Assembly: GCA_965248265.1 (NCBI GenBank)
Contig: CBDFJF010000002.1
Span: forward strand, 1,120,001-1,184,000
DNA from: Candidatus Latescibacterota bacterium
Lineage (GTDB): Bacteria > Latescibacterota > UBA2968 > UBA8231
DNA length: 64,000 nt
Reading direction: 5' to 3'
Shown: piece by piece, positions 1 to 64,000 of the stretch
Layout: every line of letters starts with the position of its first letter
How positions within the stretch are numbered: position 1 is the stretch's first letter
Made by a program: the position numbers and the translations under genes
Notes under the pieces: model-generated
What the model saw: only the letters and a program-made list of their open reading frames with translations
Databases searched by the model: none
Told to the model about the DNA's origin: nothing

Positions 1-326
1 AGCTTTGCCGTGCTGGCCTCTATCTCGCTTCGCTGCTGCTGAATCTCGTCTTGCGGAGCTGCGGCCAGTACGCTGCTGGCGAGGGATGCCAGGGAATCGG
101 GAGCCGCGCTGCGGGGGAACATGATCGATCCCGCCGCGTCGCCGATGACGGTGTTGAGGGTGACGTCTTTGTCGCCGTCGAGGGTTTCGTGAAGCATCTC
201 GAGAGCCGAGAGCGTCAGCAACAGCGTTTTACCTGGCTTCGTACCGGGCTCAGCGGAGCTCGCCTGTCGCGCTGTCGAGGCGCACAGCACGATGGCGGCG
301 ATTTTGATGACGTCGGAAAGGTTCAT
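1..326 (-). CDS. Hypothetical secreted protein (partial, runs off the window start)
   Basis: Manual translation gives MNLSDVIKIAAIVLCASTARQASSAEP..., a signal-peptide-like N-terminus. AAGGA RBS upstream; frame open to position 1. Confidence 0.5.
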   Translation of the reverse strand, partial: MNLSDVIKIAAIVLCASTARQASSAEPGTKPGKTLLLTLSALEMLHETLDGDKDVTLNTVIGDAAGSIMFPRSAAPDSLASLASSVLAAAPQDEIQQQRSEIEASTAK

Positions 327-617
327 CGCATATCCTTTTTTCATCATAAGCAAAGCCACCTGGCCGGCGATAGGCCAGACGGGGGGATGCTCTGTATCGG
401 CCTTCCACCGCGCTTTCCCCTCACGAAAATAGATGGCTCCGGGCAGGTGTCCGTTGTCCTGCTGTCCGGCAAGGTTGTTCTCGATCGGTGGCGCGCATGT
501 TCGGCATCGAGTGGCAGGATATCCAGGATGGCATGCTTGCCGTGGAGATCCGCCACATAGTTCAGCATAATCGCCATTCTGCCTTGCCCAGCGCCTGCAT
601 CTTGCTGGTATCAATCT

Positions 618-872
618 TCATTTGAACTTCAGCAAGGCCTTCATGGCGGGCGCTCCGCTCTCCATCTGTTCGAACACGCTGGGAAGATCCTCCACGGCGA
701 CCTGACCCGTTATCATGCGCTCAAACGGATACCGGCCGTGGTAGATCGACAGATCCGAGCCGCAGACGCCGCCGTAAGCGACCTCGATGCGGACCTCCGA
801 CGCCCCCGGGGACCGGGGTTCGCAAGGACGAAATTCGAGTTGTCTTCTTCCGGTGTAAAAAGCCGCTGTCAT
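618..872 (-). pseudogene. Zn-dependent alcohol dehydrogenase (MDR) remnant with a large in-frame internal deletion
   Basis: N-terminal motif EVRIEVAYGGVCGSDLSIYHG is joined directly to a typical MDR C-terminus (MITGQV...MKALLKF). Only 84 aa. Confidence 0.7.
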
Positions 873-1362
873 GAGAGCACCTGCGCGACATGGGTGTCAG
901 GGGTGTGAGGGAAGGAAGTGGAAGGGTGTAGCGGGGTCAACCGAGTCATCTCGAGCACTCGCTCCATATCCGGGATATTGAGCCTGTCGTCCTCTGCTAA
1001 ACTCTTAGATGCCAGGCGTTCGCGTTCAGATAGGCTGCCCCTCAAAAAACCTGTCTCTCGTCAGCGCCCCATGCTTCGCAGAACTCCCGGTCGACTTCCT
1101 CGATCAATCGGCCGAGCTGCTCATCGCCAATCAACGCACCGATCTCCCCATAGATCCGGTCAAGCGCAAAGTCGCGGCGACGTAACTCACGTCCGCCATG
1201 GCAGAAATCGTGGTGCGTGGCGTGCCGGAGAGCCCAGCGCCCTTGACGTATCTGAAACCTTCTTGAGGTGCTCGACTCTGGTCTGTACCACACGATGCCA
1301 AGCCATCGCAGCATCTCCAGGCTTGCTGTTGTAACTCTTTGCAGAGATGAGAGTTACGCCTC

Positions 1363-2919
1363 TCACCCATGCAATTTCCCCCAGATCGGTTTCATCTGCC
1401 ATACGTCCATGGAGCGCACGAAGGCCGATCCGCCCTCAGCGAAAAGGGCGAGCGCGGTGTCTTGCCGCGGTGGGTAAATGACGCGTGAGATGGATCTGAG
1501 GCCGCCGTTGGCAAAAATCTCCATCACGGATTTGTCCAGAAACACACGCAGTTCGAGCGCCCATGCTCCCGGATCTCGCTCCAGGGGAACTTCGTTGACC
1601 CTGCCCGCGTCGACGGCGACCACGCGCCCGTCGTAGCGGATCTCTACGCCCGTACCATCATCACCGCAGCGCACCCTGAGTCCGCAGGCACCGGCGTCGC
1701 CGGGCTCGATGACGACCCAGATCTCGATCGTGTCGCCGCCGACGCCTTGCAGGACCTCCGTCCGAGAGTCCAGAGCCAGCGCCTCGAGCCTGAAGTGCTG
1801 GTGGCGCAGTACTTCCAGTTCCGGCACGGGCTGCTGTCGCGGGCTGCCGTCCTCCCCAATCGTGAGCACGCGCGGTAATCCCATGCAGCCATTCCATCCG
1901 CGCTGGATCTTGAATCCGCTCTGCCACCCCAGCAGCAGGCAGCGGCCCTGCTGGTCGTAGTTCATGCTGGAGCCCACAAAGCCGCGATCGTGACCACCGT
2001 CCGGCCGGCGATGGCCGGGCGCGCCGCCGTATTGCATGATGCCCTCGCCTGTCACCTCAAAGTCGAGCCGGTTCAGGTCGAATGTCCCTGCGTAGTACTG
2101 CATGCTTTCGATTTCCCAGCAGGTCGTCATCGCCCAGCGATCGTCGTCCCTGTACAGCATGGGACACTCGAAGTACGGCCTTTCGCCGGGAAGTTCCGTG
2201 TCGAAGATCAGTCCCAGGTAGTCCCAGCGCAGCATATCCGGGTCGGTGGTCTCATAGAGGGGCAGCAGACATCGGCCGTCGATGTAGCAACTGCTCAATA
2301 TCATTAACGTCCGGCCCTGTTCCTGGAAGATGTACGGGGCGTCCCATTTCTCGTAGTCCGGTCCACCGTGTGTTCCCGGCATCATGATCGGGGCCTCCAG
2401 AAACTGCCACTCGATCAAGTCGTCATCGCCGATCGCGGCCCATATCTCTCGTGTCAGCCCCGGGCGGGCAAGGGCTCCTGTGGCATCAAAGACGGCGGGG
2501 ACAAAGAGCATCGGGCGTCCGTGGTCGTTGACGGCCGCGCACCCGGAATTGATGCGGACGACCCCCGCAGGGGCGGTCAAGGCAACCGGCAGGTGTTCCC
2601 AATGCACGAGGTCCCTGCTGCGCGCATGGCCCCAGACCGTGCTGTGCACGCCAACCGTGTCGGAGTAGGGATTGAGCTGGTAGAAGGCGTGATAGAAGTC
2701 CCCATGGTGAATGAATCCGTTGGCATCATTCATCCAGCGGGCGGGACAGCGGAAGTGATACACCGGGCGATCGGGATCGGCAGCCACGCGCGGCATCTCA
2801 TCATGGACCGCAAACATGGCATGGCGAACGAAGTGGTCGGTCGAAGCCTCGGCAAGCTCAAGCCAGTGCCGTGCCTCGTCCGCCGGTGTCACGGGCCATC
2901 TGCTCTCACTCATGCGCAC
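1363..2919 (-). CDS. Glycoside hydrolase family 32 (beta-fructofuranosidase-like)
   Basis: Motifs WMNDANG, WGHARSRDLVHW and FECP, plus a C-terminal beta-sandwich (LRVFLDKSVMEIFANGG). Confidence 0.9.
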   Translation of the reverse strand: MRMSESRWPVTPADEARHWLELAEASTDHFVRHAMFAVHDEMPRVAADPDRPVYHFRCPARWMNDANGFIHHGDFYHAFYQLNPYSDTVGVHSTVWGHARSRDLVHWEHLPVALTAPAGVVRINSGCAAVNDHGRPMLFVPAVFDATGALARPGLTREIWAAIGDDDLIEWQFLEAPIMMPGTHGGPDYEKWDAPYIFQEQGRTLMILSSCYIDGRCLLPLYETTDPDMLRWDYLGLIFDTELPGERPYFECPMLYRDDDRWAMTTCWEIESMQYYAGTFDLNRLDFEVTGEGIMQYGGAPGHRRPDGGHDRGFVGSSMNYDQQGRCLLLGWQSGFKIQRGWNGCMGLPRVLTIGEDGSPRQQPVPELEVLRHQHFRLEALALDSRTEVLQGVGGDTIEIWVVIEPGDAGACGLRVRCGDDGTGVEIRYDGRVVAVDAGRVNEVPLERDPGAWALELRVFLDKSVMEIFANGGLRSISRVIYPPRQDTALALFAEGGSAFVRSMDVWQMKPIWGKLHG

Positions 2920-2922
2920 CTC

Positions 2923-4233
2923 TCAGGTCCGGATCCAACCGTCAGATGTCGCTGATTTGAGCCGACTCATGATCAGGGCGCTGGTCCCCAGCAGCGCAGT
3001 ACCCAACAGAAAAACGGGTGTAAAGGAATCGACGGGCAGGATCAGCCAGTGCCCGGAAACACCGTCGAAGGTGTCCAGCAGTACCCCGGCTACAATCGGC
3101 CCGAGCCCTCCCAGTAATCCCATCCAGGCGTAGTAGACGGCGAGGTACTCCGTTTTCTTCTCGGCGGGAATGACGTTGACATACAAGAGGCGCTGCTCAC
3201 TCACGGCCCACCCCGTATTGACGATGCCCCAGAAAAAGGCGATCGCCACTCCCGCGGCGAAGCTCCAGACATCGTTACGAGGCATCGCCCACCAGCACAG
3301 GGGCAGGATGACCATGAGCCCGAGTGCCCACATGATCACCGGCTTGCTGCCGCAGCGGTCCGCTGCCCATCCCCAAAGGTAGCAGGAGAGCAGGCCGGCG
3401 CAGAAGCTGCTCAACTGCAGCAGCAGGATCTGACTGTCCGCCAGTCCCACCTGCTCCTTCATGAACAGGGGAACGAAGGCGAACACCATACTGTATCCGC
3501 CCATCACCGTCAGGCCGTTGGCGGCGAGATAGATCCGGAAGTCCCGATCCCTCAATGCCAGGCGCATAGCACGCCCGTGTGCGGTTTCCCTTTTGCGGCC
3601 CGGTCCTCCGCCCGGAATGGGCAGGGCGCAGAGTACGGAGATGAATCCGAAGAGGACGCCGGCCCCGATGAGGGCGACGTAGCCGACGATTCCCGGCCTG
3701 TGATCGAGGATGTAGCTGGCGGCAGCCAGAGTGACGCCGGTCCCGAGCATGCCGAAGAGATTGCTGACGCCGTTGAACCGCCCGCGGATTGGATCGGGAA
3801 TCATCTCCCGGTGCCAGGGATAGTAGGCAGTCTCCCCGATGGCGCGGAGGATGGCGAAGGTCAGCACCAAGGCGACGACGAAAACGAAGGTTATGTCAAC
3901 TCCGTGGCTGCTGATGAGGTACGGCACGGCAAAGAAGAGTGTCGTCACCGTCGTGCGCAGGGTCCAGCACATCAGGAACACGCGCTTGACACCGACCCGG
4001 GCAATGGCTGCTGCCAAGACGAGGGCCAGCGGGCTGCAGAAGGGGAGCAGAGAGAGCAGAAATCCGATGCGCGTCTTGGGCAGGCCCAGTTCGCTGAGAA
4101 ACAACACGAAGACCGGACCGAAATACGTAAGCGAGGAGAACACCTGGTTCAGGGTGTCGTGGCTTATTACCCACGGGAGATGACGGGGCCGGACTCCGAA
4201 CAAGCCGGGAGCAGGTGCTTCGGTAGGTGCCAC
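2923..4233 (-). CDS. MFS transporter
   Basis: About 12 hydrophobic segments and the motif WGWAADRCGSK. Start placed at GTG 4233 to avoid overlap with the upstream gene. Confidence 0.85.
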   Translation of the reverse strand: MAPTEAPAPGLFGVRPRHLPWVISHDTLNQVFSSLTYFGPVFVLFLSELGLPKTRIGFLLSLLPFCSPLALVLAAAIARVGVKRVFLMCWTLRTTVTTLFFAVPYLISSHGVDITFVFVVALVLTFAILRAIGETAYYPWHREMIPDPIRGRFNGVSNLFGMLGTGVTLAAASYILDHRPGIVGYVALIGAGVLFGFISVLCALPIPGGGPGRKRETAHGRAMRLALRDRDFRIYLAANGLTVMGGYSMVFAFVPLFMKEQVGLADSQILLLQLSSFCAGLLSCYLWGWAADRCGSKPVIMWALGLMVILPLCWWAMPRNDVWSFAAGVAIAFFWGIVNTGWAVSEQRLLYVNVIPAEKKTEYLAVYYAWMGLLGGLGPIVAGVLLDTFDGVSGHWLILPVDSFTPVFLLGTALLGTSALIMSRLKSATSDGWIRT

Positions 4234-4246
4234 CGGAGACCTGAAG

Positions 4247-5698
4247 CTAGGAGGCGTAAAGCGCAAACAGCCTGGCGCGGTCGAGGTAGATCTTGACCTT
4301 GAATCCACCGCGGGTCTGCGAGACCATCTGTTCAAGCCGGGTGTTTTTCCACCGTACTCGGTGATCTGTTTCGTCCCCCGAGAATGGAACGCAGTCGTCT
4401 TTGCCGAAACCTGACAGGATGCGGTCGAACGGATCGACGAGCTCCACCCGTAGCGACCCGCCGGTGGCGTCGCCGTTGATGCGCAATGTGTCAGTACTCT
4501 GGACCTTCAAGGGCGCCGTGGTCACGACTCCCTGCGCCTCCGCCTTCAGGCAGACCAGCCGGTCCTTTCGGATCTTCGCCAGACTGATGCCCCTGTGAAT
4601 GTTCTCGTCATGGCGCGGTGGTTTGCCGTGTAGGGTGTTGGCGCTGCGGTGGTAGAACCATATCTCATCGTCGCGTACGAAAGGGGCATGCGAAGGATAG
4701 ACATTGCCGCAGTCATGGCTGCCAGGAGGGCCACATGGCAGGATCGGTTCACGGTTCCCGGCGCGATGCCAGGTGCGGCCGTCCTTCGAATAGGTCAACT
4801 GAATGTCCATCTGGTTCATCCATTCGGGCATCCAGTCCTCGATCTGATTTTGGGCGATCCACCCCTCGTGCTGGGTGTGGAATACGGAGAGGAAACCGAT
4901 GCGGAAATCGCGATAGGCCATCGAGGTCATGCCGTAGAACTCGTGATCCTGCGGGGGATCCTCCTCATCCGGGGCGACGATGATTTGGCGCGGCGTCCAG
5001 TTTTCGAAATCGTCGCTCTCGGCCATGCAGATGACACGTACGTTGGGCCGTCCCCGCAGATAGACGACGTAGCGGTGGATGGTCGGATCCCAATGGGCGG
5101 CCAGGTGGGTATCCGAGCCTTGCGGAATGACCGGGTTGACCCAGTGTGGGGGTATGTTCCAGTGAATGCCATCGGCCGAATACGCCACGCAGACCGGCTG
5201 GACGATGCCGGCGAATATCATGTCCCCGGTCTGGAACATGAAGAGCATCTTGTAGCGCCTGGCGGGGTCTGCTTCGATCGGGTCTTTCATGACGCTAGTG
5301 CCAACGCCCCACCGGAAAAACGGAAAGACCAGGTTGTTCTCTGTGCTACCGCCGTCCTCGACGAGGTTGAGGACAGGCTTTTCCCAGTGAATCCCATCGT
5401 GCGACACCGCGTAGGCCACTCCGTCCGCACCCTCGCCGTCGAGCTCGCTGTCTAGCTCACTCCCTCTTTTGCTCACGCCGTACCACATCTTGAAGAGGTC
5501 TTCCTCGTCGTCGTGGAAGACATTGATGTAGCTGCCGAGTTCCCACTCATCTTCCCAGTCTCGATCTGTCTCGATCAACGGTTGTGGCGAAACCTTCTGT
5601 GCGGGAACGACCCCTTTGACGACGCCCTCGAGGTGTTCGATATGGGCGTCATCGATGAACTGGAAGGCCGATTTGTCGTCTGTCATGTCCTCTGCCAT
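4247..5698 (-). CDS. Five-bladed beta-propeller glycoside-hydrolase-like protein
   Basis: Repeated YAxSxDGIHW / SDDFENWT / YSKDGRTW motifs. Confidence 0.7.
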   Translation of the reverse strand: MAEDMTDDKSAFQFIDDAHIEHLEGVVKGVVPAQKVSPQPLIETDRDWEDEWELGSYINVFHDDEEDLFKMWYGVSKRGSELDSELDGEGADGVAYAVSHDGIHWEKPVLNLVEDGGSTENNLVFPFFRWGVGTSVMKDPIEADPARRYKMLFMFQTGDMIFAGIVQPVCVAYSADGIHWNIPPHWVNPVIPQGSDTHLAAHWDPTIHRYVVYLRGRPNVRVICMAESDDFENWTPRQIIVAPDEEDPPQDHEFYGMTSMAYRDFRIGFLSVFHTQHEGWIAQNQIEDWMPEWMNQMDIQLTYSKDGRTWHRAGNREPILPCGPPGSHDCGNVYPSHAPFVRDDEIWFYHRSANTLHGKPPRHDENIHRGISLAKIRKDRLVCLKAEAQGVVTTAPLKVQSTDTLRINGDATGGSLRVELVDPFDRILSGFGKDDCVPFSGDETDHRVRWKNTRLEQMVSQTRGGFKVKIYLDRARLFALYAS

Positions 5699-5881
5699 AT
5701 GGTGTTATCCGGTGTTATCCAAAACTGTCGCGTGCGTATCAGAGTAGTCCGTCGATTGCTTTCGTCGAAGCGCTGCCAGATTATCGCTCCTTCTCGGCAG
5801 CATCGCCAGATGGCATATGACAGCGCCCTGCACGGGGATCCGAGTTTGACACGCACCTCTTGTTTTTGTTCGTTGACCGCC

Positions 5882-6730
5882 ATGACACAACTATATAACG
5901 GCGTAGATAACCGCGTAGATGACCGCGACTGGAGCCAGCTCTCCCTCGGCGATCGAATTCAGCAACTAGAGGTGGAGGGCTATGTCATGCTTCCCGACCG
6001 GTTGAGTGATGACGACATAAGAAAGCTCAAGGAGCAGGCCGCTCAATTCGAGACCACAGCCGCCGACTACAGCGTGAATCAGCGTGGCACGAACGCCATT
6101 CAGTTTGCCGGTGGCGCCATCACTGAGTTGATCGCCTATCCGCCGACGATCGAGTTCCTCGAGACCTTGTGCGGCGACATCGTCGCCATGTCATACGACT
6201 ACACCCGTTCAGAGCCGGGGCACCCCGGTATCAGCCTCCACTGTGATGGCCAGCCCTGGGGGTCGACGATTTTCCCGGGTGAGTACACCTGTCCCAAGCT
6301 GATCCGGGTACTCTATTACCTCGACGACCTGACTCCCGAGGTCTCGCCTTTTCGCGTGGTACCGCGCACGCACCTGAGCTTTCACAACCAGGCCAACCCC
6401 TACCTGCGCTACGAGGAACATCCCGAAGAAGTGATGGTGACCTGCAAGGCAGGCTCGGTGCTGCTGTTCAACAACAACGTCTTTCACGGCAACTATCCCA
6501 ACACGGGGTCGTACGCGCGCGCTTCGCTGCAACTCTCCTACCGCCCGGTATGGGCTGGACCGGCCGAACCTGTCGAACCGTGGGATGCCGGTGAGGTGGC
6601 CAAGCTCTCACGCGCGGTGCGTCGCCTCATGGGCGACCGCAGCTGCCGCACCTGGATTCCCGAGGGTGGCAACAAGCCGCCCGACATGCTCCGCGAAGCG
6701 CCAGGCATCAACCCGAGTCGCTGGAAATAG
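5882..6730 (+). CDS. Phytanoyl-CoA dioxygenase (PhyH) family protein
   Basis: HxD motif (LHCDG), YYLDDLT, VVPRTH and distal FHG. Confidence 0.85.
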   Translation: MTQLYNGVDNRVDDRDWSQLSLGDRIQQLEVEGYVMLPDRLSDDDIRKLKEQAAQFETTAADYSVNQRGTNAIQFAGGAITELIAYPPTIEFLETLCGDIVAMSYDYTRSEPGHPGISLHCDGQPWGSTIFPGEYTCPKLIRVLYYLDDLTPEVSPFRVVPRTHLSFHNQANPYLRYEEHPEEVMVTCKAGSVLLFNNNVFHGNYPNTGSYARASLQLSYRPVWAGPAEPVEPWDAGEVAKLSRAVRRLMGDRSCRTWIPEGGNKPPDMLREAPGINPSRWK

Positions 6731-6733
6731 CCA

Positions 6734-7654
6734 ATGAGTGAGCCGATTGAGCTTCAACAGACGGTCATTGACGGAACCGAATCAGGCCCCCATCTGGTGA
6801 TCACGGGCGGTGTACACGGCGACGAGTTCGAGCCGATGGCTGCCTTGCGCAGGCTGAGCGCCCATTTCGACGACGATGAGGCTCGCGATGAACTGCGCGG
6901 CCGGCTCACTGTTGCTCCCGTCGTCAACGAGGCAGCGTACCTGCGGGGTGCCCGTACGGCGGAAGACGAGCTGGATCTGGCCCGCGTCTGCCCCGGCGAC
7001 CCCGACGGGTCGATCACCGAGCGCACGGCCCATGCGTTCGCCGAATTGATCCGCTCGGGCGATTACTACATGGATCTACACACCGGCGGCACCAAGGCTT
7101 CCGTGTGGCCGATGACGGGATACTACCTGCACCCCGACCCGGCGATTCTCGAGCAGCAGCGCGCCATGGCGCGGGCCTTCAACCTGCCCGCCATATGGGG
7201 AACCAGGATGATGGGGGGCCGTTCGCTCTCGGTGTCCTGTGAGGCCGGCATACCGGGTATCTATGCCGAGTACCACGGCAGCGCCACGTGCGATGCCGAG
7301 GGGGTCGATGAGTATGTCCAGGGCTGCCTGAATCTCATGTCCCATCTGCACATGATAGACCGCCCGGCGCCGCCTTCGAGAGTCCTTCATTTTGTAGAGG
7401 ATGACCGCGATGATGCCGGCATCATGGATCTGCACAACCAATCACCACTGACCGGTTATTTTGACTCCGCCGTGCAGCTCGGCGACTATGTGGAAGAGGG
7501 AAGTCCGCTGGGAACTGTCTGTGATGTGCTGGGAGGAGATGTGCAACAGGTATGTTCGGAGAGCTCCGGCTACGTGCTCACCCTGCGCACCTATCCCCGT
7601 ATCCTCGCAGGCGACATGCTCGCCGTCATTCTGGAGGCGCCGCCAGCAGGCTGA
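6734..7654 (+). CDS. Succinylglutamate desuccinylase/aspartoacylase family (M14-like) protein
   Basis: Motifs GGVHGDE, DLAR and DLHTG. Confidence 0.85.
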   Translation: MSEPIELQQTVIDGTESGPHLVITGGVHGDEFEPMAALRRLSAHFDDDEARDELRGRLTVAPVVNEAAYLRGARTAEDELDLARVCPGDPDGSITERTAHAFAELIRSGDYYMDLHTGGTKASVWPMTGYYLHPDPAILEQQRAMARAFNLPAIWGTRMMGGRSLSVSCEAGIPGIYAEYHGSATCDAEGVDEYVQGCLNLMSHLHMIDRPAPPSRVLHFVEDDRDDAGIMDLHNQSPLTGYFDSAVQLGDYVEEGSPLGTVCDVLGGDVQQVCSESSGYVLTLRTYPRILAGDMLAVILEAPPAG

Positions 7655-7688
7655 ATTCCCCACACTCTCGAACAACGGAGGACTCCCT

Positions 7689-8675
7689 GTGAAAATCGCC
7701 CTCGGCCTCGGCCCCGAACCCGATGCCAAATCAACTTTCGGCACCATGTGCGGCGTAGAACACGCCGTCGGTTTCTTCAGTCTCTCGCCCAAACCGGATC
7801 TGGGCATCGACCACGACGACCAGCCGTTCAGTCGTTCCTCATTGGCCGCTACAAAAGCGGCGTACGAGCGCAACGGCTACCAGCTTTCGGTGATCGAATC
7901 ACGACCGCCGCGGGAGAAGACCATGCTGGGGCAGCCCGGGCGCGACGAGGAGATCGAGGTCGTGTGCGAGTTCATCCGCAACATGGGCGCCGTCGGCATC
8001 CCGGTGTGGTGCCCGGCCTGGATGCCCGTCCACTTCGTCATCCGCACGACCGAGGAGGCTCCGACCCGCGGGGGGGCGCAAGTGACCGCTTTCGATCTTC
8101 AAGAATTCGAAAAGACCGCGACACCGCACGAACACGGCGAGATCAGCGAGGAGAGTCAGTGGGACAATCTGAAATACTTCCTCGAGCGGGTTGTGCCGGT
8201 CGCCGAAGAGGCCGGCGTCAAGCTCGGCATGCACCCGGACGATCCGCCCCTGTCGCCGATTCAGGGCGTCGCCCGCATCATCAGCAGTGTAGACAACTAC
8301 CAGAAGATGGTCGACCTGGTACCCAGTCCGGCCAACGGCATCGGTCTGTGCCAGGGCAACTTCGGTTTGATGACTGACGACCTGCCCGGCGTCATCCGCC
8401 ATTTCGGAGAGCAACAGAAGATCAATTTCGTCCACTTTCGCGACATCCGGGGCACACCCGAAAAATTCGATGAAGCCTTCCACGACGATGGAAAGCACGA
8501 CATGGCCGAGTGTGTACGCGCCTACCGCGATGTCGGCTACGAGGGTGTGGCACGGCCGGATCACTTCCCGCGCATGACGCACCCCGGGTTCGAGGACGAA
8601 CACGAAATCGAGCGCCTCTTCGCCATCGGTTACATGAAGGGGTTGGTCGAAGCCGTTTACAGCGAATCCAATTGA
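7689..8675 (+). CDS. uxuA: Mannonate dehydratase (UxuA family)
   Basis: Motifs LERVVPVAEEAGVKLGMHPDDPP, FVHFRD and RPDH. GTG start after a GGAGG RBS. Confidence 0.8.
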   Translation: MKIALGLGPEPDAKSTFGTMCGVEHAVGFFSLSPKPDLGIDHDDQPFSRSSLAATKAAYERNGYQLSVIESRPPREKTMLGQPGRDEEIEVVCEFIRNMGAVGIPVWCPAWMPVHFVIRTTEEAPTRGGAQVTAFDLQEFEKTATPHEHGEISEESQWDNLKYFLERVVPVAEEAGVKLGMHPDDPPLSPIQGVARIISSVDNYQKMVDLVPSPANGIGLCQGNFGLMTDDLPGVIRHFGEQQKINFVHFRDIRGTPEKFDEAFHDDGKHDMAECVRAYRDVGYEGVARPDHFPRMTHPGFEDEHEIERLFAIGYMKGLVEAVYSESN

Positions 8676-8686
8676 GGACAACACCC

Positions 8687-9445
8687 ATGACCGAAGATCT
8701 CGATCCCAGACGACATCTGGAACTGGAAGGCACCGTCAACACCAGGGACATCGGCGGATACGCCACCGCGGACGGGCGCAAGACCCGCTGGGGCAAACTG
8801 CTGCGCTCCGACTCCCTGCATCAACTCACGCCCAAGTCACAGCAGACCCTCATCGACTGGGGCCTGCATTCCGTTCTCGACTTGAGAAAAAGCAAGGAGA
8901 TGCAGAAGACACGCAATGTGTTCTTCGACCACGATCGAGTGACCTACTACCACCAGAACATGGTCGGCGACACACTGATTCGTGAACGCGAGACCATCCC
9001 CGAGGGATTGGAGTATGTCGAGCACATGCGCTGGTCCTACTCCGTGGTCCTGGATCGGCGCAAATCCCACATACACGACACGCTGTGCCTGCTGTCCCAG
9101 CCCGACACCATGCCGGCGCTCGTCCATTGCGCCGGCGGCACCGAACGGACGGGGCTCATCGTCGCCCTCGTCCTCGGGATCGCCGGTGTACCCGATGAGA
9201 CCATCGCCGAAGACTTCGGACTTACCGCTCGCTTTTCCTACCAAAAATACCTCGAGATCCATCCGGAGGTGAGCGCTGAAAGCTACACGTTGGAAGATCA
9301 CCAGGCCCAGGTGTGTCGACCCGATACCATGCTCGCCGTGCTGCGCACACTCGAAGAGCGCTATTGCGACGTTGTGGGTTATGCACGCAACATCGGCATG
9401 AGTGAGACGCAGATCGAAGCGCTACGGGAGGCCGTTGTCGAATAG
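8687..9445 (+). CDS. Tyrosine-protein phosphatase (Y_phosphatase3/PtpB-like)
   Basis: Motifs NTRDIGGY, LLRSD, DLR and HCAGGTERTG. Confidence 0.85.
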   Translation: MTEDLDPRRHLELEGTVNTRDIGGYATADGRKTRWGKLLRSDSLHQLTPKSQQTLIDWGLHSVLDLRKSKEMQKTRNVFFDHDRVTYYHQNMVGDTLIRERETIPEGLEYVEHMRWSYSVVLDRRKSHIHDTLCLLSQPDTMPALVHCAGGTERTGLIVALVLGIAGVPDETIAEDFGLTARFSYQKYLEIHPEVSAESYTLEDHQAQVCRPDTMLAVLRTLEERYCDVVGYARNIGMSETQIEALREAVVE

Positions 9446-9477
9446 GTTAGTCTAATGCAACGTGGCTCTCTTTCTTC

Positions 9478-10110
9478 ATGTGGAATACCGGCGACGATCT
9501 CCGTCGTCCCTCCGGGGTCGTTATGAGCGCTCGTACTGATGACCAATTCGTCGATAGGATGATCGACAAGCTGTTTGTCGCGCAGGACAGACGACCGGAC
9601 GATCTCGGCGATATCGATGTCGCAGCTCTTCCGTCTTTCGAGCGCGGCCTGCTGGTGATAGTCGGGCTCGTAACCCAGTTCATCGAGGCCTACAAGATGG
9701 AGCCGGTTCAGGTGCACCAACTGACGCAGGAGTGCCGTCGGTTGAACCAGAGTGATCCCTGGCTAGACATGTCGGCTGGTCAAGAGGTCACGTCACGGCA
9801 GGTAATACTGAAGGGCGCAAAGAGTGGGACAGCGTACCTGAATGGCGAGGCACTCATAGTGGCGGAACGACTTCCGGAGGGGGTGCAGCGTGACCTGCAT
9901 GAGTCGGGCATGGGGCTGGGACAGATTCTGCGACATCGCCGAGTGGAGACGCACGGCGAGTTGCTGTGGTGTGGCACGGAGAGCGGGGAGCCAGAGTCGT
10001 CTGACGCCCGGCCAGTTAACCCGACTATCAACAAAACCTATCGATTCATCTGCGACGGAAGCCCGATAATTTTGATCACGGAGAGATTTCCTCCACCGCA
10101 AGGAAGTTGA
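9478..10110 (+). CDS. Chorismate pyruvate-lyase-like (DUF98/UTRA fold) protein
   Basis: Motifs RQVILKG, GLGQIL and PIILITERFP. Confidence 0.7.
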   Translation: MWNTGDDLRRPSGVVMSARTDDQFVDRMIDKLFVAQDRRPDDLGDIDVAALPSFERGLLVIVGLVTQFIEAYKMEPVQVHQLTQECRRLNQSDPWLDMSAGQEVTSRQVILKGAKSGTAYLNGEALIVAERLPEGVQRDLHESGMGLGQILRHRRVETHGELLWCGTESGEPESSDARPVNPTINKTYRFICDGSPIILITERFPPPQGS

Positions 10111-10255
10111 GTCGAACCATGTCTTGGCGATGCGCGATACACTCCATGTCGGCGCTGGCGGTGAGGTTTCTGATGGCGGACCCCGCTGTGACGATCTGGC
10201 ACAAAACCTTGGACTACTGGACCAGCTCATACCCACATTCCCAGGAGATGACGAG

Positions 10256-11137
10256 ATGATCCAGAAACTACCATTCGGCAGGACCGGTCACGACAGCACA
10301 CGGACCCTCTTCGGTGGTGCCGCATTCAAACAAACCACCGAGCAGGATGTGGCGGACCGCACCCTGGAGGTGTTGCTGGAATACGGCGTCAATCACATCG
10401 ACACGGCCCGTGGTTACGGCCGCGGCAATTCGGAGACCCTGATCGGCCCCTGGATGGGCACCCACCGTGACCAATTCTTCCTCGCGACCAAGACCGGCCA
10501 ACGCACCAGAGAAGGTGCGGAGGAAGATCTCGCCATTTCCCTGGCGCAACTGCAGGTAGACCACGTCGATCTGATCCAGATGCACGCCCTTACCGATGAG
10601 GAAGAGTGGGAGACCGCGATGGGCTCCGGCGGCGCTCTGGAGGCGCTGGTAGCGGCACGCGATCGCGGCCAGGTGCGTTTCATCGGGGTGACGGGACATG
10701 GCCTGGTGGCACCCAGCATGCACTTGCGGAGTCTGGAACATTTTCCGTTCGACTCCGTGCTGTTTCCCTATAACTACGTGCTGGCACAGGACAGTGAGTA
10801 TGATGCGGATGTCCAGCGGTTGGTGGAGGTTTGCGCCCAACGCCAGGTGGCCGTGCAGATCATCAAGTCCATCGCCCGGCGTCCGTGGGGGGAGCGCGAG
10901 AGAACCCGGGGTCCATGGTACGAACCTCTGGAGGAGCCGGAGGATATCCAGAAGGCGGTAGACTTCGTGTTCAGCATGGGCGACGTGTTCATCAACATGG
11001 TGTCCGACGTGGATGTTCTCGAGCACGTGTTGAATGCGGCCAGTCAACCGGGCCCACGTCCGCCCGATGCTGACATGGCAGAGATGGCCCTGCGCATGGA
11101 GATGGCCTCTATTTTCCCAGAGCGCGAAACAGCATAG
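10256..11137 (+). CDS. Aldo/keto reductase
   Basis: Motifs GVNHIDTARGYG, FLATK, DLIQMH and VRFIGVTGH. Confidence 0.9.
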   Translation: MIQKLPFGRTGHDSTRTLFGGAAFKQTTEQDVADRTLEVLLEYGVNHIDTARGYGRGNSETLIGPWMGTHRDQFFLATKTGQRTREGAEEDLAISLAQLQVDHVDLIQMHALTDEEEWETAMGSGGALEALVAARDRGQVRFIGVTGHGLVAPSMHLRSLEHFPFDSVLFPYNYVLAQDSEYDADVQRLVEVCAQRQVAVQIIKSIARRPWGERERTRGPWYEPLEEPEDIQKAVDFVFSMGDVFINMVSDVDVLEHVLNAASQPGPRPPDADMAEMALRMEMASIFPERETA

Positions 11138-11153
11138 CACGGAAGGAGTGATC

Positions 11154-12422
11154 ATGAAACGCAGATTTCGGAATGGGTCACTCGCGAACGCAGTGACCGC
11201 GACGGTGCTGGTCTGGGGCTTCAGCGTCGACCTCACGAGCGCTGAGCCGGGCAGTGGATCGACGGCCGACTGGCCGCAGTGGCGTGGGCCGAACCGGGAT
11301 GGGCTGGCGCCAACTTCTCATATCGCCAAGGCATGGACGGAAGCTGGTCCAAAGCAAGTCTGGCGGAGGCCGCTTGGTGAGGGGTTCTCCGGCATATCAG
11401 TCTCCGGGTCGCGAGCCTATACCATGTACGCCACCCAGAACAACGAGTACGTCGTGTGCCTGAATACTACCGACGGCAGTGAGGTCTGGAGCCTGCGCAC
11501 CGGAGCCAAATTCATGGAGGGCCATGGCAACGGACCGCGCTGCACGCCGACCATCGACGGAGACCGAATCTACACGATGGGCGCCAGCGGTGAGCTACTG
11601 GCAGTGGAGGCGGAGACGGGACAGGTCATCTGGAAGCACAATCTGCGGAGGAAATTCAAAAGCCAGCGGCCTTCGTGGGGGTTTACGTCATCGCCTCTGA
11701 TCGAGGGCAACATGGTCCTGGTGGAGGGGGGAGGATCGGGAGAGCGATCCCTGATGGCTTTCGACAAGGAGTCAGGAGACGTCGTGTGGACGGCGGGTAG
11801 TGACCCAATCGGGTATTCCTCACCGATTCCCGTCGACGTTCACGGCGTGCGTCAGATTCTGTTTTTTACCGGATCCGCACTCGTTTCCGTGGCGCCATTG
11901 AACGGACAGATCTACTGGCGCTACGAATGGCCGAACGATCATCACATCAATCCGGCGTCGCCCGTATTCATCGGTCCTGACCGGGTGTTCGTCTCATCCG
12001 GCTACGACACAGGCGGGGCAGTCGTGGAGATAACGAAGACCGAGGCAGGCCCGGGCGTCAGCGAAGTCTGGTTCAGCAAGGGGATGCAGAATCACTTCAA
12101 TTCATCGATCCATCACGAGGGATTCCTCTACGGATTCGACGACTCGATTTTCAAGTGTATTGCTGCCGACACCGGCGAGGAACAATGGAAGACACGAGGC
12201 TACGGCAAGGGCAGTCTGATGTTCGCCGACGGACACCTGATCGTGCTCAGTGACGATGGCAAGCTGGCTCTTGTGGAAGCGAATCCAACGACCCACGTCG
12301 AAGTGGCGCGCGCACAGGTACTGAGCGGCAGGTGCTGGACATCACCCAGCCTGGCGCGTGGGCTGCTTTACCTGCGAAGCCTGGAAGAAATCGTCTGTCT
12401 CGACATGCGGGGACAAACGTAG
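11154..12422 (+). CDS. Secreted PQQ-like beta-propeller repeat protein
   Basis: Signal peptide, DWPQWRGPNRDG and repeated xxTG..W motifs. Confidence 0.85.
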   Translation: MKRRFRNGSLANAVTATVLVWGFSVDLTSAEPGSGSTADWPQWRGPNRDGLAPTSHIAKAWTEAGPKQVWRRPLGEGFSGISVSGSRAYTMYATQNNEYVVCLNTTDGSEVWSLRTGAKFMEGHGNGPRCTPTIDGDRIYTMGASGELLAVEAETGQVIWKHNLRRKFKSQRPSWGFTSSPLIEGNMVLVEGGGSGERSLMAFDKESGDVVWTAGSDPIGYSSPIPVDVHGVRQILFFTGSALVSVAPLNGQIYWRYEWPNDHHINPASPVFIGPDRVFVSSGYDTGGAVVEITKTEAGPGVSEVWFSKGMQNHFNSSIHHEGFLYGFDDSIFKCIAADTGEEQWKTRGYGKGSLMFADGHLIVLSDDGKLALVEANPTTHVEVARAQVLSGRCWTSPSLARGLLYLRSLEEIVCLDMRGQT

Positions 12423-12452
12423 TCGTCGTCGCCACGATCAAGGAGCAAGCGC

Positions 12453-14159
12453 ATGGCATCCAACATGTACAAGGTCCTCCCGTTGGCATCGATCCTGGTG
12501 TTCCTGGTCTGTGCCGCCCAGGTGCCGCAGGAGGCAGCGGCTCAGACGAAGAAACTGGTTCAGTTCACGACCCACAGCACGCACGATTGGAACCCGGATT
12601 GGTCTCCTGACGGTGAGTGGATCGCTTTTGAATCGTTCCGCACCGGCAATCGCGAAATCTATATCCAGCGTCTTGCCGGCGGTGAGGCAATCCAGATCAC
12701 CGACCATCCCGAGACGGACGCCGTGGCAAGATGGTCTCCGGACGGGAAGAAGCTGCTTTTCATCTCTACACGAAGCGGGTGCTTGAGACTCCACATCGTG
12801 GCGCCGTTTGAGGAAGGTATGCCGGTGTCGCTGCTGGGGACCGAGGCAGACTCCCTCGCATCCGACATCGTCAACTGGTCGCCCGATAGCAAAGAAGTCG
12901 TGTACTGCGCCGACACCGAGGGCAACCTGGGCATCTGGGCCATGCCGGTCGCAGGCGGCCCTCCTCGCAGAATCATTGACCGGCCCCAACCCGATTATCA
13001 CCCCGACTGGTCGCCCGATGGCCAGTGGATCGTCTTCGCCTCCGACACCACAGACGGCCCCGCCGATCTGTGGGTCGTTCCCGCAGCCGGTGGCGAGGCT
13101 CGTCAACTGACATTCGACCTGAACGGCAACACGGAGCCGGACTGGTCTCCGGACGGCAAGTGGATCGCCTTCTGGACGAACCGGGGTAATAACATAGCCA
13201 TCGCGGTAATCCCGGCGGCGGGAGGAGAGCCGATCGCAGTGGGGGTGCCCGGTAATCGTCCGCGGTGGTCTCCCGACAGCAGACGTATCTGTTACCAGGG
13301 CTTTACTGAGTCGGGTGACCTGTTGGTGGTCTCGGCAGATGGCGGCGATCCTGTACCCCTGGCCGCCAACGCCGAGATGGGAGAGAGTGGCGGCGCCACC
13401 TGGTCTCCCGACGGTTCGAACGTTGCCTACGTCAGTGCCGATGGCGGCAGGAGAGAGATCTGGATCGTGAAAGCGGATGGCAGTGGGGCGGTGGCGCTGA
13501 CCTCCGGCGCCTCGGCCGCCACGGGGGAGGCGACCGTGCGCTGGTCTCCGGATGGAGCGCACATCGCCTTCGTGTCGGATTCGGGAGGGCAAAAAAAGGT
13601 CTGGATCGTCCCGGCGGCCGGTGGCGAGCCCCGGTCGGTAAGCACAACTCCCGGGGAAGATCAGCACATGGCGTGGTCACCGGACAGCAAGCAACTGGCC
13701 ATCTCCAGCGGAACGTCGGCGGAGAGCGACCTGTGGGTCACGACCGTTGCGGGAGGGACAGCACAACGGTTGATCGCGAGTCCAGGCGCTGATACAGACC
13801 CCGACTGGTCGCCCGACGGCGAGAGGATCGCCTTTGCCTCAACCCGTTCTCATGGGGGCGAAGAAGGCCTGTGGAACCTATGGACCGTGGCGGCCTCGGG
13901 CGGGGAGCCGGTCTGGTTGGCTGAGGGCCGGTCTCCACACTGGTCGCCGGACGGCAGCCAGTTGCTGCACGTGTGGGACAACGACGTGTGGACGATACCG
14001 GTGGAAGGTGGCGAAGCGGAGACGCTGTTGGCCCTGAGTCAGGAATCCATGCGCCCCCGATGGGCCCCCGATGGGCAGTCGGTCCTCTACACGGGGGGGT
14101 TACACAGGCAGGGGGATGTGTGGATTGCCGATATCAGCGACGTCGTGGGCGGTGACTGA
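12453..14159 (+). CDS. TolB-like/PD40 (WD40-like) repeat beta-propeller protein
   Basis: About 12 WSPDG-type repeats and an N-terminal signal peptide. Confidence 0.9.
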   Translation: MASNMYKVLPLASILVFLVCAAQVPQEAAAQTKKLVQFTTHSTHDWNPDWSPDGEWIAFESFRTGNREIYIQRLAGGEAIQITDHPETDAVARWSPDGKKLLFISTRSGCLRLHIVAPFEEGMPVSLLGTEADSLASDIVNWSPDSKEVVYCADTEGNLGIWAMPVAGGPPRRIIDRPQPDYHPDWSPDGQWIVFASDTTDGPADLWVVPAAGGEARQLTFDLNGNTEPDWSPDGKWIAFWTNRGNNIAIAVIPAAGGEPIAVGVPGNRPRWSPDSRRICYQGFTESGDLLVVSADGGDPVPLAANAEMGESGGATWSPDGSNVAYVSADGGRREIWIVKADGSGAVALTSGASAATGEATVRWSPDGAHIAFVSDSGGQKKVWIVPAAGGEPRSVSTTPGEDQHMAWSPDSKQLAISSGTSAESDLWVTTVAGGTAQRLIASPGADTDPDWSPDGERIAFASTRSHGGEEGLWNLWTVAASGGEPVWLAEGRSPHWSPDGSQLLHVWDNDVWTIPVEGGEAETLLALSQESMRPRWAPDGQSVLYTGGLHRQGDVWIADISDVVGGD

Positions 14160-14269
14160 AGGGCCTCCCCCGTTACCTGCCGGGGTGGACGGTGCGCTCG
14201 CGACGGGGGTCGGCCGCCACCTCGGAGTAGAACAGGCGCTGGGCCGGCGTCATCCGCTCCAGCGCTTCC
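14108..14269. repeat. Left copy of the ~162-bp direct duplication bracketing the island (TolB-like 3' end plus phyH 3' end)
   Basis: Matches 38168-38328 with about 6 differences. Confidence 0.9.
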
Positions 14270-14483
14270 GCGCTTAGTGAGGATAAGATAGGTTATCGTT
14301 ACTAAGTCAGGCGGCGTTTTTTGCAATTTGCCGCATTTTGCCAGCATTGATGGCGGTTCTTTGTGGGGTGACGGTCGATCGACGAAAGCTGAGGCTTCGA
14401 ACAGTGTCCTCGGAGCCGCTCTGAGCGAAACGGGCGTTCTCAGCGACAGATCAGGGCACAGCGGTGACGTTGCTGTGACCGCG
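14270..14483 (+). repeat. ISCR/IS91 oriIS-side end, copy 1 (214 bp), followed by a transposase 3' fragment to ~14670
   Basis: GCGCTTAGTGAGGATAAG...GTTGCTGTGACCGCG, near-identical to the sequence downstream of the transposase at 36228-36441. Confidence 0.9.
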
Positions 14484-14491
14484 AATCGATT

Positions 14492-15424
14492 TCAGGCGGC
14501 GAAATCCAGTTCAGGTTGGGGGTGGGGGCGTGCGGGTGCGATCGGCGGTGCCCGTGATGGCAGGCCGACGCCTTCCAGGTAGCGCGCAATGGAGCGGGGC
14601 TCGGTAAGGGCCGCAACTCCCTTCATCGGGCCGCCGCAGGCGGGGCATATGGTTACGTCGAATCGAAAAAACAGATCGACATCGCAGACCAGAACCTCTT
14701 CCCGTCCCTCCCGATTCGCTCTCGCCAGGACCGAGCCGCTGGACGAGTAGACTACACTGCCACCACTGCACGCATGGTCCCAGGACATACCCGTGCGGTT
14801 GCAGGCCAGCATGGGGGCGCCGATCTCCTGCGTGAGCGCACCGAGTTCGTCGAAGTCGGGCATGTTGCGACGGTTGTTGGGATAGAACACGACCTGGGGC
14901 CCCAATGCCCTGGCTCGCTCGATGCAGCGAGGCGCTTCCCCGTCGGAGCAGACGAAGCAGGTGGCCTTGATCCCATCGAACTCGAACAGCTCCGGACCCG
15001 TACCCGGATCGTATAGCGCCCATTCGTTGCGATATCCCGTATCCGTCGGGTCGGACCAGATCCAGGTCTTGCGGTATCCGTGCACCAGGCCCTGGGGGCC
15101 GACGAACACCTGTGAGATGTAGAACCGCTCGTCGTCGATTTCGGACAGGCCGAAGCTGATGAAGCAGTCTTGCTCTCGCGCCAGGGCGATAATGGACGAG
15201 GTCGAACGCCCCCCCGGCACAGGTTCGGCGTACTCCTGCAGATGTTCCGTGTAGTCGCTTACCGTGCCTTCGTGAAAAATGATCCAGCGCGCGCCGCGAT
15301 CCCGCGCCTGGCGCACGAAGGCGTGCATCTTGTCAAGATTGCCATCGACATCTTCCGGCCGGGCGTCGAACTGTACCAGCGCTACGCGGATTCCAGGCAC
15401 TCGAATGGCTCCAATGACTTCCAA
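14492..15424 (-). CDS. Carbon-nitrogen hydrolase (nitrilase family) fused in frame to the IS91 transposase C-terminal ~58 aa
   Basis: Nitrilase-family catalytic motifs IIFHE, YRK and FVCSD. After ...VCDVDLF the sequence switches to FRFDVTICPACGG...ELDFAA. Confidence 0.85.
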   Translation of the reverse strand: MEVIGAIRVPGIRVALVQFDARPEDVDGNLDKMHAFVRQARDRGARWIIFHEGTVSDYTEHLQEYAEPVPGGRSTSSIIALAREQDCFISFGLSEIDDERFYISQVFVGPQGLVHGYRKTWIWSDPTDTGYRNEWALYDPGTGPELFEFDGIKATCFVCSDGEAPRCIERARALGPQVVFYPNNRRNMPDFDELGALTQEIGAPMLACNRTGMSWDHACSGGSVVYSSSGSVLARANREGREEVLVCDVDLFFRFDVTICPACGGPMKGVAALTEPRSIARYLEGVGLPSRAPPIAPARPHPQPELDFAA

Positions 15425-15465
15425 AACACCTGTTGATTGGCGCGGAAAACTTCAGCACGCGCGAC

Positions 15466-16194
15466 TCACCGCTTCTTGTGCCAGGCCTTCTCGAAGTGGT
15501 CGCGGGGGGCAAAGCCCAGGATTCGCTTGGCCTTCTCGTTGGAGAACTGACGGTGGGGCAGGTCGCCGAAGATGTTGAAGGCCTCGCAGCGGGAGGGCAA
15601 CGTCGCCAGATCGACCTCGAGGGCGAGCCGGAAGGCCTCGCCGACGTCCCGCCACGATGTGGTGAACGGGGTCAGATCCTCTCCCTCCCGCGCATCGTCG
15701 TCGTGGCGCAGGTGGAAGAAGAGCAGGGTCAGGACGTGGAGATCGAAATTCTCGGTGAAGACCCTGCAGATCTCCTGCCCAAGCCCCTTGGTGATCGGGT
15801 ACAGGCTGGTCGATGTCTGTGCCGGTACGTCGGGATGGATGTCGTAGTCGAAGTCGGTGTAGGGGAAGCCCTGGATGGTGAAATGGGGACCGCTGTTGAC
15901 GACCCGCCCGATGCCGTGTTCCAACGCCGCGCGCATCGCGTTGTAGCAGCCGCGCGTGCTCACGTCGAAGGCGAGTTTTCTATCCTCCCGCAGCACCGAC
16001 AGGTTGACGATCGCCTCCCTACCCTCGGCCGCCGCCACTACTTGATCGAGGTTCGCCACGTCCAGCTGCCGCGACTCGTGCTGCGTATCGATCGGCACGA
16101 CGTCGGTCACCAGCAGCTCGTGGTGCTCACCGAGCGCCTTGACCACCGACGGCCCCATGCGGCCACCGCCGCCGAGAATCAGGACCCGCATCAA
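15466..16194 (-). CDS. NAD-dependent epimerase/dehydratase (uronate dehydrogenase-like)
   Basis: GGGGRMG Rossmann motif and YPITK (YxxxK). Confidence 0.8.
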   Translation of the reverse strand: MMRVLILGGGGRMGPSVVKALGEHHELLVTDVVPIDTQHESRQLDVANLDQVVAAAEGREAIVNLSVLREDRKLAFDVSTRGCYNAMRAALEHGIGRVVNSGPHFTIQGFPYTDFDYDIHPDVPAQTSTSLYPITKGLGQEICRVFTENFDLHVLTLLFFHLRHDDDAREGEDLTPFTTSWRDVGEAFRLALEVDLATLPSRCEAFNIFGDLPHRQFSNEKAKRILGFAPRDHFEKAWHKKR

Positions 16195-16910
16195 CTGCCT
16201 CCTCCCGTGGCCGGCTGGAACACCGGCTCATAGCTCAGGTTGCTCCTGGCGCGGCCGATCAGGAATCGGGACCGGGCAAACTCCGACTGTATGTGATAGA
16301 TCGCCCAGGTGTCGGCCGGCGATTCGAGGGAGCCGACAAACGCCTGCACGGCATCCTCGATCTCGAGCCAGCTGGTATCCAGCGGCTGGCCAGCAGCCTC
16401 CGCGGCGGTCACCAGGGTCCCGAGCCTGAGCAAAGTCACATTGATCCGTCGTTCCCGGGCAAACTCGCGGACCGTGAACTCGCCGAGGTGTCTCGCCAGC
16501 ACGTCCGCGTCAGTCGTGGGCGCCGGCCGCCACGATTCGGTCACCGTCCAGTCTTCGTCGTGCCCCTCGAACAGGCGCAGGGTGCTGGTGTAGATCGCGT
16601 GCCCGATGCCGGCGTCAGAGGCGGCGTTGAAGAGGTTGTAGGTGCACCGCGTCTGGAAGTCGATCATCCGGCTCTCCGGCTGCAGCGACTCCGCAAGAAC
16701 GGACGACGGCGGTTCAGCTACGTGGATGACCGCATCCATGCCGGCGACCAGGGTATCGGTCTCTTCCTCGTGACCGAGCTTGCACCTGACGAAATCGAAG
16801 TCGGTCTCAACCGGCACCAGGTCGGTGAGGCGCAGCTGGTGGTGCTCGCTCAATGCCGCGGCCAGCCGTTGCGCCAGTTGCGAAGCGGCCGAGGTGATCA
16901 GGATCTTCAT
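16191..16910 (-). CDS. NAD-dependent epimerase/dehydratase-like protein (degenerate motifs)
   Basis: Extended SDR-like fold. Overlaps the next gene by 4 bp. Confidence 0.7.
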   Translation of the reverse strand: MKILITSAASQLAQRLAAALSEHHQLRLTDLVPVETDFDFVRCKLGHEEETDTLVAGMDAVIHVAEPPSSVLAESLQPESRMIDFQTRCTYNLFNAASDAGIGHAIYTSTLRLFEGHDEDWTVTESWRPAPTTDADVLARHLGEFTVREFARERRINVTLLRLGTLVTAAEAAGQPLDTSWLEIEDAVQAFVGSLESPADTWAIYHIQSEFARSRFLIGRARSNLSYEPVFQPATGGGS

Positions 16911-16944
16911 TCGCTGTTCCCCGTTATGGCGGGTACGTTGAGTT

Positions 16945-17521
16945 TCAGAACGACGCTTCTTTGGCCTTCACCAGCGCGGTAATCACCTCGTTGGTGGGCG
17001 CCGCCGTGCCGACTTCGCGGGCCACTACCGGGACCATGCCGTTGATGGCATCGATCTCGGTGCGCCGGCCCGCCAGGTAGTCGAGAAGCATGGAGGGCCG
17101 TGCATCGGGCATCTTCTCGGCAAAGGCCGTGATGTAGGCGGTGGCATCGTCGAACGAGAACCGCACGCCTTTTGCCACGCCGGCCTCGTAGGCCTCGAGA
17201 CCGCAGCTCAGCGCCACGCCCCAGGCGTTCTCGTCGGCCATCAATTCGCCAATGGTCTTCTCCAGCACCGTCGTAGGTCCGCTCAGGGCGACGTTGCAGA
17301 TGAACTTCTCCCAGACCAGTTGCTGGATGTCGTCGTAGGTTCCGATGTTGAATCCAGCCTCTTTCCAGACGTCGGCCACCTTCTCGAGACGCTCGCTGAT
17401 TTCACCGTTCATTTCGCCGAAGCGGATCAGCTGCATTCCGTTGTGATGGGCGTGACCGGGGCCCTTGATGGAGGCACCAAAGCCGCCGGCAACGCCGATC
17501 ATAATTCTCTCGGCCGGCAGG
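16945..17521 (-). pseudogene. Ketopantoate reductase (PanE/ApbA) C-terminal part, 5'-truncated by end copy 2
   Basis: Motifs WEKFICN, PSMLLD and RTEIDAING. The N-terminal Rossmann domain is missing. Confidence 0.85.
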
Positions 17522-17733
17522 GCGCTTAGTGAGGATAAGATAGGTTATCGTTACTAAGTCAGGCGGCGTTTTTTGCAATTTGCCGCATTTTGCCAGCATT
17601 GATGGCGGTTCTTTGTGGGGACGGTCGATCGACGAAAGCTGAGGCTTCGAACAGTGTCCTCGGAGCCGCTCTGAGCGAAACGGGCGTTTTCAGCGACAGA
17701 TCAGGGCACAGCGGTGACGTTGCTGTGACCGCG
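17522..17733 (+). repeat. oriIS-side end, copy 2 (212 bp, 2-bp deletion)
   Basis: Same sequence as copy 1. Diverges right after ...GACCGCG. Confidence 0.9.
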
Positions 17734-17891
17734 CGGCTTTTGAGGTTTTTCGCGGGCGTTGAGGGCGATATGTGTGTTGCCCATCATTCGGTGAACTACG
17801 GGCCAGCGGATGGGGTGCCCTGATCAGCCTCTGCGGGCGCAGCGGCAGCTGTCAGCTAGAGATGGGGACGCAGCGGTGTCTGGCGTCGGTC

Positions 17892-18712
17892 TCAGGCGGC
17901 AAAGTCGAGCTCGTCTTGGGGATGAGGCCGTTCCGGGGCGATGGGCGGCGAGCGCGATGGCAAGCCGACACCCGCCAGATAGCATTGGATAGAACGTGGA
18001 TCGGTGAGAGCAGCCACTATTTTCATGTGGCCACCGCAGGCGGGGCACACGGTAACGTCCACGCGAAAAACCCGTGCTAGCAAGGCGGCCCAGGCCAGTC
18101 GGTGCCGGCGTTGGGCGGGGGTGGGCTCCTCCGTATGCGCACAGGTCTCCGCTTCGGGGGCCTCTTCTTTGGGGCCCGGTACGATCTGTGCCCGATCGGC
18201 CGCATTGGGCGCCAACACGCCATGGTAGCGCACCAAGTTGAGGCGCCGTGGCGGCACCAGGGCGGCCAGTTTCTCTATCAATTCTTGCGGCGAGAGCTCA
18301 ATTCGATAGGTGCCGTCCGACCAGACCGTTTTCAGGTCGAAAGCCACTCTTTCGGTATCCAGGATCTGCAGGCGTCCCGCTGCAAGCGGCGGTCTATTGA
18401 CGTAGCGGCACAGTCTCTCCAGGCGGGTACGATCGGCGGCCGGCACGCGGGTGGCCGCATGCAGGGAGAAGCCGCGCGCGGCAAAGCACAACGGGCCGGT
18501 GCGGATGCCCTGCTGGGGATCGAGCAGGCGCCGGCGCACGGGCTGGCCAGCACGGTCGCCGGTGGCCACCCTGGACTGGATCGAGGCCGCAGTGATTGTT
18601 GCCAGCAGAGGCTCCTGCTCCATGAGCGGATCGGTACTGCCCTCTTCCAGCAGGCCGCGCCGTAGCAGCAGACGGACAACGCGTTGCGCCGTGGTCTCGA
18701 CGATCTGTTGCA
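17892..18712 (-). pseudogene. IS91-family transposase, second variant, C-terminal fragment
   Basis: QQIVETT...LERLCRYVNRPP...CPACGG...ELDFAA. Similar but not identical to 36469-37884; the HUH and Zn-binding N-terminal part is absent. Confidence 0.9.
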
Positions 18713-18799
18713 TTGACGTTCGACGGGCGAGACACTCAAGACGCGTTTGCCAGGGCCGATCACATGGTTGAGAATAGCCGTGGGGCAAAGGAGAATTCA

Positions 18800-20014
18800 A
18801 TGAAAATCAAATCCGTCGAAGTCGTCAGCATCGAACGCCCAGGCGCCTCAAACGCATCCACAGGGTCTGGAACGACATTGGCAGCCTCAACCGCGTTCGT
18901 CCCTGAAACAGAAGGCCGTCGAAAAGCCTGGCCCACGCAAATCGAAGTCGCCAACCCCATGTCAAAATTCCCACGCTTCAAAACACGCCGCCAACTCTAC
19001 AGCGCCAAGCAATGGCCGAGGTTCGGTGTCAAAGTCACCGCTGAAAACGGCACCTGGGGGTTGGGCACATCGGCCGGACGGCCAGCAGCCATGGTCGTCG
19101 AAGACGCATTTGCCCATATCCTTGAAGGTGAAGAATGCCTTGCGATTGAAAAGCTCTGGGACATGATGTTTCGTGTCTCCAAACCTTTCGGCACAGCTGG
19201 TATCGCCTCTCTCGCCATCAGCGCTGTAGATCTCGCCTTGTGGGATCTCGCTGGCAAACTGCAGAACAGACCTGTCTACGAACTCCTCGGCGGCCCCGTG
19301 CGTGACCGCCTGTTCACTTACGCCACTGGCGACGATGTCGATTGGTACAGGGAATTGGGATTTCGCGGTTTCAAACTCCCCTGCCAATACGGCCCCGTCG
19401 ATGGTTTGCAGGGATTGCAGGCAAACGAAAAGCGCATCGCAGAAGTCCGCCAGCTCATCGGCGACGACAGCGAGCTCATGCTCGACTGTTACATGGCCTT
19501 CGATGTCGAATACGCCACCCGCCTTGCCGAACGTCTGCGTGCCTATGGCCTGCGCTGGATGGAGGAATGCCTGATCCCCGAAGACGTTCTCGGCCACATC
19601 GACCTCAGAAAGCGACTGCCCTGGATGGCCTTGGCCAGTGGTGAGCATTTCTACACACCTTATCCCTATCAAATCATCATCGAAAACCGTGCCCTCGATG
19701 TCCTTCAACCCGACATTCAATGGGTCGGCGGCATGACCGCCTGTGTCAAAATCGCCAACATGGCCGCCTCTGCCGGTTTGGAAGTCTGCCTTCACGGAGG
19801 TGGTCGCGATGCCTACGGCCAACACTTCAGCTGGGCCATGCCCAACACCCCGTGGGCCGAATACTACATCGGCTCAGATCCCGGCATTCCCCTCGAAGCA
19901 GTCGCCCAACCCGGCTCTGTCATTCCACGCGACAGCTATCTCGAATTCACGCAAACAGGCCCCGGTTTCGACCTCGGTGTCGAAGAAGAATGGCTTGTAC
20001 CGTTTCAGCCATAG
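18800..20014 (+). CDS. L-rhamnonate dehydratase-like enolase-superfamily enzyme
   Basis: Motifs AISAVDLALWDL, LMLDCYM, WMEE, SGEH and QPDI. Confidence 0.85.
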   Translation: MKIKSVEVVSIERPGASNASTGSGTTLAASTAFVPETEGRRKAWPTQIEVANPMSKFPRFKTRRQLYSAKQWPRFGVKVTAENGTWGLGTSAGRPAAMVVEDAFAHILEGEECLAIEKLWDMMFRVSKPFGTAGIASLAISAVDLALWDLAGKLQNRPVYELLGGPVRDRLFTYATGDDVDWYRELGFRGFKLPCQYGPVDGLQGLQANEKRIAEVRQLIGDDSELMLDCYMAFDVEYATRLAERLRAYGLRWMEECLIPEDVLGHIDLRKRLPWMALASGEHFYTPYPYQIIIENRALDVLQPDIQWVGGMTACVKIANMAASAGLEVCLHGGGRDAYGQHFSWAMPNTPWAEYYIGSDPGIPLEAVAQPGSVIPRDSYLEFTQTGPGFDLGVEEEWLVPFQP

Positions 20015-20036
20015 TGATCATTTGCAAGGAGCTCAG

Positions 20037-20527
20037 ATGATAGTCGATTACCTCAGTAACGCACACAACTACTACGGCCTCGGGCCGCGGATAGAGGCTG
20101 CTCTGCGATATCTTCAGGATGACGATTTCGACGATTTGGAGGAGGGCAGCTTTGTGTTCGATCTGGAGCAGGAAGGGCTGCGGGCAGTCCGCAGCAACTT
20201 CGAGTCGCGGCCGATCGAGGACCCAAGTACGAGTTCCATCGGCGCTCCATCGACGTGCAGCATTTCATCGAGGGCGAGACGCTGTGCGGCTGGGCGCACA
20301 TCAGTCAGCTGAAGCTGGAGGAATACCATGCCGAAGAGGACTACCTGTTCGGCACGGGCGAAGGTGACCTGATCCGCGCCCGCCCCGGGACATTCTTCAT
20401 CTTCGCCCCTCAGGACGGCCACATGGCCAACCTGCAGCCGCCGCAAGCTCCAGGACCGATCAAGATGAAGAAGTGCACGGTGAAGGTGGACCTCGACGAC
20501 TCGAGTGCCTACTCCCGCGGTGCATGA
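20037..20527 (+). pseudogene. YhcH/YjgK/YiaL (DUF386) family, frameshift near 20223
   Basis: MIVDYL...AALRYL continues in a shifted frame as KYEFHRRSIDVQHFIEG...FFIFAPQDGH...KKCTVKV. Confidence 0.75.
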
Positions 20528-20545
20528 TTCGGGCGACCGGCCTCT

Positions 20546-21661
20546 CTACCCACTCACTTCAGCGGCCCAGGGCAGATCGTAGGAGGGGATATTGACGAAA
20601 CGGTCCATGCCCAGATGCAGCCTGATCCTCGAACACGGCTTCATCGCGACGCGGAAAAAAGAAGCCCCCACGGCGACTTCGTTCTCCTCGACCTCGCCGG
20701 CCATCTCCTCGTCGTAGCGTTCCTCTTCTTGCCAGTTGGTGCCTGAAAAAACGTCGTGACTGCGTCCGCTGGCCAGAGCCTGGTAACGGATGGTCGTGAA
20801 TCGATGTTCGCCGAAGGCGCCGGCCTGCACCACCAGCTCCCGCCGGGTCGCCGCGCTCAGGTTGACCAGTGTCACGACTGCACCATCGGCGTCGATCGAT
20901 TCGACCAGTGCCGCCACGTCCGGCGGCAGTCCCGGTCGCTTGCGGTCCCAGTCGTAGTAACGCAACCGCACCAGCAGCAGGCCGCCGTTGAAGCTGCCCG
21001 CCCATCGTCAGCTGCACCAGCCCCTCGGTGGTGATCGGATTGCGCACCTGCAGGTAGTGGTCGCCGTAGGTCGCCGGATCCTGCTCGTCGTGGGCCATGT
21101 AGGCCAGACGCTGGTAGACCTGACCGTGGTTGTAGTGCAGGATCTGCTCCGGGTAGTCGGGGAACTCGCCCCGCAGATATCCCAGCCAGGTCGCCTCGTG
21201 ACCTCCGCGGTCCTTGCCGCCTTTGACCTGTATCGTCTCCCAGTCTCGCGAGTTCGGGTCGCGCTGGCGCTCGATCCGTTCCATGTCGGCCGCCTCCATC
21301 GAGATAGACCAGACGTGGGCCATGAACCGGGCCTGTAACGGACTGTAGCCGTCCCAGCCCTTGTCGTGGTGGTGATGGGGAACGAACAGGGCCCCGTCCC
21401 GGTCTTCCCCCGTTGGCCATCATCAGGTCGATCTGCGAGCGGGCTAAATCCATGTACTTCTGATCCCGGGAAACCAGCATGGCATTCTCGGCGCCGCTGA
21501 GCACCGCGTCGCCCATGGTGTGCCAGCCGTGCGGCCAGGTCCAACCGTAGTACCCGCCGTACCACCGTCCGCCCAGGTACTCCCCGACCTGGCCTGACAG
21601 GCCCACGTTGTCGGGAAGAATGCCGTCGTTCGCTTCGACCCGGTCCATCCAGGCGCCCACG
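20546..21661 (-). pseudogene. Paralog of the 55853-57877 / 57964-59883 family, 5'-truncated and frameshifted
   Basis: Motifs NDGILPDNVG, WYGGYYGW, RPGLPPDVAALV and VQAGAFGEH are spread over three frames. Confidence 0.85.
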
Positions 21662-21875
21662 GCGCTTAGTGAGGATAAGATAGGTTATCGTTACTAAGTC
21701 AGGCGGCGTTTTTTGCAATTTGCCGCATTTTGCCAGCATTGATGGCGGTTCTTTGTGGGGTGACGGTCGATCGACGAAAGCTGAGGCTTCGAACAGTGTC
21801 CTCGGAGCCGCTCTGAGCGAAACGGGCGTTTTCAGCGACAGATCAGGGCACAGCGGTGACGTTGCTGTGACCGCG
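21662..21875 (+). repeat. oriIS-side end, copy 3 (214 bp)
   Basis: Same sequence. Diverges after ...GACCGCG at the same base as copy 2. Confidence 0.9.
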
Positions 21876-22018
21876 CCGTCGAAGGGGACTTTGTGATGAT
21901 CGGGGTCTGCGCGTCGAGTAGATCTGGCGATTCAAAGGCCTTAAGGTCCTCTGCCGGCAGGGAGTCGTCGGAGTCTTCGGGGACCTCGAAGCGCGTGCTG
22001 TCGCAAGTCAGGCCGGTC

Positions 22019-23071
22019 CTACTCGTTGCCCCAGGGGTAGGACGGGATGCGCAGTGATCGATCGGTGGCGGGCAAGTTCACCCGCGCGCCTGCATTGTTG
22101 CTGGAGAGGTGGATAGCGAAGCCGATCTCGGTAGCCCGGCGGGCGTGATCCACATCGCAGGCTGTGGTACCGCCAGTGCGTACTGCCTGTGCCAGATCAC
22201 TCACTGCGGCTGGACCGGCAGGCCATCCCTCGGGCAGGATTGGCAGCTCCAGCGGGCGTGGTTGCAACTCTGCCCGCCCATCGCCGCTGGTCTCGGTCCA
22301 CAGGTGCGCCTGGCGGGCATCGTTGAGGATCAGCAGCCGCCCGTGTTCGCCCAGTACCTCGAACCCGGCACCGGGGCCGCCCTCCGGTATCGCCACGGCT
22401 ACCGCACCGTTGTCCAGACCGATCTGCGCCCTGCCAGTGGGATCCATGCGACTTCGCGCGTCGGGCGGCTCGTCGGAAACGTCTTGCACGAAGCCGCTCA
22501 CCCACACCGGTTCGGGATCGCCGGCCAGCGCCAGCATGGTGTCGTACCAATGGCAGCCGTGATTAATCAGGTTGGGCAGACCGTAACCGGTAACGCCGGT
22601 AACGGCGCCGATCGCACCATCGGCGATGACCTGGCGCAGGAAGCGGTAGGAGGAGTCCCAGCGTCGATCCAGTCCGAAGGCCAGCGGGACATTGGCGCGC
22701 CGGCATGCCTCCACAATGCGATCGGCCTCCTCCAGACTGGTCGCCAGCGGCTTATCGGAGAGAATGCCCCGCACTCCGGCCGCCAACGCCTGCTCGCATT
22801 GCTCCGCGTGCATCGTCTGGCGGACGGCGATACAGACGATGTCCGGCTGGGCCTCCTGGAGCATTTGTGGGTAGTCATCGTAGCTGGGGATGTCGCCCCA
22901 ACATTCGACGAAGGCCGCCCTGGTTTCCGCTCCCAGATCGAACACCGCGACCATCTCTGTCCCGGTAACCGCAGCAAAAGCGCTGGCCCAGTTGTGGCCG
23001 GCCTGTGGGCGCGTCAACATGCGGTGACAGCCGGAAATCGCTACGCGCAATGGCTTTTCAGTCTGTGTCAT
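22019..23071 (-). CDS. Gfo/Idh/MocA family oxidoreductase
   Basis: Motifs PDIVCI, SDKPLA and HGCHWYD. Confidence 0.85.
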   Translation of the reverse strand: MTQTEKPLRVAISGCHRMLTRPQAGHNWASAFAAVTGTEMVAVFDLGAETRAAFVECWGDIPSYDDYPQMLQEAQPDIVCIAVRQTMHAEQCEQALAAGVRGILSDKPLATSLEEADRIVEACRRANVPLAFGLDRRWDSSYRFLRQVIADGAIGAVTGVTGYGLPNLINHGCHWYDTMLALAGDPEPVWVSGFVQDVSDEPPDARSRMDPTGRAQIGLDNGAVAVAIPEGGPGAGFEVLGEHGRLLILNDARQAHLWTETSGDGRAELQPRPLELPILPEGWPAGPAAVSDLAQAVRTGGTTACDVDHARRATEIGFAIHLSSNNAGARVNLPATDRSLRIPSYPWGNE

Positions 23072-23074
23072 CTG

Positions 23075-24031
23075 CTATGGCCACAGGAACAACACACCCA
23101 TCGCCTGGTCGGGGTGCTCGTAGAGAAAATCAAAGCCCTCCTTGGCCTGTTGCCCGTCGAATCGGTGGGTGATCAGCGGCTCGACCGCGACCTCCCTTGC
23201 GGACAGTGCCGTCATCGCCACCTGCCCGGCCTCGTTGCGGTCCGTGTCCGGCGGGTAGCCACCGATCAGGCGTTTGCCCATCATCTTCGAGGCATCCAGC
23301 GGCAGGGGGGCGTTGTGGTAGATGCCTATCAGTTGCAACAGGCCCCCGGGAGCGAGCATTTCCTGGGCCTGCGCAAACGACTCGATCCCGGCGCGACCGC
23401 CGACGCAGTCTATCACGATGGTGGCCAGGTCGCCGCCGGTGAGGCGCGAGACCGCTTCTACCGGATCTTCCTCGGCGGCGTTTACCACCTCCGGGGCGCC
23501 GACTTCGGCGGCCAATCGACAGCGCAACTCCAGGGCATCGACGGCGATCAGCTGCGCGGGCTGATAACGCCGTGCGCACTGCATCACCAGGTTGCCGACG
23601 ATACCCTGGCCGAGCACGACAACGCGGTCCTGCGGGGTGATCCCGGCAACCCCGGTCCAGCCGACGCTGCTCGTAGTCAGGGGATGGAAAGTGCCCTCTT
23701 CGAGGGAGAGATCGGGATGCAGGGGGACGACCCGCTCGGTGAGGGAGTACTCGGCGTGGGGAGCGCTGGCGACGACGCGATCTCCCGGGGTCACCCGAGT
23801 CACACCTTCGCCCACGAGCTCGACAATTCCCGTCGTAGAGTAGCCCATTGCGCTGGGATCGACCGCCTCTTCCCGCTCGTAGCGGCGCCATAACTCCGAG
23901 CCGCGACTGATCAGGCTGACCTGCGTGCGACTCAGCACCTGGCCCGGACCCGGCTCGGGGATGGGCACCTGCTCCAATACGACGTTGCCAACGCCCTCGT
24001 GCTTGGCCGTCCGCCACATCATCTCAGCCAT
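23075..24031 (-). CDS. Zinc-binding-type (MDR) dehydrogenase
   Basis: Motifs SLISRGSE, GYSTTG, GQGIVG and LITHRF. Confidence 0.85.
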   Translation of the reverse strand: MAEMMWRTAKHEGVGNVVLEQVPIPEPGPGQVLSRTQVSLISRGSELWRRYEREEAVDPSAMGYSTTGIVELVGEGVTRVTPGDRVVASAPHAEYSLTERVVPLHPDLSLEEGTFHPLTTSSVGWTGVAGITPQDRVVVLGQGIVGNLVMQCARRYQPAQLIAVDALELRCRLAAEVGAPEVVNAAEEDPVEAVSRLTGGDLATIVIDCVGGRAGIESFAQAQEMLAPGGLLQLIGIYHNAPLPLDASKMMGKRLIGGYPPDTDRNEAGQVAMTALSAREVAVEPLITHRFDGQQAKEGFDFLYEHPDQAMGVLFLWP

Positions 24032-24057
24032 GGTGGTCCTCCTCTTTCTTTTTTGGC

Positions 24058-24598
24058 TCAGTCCAGCAGGTCCAGCGCCTGCATCGCGGCGCGGATGTAG
24101 CCGAGGGCGAATGCACGGCCCCGGTGACCGTAGGCCGAGTCGCCGATCACCCTCGGCGTGTGGTCCGGGGTGATCACGCCCTGGTAGCCGGCGTCACGGT
24201 AGGCCTTGAGCGCCGCGATCATGTTCACGTCGCCCTCGTCGATGAAAACTTCGTCGAACTTGGGTACGCCCCCTTTTACGTTGCGGAAATGGACGTAGAA
24301 GATCTTGTCCTGGGAGGCGAATCGCTCGATCGCGTCGAGGGTGTCTGCCGGTCCCATTTCCGCCACAGTGCCCTGGCAGAACTCGAGCCCGTTGTTGGGA
24401 CTGGGCACCAGGTCGATCAGTCGTTGCATGGCGTCGTGGCTGGTCAACAGGCGACCGGTCCCGAACAGGCTCTCCACCGGAGGATCATCCTGATGGGCCG
24501 CAAGCTGCACGCCGGCGCGCTCGGCCACGGGCACGATGCGCTTGAGCATGTAGGCCAGCCGCTCCCACATCTGATCGACCGACACCGGCGCGTCTTCA
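24058..24598 (-). pseudogene. Mannonate dehydratase (UxuA family) C-terminal part, 5'-truncated by end copy 4
   Basis: Motifs AHQDDPP, YVHFRNV, PDH and AFALGYI. N-terminus absent. Confidence 0.85.
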
Positions 24599-24812
24599 GC
24601 GCTTAGTGAGGATAAGATAGGTTATCGTTGCTAAGTCAGGCGGCGTTTTTTGCAATTTGCCGCATTTTGCCAGCATTGATGGCGGTTCTTTGTGGGGTGA
24701 CGGTCGATCGACGAAAGCTGAGGCTTCGAACAGTGTCCTCGGAGCCGCTCTAAGCGAAACGGGCGTTTTCAGCGACAGATCAGGGCACAGCGGTGACGTT
24801 GCTGTGACCGCG
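24599..24812 (+). repeat. oriIS-side end, copy 4 (214 bp)
   Basis: Same sequence with two private substitutions. Confidence 0.9.
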
Positions 24813-24820
24813 AATCGATT

Positions 24821-25105
24821 TCAGGCGGCGAAATCCAGTTCAGGTTGGGGGTGGGGGCGTGCGGGTGCGATCGGCGGTGCCCGTGATGGCAGGCCGACGC
24901 CTTCTAGGTAGCGCGCAATGGAGCGGGGCTCGGTAAGGGCCGCAACTCCCTTCATCGGGCCGCCGCAGGCGGGGCATATGGTTACGTCGAATCGAAAAAC
25001 GCGTGCCAATAAGGTCGACCAAGAAAGGCGATGACGGCGTTGGGCGGGCGTCGGCTCAGAACCTCGACCGGGGAGCGCTTGGGGGGCCTGCCTCTCTTCC
25101 TTTGG
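24821..25105 (-). pseudogene. IS91 transposase 3' fragment (~95 codons)
   Basis: PKEERQAPQALPGRGSEP...ELDFAA, nearly identical to the main transposase tail. Confidence 0.9.
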
Positions 25106-25511
25106 GGGGACGGGGTATCGGTGGTTGCCCACAGCAATGGGCGTTGACGGGGATACAACAGTGGATTATGTATGGGACGAAGATAGTCAGGCAGCTAGAG
25201 CAGTGGGAAGCGGGAATCAGTCAAACGTGCGATGCTCTGCGAGCATCTCCGTGATATTCCGATGGGCGCCGGAGGACGAGGTCGCAGTCAGCCTGGACGG
25301 AAACGCACTCGGCTCTCCGGCCATCATCGATGTTGCCGAGAACGACGACGCCCCACCGAGGGTGTCGGAGAACAAGTGGCTGGTCTGGGACCTTAAGCCC
25401 GATCAGATCGCCAAGGGAGCGCACACGATCAAAGTGGTTCTGGTCAATCGAGATTCCAGAATCAAGGTGCCCCTGACCATCGACCATGTCGATCTACACG
25501 TGAGATACTGA
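25106..25511 (+). pseudogene. 3' fragment of a gene paralogous to the C-terminal domain of 43003-44625
   Basis: WLVWDLKP..KG.H.IKVVLVNRD...PLTIDHVDLHVRY resembles WLECQLDP..KRGENRVEV..RD...PLIVDAVQLHVHY. Confidence 0.7.
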
Positions 25512-25558
25512 TAGAACCGTACCCCCTCCATACCGCTCGATCTCCCAGAGGAGCCGCG

Positions 25559-27385
25559 ATGAAATACGCAGGGTGTCTTTCACACAGGGTCTCGCGCCTC
25601 GCCCTTTCCTCGGGGTTGCCGGCGTGCCTGTTGTCGTGGGCTGTCGCTTCATCGGTACCGGCCGAACTTGTCGCCCAACTGGACCCTTCCGTTTCCCACA
25701 AGAAGATCATCTCTTTCCGCGGTCCCACCGCGCGTGGGCTGGCCCTGGACATCGAGAAGATGGAGAGGCTGCTGCCGGGAATCGACGGCGTCGCCATCTA
25801 TCCGTCCACGTATCAGGGCGGGATATCAACCGAAGCCGTCGGGCGCATGTTCCGCAAGGATTGGCATCGGATCGAGCAGTTCGAGGATGCCATCGGCCAC
25901 CTGCAGTCAGTCAAGGCCAGGGCCACGCGCTACAAACACAATTTCCTGCTGGGATACCTCACCCCCGGCGACAGGGCCATAGAAATCCCCGACTGGTTCG
26001 ACGACGAATTCGAGGCCGTCATCAACAACTGGCAAGTGAGTGCCCTGTACTGTAAACGGAGCGGCCTCGACGGTATTCTCTTCGACGACGAGGTCTACTA
26101 CGGCAGGAACCTGTGGTCCTACCGGGGCTCCAAGTACCAGGACACCAAATCAGCTCAGGAGTACGCGGATCAGGCATTCGAGCGCGGGGCACAGATCATG
26201 CGTGCGATCAACCGCGTTTTTCCCGACATCCACATCATTTCACTGCACGGTCCGAGCCAGGCGACCCGCGAGGTCGAGCTGGGCGATCCGGCAGCAGGCT
26301 ACGGCCTGATGGCCGCCTTTTTCGATGGCCTGCTATCTGAGAGCACCGGCGGAGCCAGGATCGTCGACGGGCACGAGTTGGCCTACGGCTACCGGGCGCC
26401 GGTGACGTATGCCAGGGCTCGGCAGGTGATGAAGCAGACAATGCGTGACCTCAGCAGGGTGCCGGAGCAATACGACCGGCACTGCCAGGCTGGATTCGCT
26501 TTCGTAATCGGAGCCTACGGTGAGATCGGCTTCAGCGAGGACCTCGCCACCAACTACTACACTCCAGACGAGCTGACGTGGTCATTGCACCAGGCGCTCA
26601 AGTACAGCGACGAGTATGTGTGGCTGTACCCGCCTCACTGTGACCTGTGGGAAAAATCCGGCAAACCCGGCATCGTCGTCCCCCAGGCCTACAGAGAGGC
26701 GATCACCGCGGCGCGCCAGCAACAGGTTGCGCCGCCGGTGCTGCGCAACTTCGACGCGCACGTCGCCGCCTACCCCGGCAGCGCCAAGCCGCCGCGCAAG
26801 TTCGGGGCGCCGGTACCGGGGTTTCCGCAGGACGACGGACGTGGCGGCCTGGGTACGGTTCTGGGTTATGACGAGGACCAGACCTTCGGGGATCTATGGG
26901 ACGACCACGTCCAGCTCGCGGAGCTGTCACACCACTGGCGATTCCGCATCGATCCGCTCGACGTCGGGGTCGAGGAGGGCTGGCACAGGCCGGATGTCGA
27001 GGAGCGTGACTGGTTCTGGATCACCGATCTGCTCCCGTGGGACAACCACGGCTACCGGACCTACGACGGCCACGGATGGTACCGGCAGACGGTGGTAGTT
27101 CCGGAGCTGGAAAAAGATCGAAAGGTTTTTCTCGCTTTCGGGGCGGTCGCGCACGGCGCGGAGGTGTACGTGAATGGCGCTAGAGCCGGAAGCCACAACA
27201 TGGACGGCTGGGCGTACACCTCCGGGGATCCCTGGAAGCGGCGCTTTCTCATAGACGTGAGCCCTCACCTGCACAAAGGCGCTGCAAACGTCATCACCGT
27301 CCGCGTCGTCGACTACGGACCGTGGGGCGGCGGCATCTGGAAACCGGTCAAGTTGTTAACACCGGTTCCATCACTCCACGAATGA
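25559..27385 (+). CDS. Secreted putative carbohydrate-active protein with a C-terminal GH2-type sugar-binding domain
   Basis: Signal-like N-terminus. C-terminal motifs WRFRIDP, GWYRQ, FGAV...VYVNG and GGIWKPV. Confidence 0.7.
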   Translation: MKYAGCLSHRVSRLALSSGLPACLLSWAVASSVPAELVAQLDPSVSHKKIISFRGPTARGLALDIEKMERLLPGIDGVAIYPSTYQGGISTEAVGRMFRKDWHRIEQFEDAIGHLQSVKARATRYKHNFLLGYLTPGDRAIEIPDWFDDEFEAVINNWQVSALYCKRSGLDGILFDDEVYYGRNLWSYRGSKYQDTKSAQEYADQAFERGAQIMRAINRVFPDIHIISLHGPSQATREVELGDPAAGYGLMAAFFDGLLSESTGGARIVDGHELAYGYRAPVTYARARQVMKQTMRDLSRVPEQYDRHCQAGFAFVIGAYGEIGFSEDLATNYYTPDELTWSLHQALKYSDEYVWLYPPHCDLWEKSGKPGIVVPQAYREAITAARQQQVAPPVLRNFDAHVAAYPGSAKPPRKFGAPVPGFPQDDGRGGLGTVLGYDEDQTFGDLWDDHVQLAELSHHWRFRIDPLDVGVEEGWHRPDVEERDWFWITDLLPWDNHGYRTYDGHGWYRQTVVVPELEKDRKVFLAFGAVAHGAEVYVNGARAGSHNMDGWAYTSGDPWKRRFLIDVSPHLHKGAANVITVRVVDYGPWGGGIWKPVKLLTPVPSLHE

Positions 27386-27570
27386 TTCCCGGATAGCCTG
27401 GATCTGTTGGGTCGTCAGGCCGATCTCGCGCACGTAGGCTTCGACTCCGCCGTACGTGTCTGAGCGTAATCCGCATGGTTTCAGCCGGAGCCAGATAATC
27501 CATGCTCTGCGCCCGCCGCAGGTCGTCCGTGGACCATCCCGGAGGAGGCCCGTCGGTCGAATAGCGCTTG
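27371..27570 (-). pseudogene. Tyrosine-phosphatase C-terminal remnant
   Basis: Manual translation gives PAETMRITL / DTYGGVEAYVREIGLTTQQIQAIRESFVE*, matching the tail of 8687-9445. The 5' limit is approximate. Confidence 0.6.
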
Positions 27571-27652
27571 AACGGGGTTGGTGCCGTCAAAATACCGATG
27601 TTACCATCCCTCCTGGTCCGCTTCATGCACAAGAACAAGGATCCGAGGTGAT

Positions 27653-29092
27653 CTAGGTGTCAGATTCTGACAGCTCGATGTATCTCAATCGGCGCTGGTG
27701 CCTTAAGACATCTTCTCGAAGCGCTTGGGCATCCCACCCGTTCGAACGGGCCAGCTGGTGGAGATCCTCGAGGATGTCTCTGCATGAGTCCTCTCCACTG
27801 AGATCGTTCCACTCGTGCGGATCTTCCTCCAGGTCGAACAGGAGTGGGGGCAGTCCGGGTGCAAACCAGGCTTTCCATCGCCCCCGACGGATCATCCTCA
27901 TCGGCACGCGTGTGCCCTCGCAGGCGTAGTCGGACAGGACAACCCGGTCAGGCCAACCCTCGGATGGATCCTCGAGCAACGACACCAGGGAATGGCCGGG
28001 CAGCTCCTCGAATCCCCGATCCTGTCCGGTGAGCTCCAGGAACGTCGTCATCCAATCGACGGTCGATACCGGGGCCTGGCATTGGGCGCCGGCCTTTGCA
28101 CAGCGCGGAGGCACGACGATCATGGGAACCCGCACGCTGTCCTCGTAGAAATTCAGCTTCGACCAGAAACCGTGCTCTCCCATGTTGTCGCCGTGATCGG
28201 ACAGGTAGACGACCCAGGTGTTGTCTGCGACACCGAGTCGATCGAGGTGAACCACGAGTCTGCCGATCTGTTCGTCCATGCAGGTGATCATGCCGTAGTA
28301 ACACCGGCGCGCAGTCCGCACTTCCTTTTCTGATGCACCATCGCCGGTCAGTCCCTGCCATCGTCTGAGCCCCTCCAGCTGCGCCGGCACCGAGTCTTCG
28401 TAGCTGCGACCATCAGGCGGCGTCCGGGGCAAGGGAATATCTGCTCCGTCATATCTATCGTAGTACTCCTGGCTGACCGCATACCGGAGGTGTGGCAGAT
28501 AGAGGCCGACCATGAGCGCCCACGGACGACCGCTCTCACCCGATGTAAGGAAGGACAGCTCCTGCAATGCAGCCTCGGTGACGGCTTCGTCGAATCGTTG
28601 CACCTTCGTCGGCTCCGCCGTCGGGCCCGCGTTCTTGAGCGCAGAAAGCATGCGGTGGGCATCCTCCTGGGGCTTGTCCCAGTCTGCGTGGCAGTACGGA
28701 GTCGGCTTGTGAGCAAACTCGTCGTGCACCCGCCGCTCGAAACCATGCATCTGGTCGTGGCCGACGAAGTGCATGCGGCCACTGATCGATGTGGTATACC
28801 CTGCGCGGCGAAGGACGTGCGCCCACGTCGGCAGATCCGACCTCAGCGGCGCGCCGAGCTCCCACACCCCGTGCTCGGGAGTCAAGAGGCCGGTCATGAA
28901 GCTGGCACGTGACGGGGTGCACATCGGGTAGCAGCAATAGGCGTTGCGGAATGAGACGCCTGCCGCCATGAGTTGATCCAGGGTAGGCGTCTGCACCGCC
29001 GGATGGCCCATGCCTCCGATCGTTTCCGGAGCATGCTGGTCCGACATGATGATGAGGAAGTTTGGCGTCGAACTGTCGGATCGAGTGGTCAT
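27653..29092 (-). CDS. Sulfatase (choline-sulfatase-like)
   Basis: SDQH, the CTPSRASFMTG formylglycine motif, and SDHGD. Confidence 0.9.
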   Translation of the reverse strand: MTTRSDSSTPNFLIIMSDQHAPETIGGMGHPAVQTPTLDQLMAAGVSFRNAYCCYPMCTPSRASFMTGLLTPEHGVWELGAPLRSDLPTWAHVLRRAGYTTSISGRMHFVGHDQMHGFERRVHDEFAHKPTPYCHADWDKPQEDAHRMLSALKNAGPTAEPTKVQRFDEAVTEAALQELSFLTSGESGRPWALMVGLYLPHLRYAVSQEYYDRYDGADIPLPRTPPDGRSYEDSVPAQLEGLRRWQGLTGDGASEKEVRTARRCYYGMITCMDEQIGRLVVHLDRLGVADNTWVVYLSDHGDNMGEHGFWSKLNFYEDSVRVPMIVVPPRCAKAGAQCQAPVSTVDWMTTFLELTGQDRGFEELPGHSLVSLLEDPSEGWPDRVVLSDYACEGTRVPMRMIRRGRWKAWFAPGLPPLLFDLEEDPHEWNDLSGEDSCRDILEDLHQLARSNGWDAQALREDVLRHQRRLRYIELSESDT

Positions 29093-29170
29093 GCTTCGTG
29101 GTGTTGGCCAAAGGCGATGGCGTGGCCGTCCGGATCGCGCACCGCAAACTCCTTCATATCGTAATCATCC
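29089..29170 (-). pseudogene. Glyoxalase/VOC-family C-terminal remnant
   Basis: Manual translation gives DDYDMKEFAVRDPDGHAIAFGQHHEA*. Confidence 0.6.
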
Positions 29171-29211
29171 TAAATACAAGGGTGGCGATGCCAGTCGCTG
29201 CGGGCTCGACC

Positions 29212-30256
29212 TCAGTGCCCGGCCAGCTCCGTCAACGCCGCGAGTACCTGAATCCGCGCCTCGTCCGCCATTGTCCGGTCCACGTTCTCGTTCAGCCAGT
29301 CAAAGTCGTCGTCTTCGATGTCGTCCCCATGCCCCCCTGCCTCGCAGACACGGGTCGGTAGAGTCTCCAGCAACCGACGGGCGCGCTCCAATTCCGGACC
29401 TGTGATCCCCTGAGCAGAGGCTTCCTGGATCGCCCGGTCCAGCATGGCTAAGTACTCGTAGTCCTGGATCCCTTCCCTCGTCGCCTCGAGGTGTTTGCCC
29501 GCCGTCACCGAGACCTCGTCGAGGAAGATGGGGGTGTAAGGCAACTTGGTAGTCACATATTCGTTCCACGATGACGCGCCGCCCGTGTCGCCGAACGACC
29601 ACACGTGGATGGCCTCCGCCCCGTAACGCCAGCACGTCCACGGCATAAGCCGGCCCATGTACGGATCCTTGGTCCGACCCATCCACGCATTCCAGTACTC
29701 GAGGGCGATCCCCTGATCGCGCTTGTTCCGGAAATAGTTGCGATACGCCTCGCCCTGCTTCAGAAAGGATCCATAGTGGGGACTCAACACATGGCAAGCG
29801 TTGATCATGTCCTGGTTCGCGTCGTCCATGCTGCTGTGGATCACATTCTCCCAGACGCGGATACCCGTGCCGGCCTCGCGGATCGGCTTCGCCCAGGCCA
29901 GGATGCGCGCGTCCGCGTCTGGGTTGGCAGGAGTATCTGCCAGCAGCGCGCGAACTGCTCCGGTGATATTCCCTTGGACCTTATGTGTTCCGCCCAGAAG
30001 GTCACCCACGCCTTCACCGCGGTATTGAATTCCGGTGTCCCCTTGGGCCATGACTCGAAATTCTCGGTCGCGTCTGCGAATACCATGTACTGGGCTGCAT
30101 CCGGCCACCGCTCGATCCAGGCATCGAAGTGGTCGGTGGTGGGTGGCGCCGTCATCGCTCCCGTCTCATCGTGCGTGCCGCGCGGCAGGGCCAGCGGGTG
30201 GGCCCACGGCGAATCGACGCGGTGTTCGCGCAGATGCTCGATGAACGCCGGCAGGT
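29212..30256 (-). pseudogene. DUF4091-like C-terminal domain protein, 5'-truncated by end copy 5 and frameshifted near 29960
   Basis: Motif HLEATREGIQDYEYL. Coding continues in another frame up to the repeat. Confidence 0.7.
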
Positions 30257-30470
30257 GCGCTTAGTGAGGATAAGATAGGTTATCGTTACTAAGTCAGGCG
30301 GCGTTTTTTGCAATTTGCCGCATTTTGCCAGCATTGATGGCGGTTCTTTGTGGGGTGACGGTCGATCGACGAAAGCTGAGGCTACGAACAGTGTCCTCGG
30401 AGCCGCTCTGAGCGAAACGGGCGTTTTCAGCGACAGATCAGGGCACAGCGGTGACGTTGCTGTGACCGCG
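30257..30470 (+). repeat. oriIS-side end, copy 5 (214 bp), followed by a transposase tail to ~30576
   Basis: Same sequence, followed by the antisense of ARYLEGVG...ELDFAA. Confidence 0.9.
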
Positions 30471-30789
30471 AATCGATTTCAGGCGGCGAAATCCAGTTCA
30501 GGTTGGGGGTGGGGGCGTGCGGGTGCGATCGGCGGTGCCCGTGATGGCAGGCCGACGCCTTCCAGGTAGCGCGCAAGCGACTCCAGTGACGGGTCGCAGG
30601 CGTGGTAGACATCGCACTTCGAGCGTATGGCGAGAAGTTCCCCTCGCAAGGTCTGACCTCGAAGCGAACCGGCCCGCCACCTCGGCGAGATCATCGCCGC
30701 CCGGACTCTGGCTGGCGCTCGACCACTTCACCGGCCACGTCGGCAGCTTTCTCACCCAGGCGTAGCCTGCCGCGCGGGCGTCGACAGCG

Positions 30790-32547
30790 CTAACGCGGTG
30801 GGATCATCGGCAGCACGATGTGTGAAGGGCTCCCCGAGTTGTGCACGACCGTGTTCGCGGCCACCTTGCCCGACGCTTCCCGGTGAATCGGACCGCCCGT
30901 GTTGAGGTTGCGGTCGAAGCGGGGAAAGCTGCTGCTCGTGACCACAATCCTCATGCGGTGCCCCTCGAGAAACACGTTGCTGGTGGCCCACAGGTCGATC
31001 TCGAAGCGATACACCTCTCCAGGTACCATCAGCTCCGGCTTTGCGAACGAGTCTCGGTACCGAGCCCGAAGGATGCCGTCGCACACGGGGCGTGAGTACC
31101 CGTCGGGGTGCACGTCGGTCACCCGTACGATCCAGTCGGTGTCGGGCGCCGAGGAGGTGGCGTAGAGGACGGCCTTCACCGGGCCGGTGACCTCCAGTTC
31201 CTCGGTGAGTGGCTCGCTCGTGTACGTGAGGCAGATCTCATCTACGGGTCGCTGGTCTATCACGCCGTCGGAGATCCCCAGGGTGGCGCCGCCCAGACTG
31301 GGCACCGGTCTTTGCGGGTCGTACTCGAAGGTGTCCGCCCCTTCGGCCCCTGGAGGCGGCTCAGCCGACAGCAAGCCGTCGTTCAGCGACTCGATCGAAC
31401 CGCTGCGTGGCGCGCGCAGGTAGTAGTTGACGTACGTCGTGTCGGGGAGCGGCCAGTCCTCCTCGTCGCGCCATTCGTTGCGGCCCATCACGAAGATGCG
31501 CACCGGCGGCTCGTCCATCACTCCGTTGTCGATCCCCTTGAGCCAGTAGTCGAACCAGGGCAGACGCATCTCGTTAAAGTCTCTGGCCGCGCTCTCTCCG
31601 AAGTCGAACTCGCCGACGACGTGTTCGGCGATGTTCGGGGAGCCGTGGATCCAGGGCCCGATGATGAGCTTCTGACTATTACGCGCCTCCTCGGTGCGCG
31701 CCTTCGCCTTCATGCCGAGGAAATTCTTCAGCGTGCCGGCCAGGAAGATGTCGAACCACGCCCCCTGGTGGTACGTCGGCGTCTCGATCTGGTCGTGGTG
31801 CGGCTCGATGCTGAGCCCTACCCAGTACGGCCCGGCCTCGGGGTGGTCGAGCCAGACATTGTGCCAGTCGCTCAGCCCTTCGAGGAAGGTGCACGGGTAG
31901 ACAGGCAACCTGGCCAGCCAGTCGTCCATCTCCTCGCCCACCTTGCACAAGAGCTTCTTCTGGCGCTCGAGCTCTTCCCCTTCGACCAGATGCTCGAGAT
32001 TCTTCTCGGTCACGGTGTGCGCCCAGTAGGTGTTGAAGCCGAGCTCGAAGGCGCCGTCGCGATAGACCCACTCGCGCTGGAAATCGGCCGACGATTCGCG
32101 TACGAATGTCGCCCGCAGGTGGGGCGGCCGGCTGAGCGCGGCGCGGTACTGGGTCGCGCCGGAATAGGAGCCACCGATCATGCCGACATTGCCGTCACAC
32201 CACGACTGCGCGGCCAGCCACTCGATCGTGTCGTACCCGTCCTGATTGGCGCCGGCGCCGTCGTCTCTGAAAGGGTAGAATTCGCCGCTAGAGGCGAACC
32301 TGCCGCGCACGTCCTGGACGACGACGGCGTACCCCCGTTGCGCGAAGAATTCGGGAGAGCCCACTGCGTTCTCCGAAGCCCCGTCCTTGTTGTAGACGGT
32401 GCGCTCGAGCAGTACCGGGAACGCCCTCTCGGCGTCCGGGCGGGTCACGTCGGCGCGCAGGATCGTGCCGTCGCGCATCGGCATTTCCAGGTTCTTCTCG
32501 AAAACCGTTTCAAACTGGGGTTGTGACAGGACTGCAGTGTTGATCAC
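30790..32547 (-). CDS. CocE/NonD family hydrolase
   Basis: Motifs PMRDG, QDVRGR, GGSYSG nucleophile, IGPWIH and SSSFPRFDRN. Confidence 0.9.
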   Translation of the reverse strand: MINTAVLSQPQFETVFEKNLEMPMRDGTILRADVTRPDAERAFPVLLERTVYNKDGASENAVGSPEFFAQRGYAVVVQDVRGRFASSGEFYPFRDDGAGANQDGYDTIEWLAAQSWCDGNVGMIGGSYSGATQYRAALSRPPHLRATFVRESSADFQREWVYRDGAFELGFNTYWAHTVTEKNLEHLVEGEELERQKKLLCKVGEEMDDWLARLPVYPCTFLEGLSDWHNVWLDHPEAGPYWVGLSIEPHHDQIETPTYHQGAWFDIFLAGTLKNFLGMKAKARTEEARNSQKLIIGPWIHGSPNIAEHVVGEFDFGESAARDFNEMRLPWFDYWLKGIDNGVMDEPPVRIFVMGRNEWRDEEDWPLPDTTYVNYYLRAPRSGSIESLNDGLLSAEPPPGAEGADTFEYDPQRPVPSLGGATLGISDGVIDQRPVDEICLTYTSEPLTEELEVTGPVKAVLYATSSAPDTDWIVRVTDVHPDGYSRPVCDGILRARYRDSFAKPELMVPGEVYRFEIDLWATSNVFLEGHRMRIVVTSSSFPRFDRNLNTGGPIHREASGKVAANTVVHNSGSPSHIVLPMIPPR

Positions 32548-32562
32548 GCGGTTCCTTCGATA

Positions 32563-33714
32563 TCAGGGCAGGGCCTCGAAAAGGCGATCGATGTCGTCGT
32601 GGTTGTTGTACACCGACGGTGACAGGCGCATCTTGTTGCCGAAGCGCATGGCGATGTGAACGTCGTTGTTGCGGCAGCTGGCCATGGCTCGATCTGGGTC
32701 GGGCGCCACAAAGGCGACAATCGGGCTCTCGTTTCCCCTGGGAGTGATCGATTCGTACCCGCGCTGCGGCAGCTCCTCCTGCAGGCGCCCGGTCAGCTCC
32801 CGCGCATGATTGCGGATGTTCTCGACTCCCAGGTTCAGGATGTATTTCACGCTCTCCCGCGCGCAGATGACCCCTTCGTAGGAGGGGTAGCTGACCTCGT
32901 ACGCGCCGATCCCGGACGACGGTGAAAACGAGATCTCATCGCCGTCCAGGCCGGAATTCTCGCTCCAGGGCGGGTAATTGTACGAAACCCCGCCGGTGGG
33001 CTGGGACGGCTTGAGCACGGTTCCCTGCAGGCCGGAACGCACGTACAGAAACCCGAAACCCTTCACACCCATCAGCCACTTGAAGGTCGAGCAGGCGGCG
33101 AAGTCGATGCCCATCGCTTTGACGTCGATCGGCACGCATCCAGCTGCTTGCATTATGTCGACGTAGATGTACGCGCCGTGGTCGTGGGCGAGCTTGCTCA
33201 GGGCACTCACGTCGGCGAGGTATCCGTTGATGTTGGAAACGAGGGCCACCGATATGAGCCGCGTGTTACCATCGACCGCCTGTCGCATCGCGTCCATGTC
33301 GATCTGCCAGTCGCGGTTCTTGACGACGCGCACGTCGAGGCCCTGCTGCGCGCGAAACTTGTAGTTGCCGACACAAGGGTTGAAGTTCAGATCGGAGATG
33401 ACCACGTTTCCGCCCTGGAGGTGGTCATTCAGTCCATTCAGGATGTTGCTCTCCGATTCCACCGTGCTGCGCGCGTGGGCGATCTCTGTGGGGTCGGCGT
33501 TGATGAGCTCGGCGAAAAGGATTTTCGCCTTGTCCCGCGGCTCGGCCCAGGCCGGCCACCAGGGCTCGCCGACATCGTGTGTGACCCACTCCACATAACG
33601 GTGCAGCGCCGCGGCCGAATGCATGCTGATCGGATGCGACGAGGCGTTGTCGAAGTAGGCCATCGTGCGCGCCCGCGGAAAATCCTCGCGGACCCTGTCG
33701 AATAGGTCGCTCAT
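32563..33714 (-). CDS. Aminotransferase class V / cysteine-desulfurase-like PLP enzyme
   Basis: Motifs YFDNAS, VDIMQAAG, STFKWL and RLSPSVYN. Confidence 0.85.
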   Translation of the reverse strand: MSDLFDRVREDFPRARTMAYFDNASSHPISMHSAAALHRYVEWVTHDVGEPWWPAWAEPRDKAKILFAELINADPTEIAHARSTVESESNILNGLNDHLQGGNVVISDLNFNPCVGNYKFRAQQGLDVRVVKNRDWQIDMDAMRQAVDGNTRLISVALVSNINGYLADVSALSKLAHDHGAYIYVDIMQAAGCVPIDVKAMGIDFAACSTFKWLMGVKGFGFLYVRSGLQGTVLKPSQPTGGVSYNYPPWSENSGLDGDEISFSPSSGIGAYEVSYPSYEGVICARESVKYILNLGVENIRNHARELTGRLQEELPQRGYESITPRGNESPIVAFVAPDPDRAMASCRNNDVHIAMRFGNKMRLSPSVYNNHDDIDRLFEALP

Positions 33715-33920
33715 ATTCGCCCCCCGTCGAAGTCCGGCTCCGCCCGAAACACTTGACTGCTCACGATAATATAGCTTCTATGGACAAACCCGAACGGATA
33801 GGAATGTGGAGTCATCGGTAGCTGCGCCTCGCCGGGCGGCCTGACAGTGGAATCCATTCCTGCAATCGGCAGTTGAGCCCCATCCGGCTATTTTTCGATT
33901 ACCAACTTTCCACTACGTTA

Positions 33921-33937
33921 TAATTATATTATAATTA
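33921..33937. promoter_or_regulatory. Perfect AT-rich inverted repeat (TAATTATA-T-TATAATTA); probable brnTA promoter/operator
   Basis: Contains TATAAT and lies 4 bp upstream of the brnT start codon. Confidence 0.6.
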
Positions 33938-33941
33938 AGGC

Positions 33942-34229
33942 ATGGCAGATCTACAGTTTGAATGGGACGAAGCCAAAAACAAAGCGAACCAAAGGAAACA
34001 CGGCGTTTCATTCGAGGAAGCCCAGACGGTTTTTTTCGACGAGCATGCTGTACAGTTCTTTGATGACGATGTGCTTGGAGAGGATCGCTTTCTGATGCTG
34101 GGATGCAGCGCCAGGCTCCGCGTTTTGATTGTCGTCCACTGCTTTCGAGATGAGGAGTCAGTAATCCGCATTATTTCTGCCCGCAAGCCCACGAGGACGG
34201 AGCGGTCCGAGTACCCGGAGGAGTCATGA
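33942..34229 (+). CDS. brnT: BrnT family toxin
   Basis: Motifs FEWDEAKNKANQRKHGVSFEEA, EDRF and IRIISARK. Confidence 0.9.
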   Translation: MADLQFEWDEAKNKANQRKHGVSFEEAQTVFFDEHAVQFFDDDVLGEDRFLMLGCSARLRVLIVVHCFRDEESVIRIISARKPTRTERSEYPEES

Positions 34230-34450
34230 AAAAGGAATACGATCTTTCCAGCATGAAGCGCCGCAAGAACCCCTTCGCCAGCCGACTCAAGAAACAGGTG
34301 ACAATCCGCCTGGGAGTGGACGTAATCGAGTACTTCAAGGCGCTTGCTGATGAAACCGGCATGTCGTACCAGAACCTGATCAATCTCTATTTGCGCGACT
34401 GTGTATCCAGTAATCGCAAGCCGGTCCTGGAATGGGAAGAGGTCGGATAG
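34226..34450 (+). CDS. brnA: BrnA family antitoxin
   Basis: Motif KQVTIRL..DVIEYFK...YQNLIN. 4-bp overlap with the toxin gene. Confidence 0.85.
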   Translation: MKKEYDLSSMKRRKNPFASRLKKQVTIRLGVDVIEYFKALADETGMSYQNLINLYLRDCVSSNRKPVLEWEEVG

Positions 34451-34475
34451 ATCCGTGTCCCGGGGAGAGTCATCC

Positions 34476-34900
34476 ATGAAAACCGCTGTCGTTGCAGGAG
34501 TCGGACCGGGGCTCGGTGCCGCTCTGGTTCGCAAGTTCGTTGCTGAAGGTTGCCGGGTGGGCATGCTCGCCCGCTCGCCCGATTACCTGGAAGAGCTACA
34601 AGCTGAACTGGGCGAAGAGAACGCCCTGGCCGTTGCCGCTGACATCACGACGGATACCGCCGTAGTGTCCGCCTTCGCTCGAGTCAGGGATCGCTTCGGA
34701 CCGGTCGACATTCTGGTCAACCACGCCAGCCTGTCGAACTGGAAAGGCCTCATGGACATAACACCGAAGGAGTTCGAGCGCGCCTGGCGCGTGACCGTTC
34801 TCGGAGCGCTGCATTGCAGCCGGGTGGCTGCAACCGACATGCTGGCCGACAATCGTGGTGGGACCATTCTCTTCACGGGAGCGACTTCATCCATTCGCGG
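34476..34900 (+). pseudogene. SDR oxidoreductase, 3'-truncated by end copy 6
   Basis: Motifs AGVGPGLG, DILVNHA and FTGATSSIRG, then repeat sequence. The YxxxK region is missing. Confidence 0.85.
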
Positions 34901-34971
34901 GCGCTTAGTGAGGATAAGATAGGTTATCGTTACTAAGTCAGGCGGCGTTTTTTGCAATTTGCCGCATTTTG
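34901..34971 (+). repeat. oriIS-side end, copy 6 (truncated, 71 bp)
   Basis: Identical to the first 71 bp of the element. Confidence 0.9.
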
Positions 34972-34997
34972 GGCTCCGCTTCATCCGATTGTTAGCT
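34972..34997 (-). mobile_element. Truncated integron attC site (R'' AGCTAAC plus start of L'')
   Basis: The minus strand reads TATCCAGCTAACAATCGGATGAAGCGGAG at the gene stop, the inverse of GTTAGCTGGATA before the gene start. Confidence 0.7.
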
Positions 34998-35943
34998 GGA
35001 TACTTTATACGGATTAAGTTCACGCAGGATCAAATTACGCATATTTTGGACGATGCAGAGTACACCCGCGCTCGACAAATCTTGCACTGAATCAACTTGA
35101 AGAGATGACAATGTGTTTGCGTGCATGAATGCATCGTCGACTGTTTTTCTGCTACTGAGCGCGGAATAGAACGTCTTGCAGAAGTAACCACTGAAATCCA
35201 CGTAGACGGTGCTCGTCGACGCGATGACAACTTGAACATCAGTTGCCTGCAAAGCCCCAATTACGTTGGCGGAGTTGCAGGTCATGAACAATGCAGTCTT
35301 TACACCACGGCCGTGTAGAATAGACGCCAGGCGCGAAGGCGGGAGTGAACCATCGGCTAGATGAATCAAGCCATCAGAGTCTACGTATACAGAAGTGCAC
35401 GATTTCCACATCATTCATCAGCGCTTTGGATAAAGTTGCTGACGTCACAGAAGGCAAATGTATGACTGAATCACTTGGTAGTAGGGCGTCCCGAATCACC
35501 TTAGCGTCAGCGGCCGCAAATCGATCATAGAAATCGCATTGGCCGTCAATCTCAGCAGAAGCCACAAGAACGTTGATTGGGTTGCCTTTTTGTTGGTTGG
35601 GCGTTTCGATTTGCTCTCGGCACGCGTCTTCAGCGAGCTGTTTCCACGTCCTAAGGGAATCTACGGTAAATCGATCTGAGTCGTTGTCTATTAGCTTAGC
35701 ACAGTTCTGACAAAGCCAAATGCCATTGCTAGGTGCCTTGCGTTGCTCAGATGTCATCGTCTCATCGAATCGTGGGCCGAGTTCGGACGCTGCGGTAATG
35801 TGACACGCTACACCGATGTTTACGTTCTTGGTTTCGTCCTCGCGTGGGCCGGTGGTGAGCTGACGACACCTCGGGTTTGAACAGCGCAGCCCAACACGTG
35901 TCGCGAGAATGTGCTTAACGTCAATTGTGAAGTCGTCTCGCAT
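34992..35943 (-). pseudogene. Integron cassette gene: HNH-like Zn-binding domain plus CHAT/caspase-like domain, frameshift near 35390
   Basis: CSNPRC, ACHITAAS..GPRFD and NGIWLCQNC..LID; then IVHF / FMTCNS and F..FY.AL....V..AF. Lower GC than the flanks. Confidence 0.65.
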
Positions 35944-35952
35944 CTTTTATCC

Positions 35953-36075
35953 AGCTAACGCAGCAATCACCTGCGCCAGGTTCACTGTTTGTGTTGAACC
36001 TCCGGTCCAACCCGCGAGCCACTGATTTGATTCCAGCACCACCATCAAAGCCGTCAGGTGCATTGCATGCTACGC
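35953..36075 (-). mobile_element. Integron attC site (~123 bp)
   Basis: Minus strand: GCGTAGC-ATGCA-ATGCACCT...AGGTGAT-TGCTGC-GTTAGCT. L''/L' pair with one extrahelical base; R' is GTTRRRY-like; R'' is degenerate (AGC for AAC). Confidence 0.7.
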
Positions 36076-36209
36076 GTCCCTCATTATCCAAAGGTTCTAT
36101 TCAAAGCCACTCTCCTGGAACCTTGGCTCCCAAACTTCCACGTCTTCCAACTCGGGCATCGTTACCCGAAATCGTTGTGGGCATTCGCTCTGCCTATTGG
36201 AAATGGGGA

Positions 36210-36227
36210 GCGCTTAGTGAGGATAAG
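36210..36227 (+). repeat. oriIS-side end, copy 7 (18-bp stub)
   Basis: GCGCTTAGTGAGGATAAG directly abuts copy 8. Confidence 0.85.
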
Positions 36228-36441
36228 GCGCTTAGTGAGGATAAGATAGGTTATCGTTACTAAGTCAGGCGGCGTTTTTTGCAATTTGCCGCATTTTGCC
36301 AGCATTGATGGCGGTTCTTTGTGGGGTGACGGTCGATCGACGAAAGCTGAGGCTTCGAACAGTGTCCTCGGAGCCGCTCTGAGCGAACCGGGCGTTTTCA
36401 GCGACAGATCAGGGCACAGCGGTGACGTTGCTGTGACCGCG
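36228..36441 (+). repeat. oriIS-side end, copy 8, native position downstream of the transposase
   Basis: Ends 8 bp from the ancestral transposase stop codon (TGA at 36450-36452). Confidence 0.9.
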
Positions 36442-36468
36442 AATCGATTTCAGGCGGCGAAATCCAGT

Positions 36469-37884
36469 TCAGGTTGGGGGTGGGGGCGTGCGGGTGCGAT
36501 CGGCGGTGCCCGCGCGCAATGGAGCGGGCTCGGTAAGGGCCGCAACTCCCTTCATCGGGCCGCCGCAGGCGGGGCATATGGTTACGTCGAATCGAAAAAC
36601 GCGTGCCAATAAGGTCGACCAAGAAAGGCGATGACGGCGTTGGGCGGGCGTCGGCTCAGAACCTCGACCGGGGAGCGCCTGGGGGTCCTGCCTCTCTTCC
36701 TTGGGACCCGGTACAATCTGTGCCCGATCGGCCGCATTGGGTGCCAACACGCCATGGTAGCGCACCAGGTTGAGGCGCCGTGGCGGCACCAGGGCGGCCA
36801 GTTTCTCGATCAATTCTTGTGGCGAAAGTTCAATTCGATATGTGCCGTCTGACCAGGGTGTCTTCAGTTCGAAGGCCACCTGCTCGGCATCGAGGATCTG
36901 CAGGCGTCCCGCTGCCAGCGGTGGTCGATTGACGTAGCGGCACAGTCTTTCCAGGCGAGTGCGGTCGGCGGCCGGCACGCAGGTGGCCGCAAGCAAAGAG
37001 AATCCACGCGAAGCGAAGCACAGCGGGCCGGTGCGGATGCCCTCTTGAGGATCGAGCAAGCGTCGGCGCACAGGTTGACCGGAGCGCTCGCCGGTAGCCA
37101 CCGGACCCTGGATCGAGGCCGCCGTGATCGTCGCCAGGAGGGGCTCCTGTTCCCACAGCGGATCAACGCGGCCCTCTTCCAGCAGGCCACGACGTTGCAG
37201 CAGGCGCAAAACGCGTCGCGCCGTGGTCTCGACGATCTGTTGCACATCATCATCGCTAAGGGTCGGTGCGGCCACGAACTCCGGACCCACCTCGCCATCG
37301 ACGTAGACGCCGTCGATCATGAGGACATGGACGTGAGGATTGAGATTCAAAGATGACCCGAATCGCTGCACGAACGTCACCGAGCCGCAGCGACTGTGTT
37401 CGTATCCCTGCGCTCGTGCCTGACGTCGATACCAGCCGTAGACGACGCGCAGAAAAACGGCCAGTATCGCGCCCACCAACTCGCCGTCCCAGGCCAGGCG
37501 ATAGCGGATCTCATACGGCAGACTCAGCACCCATTGCCGCACCGGTACCCGCGGCAGGACCTCGTCCGTCAAGCGCGCAGCGGTGTCCACCATCCTTCGT
37601 CCCATACAGCTGGGACAAAAGGAACGTCGCTGGCACGAGAATGCGACGACGCGATCCTGAGTCCAGTCCTCACACCGTACCCGCAGGAATCCATGTGCCA
37701 GAATGCCGCATTCCAGATAGGCACGGAGTTCCTTCTCGACGTTGGCCGGCAGCTGGCGGTCCGATGAGCGTGTGCGCTCTACGAAAGTCTCAAGATTCTC
37801 GGCCAGCACCTGGTAAAGAGGTTCCTTCTCGGGGGTTCGGCGACGGTAGGAGAACCCGCTGCCATGGGTGTGAGCGGCTGGCAT
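36469..37884 (-). CDS. IS91/ISCR family HUH rolling-circle transposase, probably degenerate
   Basis: Zn-binding region YLECG..HGF..FSCQRRSFCPSC, QWVLSLP, HUH motif NPHVHVL, and single-Tyr LERLCRYVNRP. 3' frameshifting deletions relative to the fragments. Confidence 0.9.
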   Translation of the reverse strand: MPAAHTHGSGFSYRRRTPEKEPLYQVLAENLETFVERTRSSDRQLPANVEKELRAYLECGILAHGFLRVRCEDWTQDRVVAFSCQRRSFCPSCMGRRMVDTAARLTDEVLPRVPVRQWVLSLPYEIRYRLAWDGELVGAILAVFLRVVYGWYRRQARAQGYEHSRCGSVTFVQRFGSSLNLNPHVHVLMIDGVYVDGEVGPEFVAAPTLSDDDVQQIVETTARRVLRLLQRRGLLEEGRVDPLWEQEPLLATITAASIQGPVATGERSGQPVRRRLLDPQEGIRTGPLCFASRGFSLLAATCVPAADRTRLERLCRYVNRPPLAAGRLQILDAEQVAFELKTPWSDGTYRIELSPQELIEKLAALVPPRRLNLVRYHGVLAPNAADRAQIVPGPKEERQDPQALPGRGSEPTPAQRRHRLSWSTLLARVFRFDVTICPACGGPMKGVAALTEPAPLRAGTADRTRTPPPPT

Positions 37885-38167
37885 GCCTTGGTGGCACGCA
37901 AGATGGAGACCAGCCGTGAGTGTGCTCGAGTATCACGTGGTCCTGGCAAGGGAACCGTGGGCACTCGGCTACGCACACGTGTGTACCAGACGACACAACA
38001 CGGCAGCAGCGGACGAGTCCTCGTCGTGACGGAATCAGACCAGACTCGCCAGCGCTACCGCCGTATCTGCCCGGTTCGCTGCGCGACCTCTGTACCAAGT
38101 GATAATGGCGTCTATCGAGCCTACGCGTTGCGCCCAGCAAACCTCATGGGCTCTACTACACGCGTTT

Positions 38168-38328
38168 GCAGGGGGATGTCTGGATTGCCGATATCAGCGA
38201 CGTCGTGGGCGGTGACTGAAGGGGCTTCCCGTTACCTGCCGGGGTGGACGGTGCGCTCGCGACGGGGATCGGCCGCCACTTCGGAGTAGAACAGGCGCTG
38301 GGCCGGCGTCATCCGCTCCAGCGCTTCC
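38168..38328. repeat. Right copy of the ~162-bp direct duplication
   Basis: Matches 14108-14269. Confidence 0.9.
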
Positions 38329-39023
38329 TTCGCAGGCCAGTAGCCCCGCCACTTCATGCCGACGTGGTTGTATTTGTAGAACAGGTTGACCCGATCGCGG
38401 TCACTGTTCCAGGGAGCCGCGCCGTGGGCCAGTGCCTCGGTGAAGATGATGACTGAACCGGCCCTGCATGGCACGGAACGCACCGCCGGGTTGTCGATCC
38501 TGCCGTGCTCGAAGGCCCCCATGCCCTTCGGAATGGGGAAGTGGGCGTTGTGGCTGCCGGGAACGCAGATGAATCCGCCTTCCTCCTCGCTGACGTCGGT
38601 CAGGTTGAAGGCGACGACGCTGTGGCCGGCGAAGACCTGCCCGTTGAAATGCCGATACATGAAATGCGGATCCACGCCGTCGCCGCCGCCATGCAGGGAC
38701 AGGCCACCGAACCCCTTGCGGCGAATGAGTGCATATGCAATTTCCAGCCGCAACTGAGGACCGATGATTCGGGTGAGGACGTCGATGACCGGGGGCAGGT
38801 CGATCAAGTCCGCGAACAGCGGGCCCATGGTGGGCAGGTCGCCGACGCTGATCTCGCCGAGCTCAGGTTCGCGGTGGGAGACTCCGGTGGGCAGTTGGTC
38901 GGACGGCGTGCCCTCGACCTCGTGGAGCGCTTCGATGAGCCGTTCGCAGTGGTCGCGGGACAGCACATCCTCGACGGCGAGATAGCCGGCAACATCAAAC
39001 AGATACAGCTGTTCCTCCGTCAA
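38232..39023 (-). CDS. Phytanoyl-CoA dioxygenase family protein
   Basis: Motifs FDVAGYL, LHGG, CVPGSH and FTEALAHG. TTG start inferred. Confidence 0.85.
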   Translation of the reverse strand: MTEEQLYLFDVAGYLAVEDVLSRDHCERLIEALHEVEGTPSDQLPTGVSHREPELGEISVGDLPTMGPLFADLIDLPPVIDVLTRIIGPQLRLEIAYALIRRKGFGGLSLHGGGDGVDPHFMYRHFNGQVFAGHSVVAFNLTDVSEEEGGFICVPGSHNAHFPIPKGMGAFEHGRIDNPAVRSVPCRAGSVIIFTEALAHGAAPWNSDRDRVNLFYKYNHVGMKWRGYWPAKEALERMTPAQRLFYSEVAADPRRERTVHPGR

Positions 39024-39027
39024 AGTC

Positions 39028-39759
39028 TCAGCCGCCTTTTTTCGCTTCCAGACGGGCCTTGTCGGCGTCGGACAGAAACGGCCTGACCCCCTCAAGGAAT
39101 TCTGCCAGCGTCTCTTCGAGGGTAGAGGTGGTGGTGTCGAGGACCAGCTTGTTCTTGATGAGGCTGGCTTCGAATTCTTCTTCGAAGCGGGCCAGGACGT
39201 ACTCGACATCCTTGTCCTGTACCACGCCCCGGGTGGGCTCTCCGTCCTGCTTGGACAGCTTCTGTCGCGCCACGGTTTCCGCGTCCGGGAAGAAGTTCTC
39301 GGCCATCCGCTCCCTGATGACTTCCGGCGTCGCTTTCATCAAGACCAGGACGGTATTGGGAGCCTGCTGGAGAATCTCTTTCTCCATGTGCCGGGCCATC
39401 TGTGTTCGCTGACCGTCGGGGCTGCGTTTCGGCGAACCACTATCAGGCCCGCCGTAGCCGTAGTAGAGTGGCGCATAAACCGCTTCCTCGATGTGGAGCC
39501 CCATGAGATGATGGTGGGGAGCACTGTAGAAACCCGCTGATATGTGATAGGTGATCATGTAGCGTTGGAGCATCTCTTTGACCTGGGGATCAACGGCCTG
39601 ATAGCTGGCAGCCGCCTCAGCGCTCAATTCGGAAGAGGGAATGGTGAAGTGGTCGTGGAAGTGGCTGCCATCCCCCATGTTCTCTTCGATCCAGTAGACG
39701 ATCTCGGTCGAGAGCGTCGTCTTGCCGGTAAACTCACAACCGATCATGAGTATGTTCAT
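39028..39759 (-). CDS. P-loop kinase-like protein (NMP kinase fold)
   Basis: N-terminal Walker A motif GCEFTGKTT. Confidence 0.65.
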   Translation of the reverse strand: MNILMIGCEFTGKTTLSTEIVYWIEENMGDGSHFHDHFTIPSSELSAEAAASYQAVDPQVKEMLQRYMITYHISAGFYSAPHHHLMGLHIEEAVYAPLYYGYGGPDSGSPKRSPDGQRTQMARHMEKEILQQAPNTVLVLMKATPEVIRERMAENFFPDAETVARQKLSKQDGEPTRGVVQDKDVEYVLARFEEEFEASLIKNKLVLDTTTSTLEETLAEFLEGVRPFLSDADKARLEAKKGG

Positions 39760-39860
39760 ACGTGCCTCGCTCGCTTATGATGAGTGTGACGATAGGTGCA
39801 ATGTAGATCGTGCTTGTTCGTGAGTCACGGTACTACCTGGGACCCCCAGGCGAGGGGGTG

Positions 39861-41027
39861 TCACAGAATGGGCAATGCTGCCGGTGCCGGCGCAGAGAGC
39901 ACCTCGGCACCGCGCTCGGTGACGAGGACATCCTCCTCCAACATGAAGAACGCTCCCTCGGCGAACAGCCCGGGTTCGACCGTCAACACCATCCCTTCTT
40001 CCAGAAGCACATCGCTGTCAGCATCAATAAAAGGTGGTTCGATTATATCCAGCCCCATGGCGTGGCCGATTCCGGTGACGTTGTCGGCGTAGTCGGCGTG
40101 ACCCTGCTGTCGCAATACAGCATTCGAGGCGCGGACCAGATCGGCGATCGGCGTGCCTGGCCTGGTGACCTTGATGGCCGCCTGCAGGCAATCGTAGGTG
40201 ACACGGTAAAGCTGTGCGTGTGCGCTGCTGGCGCTTTCCAGCGCGAACATGCGGGTATAGTCGGACCAGTAACCGCGGTACACACCGCCGGCATCCTGGG
40301 TGATGAGTTCACCGGAGGTCAGCACGCGGTCGGTCGGGCGTCTCAGGGTCTGGTCCGAAATCCGCTGGGAACCGGGAATACACGGCGACATCGAAATGGA
40401 ACCGGGCAGTTCAGCACCACGGTTGAGGTGTTCGATCGCCAGAAACTGATAGACCTCCCGTTCGGTCATGCCCGGCTTTATGGCCGCGAAGAGCGCTTCG
40501 TAGACCTCGTCGGTGATAGCCACGGCCGCACGGACACGGTCCACCTCGGCCTTCGATTTGCGAGCCCGCAGCTGCCACATCATCGGCGAGGCGTCGACGA
40601 AGTCGATGCCGGGAAGGTTACTTTGCAGCTGGCGCAAATCCTGGTAGGGCATGCGCATCCAGTCCATGCCGCCCAGCTCCGTACCGATGCGTCCTCGCGC
40701 CAACCCCAGTTCGCGCACCGCCTGCGCTATGGCGTCAACACCCTGCAGGGTGTGAGATGGAGGGAAGGAGCGAACGGTTTCGATCCAGGAGTCCTCTGCG
40801 CACATCGAGGCCTCCATGGGCGTGACGATGAGGACCGCCTCACCCTCCAGTGGAAGGAGGGCAAAGATGCCCGTGTACTTGTGACTCCATCGATGCGTGA
40901 CATGGCCGGTGAAGTAGCGGTGGTTGGATTCGGTGGTGAGTAGTACGGCATCGACGTCCCGTGCTTTCATGAGGGCCCGCAGGCCCGCAAGCCGGCGCTG
41001 GTACTCCTCTGCCGCGAATTCATTCAT
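39861..41027 (-). CDS. Xaa-Pro peptidase family (M24)
   Basis: Motifs KSKAE, YWSDYTR, GHAMG, VEPG and EEDVLVT. Confidence 0.9.
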   Translation of the reverse strand: MNEFAAEEYQRRLAGLRALMKARDVDAVLLTTESNHRYFTGHVTHRWSHKYTGIFALLPLEGEAVLIVTPMEASMCAEDSWIETVRSFPPSHTLQGVDAIAQAVRELGLARGRIGTELGGMDWMRMPYQDLRQLQSNLPGIDFVDASPMMWQLRARKSKAEVDRVRAAVAITDEVYEALFAAIKPGMTEREVYQFLAIEHLNRGAELPGSISMSPCIPGSQRISDQTLRRPTDRVLTSGELITQDAGGVYRGYWSDYTRMFALESASSAHAQLYRVTYDCLQAAIKVTRPGTPIADLVRASNAVLRQQGHADYADNVTGIGHAMGLDIIEPPFIDADSDVLLEEGMVLTVEPGLFAEGAFFMLEEDVLVTERGAEVLSAPAPAALPIL

Positions 41028-41140
41028 CCAGATGATCCTTCGGAATTGCTATCACTGAGGATGTGGGGAAATTGAGGCGCGCTCTCGATGTCTGCCCAAG
41101 TTTCTGTCACGGTCGGCTCGGTAGCAAGGCGCGGCTCTGT

Positions 41141-41177
41141 CCTCATTCATTGGCCTCATTCATTGGCCTCACTCATT
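41141..41177. repeat. Short tandem repeat, 13-bp unit CCTCATTCATTGG x ~2.8, intergenic
   Basis: Read directly from the sequence. Confidence 0.7.
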
Positions 41178-41277
41178 CGCTTGACACTGACAGCGGTGCT
41201 CTTGAGGTTCCTGCGCAAATTGAGCTTGACCGAAGCAGCAACGGACCTGCCAGATTCATGGCAATAGAGGAAAAGAG

Positions 41278-42111
41278 ATGAACGAAGTTGAGTTGTATGA
41301 GTTTGATCGGCAGGGCTTCATCGTCATCCCCGGACTGCTGACACCGGACGAAGTGGCCTCGCTGTCGGCGGCCATCGATGTGCTGGAAGAACACGCCCTG
41401 AAACATGTCGATGAACCACCGCGCAAGAAGAGTGGCTGGGGAAGTGAGTACCACCAAAACCAGGAAAAGGGGTATCACGCCAGGGGCTCGAACGACGAGG
41501 GCGCCACCCTCATAATCGAGGATTACTGGAACTCCGATCCGGTATTTGATGTGTTGCTCCAGCACGAGGCTACAATGGGGTACGTCGACGCGGTGATTCA
41601 GGGGCGTTCGACGATCAACAACTCCGAGATCCGCATTCGCTATCGCGACAATCAGAGCGGCAATCACGGAGGTGGGGTGCGCGAGGCGAATGCCAAGTAC
41701 CGCTACAACTTCAACAGCCACGGCATCGATTGCATGATGGTGCGTATGGTCTACTTCGTGCACGACGTGAACGACGAACAGGGTTCCTTCTGCGTTGTGC
41801 CGGGCACCCACAAGGGCCATGTGGCGTGTCCCTACGGCACTGATCCGGATATCGAACCGGGGGTTGTGGGTCTGGAGGTGAAGGCGGGAGACGGCGTCTT
41901 TTTCACGGAAAGCCTGCGTCACGGGGGCCTGACCAATCGCACCGATCAGGTGCGCAAGACGCTGCACGTGGGGTACGGGCCGCATTTCATGATGTCGCAG
42001 AACACGGCTACCGTGGACGAGCTGCCTTATATCACGGATGAGACCAGAAGGCGCCTGACGGCAGAGCAATTCGCCTTGTTCCGGCCTTATCCGGCTGTCG
42101 CACAGAGCTGA
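41278..42111 (+). CDS. Phytanoyl-CoA dioxygenase family protein
   Basis: Motifs FDRQGF, NHGG, VVPGTH and FTESLRHG. Confidence 0.85.
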   Translation: MNEVELYEFDRQGFIVIPGLLTPDEVASLSAAIDVLEEHALKHVDEPPRKKSGWGSEYHQNQEKGYHARGSNDEGATLIIEDYWNSDPVFDVLLQHEATMGYVDAVIQGRSTINNSEIRIRYRDNQSGNHGGGVREANAKYRYNFNSHGIDCMMVRMVYFVHDVNDEQGSFCVVPGTHKGHVACPYGTDPDIEPGVVGLEVKAGDGVFFTESLRHGGLTNRTDQVRKTLHVGYGPHFMMSQNTATVDELPYITDETRRRLTAEQFALFRPYPAVAQS

Positions 42112-42986
42112 TGAAACTGGTTACCTACAACATCCACTTCGGGTTGGGGAAGGACGACCGCTACGACCTTCCCCGAATCGCTGATGAGGTACGCGGGGCG
42201 GATGTGATCAGCTTACAGGAAGTAGAGCGCAACTGGCGGCGCTCCGGCATGACCGATCAGGTGGCGGAGCTGGCCACCCTGTTGCCGGATTACTACTGGA
42301 TCTACGGCGCCGCGCTGGATGTGGATGCCAGCACCACCGAGCCGGATGGGCACATCATCAATCGCCGCCGGCAATTCGGCAACATGATCCTGTCCCGCTA
42401 CCCCATACTCAGCAGCCGCAACCACCTCTTGCCCAAGTGGGGTACGGTAGGGCAATTCAGCCTGCAGCGCAGTGCGCTGGAGGGCGTGGTGGCGCTGGCT
42501 TCGGGCCCCGTCAAGTTCTACACCGTTCACCTGCACCACATCGCCTCCAGCCTGCGCATGGAGCAGATGGAGGCCCTGCTGGAGGTAATCGATCAGGCCC
42601 CCAGATCCGGAGGGGTGTGGTGCGGCGGGCAAGTCGATCCGGCGAAAGGTTGGACGGACGAGCCGGCTCCACCCATGCCCCGAGAGACCATCATCCTGGG
42701 TGATTTGAACTTCACCAGCGACGCGGCCGAATACGAACGGACGATTGGTCCGTACGACGCCAAGCAGGGGCGGCTCGTAAACGTGGAAGGTCTGGCCGAT
42801 GCCTGGGTCGCTGCCGGGCACGAGGAGACGGATGGAGGGACCGTCTTCTCTGCGGATGGGCAGGGTAAACGGCTGGACTATTGTTTGTTGAGCGCGTGGC
42901 TGGCTCCCTCGGTTCGGGCGGCGCACGTGGATATGGAGGCGCAAGGCTCCAACCATCAACCACTGCACATAGAGATCGATCTGTAG
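42111..42986 (+). CDS. Endonuclease/exonuclease/phosphatase family protein
   Basis: Motifs TYNIH, LQEV, GDLN, RLDY and SNH. Confidence 0.85.
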   Translation: MKLVTYNIHFGLGKDDRYDLPRIADEVRGADVISLQEVERNWRRSGMTDQVAELATLLPDYYWIYGAALDVDASTTEPDGHIINRRRQFGNMILSRYPILSSRNHLLPKWGTVGQFSLQRSALEGVVALASGPVKFYTVHLHHIASSLRMEQMEALLEVIDQAPRSGGVWCGGQVDPAKGWTDEPAPPMPRETIILGDLNFTSDAAEYERTIGPYDAKQGRLVNVEGLADAWVAAGHEETDGGTVFSADGQGKRLDYCLLSAWLAPSVRAAHVDMEAQGSNHQPLHIEIDL

Positions 42987-43002
42987 AGGAGGATGGAAAC
43001 TG

Positions 43003-44625
43003 ATGGACGCGCAGAGAAGAGCAGCGAGGTGGCGCACACGGCGCATCGTGTACAACAACGACGGCGACGATGTGCGGGAACCGCAGAACGATCGCGAGTA
43101 CACCTGGCATTTTATGAACCGCACCGGGGGTGAGTTGAGAGAGGATTTTCTCGACGCGCGCAGCAAGCCGCTGTTGGGAACGCAGGTGGACAGCCTGTGG
43201 TACTCCACCTGTTATAACGGCCTCACCTTTTCCCATCTCACCCAGCTTGGCGATTTCCTCGGAACCGGCGTTTCCCAGGAACTCGTCGATGTGTACGGGC
43301 GCGACAACCTCCAGATTCAGACGGACTACTGCCACGAAAACGGACTAGAATCATTCTGGTCCCTGCGCATGAACGACGCCCACGACTCCATGCCCGAGGG
43401 CAGGCGTACCGGTTTCCACCAACTGGCCCCCTTCAAGCGGGACAATCCCCACTTCATGATGGGGCAACCCGAGGACTTTGAGAAATATCCTTCCCCAAAA
43501 AAACAGTGGACGACTCTCGATTTCACCTTTCCAGAGGTTCGGGAGCACGTGTTCTCGTTGGTTGAGGAAGTCTGCCAGGGGTACGACGTCGACGGCGTGG
43601 AACTGGACTTCTATCGAGCTCCCATATTCTTTCCACCCACTATGGAAGGACGTCCGGTAGATCCGCAGCACGTGGAGATGATGACGGACCTGGTGCGGCG
43701 CATCCGGATAGCTGCTGACAAGGCGGGCAAGCAGAGGGGGCGACCACTATTGCTGGCCGTACGGGTACCGCTGTCAGTGGAGAATGGGCGCTTCATCGGC
43801 CTTGATGTGCCAACATGGCTGGCGGATGATCTAGTCGATCTGCTGGTCGCAGGTGACAACCCCAATCCGACATTGACCGAGTCGTTCGAGGAGATCATGG
43901 ATCTGGGCCACGGTCACGATCTTCCCGTCTACATCTGCATTCCGTGGTTGTTCTGGCACTACTGGGCTTTCCTGGATATGGGCGCGCACGAACACCGGAC
44001 CTACGATTCGTGGGTACAGACGCTGTATTACGGAGATCCGAAAGACGTACACAAGCCGTGTTATCTGGATGTCTGGAATTCGTGGAACGGAACGGCGGCA
44101 AGCCTGCGTGGTGCGGCAACGAATTTGTGGAACGCAGGCGCCGACGGTATCTATGTCTTCAACGCATTCTGCGGCCCTCGGACTGACGTGTGGCAGGAAC
44201 TTGGAGACCCCGAATTGCTGGTCGATCAAGATAAGGTGTATGGCGTGGATCGGTTCGCTGGCGATCCCGGCCCCGAAGGAGCGGTGCGGGCAGTGGAATT
44301 GGGCCACGGAGAGACGGTTGTGGCACCCTTTCAGGTGGGTGAGGATCTGACGTCGGGAAAGATTCCCCGGCTGAGATTCCGTCTGCATCTGTGGGACGTA
44401 GGTGGGGACGACGAGATATGCGTCCGACTCAACGATGAACAACTGGAGGGTCTCCAGACCGCCGGCTCGACCAACACCAAGGGAAGTCACTGGCTGGAAT
44501 GCCAGCTGGATCCAGCCCGGGTGAAGCGGGGGGAGAACCGGGTGGAGGTATCAGTGAAGCAGCGAGACGCATCAATGCAGACTCCGCTCATCGTCGACGC
44601 GGTTCAACTGCACGTTCACTACTAA
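43003..44625 (+). CDS. Putative TIM-barrel glycoside hydrolase (GHL10-like)
   Basis: Motifs YNNDG, SLRMNDAH, LDFTFPEVR, YDVDGVELDF and GADGIYVFN. Confidence 0.7.
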   Translation: MDAQRRAARWRTRRIVYNNDGDDVREPQNDREYTWHFMNRTGGELREDFLDARSKPLLGTQVDSLWYSTCYNGLTFSHLTQLGDFLGTGVSQELVDVYGRDNLQIQTDYCHENGLESFWSLRMNDAHDSMPEGRRTGFHQLAPFKRDNPHFMMGQPEDFEKYPSPKKQWTTLDFTFPEVREHVFSLVEEVCQGYDVDGVELDFYRAPIFFPPTMEGRPVDPQHVEMMTDLVRRIRIAADKAGKQRGRPLLLAVRVPLSVENGRFIGLDVPTWLADDLVDLLVAGDNPNPTLTESFEEIMDLGHGHDLPVYICIPWLFWHYWAFLDMGAHEHRTYDSWVQTLYYGDPKDVHKPCYLDVWNSWNGTAASLRGAATNLWNAGADGIYVFNAFCGPRTDVWQELGDPELLVDQDKVYGVDRFAGDPGPEGAVRAVELGHGETVVAPFQVGEDLTSGKIPRLRFRLHLWDVGGDDEICVRLNDEQLEGLQTAGSTNTKGSHWLECQLDPARVKRGENRVEVSVKQRDASMQTPLIVDAVQLHVHY

Positions 44626-44642
44626 TAGTTAGTGGGCAAAAC

Positions 44643-45527
44643 ATGACGCCAGGCGGTAGAATCAACCGAGTCGTCGAACTCCTCGCCGCGGATCAACCCA
44701 TCTACTACACCGGGGCCCACGCAGGGCACGTGCTGACACACGAGCAGGGGGTGGAGGACGCCGCCACCTGGGCCGACTACATCAACGTCGGCATGGAACA
44801 CGGATCGTTCGATATGACCGGTCTTGACCAGTACCTGGCAGGACTCGTCGCCGGTGGGCCGACCCGCAGTGGCCATCGCACTCCCGCCGTGATCGTAGAG
44901 GCCCCGGTGGAGGGGGTGTCCGAGGAGATGGTGCGGTTCAATGCCTGGCAATTCCGGCAGATTCTGGCACGGGGGGTTCATGGCATTCTGTTGTGCCAGG
45001 CAGAGTCAGCGGCTGCGGTGCGGGCTTTTGTCGAGTCATGCCGATATCCAGTCAATCAGATCGGTGTCGGAGAGGGGTTGGGCATCGGCCGGCGTGGCGT
45101 GGGATCGGAACCGGTGTGCGCTGCTGTGTGGGGGGTGGGTGACTCCTACATCGCCAGGGCCGATCCCTGGCCTCTCAACAAGGATGGTGAGTTGCTGCTT
45201 GGCGTCAAAATCGAATCCGTCGACTCCCTGCCCCACATTGAAGAGATTCTGGCCGTGCCGGGCATCGGCTTTGCCGAGATGGGGCCCGGAGATCTGGGTA
45301 TGTCACTGAGATCTCAGAAACTCGTGCAACCGTGGCAGGAGTTGATGCAGGAAACACATGAACGGGTCAAAGCGGGATGCGTGCAACACGGAATTGCCTT
45401 TCTCGAAGGCGCTACGCCGGAGACGATTGTCGAAAAGATCGACGGAGGGGCGCGCGTTATCGCCGGAGGAAACGAGGAGACCGCACGGGTGGGACGGTTG
45501 CACAGCGGCCGTCAGATGCCAGCGTAG
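44643..45527 (+). CDS. HpcH/HpaI aldolase/citrate lyase family protein
   Basis: Motifs MEHG, GVKIES and GPGDLGMS. Confidence 0.8.
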   Translation: MTPGGRINRVVELLAADQPIYYTGAHAGHVLTHEQGVEDAATWADYINVGMEHGSFDMTGLDQYLAGLVAGGPTRSGHRTPAVIVEAPVEGVSEEMVRFNAWQFRQILARGVHGILLCQAESAAAVRAFVESCRYPVNQIGVGEGLGIGRRGVGSEPVCAAVWGVGDSYIARADPWPLNKDGELLLGVKIESVDSLPHIEEILAVPGIGFAEMGPGDLGMSLRSQKLVQPWQELMQETHERVKAGCVQHGIAFLEGATPETIVEKIDGGARVIAGGNEETARVGRLHSGRQMPA

Positions 45528-45560
45528 CGGTAGATAGAATCTCACAGTAAGGGGGAAGAG

Positions 45561-47207
45561 ATGGGCAACCAAACAGTTCAAGTTCTCAATCCGATGGGGC
45601 ATCCGCCGAAGATCGGTCAGCTCGGTATGGCTCCGCGGCCCGATTCGCTCGAAGGTCGAACCGTCTATCTGGTCGATTGCCGTTTCGACGACGGCGATAT
45701 CCTCATGCGTCAGATGGGGGAGTGGTTCGCAGAGCACCGTCCCGGCACCAAGGTGGAAGTACGTCGCAAGTCGAACGTCTACTTGGAACGCGACGACGCA
45801 CTGTACGAGGAGATCAAGCAGGAAGGAGATGCGGCCGTCATCGGCGTCGGCCACTGAAGCACGTGCGCGCCGGCGGTCGCCGACCAGTGCATTACCATTG
45901 AGACCGAATACGGAGTGCCGACAGCCTCCGTCCAGACCGACATCTTCGAACCCCTCGCCCGGGCCCAGGCCGTATCGCGGGGGATGCCAAAACAGCGATT
46001 CGTCTTCGTCCCTCAGCCAGTGATGGGCAAGTCACCGGCACAGCTGCGGGCTTATGTCGACGGACCCGATCCCATCACCGGCCGTCCGTTCATGACGGAA
46101 GTAATCGAGGCGCTGACGCGCCCATCTGGCGACGAAGAGACTGAGGTCACCACCTTTGATCGATCCACACCCCGTTTCTGCGAGCCGGACTCCGAAGAGA
46201 ACCTTCATGAGCTCTTCCTCCAGCAAAACTGGACGGACAAGCTGCCCGTCGTCCTGCCCACGGAGGCACGGGTGGAAGCCATGCTCAGGGCGACGAGTCG
46301 GGATCCTGATCAAGTGGTAGGACAAATGCGGCCGACGGCCCCGCGGGAGGCGTGGGAATACACGGTCGAGAAGGTCGCCGTCAACGCAGTGATGGCCGGT
46401 GCAAAGCCCAAGTACTTTCCAGTCATCCTGGCTCTGGCTTCGACGCAGGTCACCGCTCGTGCGAGCACGACGAGCTCCGCGGCGGCGATGGCCGTCGTCA
46501 ACGGTCCCATCCGTGAAGAGATCGGCATGAACTCGGGCGTCGGCGCCATGGGGCCTCACAACCACGCCAACGCCACGATTGGGCGCGCATACGGGCTGCT
46601 GTCTCAGAACGGCCAAGGGGGGTCACTCCCGTTGCACACCTACCTCGGCTCTCAAGGCAACAACTATGCCTACAACAGTCTCTGCTGCGCCGAAAACGAA
46701 GAGCGCAGTCCGTGGGATCCGCTCCACGTTCAGCACGGTTTTGAGGAGGAAGACAGCACCGTCAGTGTGTTCGGAGGCTGTCAATCCACTGCCTTCACGC
46801 TCGGCCTTCGGGAAAAGCACTGGCAGGCCCATGTCGTCCAGATGCTGCGCGGCATGGACCCATTTATGAAACCCACCTTCGTCCTCGACCCGATTACGGC
46901 CAATCAGTTCGTCGACCGCGGCGGGTTCGACACCGTAGAGAAGCTGAAAGGTTGGGTTCACGAGAATGCCACGATGGAGGCCGGCGTCTACTGGGACTAC
47001 CAGTTGATCGAGAACTACATCGAGCCACGGGCACTGGCCGGCATCGAGCCCTACGCCACGATGCTGCAGGCCAAGGACGACGAACTCATACGCATGTGGC
47101 CGAAAGACAGGATCAACGTCGTCGTCGTTGGAGGCGAAACGAATGGCTACTGGCGCATCTTCGGTGCCAGCCACGCGAAGACCGTGTCCGTCGACGAATG
47201 GCGGTGA
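45561..47207 (+). CDS. UGSC-family selenoprotein (Sec at TGA 45855-45857)
   Basis: The two predicted ORFs are in the same frame and read ...IGVGH-U-STC-APAV... (UxxC). A GGTC-loop hairpin starts about 11-13 nt after the TGA. Confidence 0.8.
45858..45890 (+). promoter_or_regulatory. Candidate bacterial SECIS element
   Basis: GCAC...CGGC-GGTC-GCCG...GTGC stem-loop just after the in-frame TGA. Confidence 0.5.
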
Positions 47208-47339
47208 GTCTCGATGCCGAGGGGACCCCGACCGTCAATTTTCTGGGTGGAGTTGATCGCCGAGGACCGAAAACCAACAGGCTAGACCTCATCGCGAGAC
47301 TATCATTGAATCGAATTCAGGAGACAGGCAGGATCACCG

Positions 47340-48308
47340 ATGAAGAATATTGAGCTGAGCCGATGCGGGCGCGTCGCCGTCGAGACCTGCATGGCTGTCA
47401 AATCGGGAGAGCAAGTGCTCGTCGTCGCCGATACGATGGCTGACTCCAGCGTCACCGACGCCCTGCACGGCGCGGCGCGAGCGGCAGGAGCCGAGGCCAT
47501 GGCCCTGGTCTTCCCGGCGCGTCCTCGCGGCGGCATGGAGCCACCAGATGCCGTGGCGGAAGCGATGAAGTCCGCCGATGCCGCTTTCCTCCATACCTCG
47601 GCGTCGCTGACACACAGTAAGGCACGGATCAGCGCACAGGCAGCCGGCACCCGCGTCATCTCCATGCCAGGGGTCAGCGAGGAGGGATTTCTGCGCACGC
47701 TGTCGGCGGACATGATGCCGCTGGCCGAGCTGACGCAACGCCTTGGAGCCCTTCTGGATCACGGCCGTTCGGTACGGATCACCTCCGACCTGGGTACGGA
47801 TCTGACCCTCGAACTCGGCAATCCGACTCTCGTCCTCGACGGACTGTGCCACACCGATGGCGACCTCGATACCTTTCCGCCCGGGCTTGCACTCAGCGTG
47901 CCGCCCGTAGGGACCGTGAACGGGCGGGCGGTCGTCGATGGCTCGGTCACCAGTATCGGCCGTCTGGCAACGCCGATCACGATGATCTTCGAGGGGGGGC
48001 GCGCCGTGCGCCTGGAGGGGGGGCCGGAGGCCGACCGCCTCGATCAGCTACTGTCGCAGTTCGATGACCCGGGGGCCTATGAGTTCGCGGCCTGGGGCAT
48101 GGGAACCAACCCGGGTGCTCGCCTGCTTGGAGATGAACCGAGCTTCGAAGGGGAGCGTCTCTTCGGCTGGGCTCATGTCAGCACGGGAAGTAATGTGGCT
48201 CTGCCGGGCGGGACGGTGCAGGCGCCCATCCATCTGGATGGGATCCTGGCTATGCCAGAGGTCGAAGTGGACGGAGAGGTCGTCATGTGCAAGGGACGCT
48301 TCGTTTGA
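47340..48308 (+). CDS. Leucyl aminopeptidase / M29-like metallopeptidase family protein
   Basis: Motifs GEQVLVVAD, GTDLTL, GMGTNP and HLDG. Confidence 0.7.
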   Translation: MKNIELSRCGRVAVETCMAVKSGEQVLVVADTMADSSVTDALHGAARAAGAEAMALVFPARPRGGMEPPDAVAEAMKSADAAFLHTSASLTHSKARISAQAAGTRVISMPGVSEEGFLRTLSADMMPLAELTQRLGALLDHGRSVRITSDLGTDLTLELGNPTLVLDGLCHTDGDLDTFPPGLALSVPPVGTVNGRAVVDGSVTSIGRLATPITMIFEGGRAVRLEGGPEADRLDQLLSQFDDPGAYEFAAWGMGTNPGARLLGDEPSFEGERLFGWAHVSTGSNVALPGGTVQAPIHLDGILAMPEVEVDGEVVMCKGRFV

Positions 48309-48353
48309 AATATTCCTGACGGACGCGGGACACGGTGCGTGATTCGGTCCGCG

Positions 48354-49298
48354 TTACGAGATCTCCTGCAACTGTTTCAGGACGTACTGCGGCAATGCGT
48401 CCAGATTAGAAGTCGCTAGCCCATCGTCAATCTGGGCTTGCGTCATCATTCCGGGAACGACGCAGCTCAGGGCAGGGTGCGCGAGGATGAATTTGAGAGC
48501 GGCCTGAGGTAAGGTGCTGGTGGCGTCACCGACAATTGCTCTGATGTCGTCTACCTTTCCCAGGTCTTCGAGGAACTGTTCCCGGGGCCAGGTGTTGCGA
48601 TAGTCGTTTTCGGCGAACAAGGTTGCTGGTGTCAGATGCCCCGACAGCAGCCCCGAGGCAAGGGGTTGGCGACCAACAACGGCAATTCCCTCGGCCTGCG
48701 CTGCCGGCAGCACCTCTTCAGCCATCGATTGATCGAACATGTTATACGTCAGCAGCATCATGGAAATGCCGGTTTCCCGCATGGCTTTCAGTGCATGCTC
48801 GGCCGTCCAGGGACAGACGCCATAGAAACCAACCTTCCCCTCGGCCGTCAGTTGCTCCATGGTCTCGAAGGCATCGTCCCACTGGTCATCAGACGGCATC
48901 GAATGGAACTGGCAGATGTCCAGTCGTTCTCGACCCAAGCGTCGCAGACTATCTTCTACAGCTCTGCGAACGTAGACCGGAGAAGGGTCAAATTGTGGGC
49001 GCCTGCCACCGCTGCTGAGCCAGCCGTCGGAGTCAATCTCGAAACCGACCTTTGTGGCGATGACGATATCATCATCGTGCACGTCGGAGAACGCCTGACC
49101 GAGCAACTCCTCGACACGACCTCTGCCGTATTGATCGGCGGTATCGTAGAACGTGACTCCTCGCTCACGGGCATAGCGGAGTAGACTGATCGCTTCTTCC
49201 TCGCCGACGTCACCCCACTCCCGGCCGCCTAGCTCCCACGTCCCCATGCCGATCTCGGAGACCGTCAATCCGGTCGTTCCCAATGGATTGTATCGCAT
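48354..49298 (-). CDS. Aldo/keto reductase
   Basis: Motifs GMGTW, YDTADQYG, IATK and PLASGLL. Confidence 0.9.
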   Translation of the reverse strand: MRYNPLGTTGLTVSEIGMGTWELGGREWGDVGEEEAISLLRYARERGVTFYDTADQYGRGRVEELLGQAFSDVHDDDIVIATKVGFEIDSDGWLSSGGRRPQFDPSPVYVRRAVEDSLRRLGRERLDICQFHSMPSDDQWDDAFETMEQLTAEGKVGFYGVCPWTAEHALKAMRETGISMMLLTYNMFDQSMAEEVLPAAQAEGIAVVGRQPLASGLLSGHLTPATLFAENDYRNTWPREQFLEDLGKVDDIRAIVGDATSTLPQAALKFILAHPALSCVVPGMMTQAQIDDGLATSNLDALPQYVLKQLQEIS

Positions 49299-49307
49299 TA
49301 ACGGTCG

Positions 49308-50669
49308 TTAGTAGGGAGTCTCTCTGGTCGTAATCGGACACCATCTCGTCGTGGTCAGGTACTCGATCAACATGTCTTTGGCTTCATCCGTGCCGATGCG
49401 CTGCAGCGCCAACACCACTTTTCCCCGAACGTAGCGATTCTCGTGGTTCAGGCACGGGGCAAGTCTCGGTACGACCTCGGCAGCCTGTGACCCGAGACGA
49501 GCCATCGCCAGCAGCGAGTGGCGGACGACCCAGGGCTCCGAATCTTCGAGCGCATCGATGAGGGACGGGATGGCGGTCGCCGCCGCGTCACCGACATTAC
49601 TGAGTGCCCAAGAGGCTTTTGTGCGGACGTCACTGTCCTCGTCCCTCAAAGCGGTCTGCAGGGTCCCGATTGCCGGTGCCGCGGGCAAGCCCATTTCGCC
49701 GAGTGCATCGACGGCGGCCGCTCTGGTCTCGGCGCGTTCGGCGCCGACCACTTCTTCGAGTGCCGGCACCGCGGCCTGGCCGATTGCCGCGAGGCCGTAG
49801 CCGGCGTTTCGTCTCAGGTCTTCGTTGTCAGATGACAACCGCGTGATCAACTCAGGCATTGCTCGAGCGCCCATGGTGGCCAACGTGTAAGCTGCCTGAA
49901 AGCAGGTGGTCTCATTGGCATCCTCGAGTCGCAGGAGCAGTTCGCCGACGTCACCGTCGCCGGTCGCTTGAGAGCCGTTGCCGCTATTGCCGGAGCTCCA
50001 CTCCCACATGCTCCTCCACATGCTATTGCGACGATCCTCCGTGTCGGGCCAGCTGAGGTCGCTGGAATCCCAGGTCGGTGATGCGGGTTCCGACATGCGT
50101 GTAAAAAGGAACTTGTACATGTAGCGTTGCCCGTTGCCGATTTTCTCGGACCGGCGATGCCACAGGTCATAGTGAACGATGGTGATGGAGCCGGCGGGTC
50201 CACAGAAAGGGGTCTCTTCCCCCACCTCTGAGTCCGGCTCGTGGTTGTAGTACTGTGAACCGGGCACGACCGTGGTCGGGCCGAGCTCGACATTGGTGTC
50301 CTGTGGATAGTAGAAGGCCATGCACCAGCGGGTGCGGGGCCCCTTGCTGCTGCCGTCACTGTGCAGGCGCGATTGGTTTTCGGGGCCGAGAGGGCGGCGG
50401 TGACAGTAGCGGTGCGCGTTCAGATGGTATCCAGCCCCCAGGATGCTGCTGAGCGTGCCCGTGACTTTGGGGTGGTCCAGGACCTGATGCAGCTCAGGTA
50501 TCACCGCCATGACGTTGTTGCCCGGATTACCCGACATCTCCATGGACTCTTCCGACCGCTTGAAGACGGTCTCGTGCAGGCCCGGCATGTCCGTCTCGAA
50601 GGTGATGAATCCCTTGCGAATGAACTCCCTCATGCCTTCATCATTCAACATTTCTTGATGGTCTGCCAT
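49308..50669 (-). CDS. PhyH dioxygenase domain plus C-terminal HEAT repeats
   Basis: Motifs LHSD, YYPQDT and HYDLWH, then repeated A..AL..G...AVP.L...L.D units. Confidence 0.85.
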   Translation of the reverse strand: MADHQEMLNDEGMREFIRKGFITFETDMPGLHETVFKRSEESMEMSGNPGNNVMAVIPELHQVLDHPKVTGTLSSILGAGYHLNAHRYCHRRPLGPENQSRLHSDGSSKGPRTRWCMAFYYPQDTNVELGPTTVVPGSQYYNHEPDSEVGEETPFCGPAGSITIVHYDLWHRRSEKIGNGQRYMYKFLFTRMSEPASPTWDSSDLSWPDTEDRRNSMWRSMWEWSSGNSGNGSQATGDGDVGELLLRLEDANETTCFQAAYTLATMGARAMPELITRLSSDNEDLRRNAGYGLAAIGQAAVPALEEVVGAERAETRAAAVDALGEMGLPAAPAIGTLQTALRDEDSDVRTKASWALSNVGDAAATAIPSLIDALEDSEPWVVRHSLLAMARLGSQAAEVVPRLAPCLNHENRYVRGKVVLALQRIGTDEAKDMLIEYLTTTRWCPITTRETPY

Positions 50670-50762
50670 CTTTGGCCTCTCCGCGCCTTTTTGCGGTTTA
50701 AGAAGCAACAGATTTCTGTCAGTCTTTTTGATTCTAACATTTTATTCAAAAACAAAGGTATC

Positions 50763-51653
50763 CTACACCCGGACCTTGGCCAGATATATGTTGGTCCCAT
50801 CTTCATGAGATGAGTAGTAGCTCAACCACAGCAGGTCTTCATGCCAGACCATGCCGACATAACTCGAATCGCCTCCACACGGCAGTGTCAGTGCCGGCTC
50901 GAAGGTCGTTCGGGTCATTCTGGCAAGCACCGTGGACCCTTCGAGCGCAGGCACTCTCCCGGTAGCCCACAGACTGCCGTCGGGGAGGCGAATGAAATTG
51001 GGTCCGCCGATGGTCGTCGACAGCTCGGTGAAGGACCATGTACGATACGGCGATCGGCTCGATCCGATGTAGTTGGGGCGAATCAGAGCGATCATCTCGC
51101 CATCCGGCATGAACCGGAGCGTTGTTTCACTCACCCCCGCTATCCTGAATTCGGTCAGCCAATCCCACTCAATTCCATCGAAACTGGAGTAGAGGAATCC
51201 TCGGCGGGGTCCGTCGTACTCCCCCAGCTTGGACAGCGCGTAGACACGCCCTTCGTGCCAGGTTGCCCGCCACAGCCAATGGTCTTCGGCCAACAGCTTC
51301 TTCGGCGTTGTCCATGCCACTCCGTCGGACGAGAATGAAACCCGGGGCGCACGTGTCAGGTAGACGCCGCTCTCGTCATACACACTGCCGCCCATCAGGA
51401 GCATGAGCCGCTGGTCCGGTGTGATGGACAGCTTTGAGTCCCGCAGGTCGATGCCGTCTTCGCAGATAACGGCTGCCGACTCCCAGTGTGTTCCGTCGGC
51501 GGACGAAATCAGTCGGATGACGCCACCTGGAGTGGCGTGTCCGGACGCCTCACGAAACACGCACCACCACCGGCCCTGGAAGCGGATCAGGTCCGTGAAG
51601 CCATTGTGCGGTGCGTGGTCCCAAATTCTGTCGACGGAAATGAGCTCAGGCAT
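50763..51653 (-). CDS. Sialidase-like (BNR/Asp-box) beta-propeller protein
   Basis: Motifs SADGTHW, SSDGVAW, SFDGIEW and GDSSY. Confidence 0.75.
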   Translation of the reverse strand: MPELISVDRIWDHAPHNGFTDLIRFQGRWWCVFREASGHATPGGVIRLISSADGTHWESAAVICEDGIDLRDSKLSITPDQRLMLLMGGSVYDESGVYLTRAPRVSFSSDGVAWTTPKKLLAEDHWLWRATWHEGRVYALSKLGEYDGPRRGFLYSSFDGIEWDWLTEFRIAGVSETTLRFMPDGEMIALIRPNYIGSSRSPYRTWSFTELSTTIGGPNFIRLPDGSLWATGRVPALEGSTVLARMTRTTFEPALTLPCGGDSSYVGMVWHEDLLWLSYYSSHEDGTNIYLAKVRV

Positions 51654-51828
51654 TACTTGATTTCCGGCAGTGGGATCAGGCATTTCCAGGCAGCAAAGGG
51701 CATCTGGGTCAACTGCCGAAAAATAGGGAACACAGCCGTATCGTCCCAGGAAAGAGTCCGCTCGACCGGGCAGGAATAGGCTCAACTGCAGCAATAAGCG
51801 GTTGTGGTGCTCCGCTGCACAGCTGCCG

Positions 51829-51957
51829 TGCAACGTCACGGCCATCCCGACGACTTTCGTGATCGACAAGCAAGGGATCGTGCGCTATACCTACATCGGG
51901 ACGCCTTCGGACATGCTCGTTTTCCAGCAGCACGTCGAGGAGCTGTTGGCGGAATAG
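51829..51957 (+). pseudogene. TlpA/redoxin C-terminal remnant
   Basis: Manual translation gives NVTAIPTTFVIDKQGIVRYTYIG...VEELLAE*. Confidence 0.65.
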
Positions 51958-52024
51958 AGTGTTCTGAGGCTCAAAACCGGGCTCGGGATCCGAGAAGACG
52001 GGGTGTGGAAGGCGACACGCTTTA

Positions 52025-52220
52025 TGGCCATCGCCGCCGCTTCAGTGCGCGGCACCGTGGGCACCGGAGACCGCGCCGGGCAACGGCACAGGCGCGTGCT
52101 CAAGGACCCGGCTCAGGCAGTGCGCACGGCGCCTCTGTGCTTTGCCTCCAGAGGGTTCTCACTCCATGCAGCCACCCGAATCGAGAGACGCAACCCCGCC
52201 GCGCTCGAGCAGCGCAAGCT
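52025..52220 (+). pseudogene. Internal fragment of a third, more diverged IS91 transposase
   Basis: AASVRGTVGTGDRAGQRHRR..DP...RTAPLCFASRGFSLHAAT aligns with the main transposase. Confidence 0.8.
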
Positions 52221-52224
52221 GACG

Positions 52225-53619
52225 TCAGTACGGTGAGTCGTCGGTCGTGATCGGGCACCAGCGCGAGGTCAGCAGTTCCTCGTATAGAGCCTCCCTGGCG
52301 TCGTCGGTGTCGATGCGCCTGAGGGCGACGCCGGCGTTAAAACGGACGTACCGGCTCTCGTCACGCAGCGCCACGACGAGGGAGGGTACGGCGGCGCCGG
52401 CATCAGGTCCGATCTTGGCGAGTGCCCGGGCGGCATTGTCGCGGATCCACTCCAGTTCATCCGACAACAGCTGTCCGAGGGCGGGTACCGTTTCGGGAGC
52501 AGGTTTGCCAATCGCACCAAGCGCTTCGGTGGCGTTGCGCCGGACCCAGTCCGAGCTGTCGCTCAATGCTCGGGTCAGCGCCTCGACAGCCTCGGGTGAA
52601 CGATCACCGGGTGGAATATCGCCGAGGGCGTACGCCGCGCAGGCGCGGATGGTGCTGTCGTCGTTTTCCAGAGCCGCGATGAGTGCCGGGGCGGCCGACT
52701 CGCCGGCGGCGGCAAGGGCAAAAGCGGCCGGATGCGAACCGTCCTCGCGGCTGCCGTCGAGGGCTTCGATGAGCGGCGGCACGGCGGACGCGCCACACGA
52801 GCCAAGGGTGTAGGCGGCATCGAGTCTGACCGCTTCATCCTCGTCGGCCAGAGAAGCCACAAGCTCTTCCACCTTCTCGCGATCGTCCGTCGATTCACTG
52901 CCGTCATTCCCCGAGCCGCGGTTCCAGTCCCAGAGTTCACTATACACTCGATCCAACTCGTCGACCGCGCCTGAGGGCGACTGCCAGTGAGCAGCTTCGT
53001 TGTTCCAGGAGGGTGAATGCGGCTCCTCGAGGCGTGTAAAGAGGAATTTCAGCATGTAACGTTCTTGGTCGCTCGCATTCGGGGTGGCACCGTGCCATAG
53101 ATCGTAGTGAACGATCGCAACGGTTCCGGCCTCTCCGCACAGCGGTAGTTCCGGTCTTAGGTGAGCGCGTTCCCCGGTGTCATAGTACTGTGACGCGGGC
53201 AGGATGGCCGTTGGCCCCATGTCGACGGTCGTATCCTGAGGATAGTAGAACGCCATCGCCCAGCGGCAGCGGTGGTGGCGCACCTGTTCATCACCCTCAT
53301 ACGAGTCTTTGTGCATGTCCTGGCCCTTGGAACCGGGCCGGTTGGTGTGACAGTAACGGTGGGTGTGCATGACGTAACCGGGGCCGAGGATGCTCGTCAG
53401 CGCGCCGTGAACGGCAGGGTCGTCGAAGACCTGCTGGATCTCCGGTATGAGGGGCAGGAGGTTGTTGCCGAGCGACCCGTGTCGCGGGACGAGGTCCTGC
53501 AGGCGACTGTGAATGCCCTCGTGCAGAGATCGGGCCAAGTCCGGCTTCACAAGCAGGTATCCATCAACCACGAACCGTTTCATCCCCTCGTCATCGAGCA
53601 GCAATCCATTGTCCGCCAT
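52225..53619 (-). CDS. PhyH dioxygenase domain plus HEAT repeats (paralog of 49308-50669)
   Basis: Motifs MHKD, YYPQDT and HYDLWH, HEAT units, and a shared C-terminal RWCPITT..PY. Confidence 0.85.
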   Translation of the reverse strand: MADNGLLLDDEGMKRFVVDGYLLVKPDLARSLHEGIHSRLQDLVPRHGSLGNNLLPLIPEIQQVFDDPAVHGALTSILGPGYVMHTHRYCHTNRPGSKGQDMHKDSYEGDEQVRHHRCRWAMAFYYPQDTTVDMGPTAILPASQYYDTGERAHLRPELPLCGEAGTVAIVHYDLWHGATPNASDQERYMLKFLFTRLEEPHSPSWNNEAAHWQSPSGAVDELDRVYSELWDWNRGSGNDGSESTDDREKVEELVASLADEDEAVRLDAAYTLGSCGASAVPPLIEALDGSREDGSHPAAFALAAAGESAAPALIAALENDDSTIRACAAYALGDIPPGDRSPEAVEALTRALSDSSDWVRRNATEALGAIGKPAPETVPALGQLLSDELEWIRDNAARALAKIGPDAGAAVPSLVVALRDESRYVRFNAGVALRRIDTDDAREALYEELLTSRWCPITTDDSPY

Positions 53620-53906
53620 GTCAACTCGCCTCCGGTCTCTCTGTAACTGGTTTGTCCCCCGCACCGGGCAAGGGGGGCTTGGCGCGACCGGCAGCTTCCT
53701 TCTCGATGAGCTCGTCGATGTCAGCGTAGGCGTACACAGTTGGCGCCATGTTCTGCATGAGCCGCCCGTATCCACAGGTCTCTGGGGAGGATAGGGAAGG
53801 CAGCTGTGCCGGTCGAGTTGACGTCATCGCCAGCCTGGCTTCAGTTTGAGGCATCGGAAGCGGCACGGCCGCATCGGTCACCGGAATCAGTTGCGAGGAT
53901 CAGAAG

Positions 53907-54680
53907 ATGGGCGAGCGCAAAAAGGTATTCATCACAGGAGCCTGCGGCAGGGTTGGCACCGCTCTCAGCGAACGGCTGCGGAGCCGATACGACCTGAAGT
54001 TGCTGTACCATCCCTCCCGGATTCCCGAAAACCGCAATGAAGCTGACGATGTGGTGGTGTCGGACATGAACGATTTCGATGCCATGGTGGAGGCCGCGGC
54101 GGGAATGGATGCCATTGTTCATCTCGCCCTCTCCAAGGGCAGGGAGGGGGACACTCCACTGCAGCGGTCCCGGGTTACCGTCGACGAGAACATTCCCGGT
54201 GACTTCAATATCTTCGAAGCGGCAAGAATCAATTCGGTGCCGACGATCGTCTACGCCAGCACCAACCACGTGAGCGGCCGGTACGAGAATGATGGAGTGC
54301 TGTCCCGCGCGGACGCGCCGATAAGACCCGATGGCGTGTACGGCGCCGGCAAGGCCTTTGGGGAAGCGTTGGGTCGCTTCTACTCAGAGGGTCACGGAAT
54401 CCGGGTACTCTGTTTGCGCATCGCCAATTGTCCGGGGGCGGGAAGCGATGAGCCGGGTAATCCCTACGAACCGGGGTTCTCCAGGTGGCTGAGCAACCGG
54501 GACGCGGCCCAGTTGGTATGGCGGTGTATCGAAACGGAAGAGGTGAGGTTCGGCATTTTCTACGGCGTGTCCCTGGGCGGCGAGAAAAAATTCGATCTGT
54601 CGAATGCCCGGGAGATACTCGGGTACGAACCGGAAGACGACGGCTCGCTGGCTGAATACCGAAATAAGTACAGCTGCTGA
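53907..54680 (+). CDS. NAD-dependent epimerase / uronate dehydrogenase-like protein
   Basis: Motifs TGACGRVG, YASTNH, RPDGVYGAGK and WLS.RD. Confidence 0.85.
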   Translation: MGERKKVFITGACGRVGTALSERLRSRYDLKLLYHPSRIPENRNEADDVVVSDMNDFDAMVEAAAGMDAIVHLALSKGREGDTPLQRSRVTVDENIPGDFNIFEAARINSVPTIVYASTNHVSGRYENDGVLSRADAPIRPDGVYGAGKAFGEALGRFYSEGHGIRVLCLRIANCPGAGSDEPGNPYEPGFSRWLSNRDAAQLVWRCIETEEVRFGIFYGVSLGGEKKFDLSNAREILGYEPEDDGSLAEYRNKYSC

Positions 54681-54692
54681 AAGGCCAAGTCC

Positions 54693-55805
54693 ATGAAGAT
54701 TGAACGGATTGAAGTCAGGTCGGTTGCTCCCCCGACAGAGCAGTTCACCTGGTCTCACAATCTGCCGGACCAGTTCGCCACTAATACGGTTTTGCGCTTG
54801 TACACGGACGAAGGTGTCGAGGGGGTTTCCGGCGTATTCAACGCCACGTCCTACGGGTTCGAGAAATACACGGCCGAGGCCATTCGCCACATCGCCCCCA
54901 TTCTGATAGGGCGGAATCCATTAGAGCGGGAAGCGCTGTGGCGCGACATCCGCCCCCGGGTGTTCCCTGTACCGCCCCAGGCGCTGGCCTCAATCGACAT
55001 TGCGCTGTGGGATCTGGCCGGACGGGTAGCCGGGATGCCGCTGTATCAATTGCTGGGCGGAGCGCGAGACCGGATTCGCTCCTACGCGAGCACTCCCATG
55101 CTCGAGGATATCCCGGCCTATCTGAAGTCTGTCGAGGGTCTTTTGAAAGAAGGCTACACCGCGGTCAAATTCCATACCTGGTGCGTCCCGGACAAGGACC
55201 ACGAGCTGGCCAAAGCCGTTGCCCGTGAATTCGACACCGCCAACATCGATTTCATGCTCGACGTGGAGAACAACTACGATCGTGGCAGCTCGTTGAGCGT
55301 CGCCAGGGGGATCGAAGATCTCGGATTCACCTGGTTCGAGGCGCCCCTGCCCGATTGGGATCTCGACGGCTACCGCGAACTAACCCGCAGCACCTCCATC
55401 CCCGTACTGCCATCGGGCAACTGGTTCATGGACCTGATGACATTCAACGAGGCGATCGCGTCCAAGGCCTGGCGATCGGCTCGCACCGACGCGCACATGA
55501 TGGGCGGCATCACGCAGACCCAGAAGGCCATCACCCTGACGGAAGCTGCCGGCATCAATTGCGAGCTGATGTCATGGGGGTACAGCCTGAACTCGGCCGC
55601 GAACCTCCACCTGATGCTGGCTCACGACAACTGCTCCTTCTACGAGCACTCGGTTCCTCAGAAGCCATACGAGTTCGGCATGCACGATGTCATTCGCTCG
55701 GATGCGAACGGTTACGTCCACGCCCCGCAAAAACCCGGCCTCGGTCTGGATGTAAACTGGGATGAGATGCAGTCGGCGACGTTCCACGAATTCGTCATCG
55801 AATAG
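54693..55805 (+). CDS. Mandelate racemase/muconate lactonizing enzyme family protein
   Basis: Motifs IDIALWDL, AVKFH, WFEAP and PGLGLD. Confidence 0.85.
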   Translation: MKIERIEVRSVAPPTEQFTWSHNLPDQFATNTVLRLYTDEGVEGVSGVFNATSYGFEKYTAEAIRHIAPILIGRNPLEREALWRDIRPRVFPVPPQALASIDIALWDLAGRVAGMPLYQLLGGARDRIRSYASTPMLEDIPAYLKSVEGLLKEGYTAVKFHTWCVPDKDHELAKAVAREFDTANIDFMLDVENNYDRGSSLSVARGIEDLGFTWFEAPLPDWDLDGYRELTRSTSIPVLPSGNWFMDLMTFNEAIASKAWRSARTDAHMMGGITQTQKAITLTEAAGINCELMSWGYSLNSAANLHLMLAHDNCSFYEHSVPQKPYEFGMHDVIRSDANGYVHAPQKPGLGLDVNWDEMQSATFHEFVIE

Positions 55806-55852
55806 CCTCCCGATCGCTGCAGGTTAATGCGGTCAACGACTACACATAACAC

Positions 55853-57877
55853 CTACAGGAATGGGATCGGGGGGCTGTCGCCGTGCCACGGAAAGGCGTA
55901 AGTCGGTTGATTGGCGAAGCGACGCATCCTTATATCCAGCTTGACAGAGGTAGAGGGCAACAGGTTTACCGCGAAATACTTGCCGTCAACGGGCACTGAT
56001 GCCTCGGACAGTGGCCAGTCCTGGCGCTGCCATGTCGCGGGGTTGGGGCCCAGATCCTCCCTGCTTTGTCTGGTATAGGCGACGGCGGCGACCTGGTGCT
56101 CTGCGAACGCCCCGGCCTGCACGATCACGCGCCTGCCCTCGGTATTGCTCAGGTTGACCAGATGCACGCCGGCGCTGCTCTCATCCAGCGCGGTGACCAG
56201 CGCGGCGACGTCGGGAGGCAGACCGGGCCGTCCCCGGTCGCGGTCGAAGTAACGGACTCGCGCTCGGAGCAGGCCGCCCCGGTAAATGTTCTGCGGCGTT
56301 CCCATCGTCACCTCGATGAGGCCCTTCGAAATGCACGGATTGGGTGGCCAGAACGCATTCTGAGCCCTGGTCTCCAGGTCTCTGGGGTCCTCCCGCATCG
56401 CTTGCAGGTGCCGGACGACGCAATCGTATTCGGCCCGCAGCATATCTTCCGGCCAGCTCGGGTTGACACCGTCGTAGTACTGGAATCGCGCGCGCTCAGA
56501 CTCGCCGGCCCCTTTGTCGCTGCCGCTTTGAGCCTGGTTCCAGTCGACGGTCTTGGTGTTGTTGCGAATGTGGGTGATCAACTCGTAGTCAGCCTGGTCC
56601 ATCGAGGCATGCCAGAGGTGGGCGAGGTCGCGGATGTTCATCGGTTTGAAGTCGGACCAGCCGTCGCGTCCGTAGCGGTATGGAACGCGTAACTCGCCGT
56701 CTTCCGTGATCGCCTGGTCGATGAGGAGTTTGAGTTGGGAGCGCAGCAGATCAAGATAGCCGTCGTCGCCAGTTAACAGCTGGGCGCACTCGGCTGCTAC
56801 ACACAGCGAGCCCATGAGTAGATCACCGGCGCCGGCCCGACCGCAGTCCCAGCCCCAGGCCCCGCCCCACGGCTGGCCGTCGCGCTGCTCGCCGATCTTG
56901 CCTGTTGGACCGACGTTGTCCGGTATCATGCCGTCGTTTTGCTTCATCCGGTCCGTCCACGCCTCCACGTAGTCGAGGACCCACTGTTTGTAGCGGTCGT
57001 GACCGGTGTACAGGTACGCGTTGGTGACCAGCCCGGTGGCGTTGAGGTTCATCGGGATGTCGCCGTTGAGCACTGTCCGGTCGAACAGCTCACTGATCTC
57101 ATTCTTTCGCCCTTCATCACGGTCCCAGTCATCCTCGAGGTTCGCGACTGCGGGGTAGAGGGTCGTCATCGTGGGCGGTGGACCGGGTGGTTTGACCGCG
57201 GCGCGGCGGTAACCGCCCGTTGGGCCGAGCATTTTCTTGGCGAACTCAACGTCGACGTGGAACAGCGGCCCCCGGCTACCGGTGAGAGGCGAGCGGATCA
57301 CGCGGTGGCTCTCGTCGTAGTTGGGCGCCTCGGGGTCGTCCCCGGTGTACATGTCGGCGAACCTCATGGCGCGACGGGCGTTCTCCGGGATACCGGGAGC
57401 GGCGACGCCGAAATCGTAGAACGGCTGGTTGCCTTCGCCCATGTGGAACCAGTCGCAGTCGTCCGGGTCAGCGGCGTTGTAGTACTCGTTGTGTATCTGA
57501 GCGAGGTATCTCTTGTGGTGGATCGGATCGCCCGTCTTGACGACGATGCCGTCGTCGTAAAAGCGGGTCGTGGCATTCCAGTCCTGCAGCGCCAGGTCGA
57601 GAAAGCTGTCCCGGGCGCCGATGTAGTAGAGCTGGGCGCGCCCGGAGCGGGTCTCGTAGGCGTCATCGAGGGTGGAGGTGTAGAACTGGCCGCCGCCCGG
57701 ATAGGTGTACTTTTCATTGAAAAATTCGACGGCGTCTTCAATCGTGTGGACGAGCCGGCGCTGCAGGAGGGCCCATGCAGGCGGTGGCTCAACGACGGAC
57801 GCGGTGATTTCGGCCATTCCGGGAAGGGAGACTGCAGAAGCTGTCGTTGTTTTCATTTTTAGGCTCCTCATGCTCAA
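55853..57877 (-). CDS. Conserved hypothetical protein, possibly an (alpha/alpha)-barrel lyase/hydrolase
   Basis: Long ORF; clear paralog of 57964-59883 (WFHxGEGN, PDNVGPTG, RPGLPPDVAALV). Start uncertain. Confidence 0.7.
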   Translation of the reverse strand: MSMRSLKMKTTTASAVSLPGMAEITASVVEPPPAWALLQRRLVHTIEDAVEFFNEKYTYPGGGQFYTSTLDDAYETRSGRAQLYYIGARDSFLDLALQDWNATTRFYDDGIVVKTGDPIHHKRYLAQIHNEYYNAADPDDCDWFHMGEGNQPFYDFGVAAPGIPENARRAMRFADMYTGDDPEAPNYDESHRVIRSPLTGSRGPLFHVDVEFAKKMLGPTGGYRRAAVKPPGPPPTMTTLYPAVANLEDDWDRDEGRKNEISELFDRTVLNGDIPMNLNATGLVTNAYLYTGHDRYKQWVLDYVEAWTDRMKQNDGMIPDNVGPTGKIGEQRDGQPWGGAWGWDCGRAGAGDLLMGSLCVAAECAQLLTGDDGYLDLLRSQLKLLIDQAITEDGELRVPYRYGRDGWSDFKPMNIRDLAHLWHASMDQADYELITHIRNNTKTVDWNQAQSGSDKGAGESERARFQYYDGVNPSWPEDMLRAEYDCVVRHLQAMREDPRDLETRAQNAFWPPNPCISKGLIEVTMGTPQNIYRGGLLRARVRYFDRDRGRPGLPPDVAALVTALDESSAGVHLVNLSNTEGRRVIVQAGAFAEHQVAAVAYTRQSREDLGPNPATWQRQDWPLSEASVPVDGKYFAVNLLPSTSVKLDIRMRRFANQPTYAFPWHGDSPPIPFL

Positions 57878-57963
57878 ATCTCGTCCTCAAGATACAGTTG
57901 TGATATACTTCCCCCAGCAGGTATCACGTCGTAACCAGTCAGCGTGTGAATTGGAGATGCTGA

Positions 57964-59883
57964 ATGATGATCCCCGGGTTGGTCGAAGTCAAGGCGACAC
58001 AAGTTTCACCACCCCCTGGTTGGGCGCTGCTGGAACGCCAGCTGATGACGCTGATGGAAGGCGCCGTCGGGCCAATGGTCGACAAGTACGCCGAGAAGGG
58101 CGGAGCCTTCTACTTTGCCGACGACGTCGACGACCTCTACGAAAGGGTGTACAACTGGGGCCTGTTCTACGCCATGGGGGCGGATAGGCAGGTCCTCGAC
58201 CTGGCCCTGCAACAGTGGAATGCGACGACCCGTTTCCATGCGGACGACATCGTCAGCCGTGTCCACAAGCGTTTCCACCCGCAGATTCACAATGAGTACT
58301 ACAACCATGCAGTCCCCGGTGCGGCCGAATGGTTTCACCAGGGCGAGGGCAACATGGCCTTCTACCATTTCGGCCTGGCCGATCCGACGATCTCGGAGAA
58401 CGTTCGTCGCGCCAAACGATTTGCCGCCATGTTCACGGGCGAGAACCCCGAGGTCCCCAACTACGATCCAGAACACCGGGTTTTCCGCAGTCCGATCCAG
58501 ACCGGTGCCGGACCCTACACCCACACCAGCCTCGAACACGCGATCTCGTGGCTTCAGGGGGGGATACCGAGCATCGGTGAGGTGTATCGCTGGTACGGCG
58601 TGCGGGCTACCCTCGATCCGGTCGTCAAGGACCTGGAGCCTGACTGGACGGAAAACCCGGAGCGCCGGGACGAGATCCTGAAGCTGTTCGATCATGTCGT
58701 CCTCAATGGCGATGTGGCTCACAGCCTCGGCGCGACCGCCCTCATCACCAACGCCTACCTCTACACCGGCGAGGAGAAGTACAAACAGTGGGTTCTCGAT
58801 TACACTGAGGCCTGGTTGGATCGCATGCGGCGCAACGGTGGCATCATGCCGGACAACGTTGGACCAACCGGGCAGATCGGCGAGAACCGGAATGGCCAGT
58901 GGTGGGGCGGGCTCTATGGCTGGAACAGCTTCGTCGGCTACGGCATCATGTTCAGCGGGCTGACGATTGGGGCTGAGTGCGCCGTCTTGCTCTCCGGAGA
59001 CTTTGGCTATCTGGAACTGCTGCGCTCGCAGATCAAGGTCCTCATCGACAACGCCATGACTCGCGAGGACGGTCATCTCATTCCACCGGCGCGCTATGGC
59101 CCCGACGGCTGGTCGTATCATATGGGCCATCCGGATCCGGAGAAGGGGAGGACGCAGCCATTTCGCCTGCAGGAACCGACTCACCTCTACCACATCTCAA
59201 TGGCCAGCGAAGACTACGACCTCATCGTCAGGATACGGGACGGGGACAAAGAGCGCGATTGGAATCACGTGCCGGTCGCCGGCGAGAAGAGCGCCGGTGA
59301 CACGGAGCTGGCCCGCTTCCAGTACTACGACGGCAGGAATCCAGACTGGCCGATGAAGATCCTGCAGGCCGAGTACGAGAATGCCCGGACCAACGTCGAC
59401 AAGATTCAGAACGAAACCCGCGATGCCAAGACCCTGATCGAGGACAACCCCTCTTCCCCCAATCCGGTTTTTACGAAGGGATTGACCCAGGTGACGATGG
59501 GTGCTCCGCACTCCGTGTACACGGGAGGACTGTTGCGCGCGACGGTGCGCTACTTCGATTCAGACCGCACGCGACCCGGCCTGCCACCCGACGTGGCCGC
59601 CCTGGTCGACAAGCTGGGCGCCGACAGCGCCGGTGTTCAACTGGTCAATCTGAATACCAGCGAGACGCGGAACTTGATCGTGCAGGCCGGAGCGTTTGGC
59701 GAGCACGAGTTCGTCGACGTGACCCATGACGATCAGACGGTCAAGGTGGCGTCGCAGTATTTTGCCGTCCAACTGCCACCCGCCTCGTCCATCCGGCTGG
59801 ACGTGGGCATGAAGCGCTTCGCACACCGTCCCACGTATTCTTTCCCCTGGCACGGGGATGAGATCCCGGTGCCGTACCAATAA
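57964..59883 (+). CDS. Conserved hypothetical protein (paralog of 55853-57877)
   Basis: Same motifs; transcribed divergently from its paralog. Confidence 0.75.
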   Translation: MMIPGLVEVKATQVSPPPGWALLERQLMTLMEGAVGPMVDKYAEKGGAFYFADDVDDLYERVYNWGLFYAMGADRQVLDLALQQWNATTRFHADDIVSRVHKRFHPQIHNEYYNHAVPGAAEWFHQGEGNMAFYHFGLADPTISENVRRAKRFAAMFTGENPEVPNYDPEHRVFRSPIQTGAGPYTHTSLEHAISWLQGGIPSIGEVYRWYGVRATLDPVVKDLEPDWTENPERRDEILKLFDHVVLNGDVAHSLGATALITNAYLYTGEEKYKQWVLDYTEAWLDRMRRNGGIMPDNVGPTGQIGENRNGQWWGGLYGWNSFVGYGIMFSGLTIGAECAVLLSGDFGYLELLRSQIKVLIDNAMTREDGHLIPPARYGPDGWSYHMGHPDPEKGRTQPFRLQEPTHLYHISMASEDYDLIVRIRDGDKERDWNHVPVAGEKSAGDTELARFQYYDGRNPDWPMKILQAEYENARTNVDKIQNETRDAKTLIEDNPSSPNPVFTKGLTQVTMGAPHSVYTGGLLRATVRYFDSDRTRPGLPPDVAALVDKLGADSAGVQLVNLNTSETRNLIVQAGAFGEHEFVDVTHDDQTVKVASQYFAVQLPPASSIRLDVGMKRFAHRPTYSFPWHGDEIPVPYQ

Positions 59884-59914
59884 CCGACGCCGTACCGGCA
59901 ACCGAGAGGAAACG

Positions 59915-61150
59915 ATGAGCGATTCGAAGATCCGTGATGTGCGGGCCATTATCACGCATCCACCTGGCGCGCGTACCCTCACCGTCGTCAAGGTGGAGAC
60001 CGATGAGCCGGAACTCTACGGCCTGGGATGTGCCTCATTCTGCACACGACCGACGGCTGTGGCCGCTGCGGTGGACGATTACCTGAAGCCCTTTCTGATC
60101 GGCAAAGACCCTGGTGATATCGAAGACATATGGCAGTCGTGTTACATGTCCTCCTATTGGCGCAACGGACCCGTCCTCAACAATGCCATCAGCGGCGTGG
60201 ACCAGGCGTTGTGGGACATCAAGGGCAAGGTAGCGGGGATGCCGGTGTACGAACTGTTCGGCGGTAAATCCAGGGAAGCTGCGGCCGTTTACGTGAGCCC
60301 CCGGGGGCAAGACCGCGCGGAGCGCGAAGAGCACACCCGGGAGCTTTTGGAACAGGGCTTCCACCACATCAAGTTCGGCTGGGGAAGCACGATGGCGGAA
60401 GAGGATACGGAGTACTACCAGCGAACCGTCATTACCAAAAAGGCCTCCATCGACGGCGGCGGCATCATCGAAGCGACATCGATCTGCCGTAATATCGTCA
60501 AGGCCTTCGAGGAGTTCCGGGAGACCCACGGCCCGAACCCGGAGATACTCCTCGATGTCAAATCGCCGATGCCGCCTATCCAGGGCCTGGCATTGGCCAA
60601 GGACGTGGAGCAGTACAAGCCCTACTTCCTGGAGGACCTTTTTGCTCCCGAGGACAACGACTATTTCCGCCTGGTGCGGGAGCAGACGAGCACGCCGATG
60701 GCCATGGGTGAGCTCTACAGCAATCCCCATGAAGTCATCCCGGTGATCAAAGACCGGCTGATCGACTTCCTCCGGCTGCACATTTCGACGATCGGCGGGC
60801 TGACGCCTGCACGCAAGCTGGCCGCGCTGTGCGAAGCCTTCAACGTCCGCACTGCCTGGCACGGCTCGGCCGATGTCTCGCCTGTCGGGCACGCCGCCAA
60901 TCGCATGCTGGACATGAATGTGTGGAATTTCGGCGTTCAGGAGGCTTCGTGTTACCTGAGCACCCATGAAACCTTGAAGGAGGTGTTTCCGGGTGTACCT
61001 GAAGTACGCAATGGCTACATGTGGCCGAGTGGCAAACCCGGTTTGGGGGTGGATATCAACGAGGAGCTGGCTGCCAAGTATCCACTAACAGATACGCGTC
61101 TTCGGGAAGACGCCGCACGGCGTCCTGACGGCACTGTGACCAGGCCCTAG
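59915..61150 (+). CDS. RspA/ManD-like enolase-superfamily dehydratase
   Basis: Motifs YWRNGPVLNNAISGVDQALWDIKGK, MAMGEL, TAWHG and NFGVQE. Confidence 0.85.
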   Translation: MSDSKIRDVRAIITHPPGARTLTVVKVETDEPELYGLGCASFCTRPTAVAAAVDDYLKPFLIGKDPGDIEDIWQSCYMSSYWRNGPVLNNAISGVDQALWDIKGKVAGMPVYELFGGKSREAAAVYVSPRGQDRAEREEHTRELLEQGFHHIKFGWGSTMAEEDTEYYQRTVITKKASIDGGGIIEATSICRNIVKAFEEFRETHGPNPEILLDVKSPMPPIQGLALAKDVEQYKPYFLEDLFAPEDNDYFRLVREQTSTPMAMGELYSNPHEVIPVIKDRLIDFLRLHISTIGGLTPARKLAALCEAFNVRTAWHGSADVSPVGHAANRMLDMNVWNFGVQEASCYLSTHETLKEVFPGVPEVRNGYMWPSGKPGLGVDINEELAAKYPLTDTRLREDAARRPDGTVTRP

Positions 61151-61187
61151 TTGCGGGGGAATTGACATGGCACCCGGCTTGACGTAT

Positions 61188-61201
61188 CTTGACATGTCAA
61201 G
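61188..61201. promoter_or_regulatory. Perfect palindrome CTTGACATGTCAAG; probable toxin-antitoxin operator
   Basis: Lies 12 bp upstream of the antitoxin start; TTGAC also occurs twice just upstream. Confidence 0.6.
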
Positions 61202-61213
61202 CAAGGGGGCGTC

Positions 61214-61426
61214 ATGGCTGCTACGAAAATCAGTTCCAAAGTCGAAGAATCCGTCTGGAAGGACCTCCAGCAACTGGCGGGGGAGTCCCACCAGAGCATT
61301 TCGGGGCTTCTCACTGAAGCCATTCGCGAATACGTCCAGCGACGGCGCGTACGTCCGGAGGTGCTTCGACATCTGGATTCCTCGATTGCAGAAAACGAGG
61401 AGTTGGGCCGGCGACTTGCCCAGTGA
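61214..61426 (+). CDS. Ribbon-helix-helix-type antitoxin
   Basis: 70-aa ORF overlapping a Doc toxin gene; C-terminal N.EL.RRLA. Confidence 0.7.
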   Translation: MAATKISSKVEESVWKDLQQLAGESHQSISGLLTEAIREYVQRRRVRPEVLRHLDSSIAENEELGRRLAQ

Positions 61427-61805
61427 TCGCGTCCAATACCTGAGCGTGGATGAGGTGGTCGCCATCCACGACCGCCTCATCGATACATTCGGTGGCGCCG
61501 CAGGCACACGCGACCTCGGCCTGCTCGAGAGCGCTCTCTTTCGTCCCCGGACTGGTTACTACTCCGACATCACAGAAATGGCTGCGGCCCTTTTCGAATC
61601 GCTGCTGATGAACCATCCATTCGTCGATGGCAACAAGCGAGTCGCCTTCTTTGCCACGGATGTCTTCCTGAGATTGAACGGCTGGAAACTCCAGGTCGAT
61701 CCGGAGGAGGCGCACAGGTTCCTGATCGGACTTCTGGACGAGGGCCACTGTGATTTCGAGCGCCTGCTACCGTGGATCGGTGGGGTTCTCGAGGAGACCG
61801 ACTGA
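61416..61805 (+). CDS. doc: Doc/Fic family toxin (death-on-curing)
   Basis: Motifs RDLGLLESAL.RP and NHPFVDGNKR. Confidence 0.9.
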   Translation: MPSDRVQYLSVDEVVAIHDRLIDTFGGAAGTRDLGLLESALFRPRTGYYSDITEMAAALFESLLMNHPFVDGNKRVAFFATDVFLRLNGWKLQVDPEEAHRFLIGLLDEGHCDFERLLPWIGGVLEETD

Positions 61806-61857
61806 TTTGACCTGACGGATCAGAAACCGTCACGGCGCGCCCGTCGTCGGCTCGACT

Positions 61858-63045
61858 TCAGCCCGCCGCGATCTTCGCGAGCAGTACCCTGTTGATGTCC
61901 CCCTCGCGTTCGCCCGACCTGACACCTTCCCCACAAGTGACCCAACTCTCTGTCTCGCTAACCTGACAGACGCCGAAGTTTCCCATGGCGGCGTCGTTTT
62001 CCGGGAGCGCTACGCGCTCGGTGCTGCGGATCACTTGCAGCCTGTCGGGATCCACCTCGGCGATGAAGACTGGTGCCCGATGGCGAAAGATGTGGTCGTT
62101 GTCTGCGCCGGGGCGGTTGTAGAGCAGATAGAGGCCCCCACCGATGGTCGCCCAGTGCTGCTGGGTGCAGTAGCTGCCGAGGATTTCGCTGTCGTTGAAG
62201 GTCCACTCCCTGACCTCCTCGAAGTGGATGCCGTCAATGCCTTTGGTCACGAATGCGCTGTGATCCGAGCGCATCGTCAGAAAGAACGCTCCGTCGAAGG
62301 TGGTCAGAGACGGTTCGCACAGGCCGCGGGCTGAAAACTCGACACCACGCCGCGCAGCGAGTCGGCGAGAATGGTCTCGCGAGATGGAGTGCTCCGTTCC
62401 GTGCTCTTTATAGGTCAGCGTCTGTCCGTCGAAGCCACAGCGCGCCACGATGCTGTTGTAGAGGACTCTCTCATCGCTGAAGTCAAACATGTCCTCATTC
62501 TCGTCCAGGTCGGAACTTGGCATATAAACTATCGGCAGCAGAATATCCCCGTCAGGCAAATCGACTCGCTGGCTGCATCCAGCGCTCTGAGCCAGCATGG
62601 GCTGGGACGCGTGGTCCCGCTCGGGCAACTCCAGCTCCCGCAGCGGACCCCAGGTCTCTGTTTTCGGATCCATCACCGCGTAGGCGACCCGGTGCCTGAG
62701 GTGGTGCTCGTGCCTGCCGCCGGCAAAGTAGAAGCTGACGCCGGAGCTGAGAATTATACCGCTGGGGGCGTGCCACTGGGTCCAGAAATCGCTGCCGGCC
62801 ACTTCGTATCCGTCGGCAGTCTCAACACGGCGTAGCGAGGCGACAGCAGCGGGTGCAGACCAGGTCGTGCCGTCGTCCCGGCTGATCGACTGATAGACGT
62901 CGCAATAGTCGTGCGTGAACCGGTGTCGTGTCTGGTTCATCGTGGTCACGCACACGGGTGATTCGCCGGGGATGTAGGCCGACCGGGCCTGAAACCAATC
63001 CCATTGGTCGTTGCCTTCGGCGATCGTCGAGCAGGTTATCTGCAT
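61858..63045 (-). CDS. Sialidase-like (BNR) beta-propeller protein
   Basis: Motifs SRDDGTTW, GLCEPSL and FRHRAP. Confidence 0.7.
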   Translation of the reverse strand: MQITCSTIAEGNDQWDWFQARSAYIPGESPVCVTTMNQTRHRFTHDYCDVYQSISRDDGTTWSAPAAVASLRRVETADGYEVAGSDFWTQWHAPSGIILSSGVSFYFAGGRHEHHLRHRVAYAVMDPKTETWGPLRELELPERDHASQPMLAQSAGCSQRVDLPDGDILLPIVYMPSSDLDENEDMFDFSDERVLYNSIVARCGFDGQTLTYKEHGTEHSISRDHSRRLAARRGVEFSARGLCEPSLTTFDGAFFLTMRSDHSAFVTKGIDGIHFEEVREWTFNDSEILGSYCTQQHWATIGGGLYLLYNRPGADNDHIFRHRAPVFIAEVDPDRLQVIRSTERVALPENDAAMGNFGVCQVSETESWVTCGEGVRSGEREGDINRVLLAKIAAG

Positions 63046-63143
63046 CAGATCGGTGAAGCCGACGAGGGTGGCAGGGTTCCATACAGCCTCGTATCTAACC
63101 CACACTCACACACAGGGATAAAACCGCCTGCGGTCATATGCTA

Positions 63144-64000
63144 CTAGCGGAGCAGTAGAAGCTTGCGCGTTGCCACTCGATCGCCGGCTGTTAGACGGTA
63201 CAGGTATACGCCCGACGACAGATCTAGGCCAGCGTCGTCACGACCATCCCATAGGAGGGTGTATGTCCCTGCCTGGCGGCGCCCCTGCGCCAAGGTAGCC
63301 GCTTTCTGACCGGCCAGGTTGTAGAGTGCCAGCTCGATCTCCTGCGACCGCGGCAGGTCGAAGCTGATGGTGGTCTCGGGATTGAATGGGTTGGGATAGT
63401 TCTGCAGCAGCATGAAGGATTGAGGGGTTGCGTTGTCCCGTTCCTCCCGCACCGCGGTAGATGGTGGAGTGCCCTCGGTGATCACCAGACTCTGGTTGAC
63501 CGCCACATCGGTGAACACCTGCCTCACACCCGAAGGCCAGCGGATGATCAGCGAGTCCACGATGCTTGCGCTACCTATGCCGAAATCCACCGACAGCGAG
63601 TGGAACGAGAACAAGCCTGACCCGGCTTCCACGTCTCTGCGTTGCCGGAGATCGTCGACCACGGCAGTGATCCGGGTGCCAACCGCGTCGCGGTTGCTCG
63701 CAGTCCCCACCAGATTGAGTGTCAGCCAGTTGTTGTTGGTTCCCTCGTTGCGATAAAGTGCGTTCGGCCATCCGATGGGTCCACCATCAGAAAATTGGAC
63801 TGTCGGCAGATAGAGATCGAGATCACCGTCGTGGTCAAAGTCACCCCAGGAGGCCCCGCCTGAGTGCTGAGCAACGCCCGCACTTGCACCAATCTCCACG
63901 AATGGGCCATCCCCGCTGTTCTGGAACAGTCGGCTCGGGCTGCTGCTGGCGAGGTTCGACACGTAAAGGTCCAGATCTCCATCCTGGTCGGAGTCGACCC
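63144..64000 (-). CDS. FG-GAP repeat / ASPIC-UnbV protein with a FlgD-Ig/T9SS-like C-terminal domain (partial)
   Basis: Motifs WGDFDHDGDLDLY, FGIG...IRWPSG, LLQNYPNPFNP and SSGVYLYRL. Confidence 0.85.
   Translation of the reverse strand, partial: VDSDQDGDLDLYVSNLASSSPSRLFQNSGDGPFVEIGASAGVAQHSGGASWGDFDHDGDLDLYLPTVQFSDGGPIGWPNALYRNEGTNNNWLTLNLVGTASNRDAVGTRITAVVDDLRQRRDVEAGSGLFSFHSLSVDFGIGSASIVDSLIIRWPSGVRQVFTDVAVNQSLVITEGTPPSTAVREERDNATPQSFMLLQNYPNPFNPETTISFDLPRSQEIELALYNLAGQKAATLAQGRRQAGTYTLLWDGRDDAGLDLSSGVYLYRLTAGDRVATRKLLLLR

What the first reader, a model, noticed from the sequence alone, without database searches (positions are those of the whole stretch)
14270..38167. HUH-transposase-built gene-capture array: an integron-like train of oriIS ends and kb-scale cargo
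Seen: eight co-oriented copies of one element start at the identical base (14270, 17522, 21662, 24599, 30257, 34901, 36210, 36228). Their right ends vary: 18 bp, 71 bp, exactly ~214 bp, or 214 bp plus ~100-290 bp of transposase tail. Between them lie 1.3-5.7-kb unrelated segments. The gene just left of a copy is cut mid-frame (phyH, panE-like, the unknown family, uxuA-like, DUF4091-like, SDR, probably an integron cassette gene). One near-full IS91/ISCR transposase sits at the right end. Known: ISCR elements mobilise neighbouring DNA by rolling-circle transposition, and oriIS lies downstream of the tnp gene. Inference: the element snowballs. An abortive ori copy lands a few kb outside the resident ori, and the next round starts from the outermost ori and carries the intervening DNA. 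This gives a polar cassette array equivalent to an integron but driven by a HUH enzyme and loaded with metabolic rather than resistance genes. I know of no description of such a multi-unit array, but could not search.
Basis: partly seen in the sequence, partly recalled or inferred. Interest (0 to 1): 0.93.

Follow-up and report, generated by a model that had tools for sequence, protein, structure and literature searches.

The report
Gene-capture train of ISCR-like transposon ends
A 24-kb stretch of a marine bacterium's chromosome is a real train of eight same-direction copies of one end of a rolling-circle (ISCR/IS91-type) transposon, each welded to a different broken piece of a metabolic gene cluster, and it records how such elements pick up and stack neighbouring genes.

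Summary
Eight co-oriented copies of one element start at the identical base; seven are cut short on the transposase side (18 to 507 nt). Six unrelated 1.2-5.2-kb segments lie between them.

The element is ISCR-like: 38-41% identical to ISCR1 and ISCR2, with the same HUH and LERLCRY motifs, oriIS hairpins and a ter-side palindrome.

New here:
- A 162-bp direct repeat (96%) brackets the whole array. This is the footprint expected if a circle running from the outermost ori to 162 bp past the ter end integrated by homologous recombination, as proposed for ISCR1.
- Junctions of cargo to ori lie inside genes (6 of 7). Junctions of the truncated inner end to cargo are mostly non-coding (4 of 6).
- The family makes such trains elsewhere: two more in this genome, 4 copies in another genus (G008), and 28 of 28 co-oriented ori ends in 133 kb of a third (G018). 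G018's congener G002 carries shared blocks in a different order and lacks ori-bearing segments.

Every mechanistic step has an IS801, IS91 or ISCR precedent, so I rate this a new variant of a known kind. Misassembly is unlikely.

The parts
12453..14159 (+). Left flank gene P (PD40/WD40-like beta-propeller, 568 aa), intact
   Evidence: Pfam PD40 E 5.5e-72. An ortholog at 81-84% nt identity is present in relative G011.
14108..14269 (.). Left copy of the 162-bp direct repeat: last 52 nt of P, a 13-nt spacer, and the last 97 nt of phyH. It ends exactly at nt 1 of c1.
   Evidence: 96.3% identical to 38168-38328.
14270..14670 (-). c1: ori-side end, 401 nt. It keeps the ancestral transposase C-terminal tail.
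14671..17521 (.). Cargo 1, all genes on the minus strand: CN_hydrolase (3' end cut at the junction), two NAD-epimerase-like ORFs, and PanE lacking its first ~126 residues.
   Evidence: Pfam; NCBIfam TIGR00745 positions 127-303 of 305.
17522..17733 (-). c2: ori-side end up to element nt 214, which is 8 nt beyond the transposase stop codon.
17734..18712 (-). Fragment of a second, diverged IS91-like element 'B' (81% to A). It lacks about 42 nt of its own ori tip and everything upstream of roughly residue 213 of the transposase.
18713..21661 (.). Cargo 2: an enolase-superfamily MR_MLE gene (+) and an unnamed minus-strand ORF that is open to the junction.
21662..21875 (-). c3: ori-side end, 214 nt. 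Its inner end is the same as that of c2.
21876..24598 (.). Cargo 3, all on the minus strand: GFO_IDH_MocA oxidoreductase, a Zn-ADH, and the C-terminal half of UxuA.
   Evidence: Pfam UxuA positions 177-351 of 352. A seawater contig stops matching at 24594 and runs on for 3.2 kb unlike the stretch.
24599..25105 (-). c4: ori-side end, 507 nt.
25106..30256 (.). Cargo 4: a small ORF, a 608-aa GH2_N-like protein (+), a 174-nt segment shared at 98.9% with C2:1837116-1837289, a sulfatase (-), and a multi-copy family gene (-) cut at the junction.
   Evidence: 'Organism B' holds 25107-29796 at 97-99.7%, and its contig breaks exactly at 25107.
30257..30576 (-). c5: ori-side end, 320 nt.
30577..34900 (.). 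Cargo 5: S15 peptidase (-), class-V aminotransferase (-), an unnamed ORF (-), and an SDR (+) cut after profile position 139 of 195.
34901..34971 (-). c6: ori-side end, 71 nt. It stops 6 nt after the second ori hairpin.
34972..36209 (.). Cargo 6: low-GC (50.5%) DNA with two unnamed minus-strand ORFs.
36210..36227 (-). c7: the first 18 nt of the ori end, directly abutting c8. It ends at the first loop base of ori hairpin 1.
36228..38167 (-). c8: the only copy carrying the transposase gene (37884..36469, 471 aa). It has ori hairpins at nt 4-37 and 42-65 and a ter-side ACGCGT...ACGCGT palindrome. Deletions of 28 and 1 nt replace the conserved C-terminal tail.
38168..38328 (.). Right copy of the 162-bp direct repeat. 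It starts exactly after the ter-side end of c8.
   Evidence: A contig of organism B bridges 38167|38168 at about 95% (record 32).
38232..39209 (-). Right flank gene phyH (325 aa), intact.
   Evidence: Pfam PhyH. Metagenome contig L015 is 92.6% identical over 39660-38168 and ends at the boundary.

Best explanation
The array is genuine chromosomal DNA built by an ISCR-like (IS91-superfamily, HUH) rolling-circle element.

Shown:
- Eight co-oriented copies of the oriIS-side end all begin at nt 1.
- Seven of them are truncated on the transposase side.
- Each is joined on its outer side to a different, unrelated piece of a metabolic gene cluster, at a breakpoint that usually lies inside a gene.
- A 162-bp direct repeat of the target locus brackets the whole array.

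Inferred mechanism:
1. Prematurely terminated copies (ori plus 18-507 nt) insert mostly in non-coding DNA just downstream of operons.
2. Such an ori has no ter end. A transposase supplied in trans starts rolling-circle replication at it and runs on into the adjacent operon.
3. The run stops at an arbitrary point, and that point is ligated to ori nt 1 (circle closure). This makes the 'cut gene | ori' junctions.
4. The circles re-enter the chromosome beside resident ori copies, by homologous recombination through the shared ori segment or by transposase action at the resident ori. Co-oriented units stack up next to the one full element.
5. Last event: one round started at the outermost ori (c1), copied all 23.9 kb, overran the ter end of c8 by 162 bp and closed. 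The circle was rescued by homologous recombination with an uninterrupted P-phyH locus of a slightly different lineage, which left the 96%-identical repeat.

The resident transposase (c8) has lost its conserved C-terminal tail, so the array is probably now passive unless a related copy acts in trans.
For: Enzyme and ends:
- Pfam Y2_Tnp and Zn_Tnp_IS91.
- Best NCBIfam hit is 'ISCR element clade Ia' (E 1.4e-111).
- 38-41% identity over 94-97% of the length to ISCR1 and ISVsa3/ISCR2.
- The HUH motif and the 'LERLCRY' motif are shared with ISVsa3.
- Two ori hairpins and a ter-side palindrome, as described for IS91 and IS801 (PMC13181058, passages read).

Polarity:
- 8 of 8 copies are co-oriented and start at the same base.
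- 7 of 7 truncated copies keep the ori side.

Junctions:
- GCGC at the start of each copy is not target-derived. Native phyH and the paralogs read TTCG, ACGT and T(T/C)TG at that point.
- No tetranucleotide is shared by the seven outer flanks.
- 6 of 7 outer junctions lie in genes, with a median abutting open frame of 579 nt against 609 nt at random positions.
- 4 of 6 inner junctions are non-coding, with a median of 213 nt.

The 162-bp repeat:
- It starts and ends exactly at the array's two ends.
- It was seen at the array only, not at the other 4 copies tested (1 solo and 3 near-full relatives).
- It is 96.3% identical, against 99-100% among the ori copies, which fits two lineages.
- Organism B holds the c8-ter|P-tail junction at about 95%, and cargo 4 at 97-99.7% in another context.

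Precedents, from passages I read:
- IS801 makes 229-, 360- and 679-nt ori-end miniatures and recruits adjacent DNA (PMC3189936).
- IS801 one-ended events give 4-42-kb circles with a fixed ori801 border and a variable far border (PMC6354349).
- An IS91 circle carrying a catabolic gene has been observed (PMC5737581).
- In the ISCR1 model, a read-through circle is rescued by homologous recombination (PMC7707992).

Generality:
- Three more co-oriented ori ends of a sister subfamily in G000.
- Four in G008.
- 28 of 28 in G018.
- Ori-bearing indels and a changed block order between G018 and G002.
Against: - No circle, excision variant or junction read was seen. The only read data were contigs.
- No donor locus for any of the six cargo pieces, and no other array unit, is in this genome. 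Assembly in other hosts plus transfer therefore has to be assumed.
- No intact subfamily-A transposase exists in the genome.
- No ter-like motif is shared by the inner ends. A CGCG within 4 nt of 4 of 7 independent ends is a post-hoc observation.
- P and phyH are adjacent only in this lineage and in metagenome contig L015. In G011 and L016 they are apart, so an uninterrupted P-phyH recipient locus has not been seen.
- In the G018/G002 indels the ori end lies inside the inserted segment, with 75-260 nt of non-element DNA on its inner side. The circular-permutation prediction failed for the one event tested.
- In G008 and G018 the outer junctions are not enriched in genes. Those trains may be simpler insertions.
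Confidence: 0.5

Rival explanations
1. An abortive ori copy lands a few kb outside the resident element. The next round starts there and transposes the whole composite to a new site. Each cargo piece would then be the former left flank of the composite at an earlier residence.
For: The architecture is the same: a polar array with the full element at the ter-side end. The 162-bp repeat shows that the outermost ori can drive the whole composite. Local co-oriented runs in relatives would fit local hopping.
Against: Both junction types would be transposase target sites and should look alike, but they differ: 6 of 7 are in genes against 4 of 6 non-coding. The model needs six or seven successful transpositions of a 2-24-kb composite, each stopping at the ter end of c8. 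Rolling-circle transposition is replicative, yet no composite copy is left anywhere in the genome. The ter junction of c8 with the P tail exists at about 95% in another organism, so it looks older than the near-identical ori copies.
Confidence: 0.15
2. In-situ origin. Truncated ori fragments inserted, co-oriented, downstream of several operons of one long native island. Each ori then caused a transposase-mediated deletion of the DNA on its outer side, ending inside a gene.
For: Inner junctions look like insertion sites (non-coding, 20-213 nt past the stop codons of minus-strand genes). In G018 most ori fragments sit in non-coding DNA of a backbone that is contiguous in G002. One-ended IS801 events do produce deletions bounded by ori801 (PMC6354349).
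Against: It does not explain the 162-bp repeat. Cargo 6 has 50.5% GC against 60-65% for the others. Organism B holds cargo 4 at 97-99.7% but nothing of cargo 6, and the laid pieces showed no comparable match to cargo 3 or 5 (contigs show presence, not absence). Intramolecular target sites would be expected to share the non-coding preference of insertion sites, and they do not.
Confidence: 0.15
3. Ordinary decay in an insertion hot spot: independent insertions of full elements followed by random deletions and rearrangements, with no capture mechanism.
For: The genome is littered with IS91-like fragments, including internal and ter-side pieces (42 BLAST pieces; 35 tblastn pieces). For IS801, most genomic fragments were judged to be reorganisations (PMC3189936).
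Against: 8 of 8 copies are co-oriented. 7 of 7 truncated copies keep the exact ori nucleotide and lose the ter side. Two share the same inner end at nt 214. The copies are 99-100% identical. The same pattern recurs 28 of 28 times in G018.
Confidence: 0.06
4. Assembly artefact: a repeat-induced chimera joining unrelated segments through the 214-nt repeat.
For: Short-read unitigs of the probable source sample break inside the repeats, as expected for k=31. Only one junction is bridged by 31 or more letters on both sides.
Against: The genome is 7.32 Mb in 2 contigs with no N, and the repeats are 18-507 nt, far below long-read length. The unique junction sequence cargo6|c7 is present with no differences in an independent library of that sample (record 24). 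Analogous trains occur in four other closed or near-closed genomes: G002, G008, G015 and G018.
Confidence: 0.03

Closest known systems
ISCR1 in complex class 1 integrons (model of Toleman and colleagues, as summarised in PMC7707992; passages read)
   Same: The transposase is of the same clade level (38% identity; HUH and LERLCRY motifs). The cargo abuts the oriIS end. Read-through past terIS gives a circle that is rescued by homologous recombination, leaving a partial duplication of the flanking segment: 3'-CS there, the 162-bp P-phyH segment here. Repetition gives multi-copy units.
   Different: Here there are eight ori ends, seven of them truncated, with six different multi-gene metabolic fragments and no integron platform. 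The host is an environmental marine bacterium, and there are no resistance genes.
ISCR2/ISVsa3 tandem units, e.g. pNT1F34-tetX4 and tet(X) contexts (PMC7722449; passages read)
   Same: Co-oriented ISCR copies separated by kb-scale cargo. Intact and partial ISCR2 copies flank the cargo.
   Different: Those arrays repeat one identical 9.3-kb unit, each with a full transposase gene (amplification). Here every unit has different cargo, and only the last copy has the gene.
IS801 of Pseudomonas syringae (PMC3189936, PMC6354349; passages read)
   Same: Ori-end miniatures of discrete lengths arise by premature termination. Adjacent DNA is recruited by one-ended transposition. Circles or deletion derivatives have a fixed ori801 border and a variable far border. 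Up to eight ori801 occur on one plasmid. Any ori-bearing fragment can be mobilised in trans.
   Different: IS801 ends and targets carry a consensus tetranucleotide (GAAC/CAAG); none is seen here. IS801 fragments were not reported, in what I read, as co-oriented stacked trains.
Integrons
   Same: A polar array of acquired gene modules beside the gene of the enzyme that recognises the repeated site.
   Different: No tyrosine recombinase lies in the window. No attC or attI is involved. The modules are multi-gene fragments with broken terminal genes. No common promoter was found.
Eukaryotic Helitrons (PMC4778049; search listing and abstract only)
   Same: A HUH rolling-circle transposon that captures host gene fragments when its termination signal is bypassed.
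   Different: Helitrons have a Rep/helicase protein, different ends and eukaryotic hosts. There is no homology beyond the HUH fold class (from my own knowledge, not tested).

Membership tests
IS91/ISCR superfamily (HUH rolling-circle insertion sequences) | Transposase with an N-terminal zinc-binding domain and a HUH/Tyr catalytic domain | tested here: met
   Pfam Zn_Tnp_IS91 E 3e-17 and Y2_Tnp E 1.1e-28, both above cut-off. HVHVL and LERLCRY align with ISVsa3.
IS91/ISCR superfamily (HUH rolling-circle insertion sequences) | Two different ends without terminal inverted repeats; the ori end lies downstream of the transposase gene with subterminal palindromes, and there is a ter-end palindrome | tested here: met
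   Hairpin at nt 4-37 (z -2.6) and a second at nt 42-65. ACGCGT...ACGCGT at the other end (the fold of the ter end is not better than shuffles).
IS91/ISCR superfamily (HUH rolling-circle insertion sequences) | No target-site duplication | tested here: met
   No flank similarity at the solo copy or at 3 near-full relatives. No duplication at 3 G018 indels. The 162-bp repeat is too long and too diverged to be a target duplication.
IS91 proper (IS91, IS801, IS1294) | A conserved target tetranucleotide (CTTG, GTTC or GTCC) abutting oriIS | tested here: not met
   The outer flanks end TTCC, CAGG, CACG, TTCA, AGGT, GCGG and GGGA. The first 4 nt of the copy (GCGC) are not target-derived. NCBIfam transpos_IS91 scores 103 bits, below its cut-off of 125.
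ISCR elements | Transposase belongs to the ISCR clade | tested here: inconclusive
   The best model is NF052416 'ISCR clade Ia' at 374 bits, far under its curated cut-off of 925. Identity to ISCR1 and ISCR2 is 38-41%. It is a distant relative, not a member of a named ISCR.
ISCR elements | Captured genes abut the oriIS end; the ter side is often missing | tested here: met
   7 of 7 truncated copies lack the ter side, and each has foreign DNA joined to ori nt 1.
IS91/ISCR superfamily (HUH rolling-circle insertion sequences) | Rolling-circle transposition with a circular intermediate | not testable with these tools
   Only contigs of public runs could be laid. There are no raw long reads and no exonuclease-treated DNA.
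Integron | IntI tyrosine recombinase next to the array | tested here: not met
   PF00589 search of the whole genome: 18 matches, none in C2:1120001-1184000; the nearest are at C2:769754 and C2:3032080.
Integron | attC sites bounding single-gene cassettes | not tested
   No attC model was run. The boundaries are ISCR-like ori ends, and the cargo pieces are 1.2-5.2-kb multi-gene fragments.
MITE-like simple insertions | The DNA on both sides of each copy is contiguous in the uninterrupted locus | tested here: not met
   The UxuA, SDR and PanE halves are absent on the other side of the copies. At c4, contigs of a seawater organism and of organism B stop at 24594 and 25107 and run on for 3.2 and 2.2 kb unlike the stretch.

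The most novel reading that the evidence does not exclude
In this bacterial family (its nearest transposase relatives sit on Candidatus Latescibacterota contigs) the oriIS end of ISCR-like elements may act as a reusable joining and attachment site. Modules of one to several metabolic genes would be closed onto it, stacked, excised and reshuffled. That would be a HUH-driven, integron-like gene-accretion system that builds trains of over 100 kb: 28 co-oriented ori ends in 133 kb of G018, with module presence and order differing from its congener G002. Such a system would be a main route of polysaccharide- and sugar-acid-utilisation gene flux.
Probability: 0.22. Interest if true: 0.85.

Novelty: new variant of a known kind. 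Interest (0 to 1): 0.64.

Why it matters
ISCR elements are held responsible for assembling complex resistance regions. Their transposition mechanism, however, rests largely on analogy with IS91 and on a few clinical structures.

This array is a clean natural record in a non-clinical host:
- the ori junctions are precise;
- there is a graded series of premature stops (18, 71, 214, 320, 401, 507 nt);
- the far ends are arbitrary;
- there is a homologous-recombination footprint.

These features make concrete predictions that can be tested: where the nick lies, what minimal ori suffices, and whether termination is sequence-independent.

The trains in related genomes suggest that the same process moves ordinary metabolic operons on a large scale in marine heterotrophs. 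That would broaden the role of rolling-circle IS elements beyond antibiotic resistance and plant-pathogen effectors.

Tried and rejected
- **Exact-pattern scans.** Scans for the ori end found nothing in metagenome contigs or genome contigs.
- **Synteny of cargo in relatives.** There is no same-genus genome, and homologs of even neighbouring cargo genes are dispersed. Donor loci could not be found.
- **Native P-phyH adjacency.** G011 has the two genes on different contigs. Metagenome contig L016 has other DNA after phyH. L015 keeps the adjacency but ends at the boundary. An empty site was therefore not seen.
- **GCGC as a target tetranucleotide.** Rejected.
- **CGCG near the inner ends as a pseudo-ter signal.** Seen at 4 of 7 independent ends, against 16 CGCG in 1940 nt of the element. 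This is post hoc and I did not rely on it.
- **Replichore or strand bias as the cause of co-orientation.** Rejected for G000: copies flip in blocks within one GC-skew arm, C2:0-3.46 Mb.
- **Outward promoter in the ori region.** 0 promoter-like sites in 36100-38300.
- **tRNA genes as integration sites.** 0 in the window.
- **Family names for six unnamed cargo ORFs.** None found in Pfam or NCBIfam.
- **Tblastx for paralogs at the junctions.** My hit cap limited the output; I used it only for the cargo 2 end.
- **Read laying.** Stretches without cover, and the listed 'joints' (all with a shorter side of 34 letters or fewer), were not used as evidence. No joint between ori copies was among those shown.
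- **Circular-permutation model of the G018 modules.** For event B, the 218 nt on the inner side of the ori fragment has no match beside the cargo's end in G002, so the prediction was not met.
- **L012 (G021).** The two repeats share only the transposase 3' end, not an ori end. I dropped it as an example.
- **Literature.** Six searches found no description of co-oriented multi-cargo trains of truncated oriIS ends. This covers only the held open-access library. Supplementary files were not requested. The Toleman 2006 review was not held, so its model is cited second-hand.

Full report
**Observation.** The repeat finder and direct reading confirm eight copies of one sequence on the same strand. 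Each begins with GCGCTTAGTGAGGATAAG, at 14270, 17522, 21662, 24599, 30257, 34901, 36210 and 36228. A MAFFT alignment and BLAST fix their other ends:

| Copy | Coordinates | Length |
|---|---|---|
| c1 | 14270-14670 | 401 nt |
| c2 | 17522-17733 | to element nt 214 |
| c3 | 21662-21875 | 214 nt |
| c4 | 24599-25105 | 507 nt |
| c5 | 30257-30576 | 320 nt |
| c6 | 34901-34971 | 71 nt |
| c7 | 36210-36227 | 18 nt |
| c8 | 36228-38167 | 1940 nt |

The first 214 nt are 99.1-100% identical among the seven copies long enough to compare, and to a ninth, solitary copy at G000 C2:1839005-1839357. The genome is 7.32 Mb in two contigs without N.

**The element.** c8 carries a 471-aa ORF on the minus strand (37884..36469).
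- Pfam finds Zn_Tnp_IS91 and Y2_Tnp.
- The best NCBIfam model is 'ISCR element clade Ia' (E 1.4e-111, below that model's strict cut-off). The IS91 equivalog is sub-threshold.
- tblastn against plasmids gives 38-41% identity over 94-97% of the protein to ISCR1 and ISVsa3/ISCR2.
- An alignment shows the HUH motif and an identical LERLCRY motif with a single tyrosine.

The shared end lies downstream of the gene. The ancestral stop codon is at about nt 223, so the 214-nt form is essentially the whole non-coding ori region. The end folds into a hairpin at nt 4-37 and a second at nt 42-65. c7 stops at the first loop base of hairpin 1, and c6 stops 6 nt after hairpin 2. The other end of c8 has an ACGCGT...ACGCGT palindrome. 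These features match published descriptions of oriIS and terIS (PMC13181058, PMC13393415; passages read).

c8 has 28-nt and 1-nt deletions that replace the conserved C-terminal tail. That tail is kept in c1, c4 and related subfamilies. No intact subfamily-A transposase exists in the genome.

**Cargo and junctions.** The six intervening segments carry ordinary metabolic genes:
- a nitrilase-type hydrolase, NAD-epimerase-like proteins and PanE;
- an enolase-superfamily dehydratase;
- a GFO/IDH/MocA oxidoreductase, a Zn-ADH and UxuA;
- a GH2-like protein and a sulfatase;
- an S15 peptidase, an aminotransferase and an SDR.

By my own count from the ORF list and the family hits, 14 of 17 likely genes lie on the transposase strand. 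GC content is 60.5-65.3% except for cargo 6 at 50.5%.

The junction between a cargo end and ori nt 1 lies inside a gene in 6 of 7 cases:
- phyH;
- PanE, positions 127-303 of 305;
- an unnamed ORF;
- UxuA, positions 177-351 of 352;
- a multi-copy family gene;
- SDR, positions 1-139 of 195.

The seventh case is unknown. The missing halves are not in the window. The four bases GCGC that begin each copy are not target-derived, because native phyH and the paralogs read differently at that point. The outer flanks share no tetranucleotide, unlike IS91, IS801 and IS1294.

The opposite junction, from the truncated inner end to the start of the cargo, is different:
- one lies at the 3' edge of a gene;
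- one lies in the non-coding ori region of a second, diverged IS91-like element B, which is joined at about its nt 43;
- four lie in DNA with only short open frames, three of them 20-213 nt past the stop codon of a minus-strand gene.

The median abutting open frame is 579 nt for cargo-end|ori junctions and 213 nt for inner-end|cargo junctions, against 609 nt at random positions. The sample is small and the comparison was made after seeing the data.

**A repeat around the whole array.** 14108-14269 and 38168-38328 are 96.3% identical. The repeat consists of the last 52 nt of the left-flank gene P, a 13-nt spacer and the last 97 nt of phyH.
- The left copy ends exactly at nt 1 of c1, and P is intact there.
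- The right copy begins exactly after the ter-side end of c8, and phyH is intact there.
- No such repeat flanks the solitary copy or three near-full relatives.

This is what a single crossover produces between an uninterrupted P-phyH locus and a circle consisting of 'c1 ... c8 plus 162 bp'. Such a circle is a rolling-circle product that started at the outermost ori, overran the ter end and was closed onto ori nt 1. The same logic is used to explain the duplicated 3'-CS of ISCR1 complex integrons (PMC7707992, passage read). The repeat is more diverged (3.7%) than the ori copies (1% or less), which suggests that donor and recipient were different lineages.

**Other organisms (contigs only).**
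- The probable source sample (X20) covers the unique segments with no differences. One unitig bridges cargo6|c7. This sample is not independent of the assembly.
- 'Organism B' (X24) holds cargo 4 (25107-29796) at 97-99.7%, in a contig whose match stops exactly at 25107 and then runs on for 2.2 kb unlike the laid stretch. It also bridges the ter end of c8 into the P tail at about 95%.
- A seawater run (X2) has a uxuA contig that stops matching at 24594 and runs on for 3.2 kb. It has another contig that starts matching exactly at 38168.

So at c4 the DNA on the two sides is not one native locus in either organism. The copy of cargo 4 in this genome's array is closer to organism B than to the genome's own paralog (88%).

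**The pattern recurs.**
- In G000, a sister subfamily has three more co-oriented copies with the same exact end and inner ends at about 25, 175 and 130 nt (C2:2411980, 2422541, 2431628). B-type ori ends form a co-oriented run at C2:2696889-2800264 ending in a full copy (not examined further).
- In G008 (another genus) four co-oriented copies share an exact ori end, with different inner ends, between heparinase, cupin, PhyH and membrane-protein genes.
- A tblastn survey of five closed relatives found long same-strand runs.
- In G018:C1:3620001-3760000 the terminal motif occurs 29 times on one strand (28 genuine ori ends) and 0 times on the other. The median spacing is 4.0 kb. Copy lengths run from 151 to at least 1099 nt. 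Three subfamilies are arranged in blocks.
- Orientation flips in blocks along chromosomes. In G000 it flips within a single GC-skew arm, so a replichore bias does not explain it.

G002, a congener of G018, shares 24 blocks of at least 700 nt at 91-99% identity, but partly in a different order. At three sites where G002 is contiguous, G018 has 5.6, 3.9 and 1.5 kb that contain an ori fragment plus 1-5 kb abutting its ori end. There is no target duplication at these sites. One such cargo is a 95% copy, inverted, of DNA that lies 40 kb away in G002.

In these trains the flanks on both sides are less coding than random positions (p 0.02 and 0.04). Many copies there may therefore be plain insertions. 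The ori end lies inside each indel, with 75-260 nt of non-element DNA on its inner side. A circular-permutation explanation failed its one test. The boundaries of these modules are unexplained.

**Mechanism.** Shown by sequence:
- precise ori ends, ter-side truncation and co-orientation;
- unrelated cargo joined at arbitrary points to ori nt 1;
- the bracketing repeat.

Inferred:
- Premature termination yields ori-only copies, as IS801 does with its 229-, 360- and 679-nt forms (PMC3189936).
- These copies insert mostly in non-coding DNA.
- Lacking a ter end, they prime one-ended rolling-circle runs into the adjacent operon.
- Each run is closed onto ori nt 1 at an arbitrary point. IS801 gives 4-42-kb circles with a fixed ori801 border (PMC6354349), and an IS91 circle with a catabolic gene has been observed (PMC5737581).
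- The circles re-enter next to resident ori copies by homologous recombination or by transposase action.
- The last event moved the whole array.

The junction asymmetry, the repeat, the heterogeneous cargo and the closed assemblies argue against them to different degrees. None except misassembly is excluded.

**Comparison and novelty.** Functionally this is ISCR-type gene capture. As to membership, the transposase is a distant ISCR-clade relative, not a named ISCR and not IS91 proper (no target tetranucleotide). Known multi-copy ISCR arrays either repeat one unit, as in pNT1F34-tetX4, or hold two or three copies in resistance regions. P. syringae plasmids hold up to eight ori801. In six literature searches of the held library I found no description of stacked, co-oriented, multi-cargo trains of truncated oriIS ends in environmental chromosomes. 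I rate the finding a new variant of a known kind, of moderate to high interest.

**Limits.**
- No raw reads, no circles and no empty site were seen.
- There is no same-genus relative of the window's genome.
- The Toleman review was not held.
- Supplementary files were not consulted.

Noticed in passing
G018:C1:3620001-3760000 (L019-L025): There are 28 genuine co-oriented ori-side ends of ISCR-like elements, all ending ...CCTATAC(T/A)T, and none on the other strand. The median spacing is 4.0 kb. Inner ends are variable (151 to >=1099 nt). Three subfamilies are arranged in blocks.
   Followed up: partly
G002:C1:4295001-4415000 (L031-L036) compared with G018: This congeneric train shares 24 blocks at 91-99% but partly in another order. 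At least five G018 segments that contain an ori end are absent at sites contiguous in G002. The ori end lies inside each segment, and the module boundaries are unexplained.
   Followed up: partly
G002:C1:2485001-2565000 (L037-L040): A second train in G002 has 11 ori-end motifs on the minus strand and 1 on the plus strand.
   Followed up: no
L011 (G008:C1:5648000-5667999) 6727-16852: Four co-oriented copies share an exact ori end (7250, 12384, 14380, 16852) between heparinase II/III, cupin, PhyH and MauE-like genes. The region is flanked by paralogous 649-aa ORFs (622-2529 and 17603-19510, 80% identical).
   Followed up: partly
G000 C2:2411980, 2422541, 2431628: Three co-oriented copies of a sister subfamily have the same exact ori end and inner ends at about 25, 175 and 130 nt, spaced about 10 kb apart. 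A ter-side fragment lies further on at C2:2454609-2454818.
   Followed up: partly
G000 C2:2696889-2801835: B-type ori ends on the plus strand at 2696889, 2725829, 2759539, 2768345 and 2800264. The last belongs to a near-full element whose transposase looks the most intact in the genome (2800470-2801834).
   Followed up: no
G000 C2:1839005-1839357: A solitary subfamily-A copy (ori plus 353 nt, 100% identical over 214 nt) lies 12 nt upstream of the start codon of a minus-strand gene, with no flanking repeat.
   Followed up: partly
window 27473-27646: A 174-nt segment inside cargo 4 is 98.9% identical to C2:1837116-1837289. There it directly follows another truncated IS91-like transposase tail. 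It overlaps the start of a 96-aa ORF (27348..27638, minus strand).
   Followed up: partly
window 29212-30256 and 12 or more paralogs (e.g. C2:572047, 585894, 1945777): A multi-copy gene family of about 350 aa has no Pfam or NCBIfam match. The array copy has an in-frame stop between 30108 and 30255.
   Followed up: no
window 51961-52176: A further IS91-like transposase fragment (residues 225-301, 53% identity) lies on the plus strand, outside the array.
   Followed up: no
G000 whole genome: Cumulative GC skew rises over C2:0-3.46 Mb, then falls through the rest of C2 and over C1:0-2.94 Mb. The two contigs therefore look like two parts of one chromosome rather than two replicons. Nearly all IS91-like copies lie on C2 between 0.9 and 2.8 Mb.
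   Followed up: no
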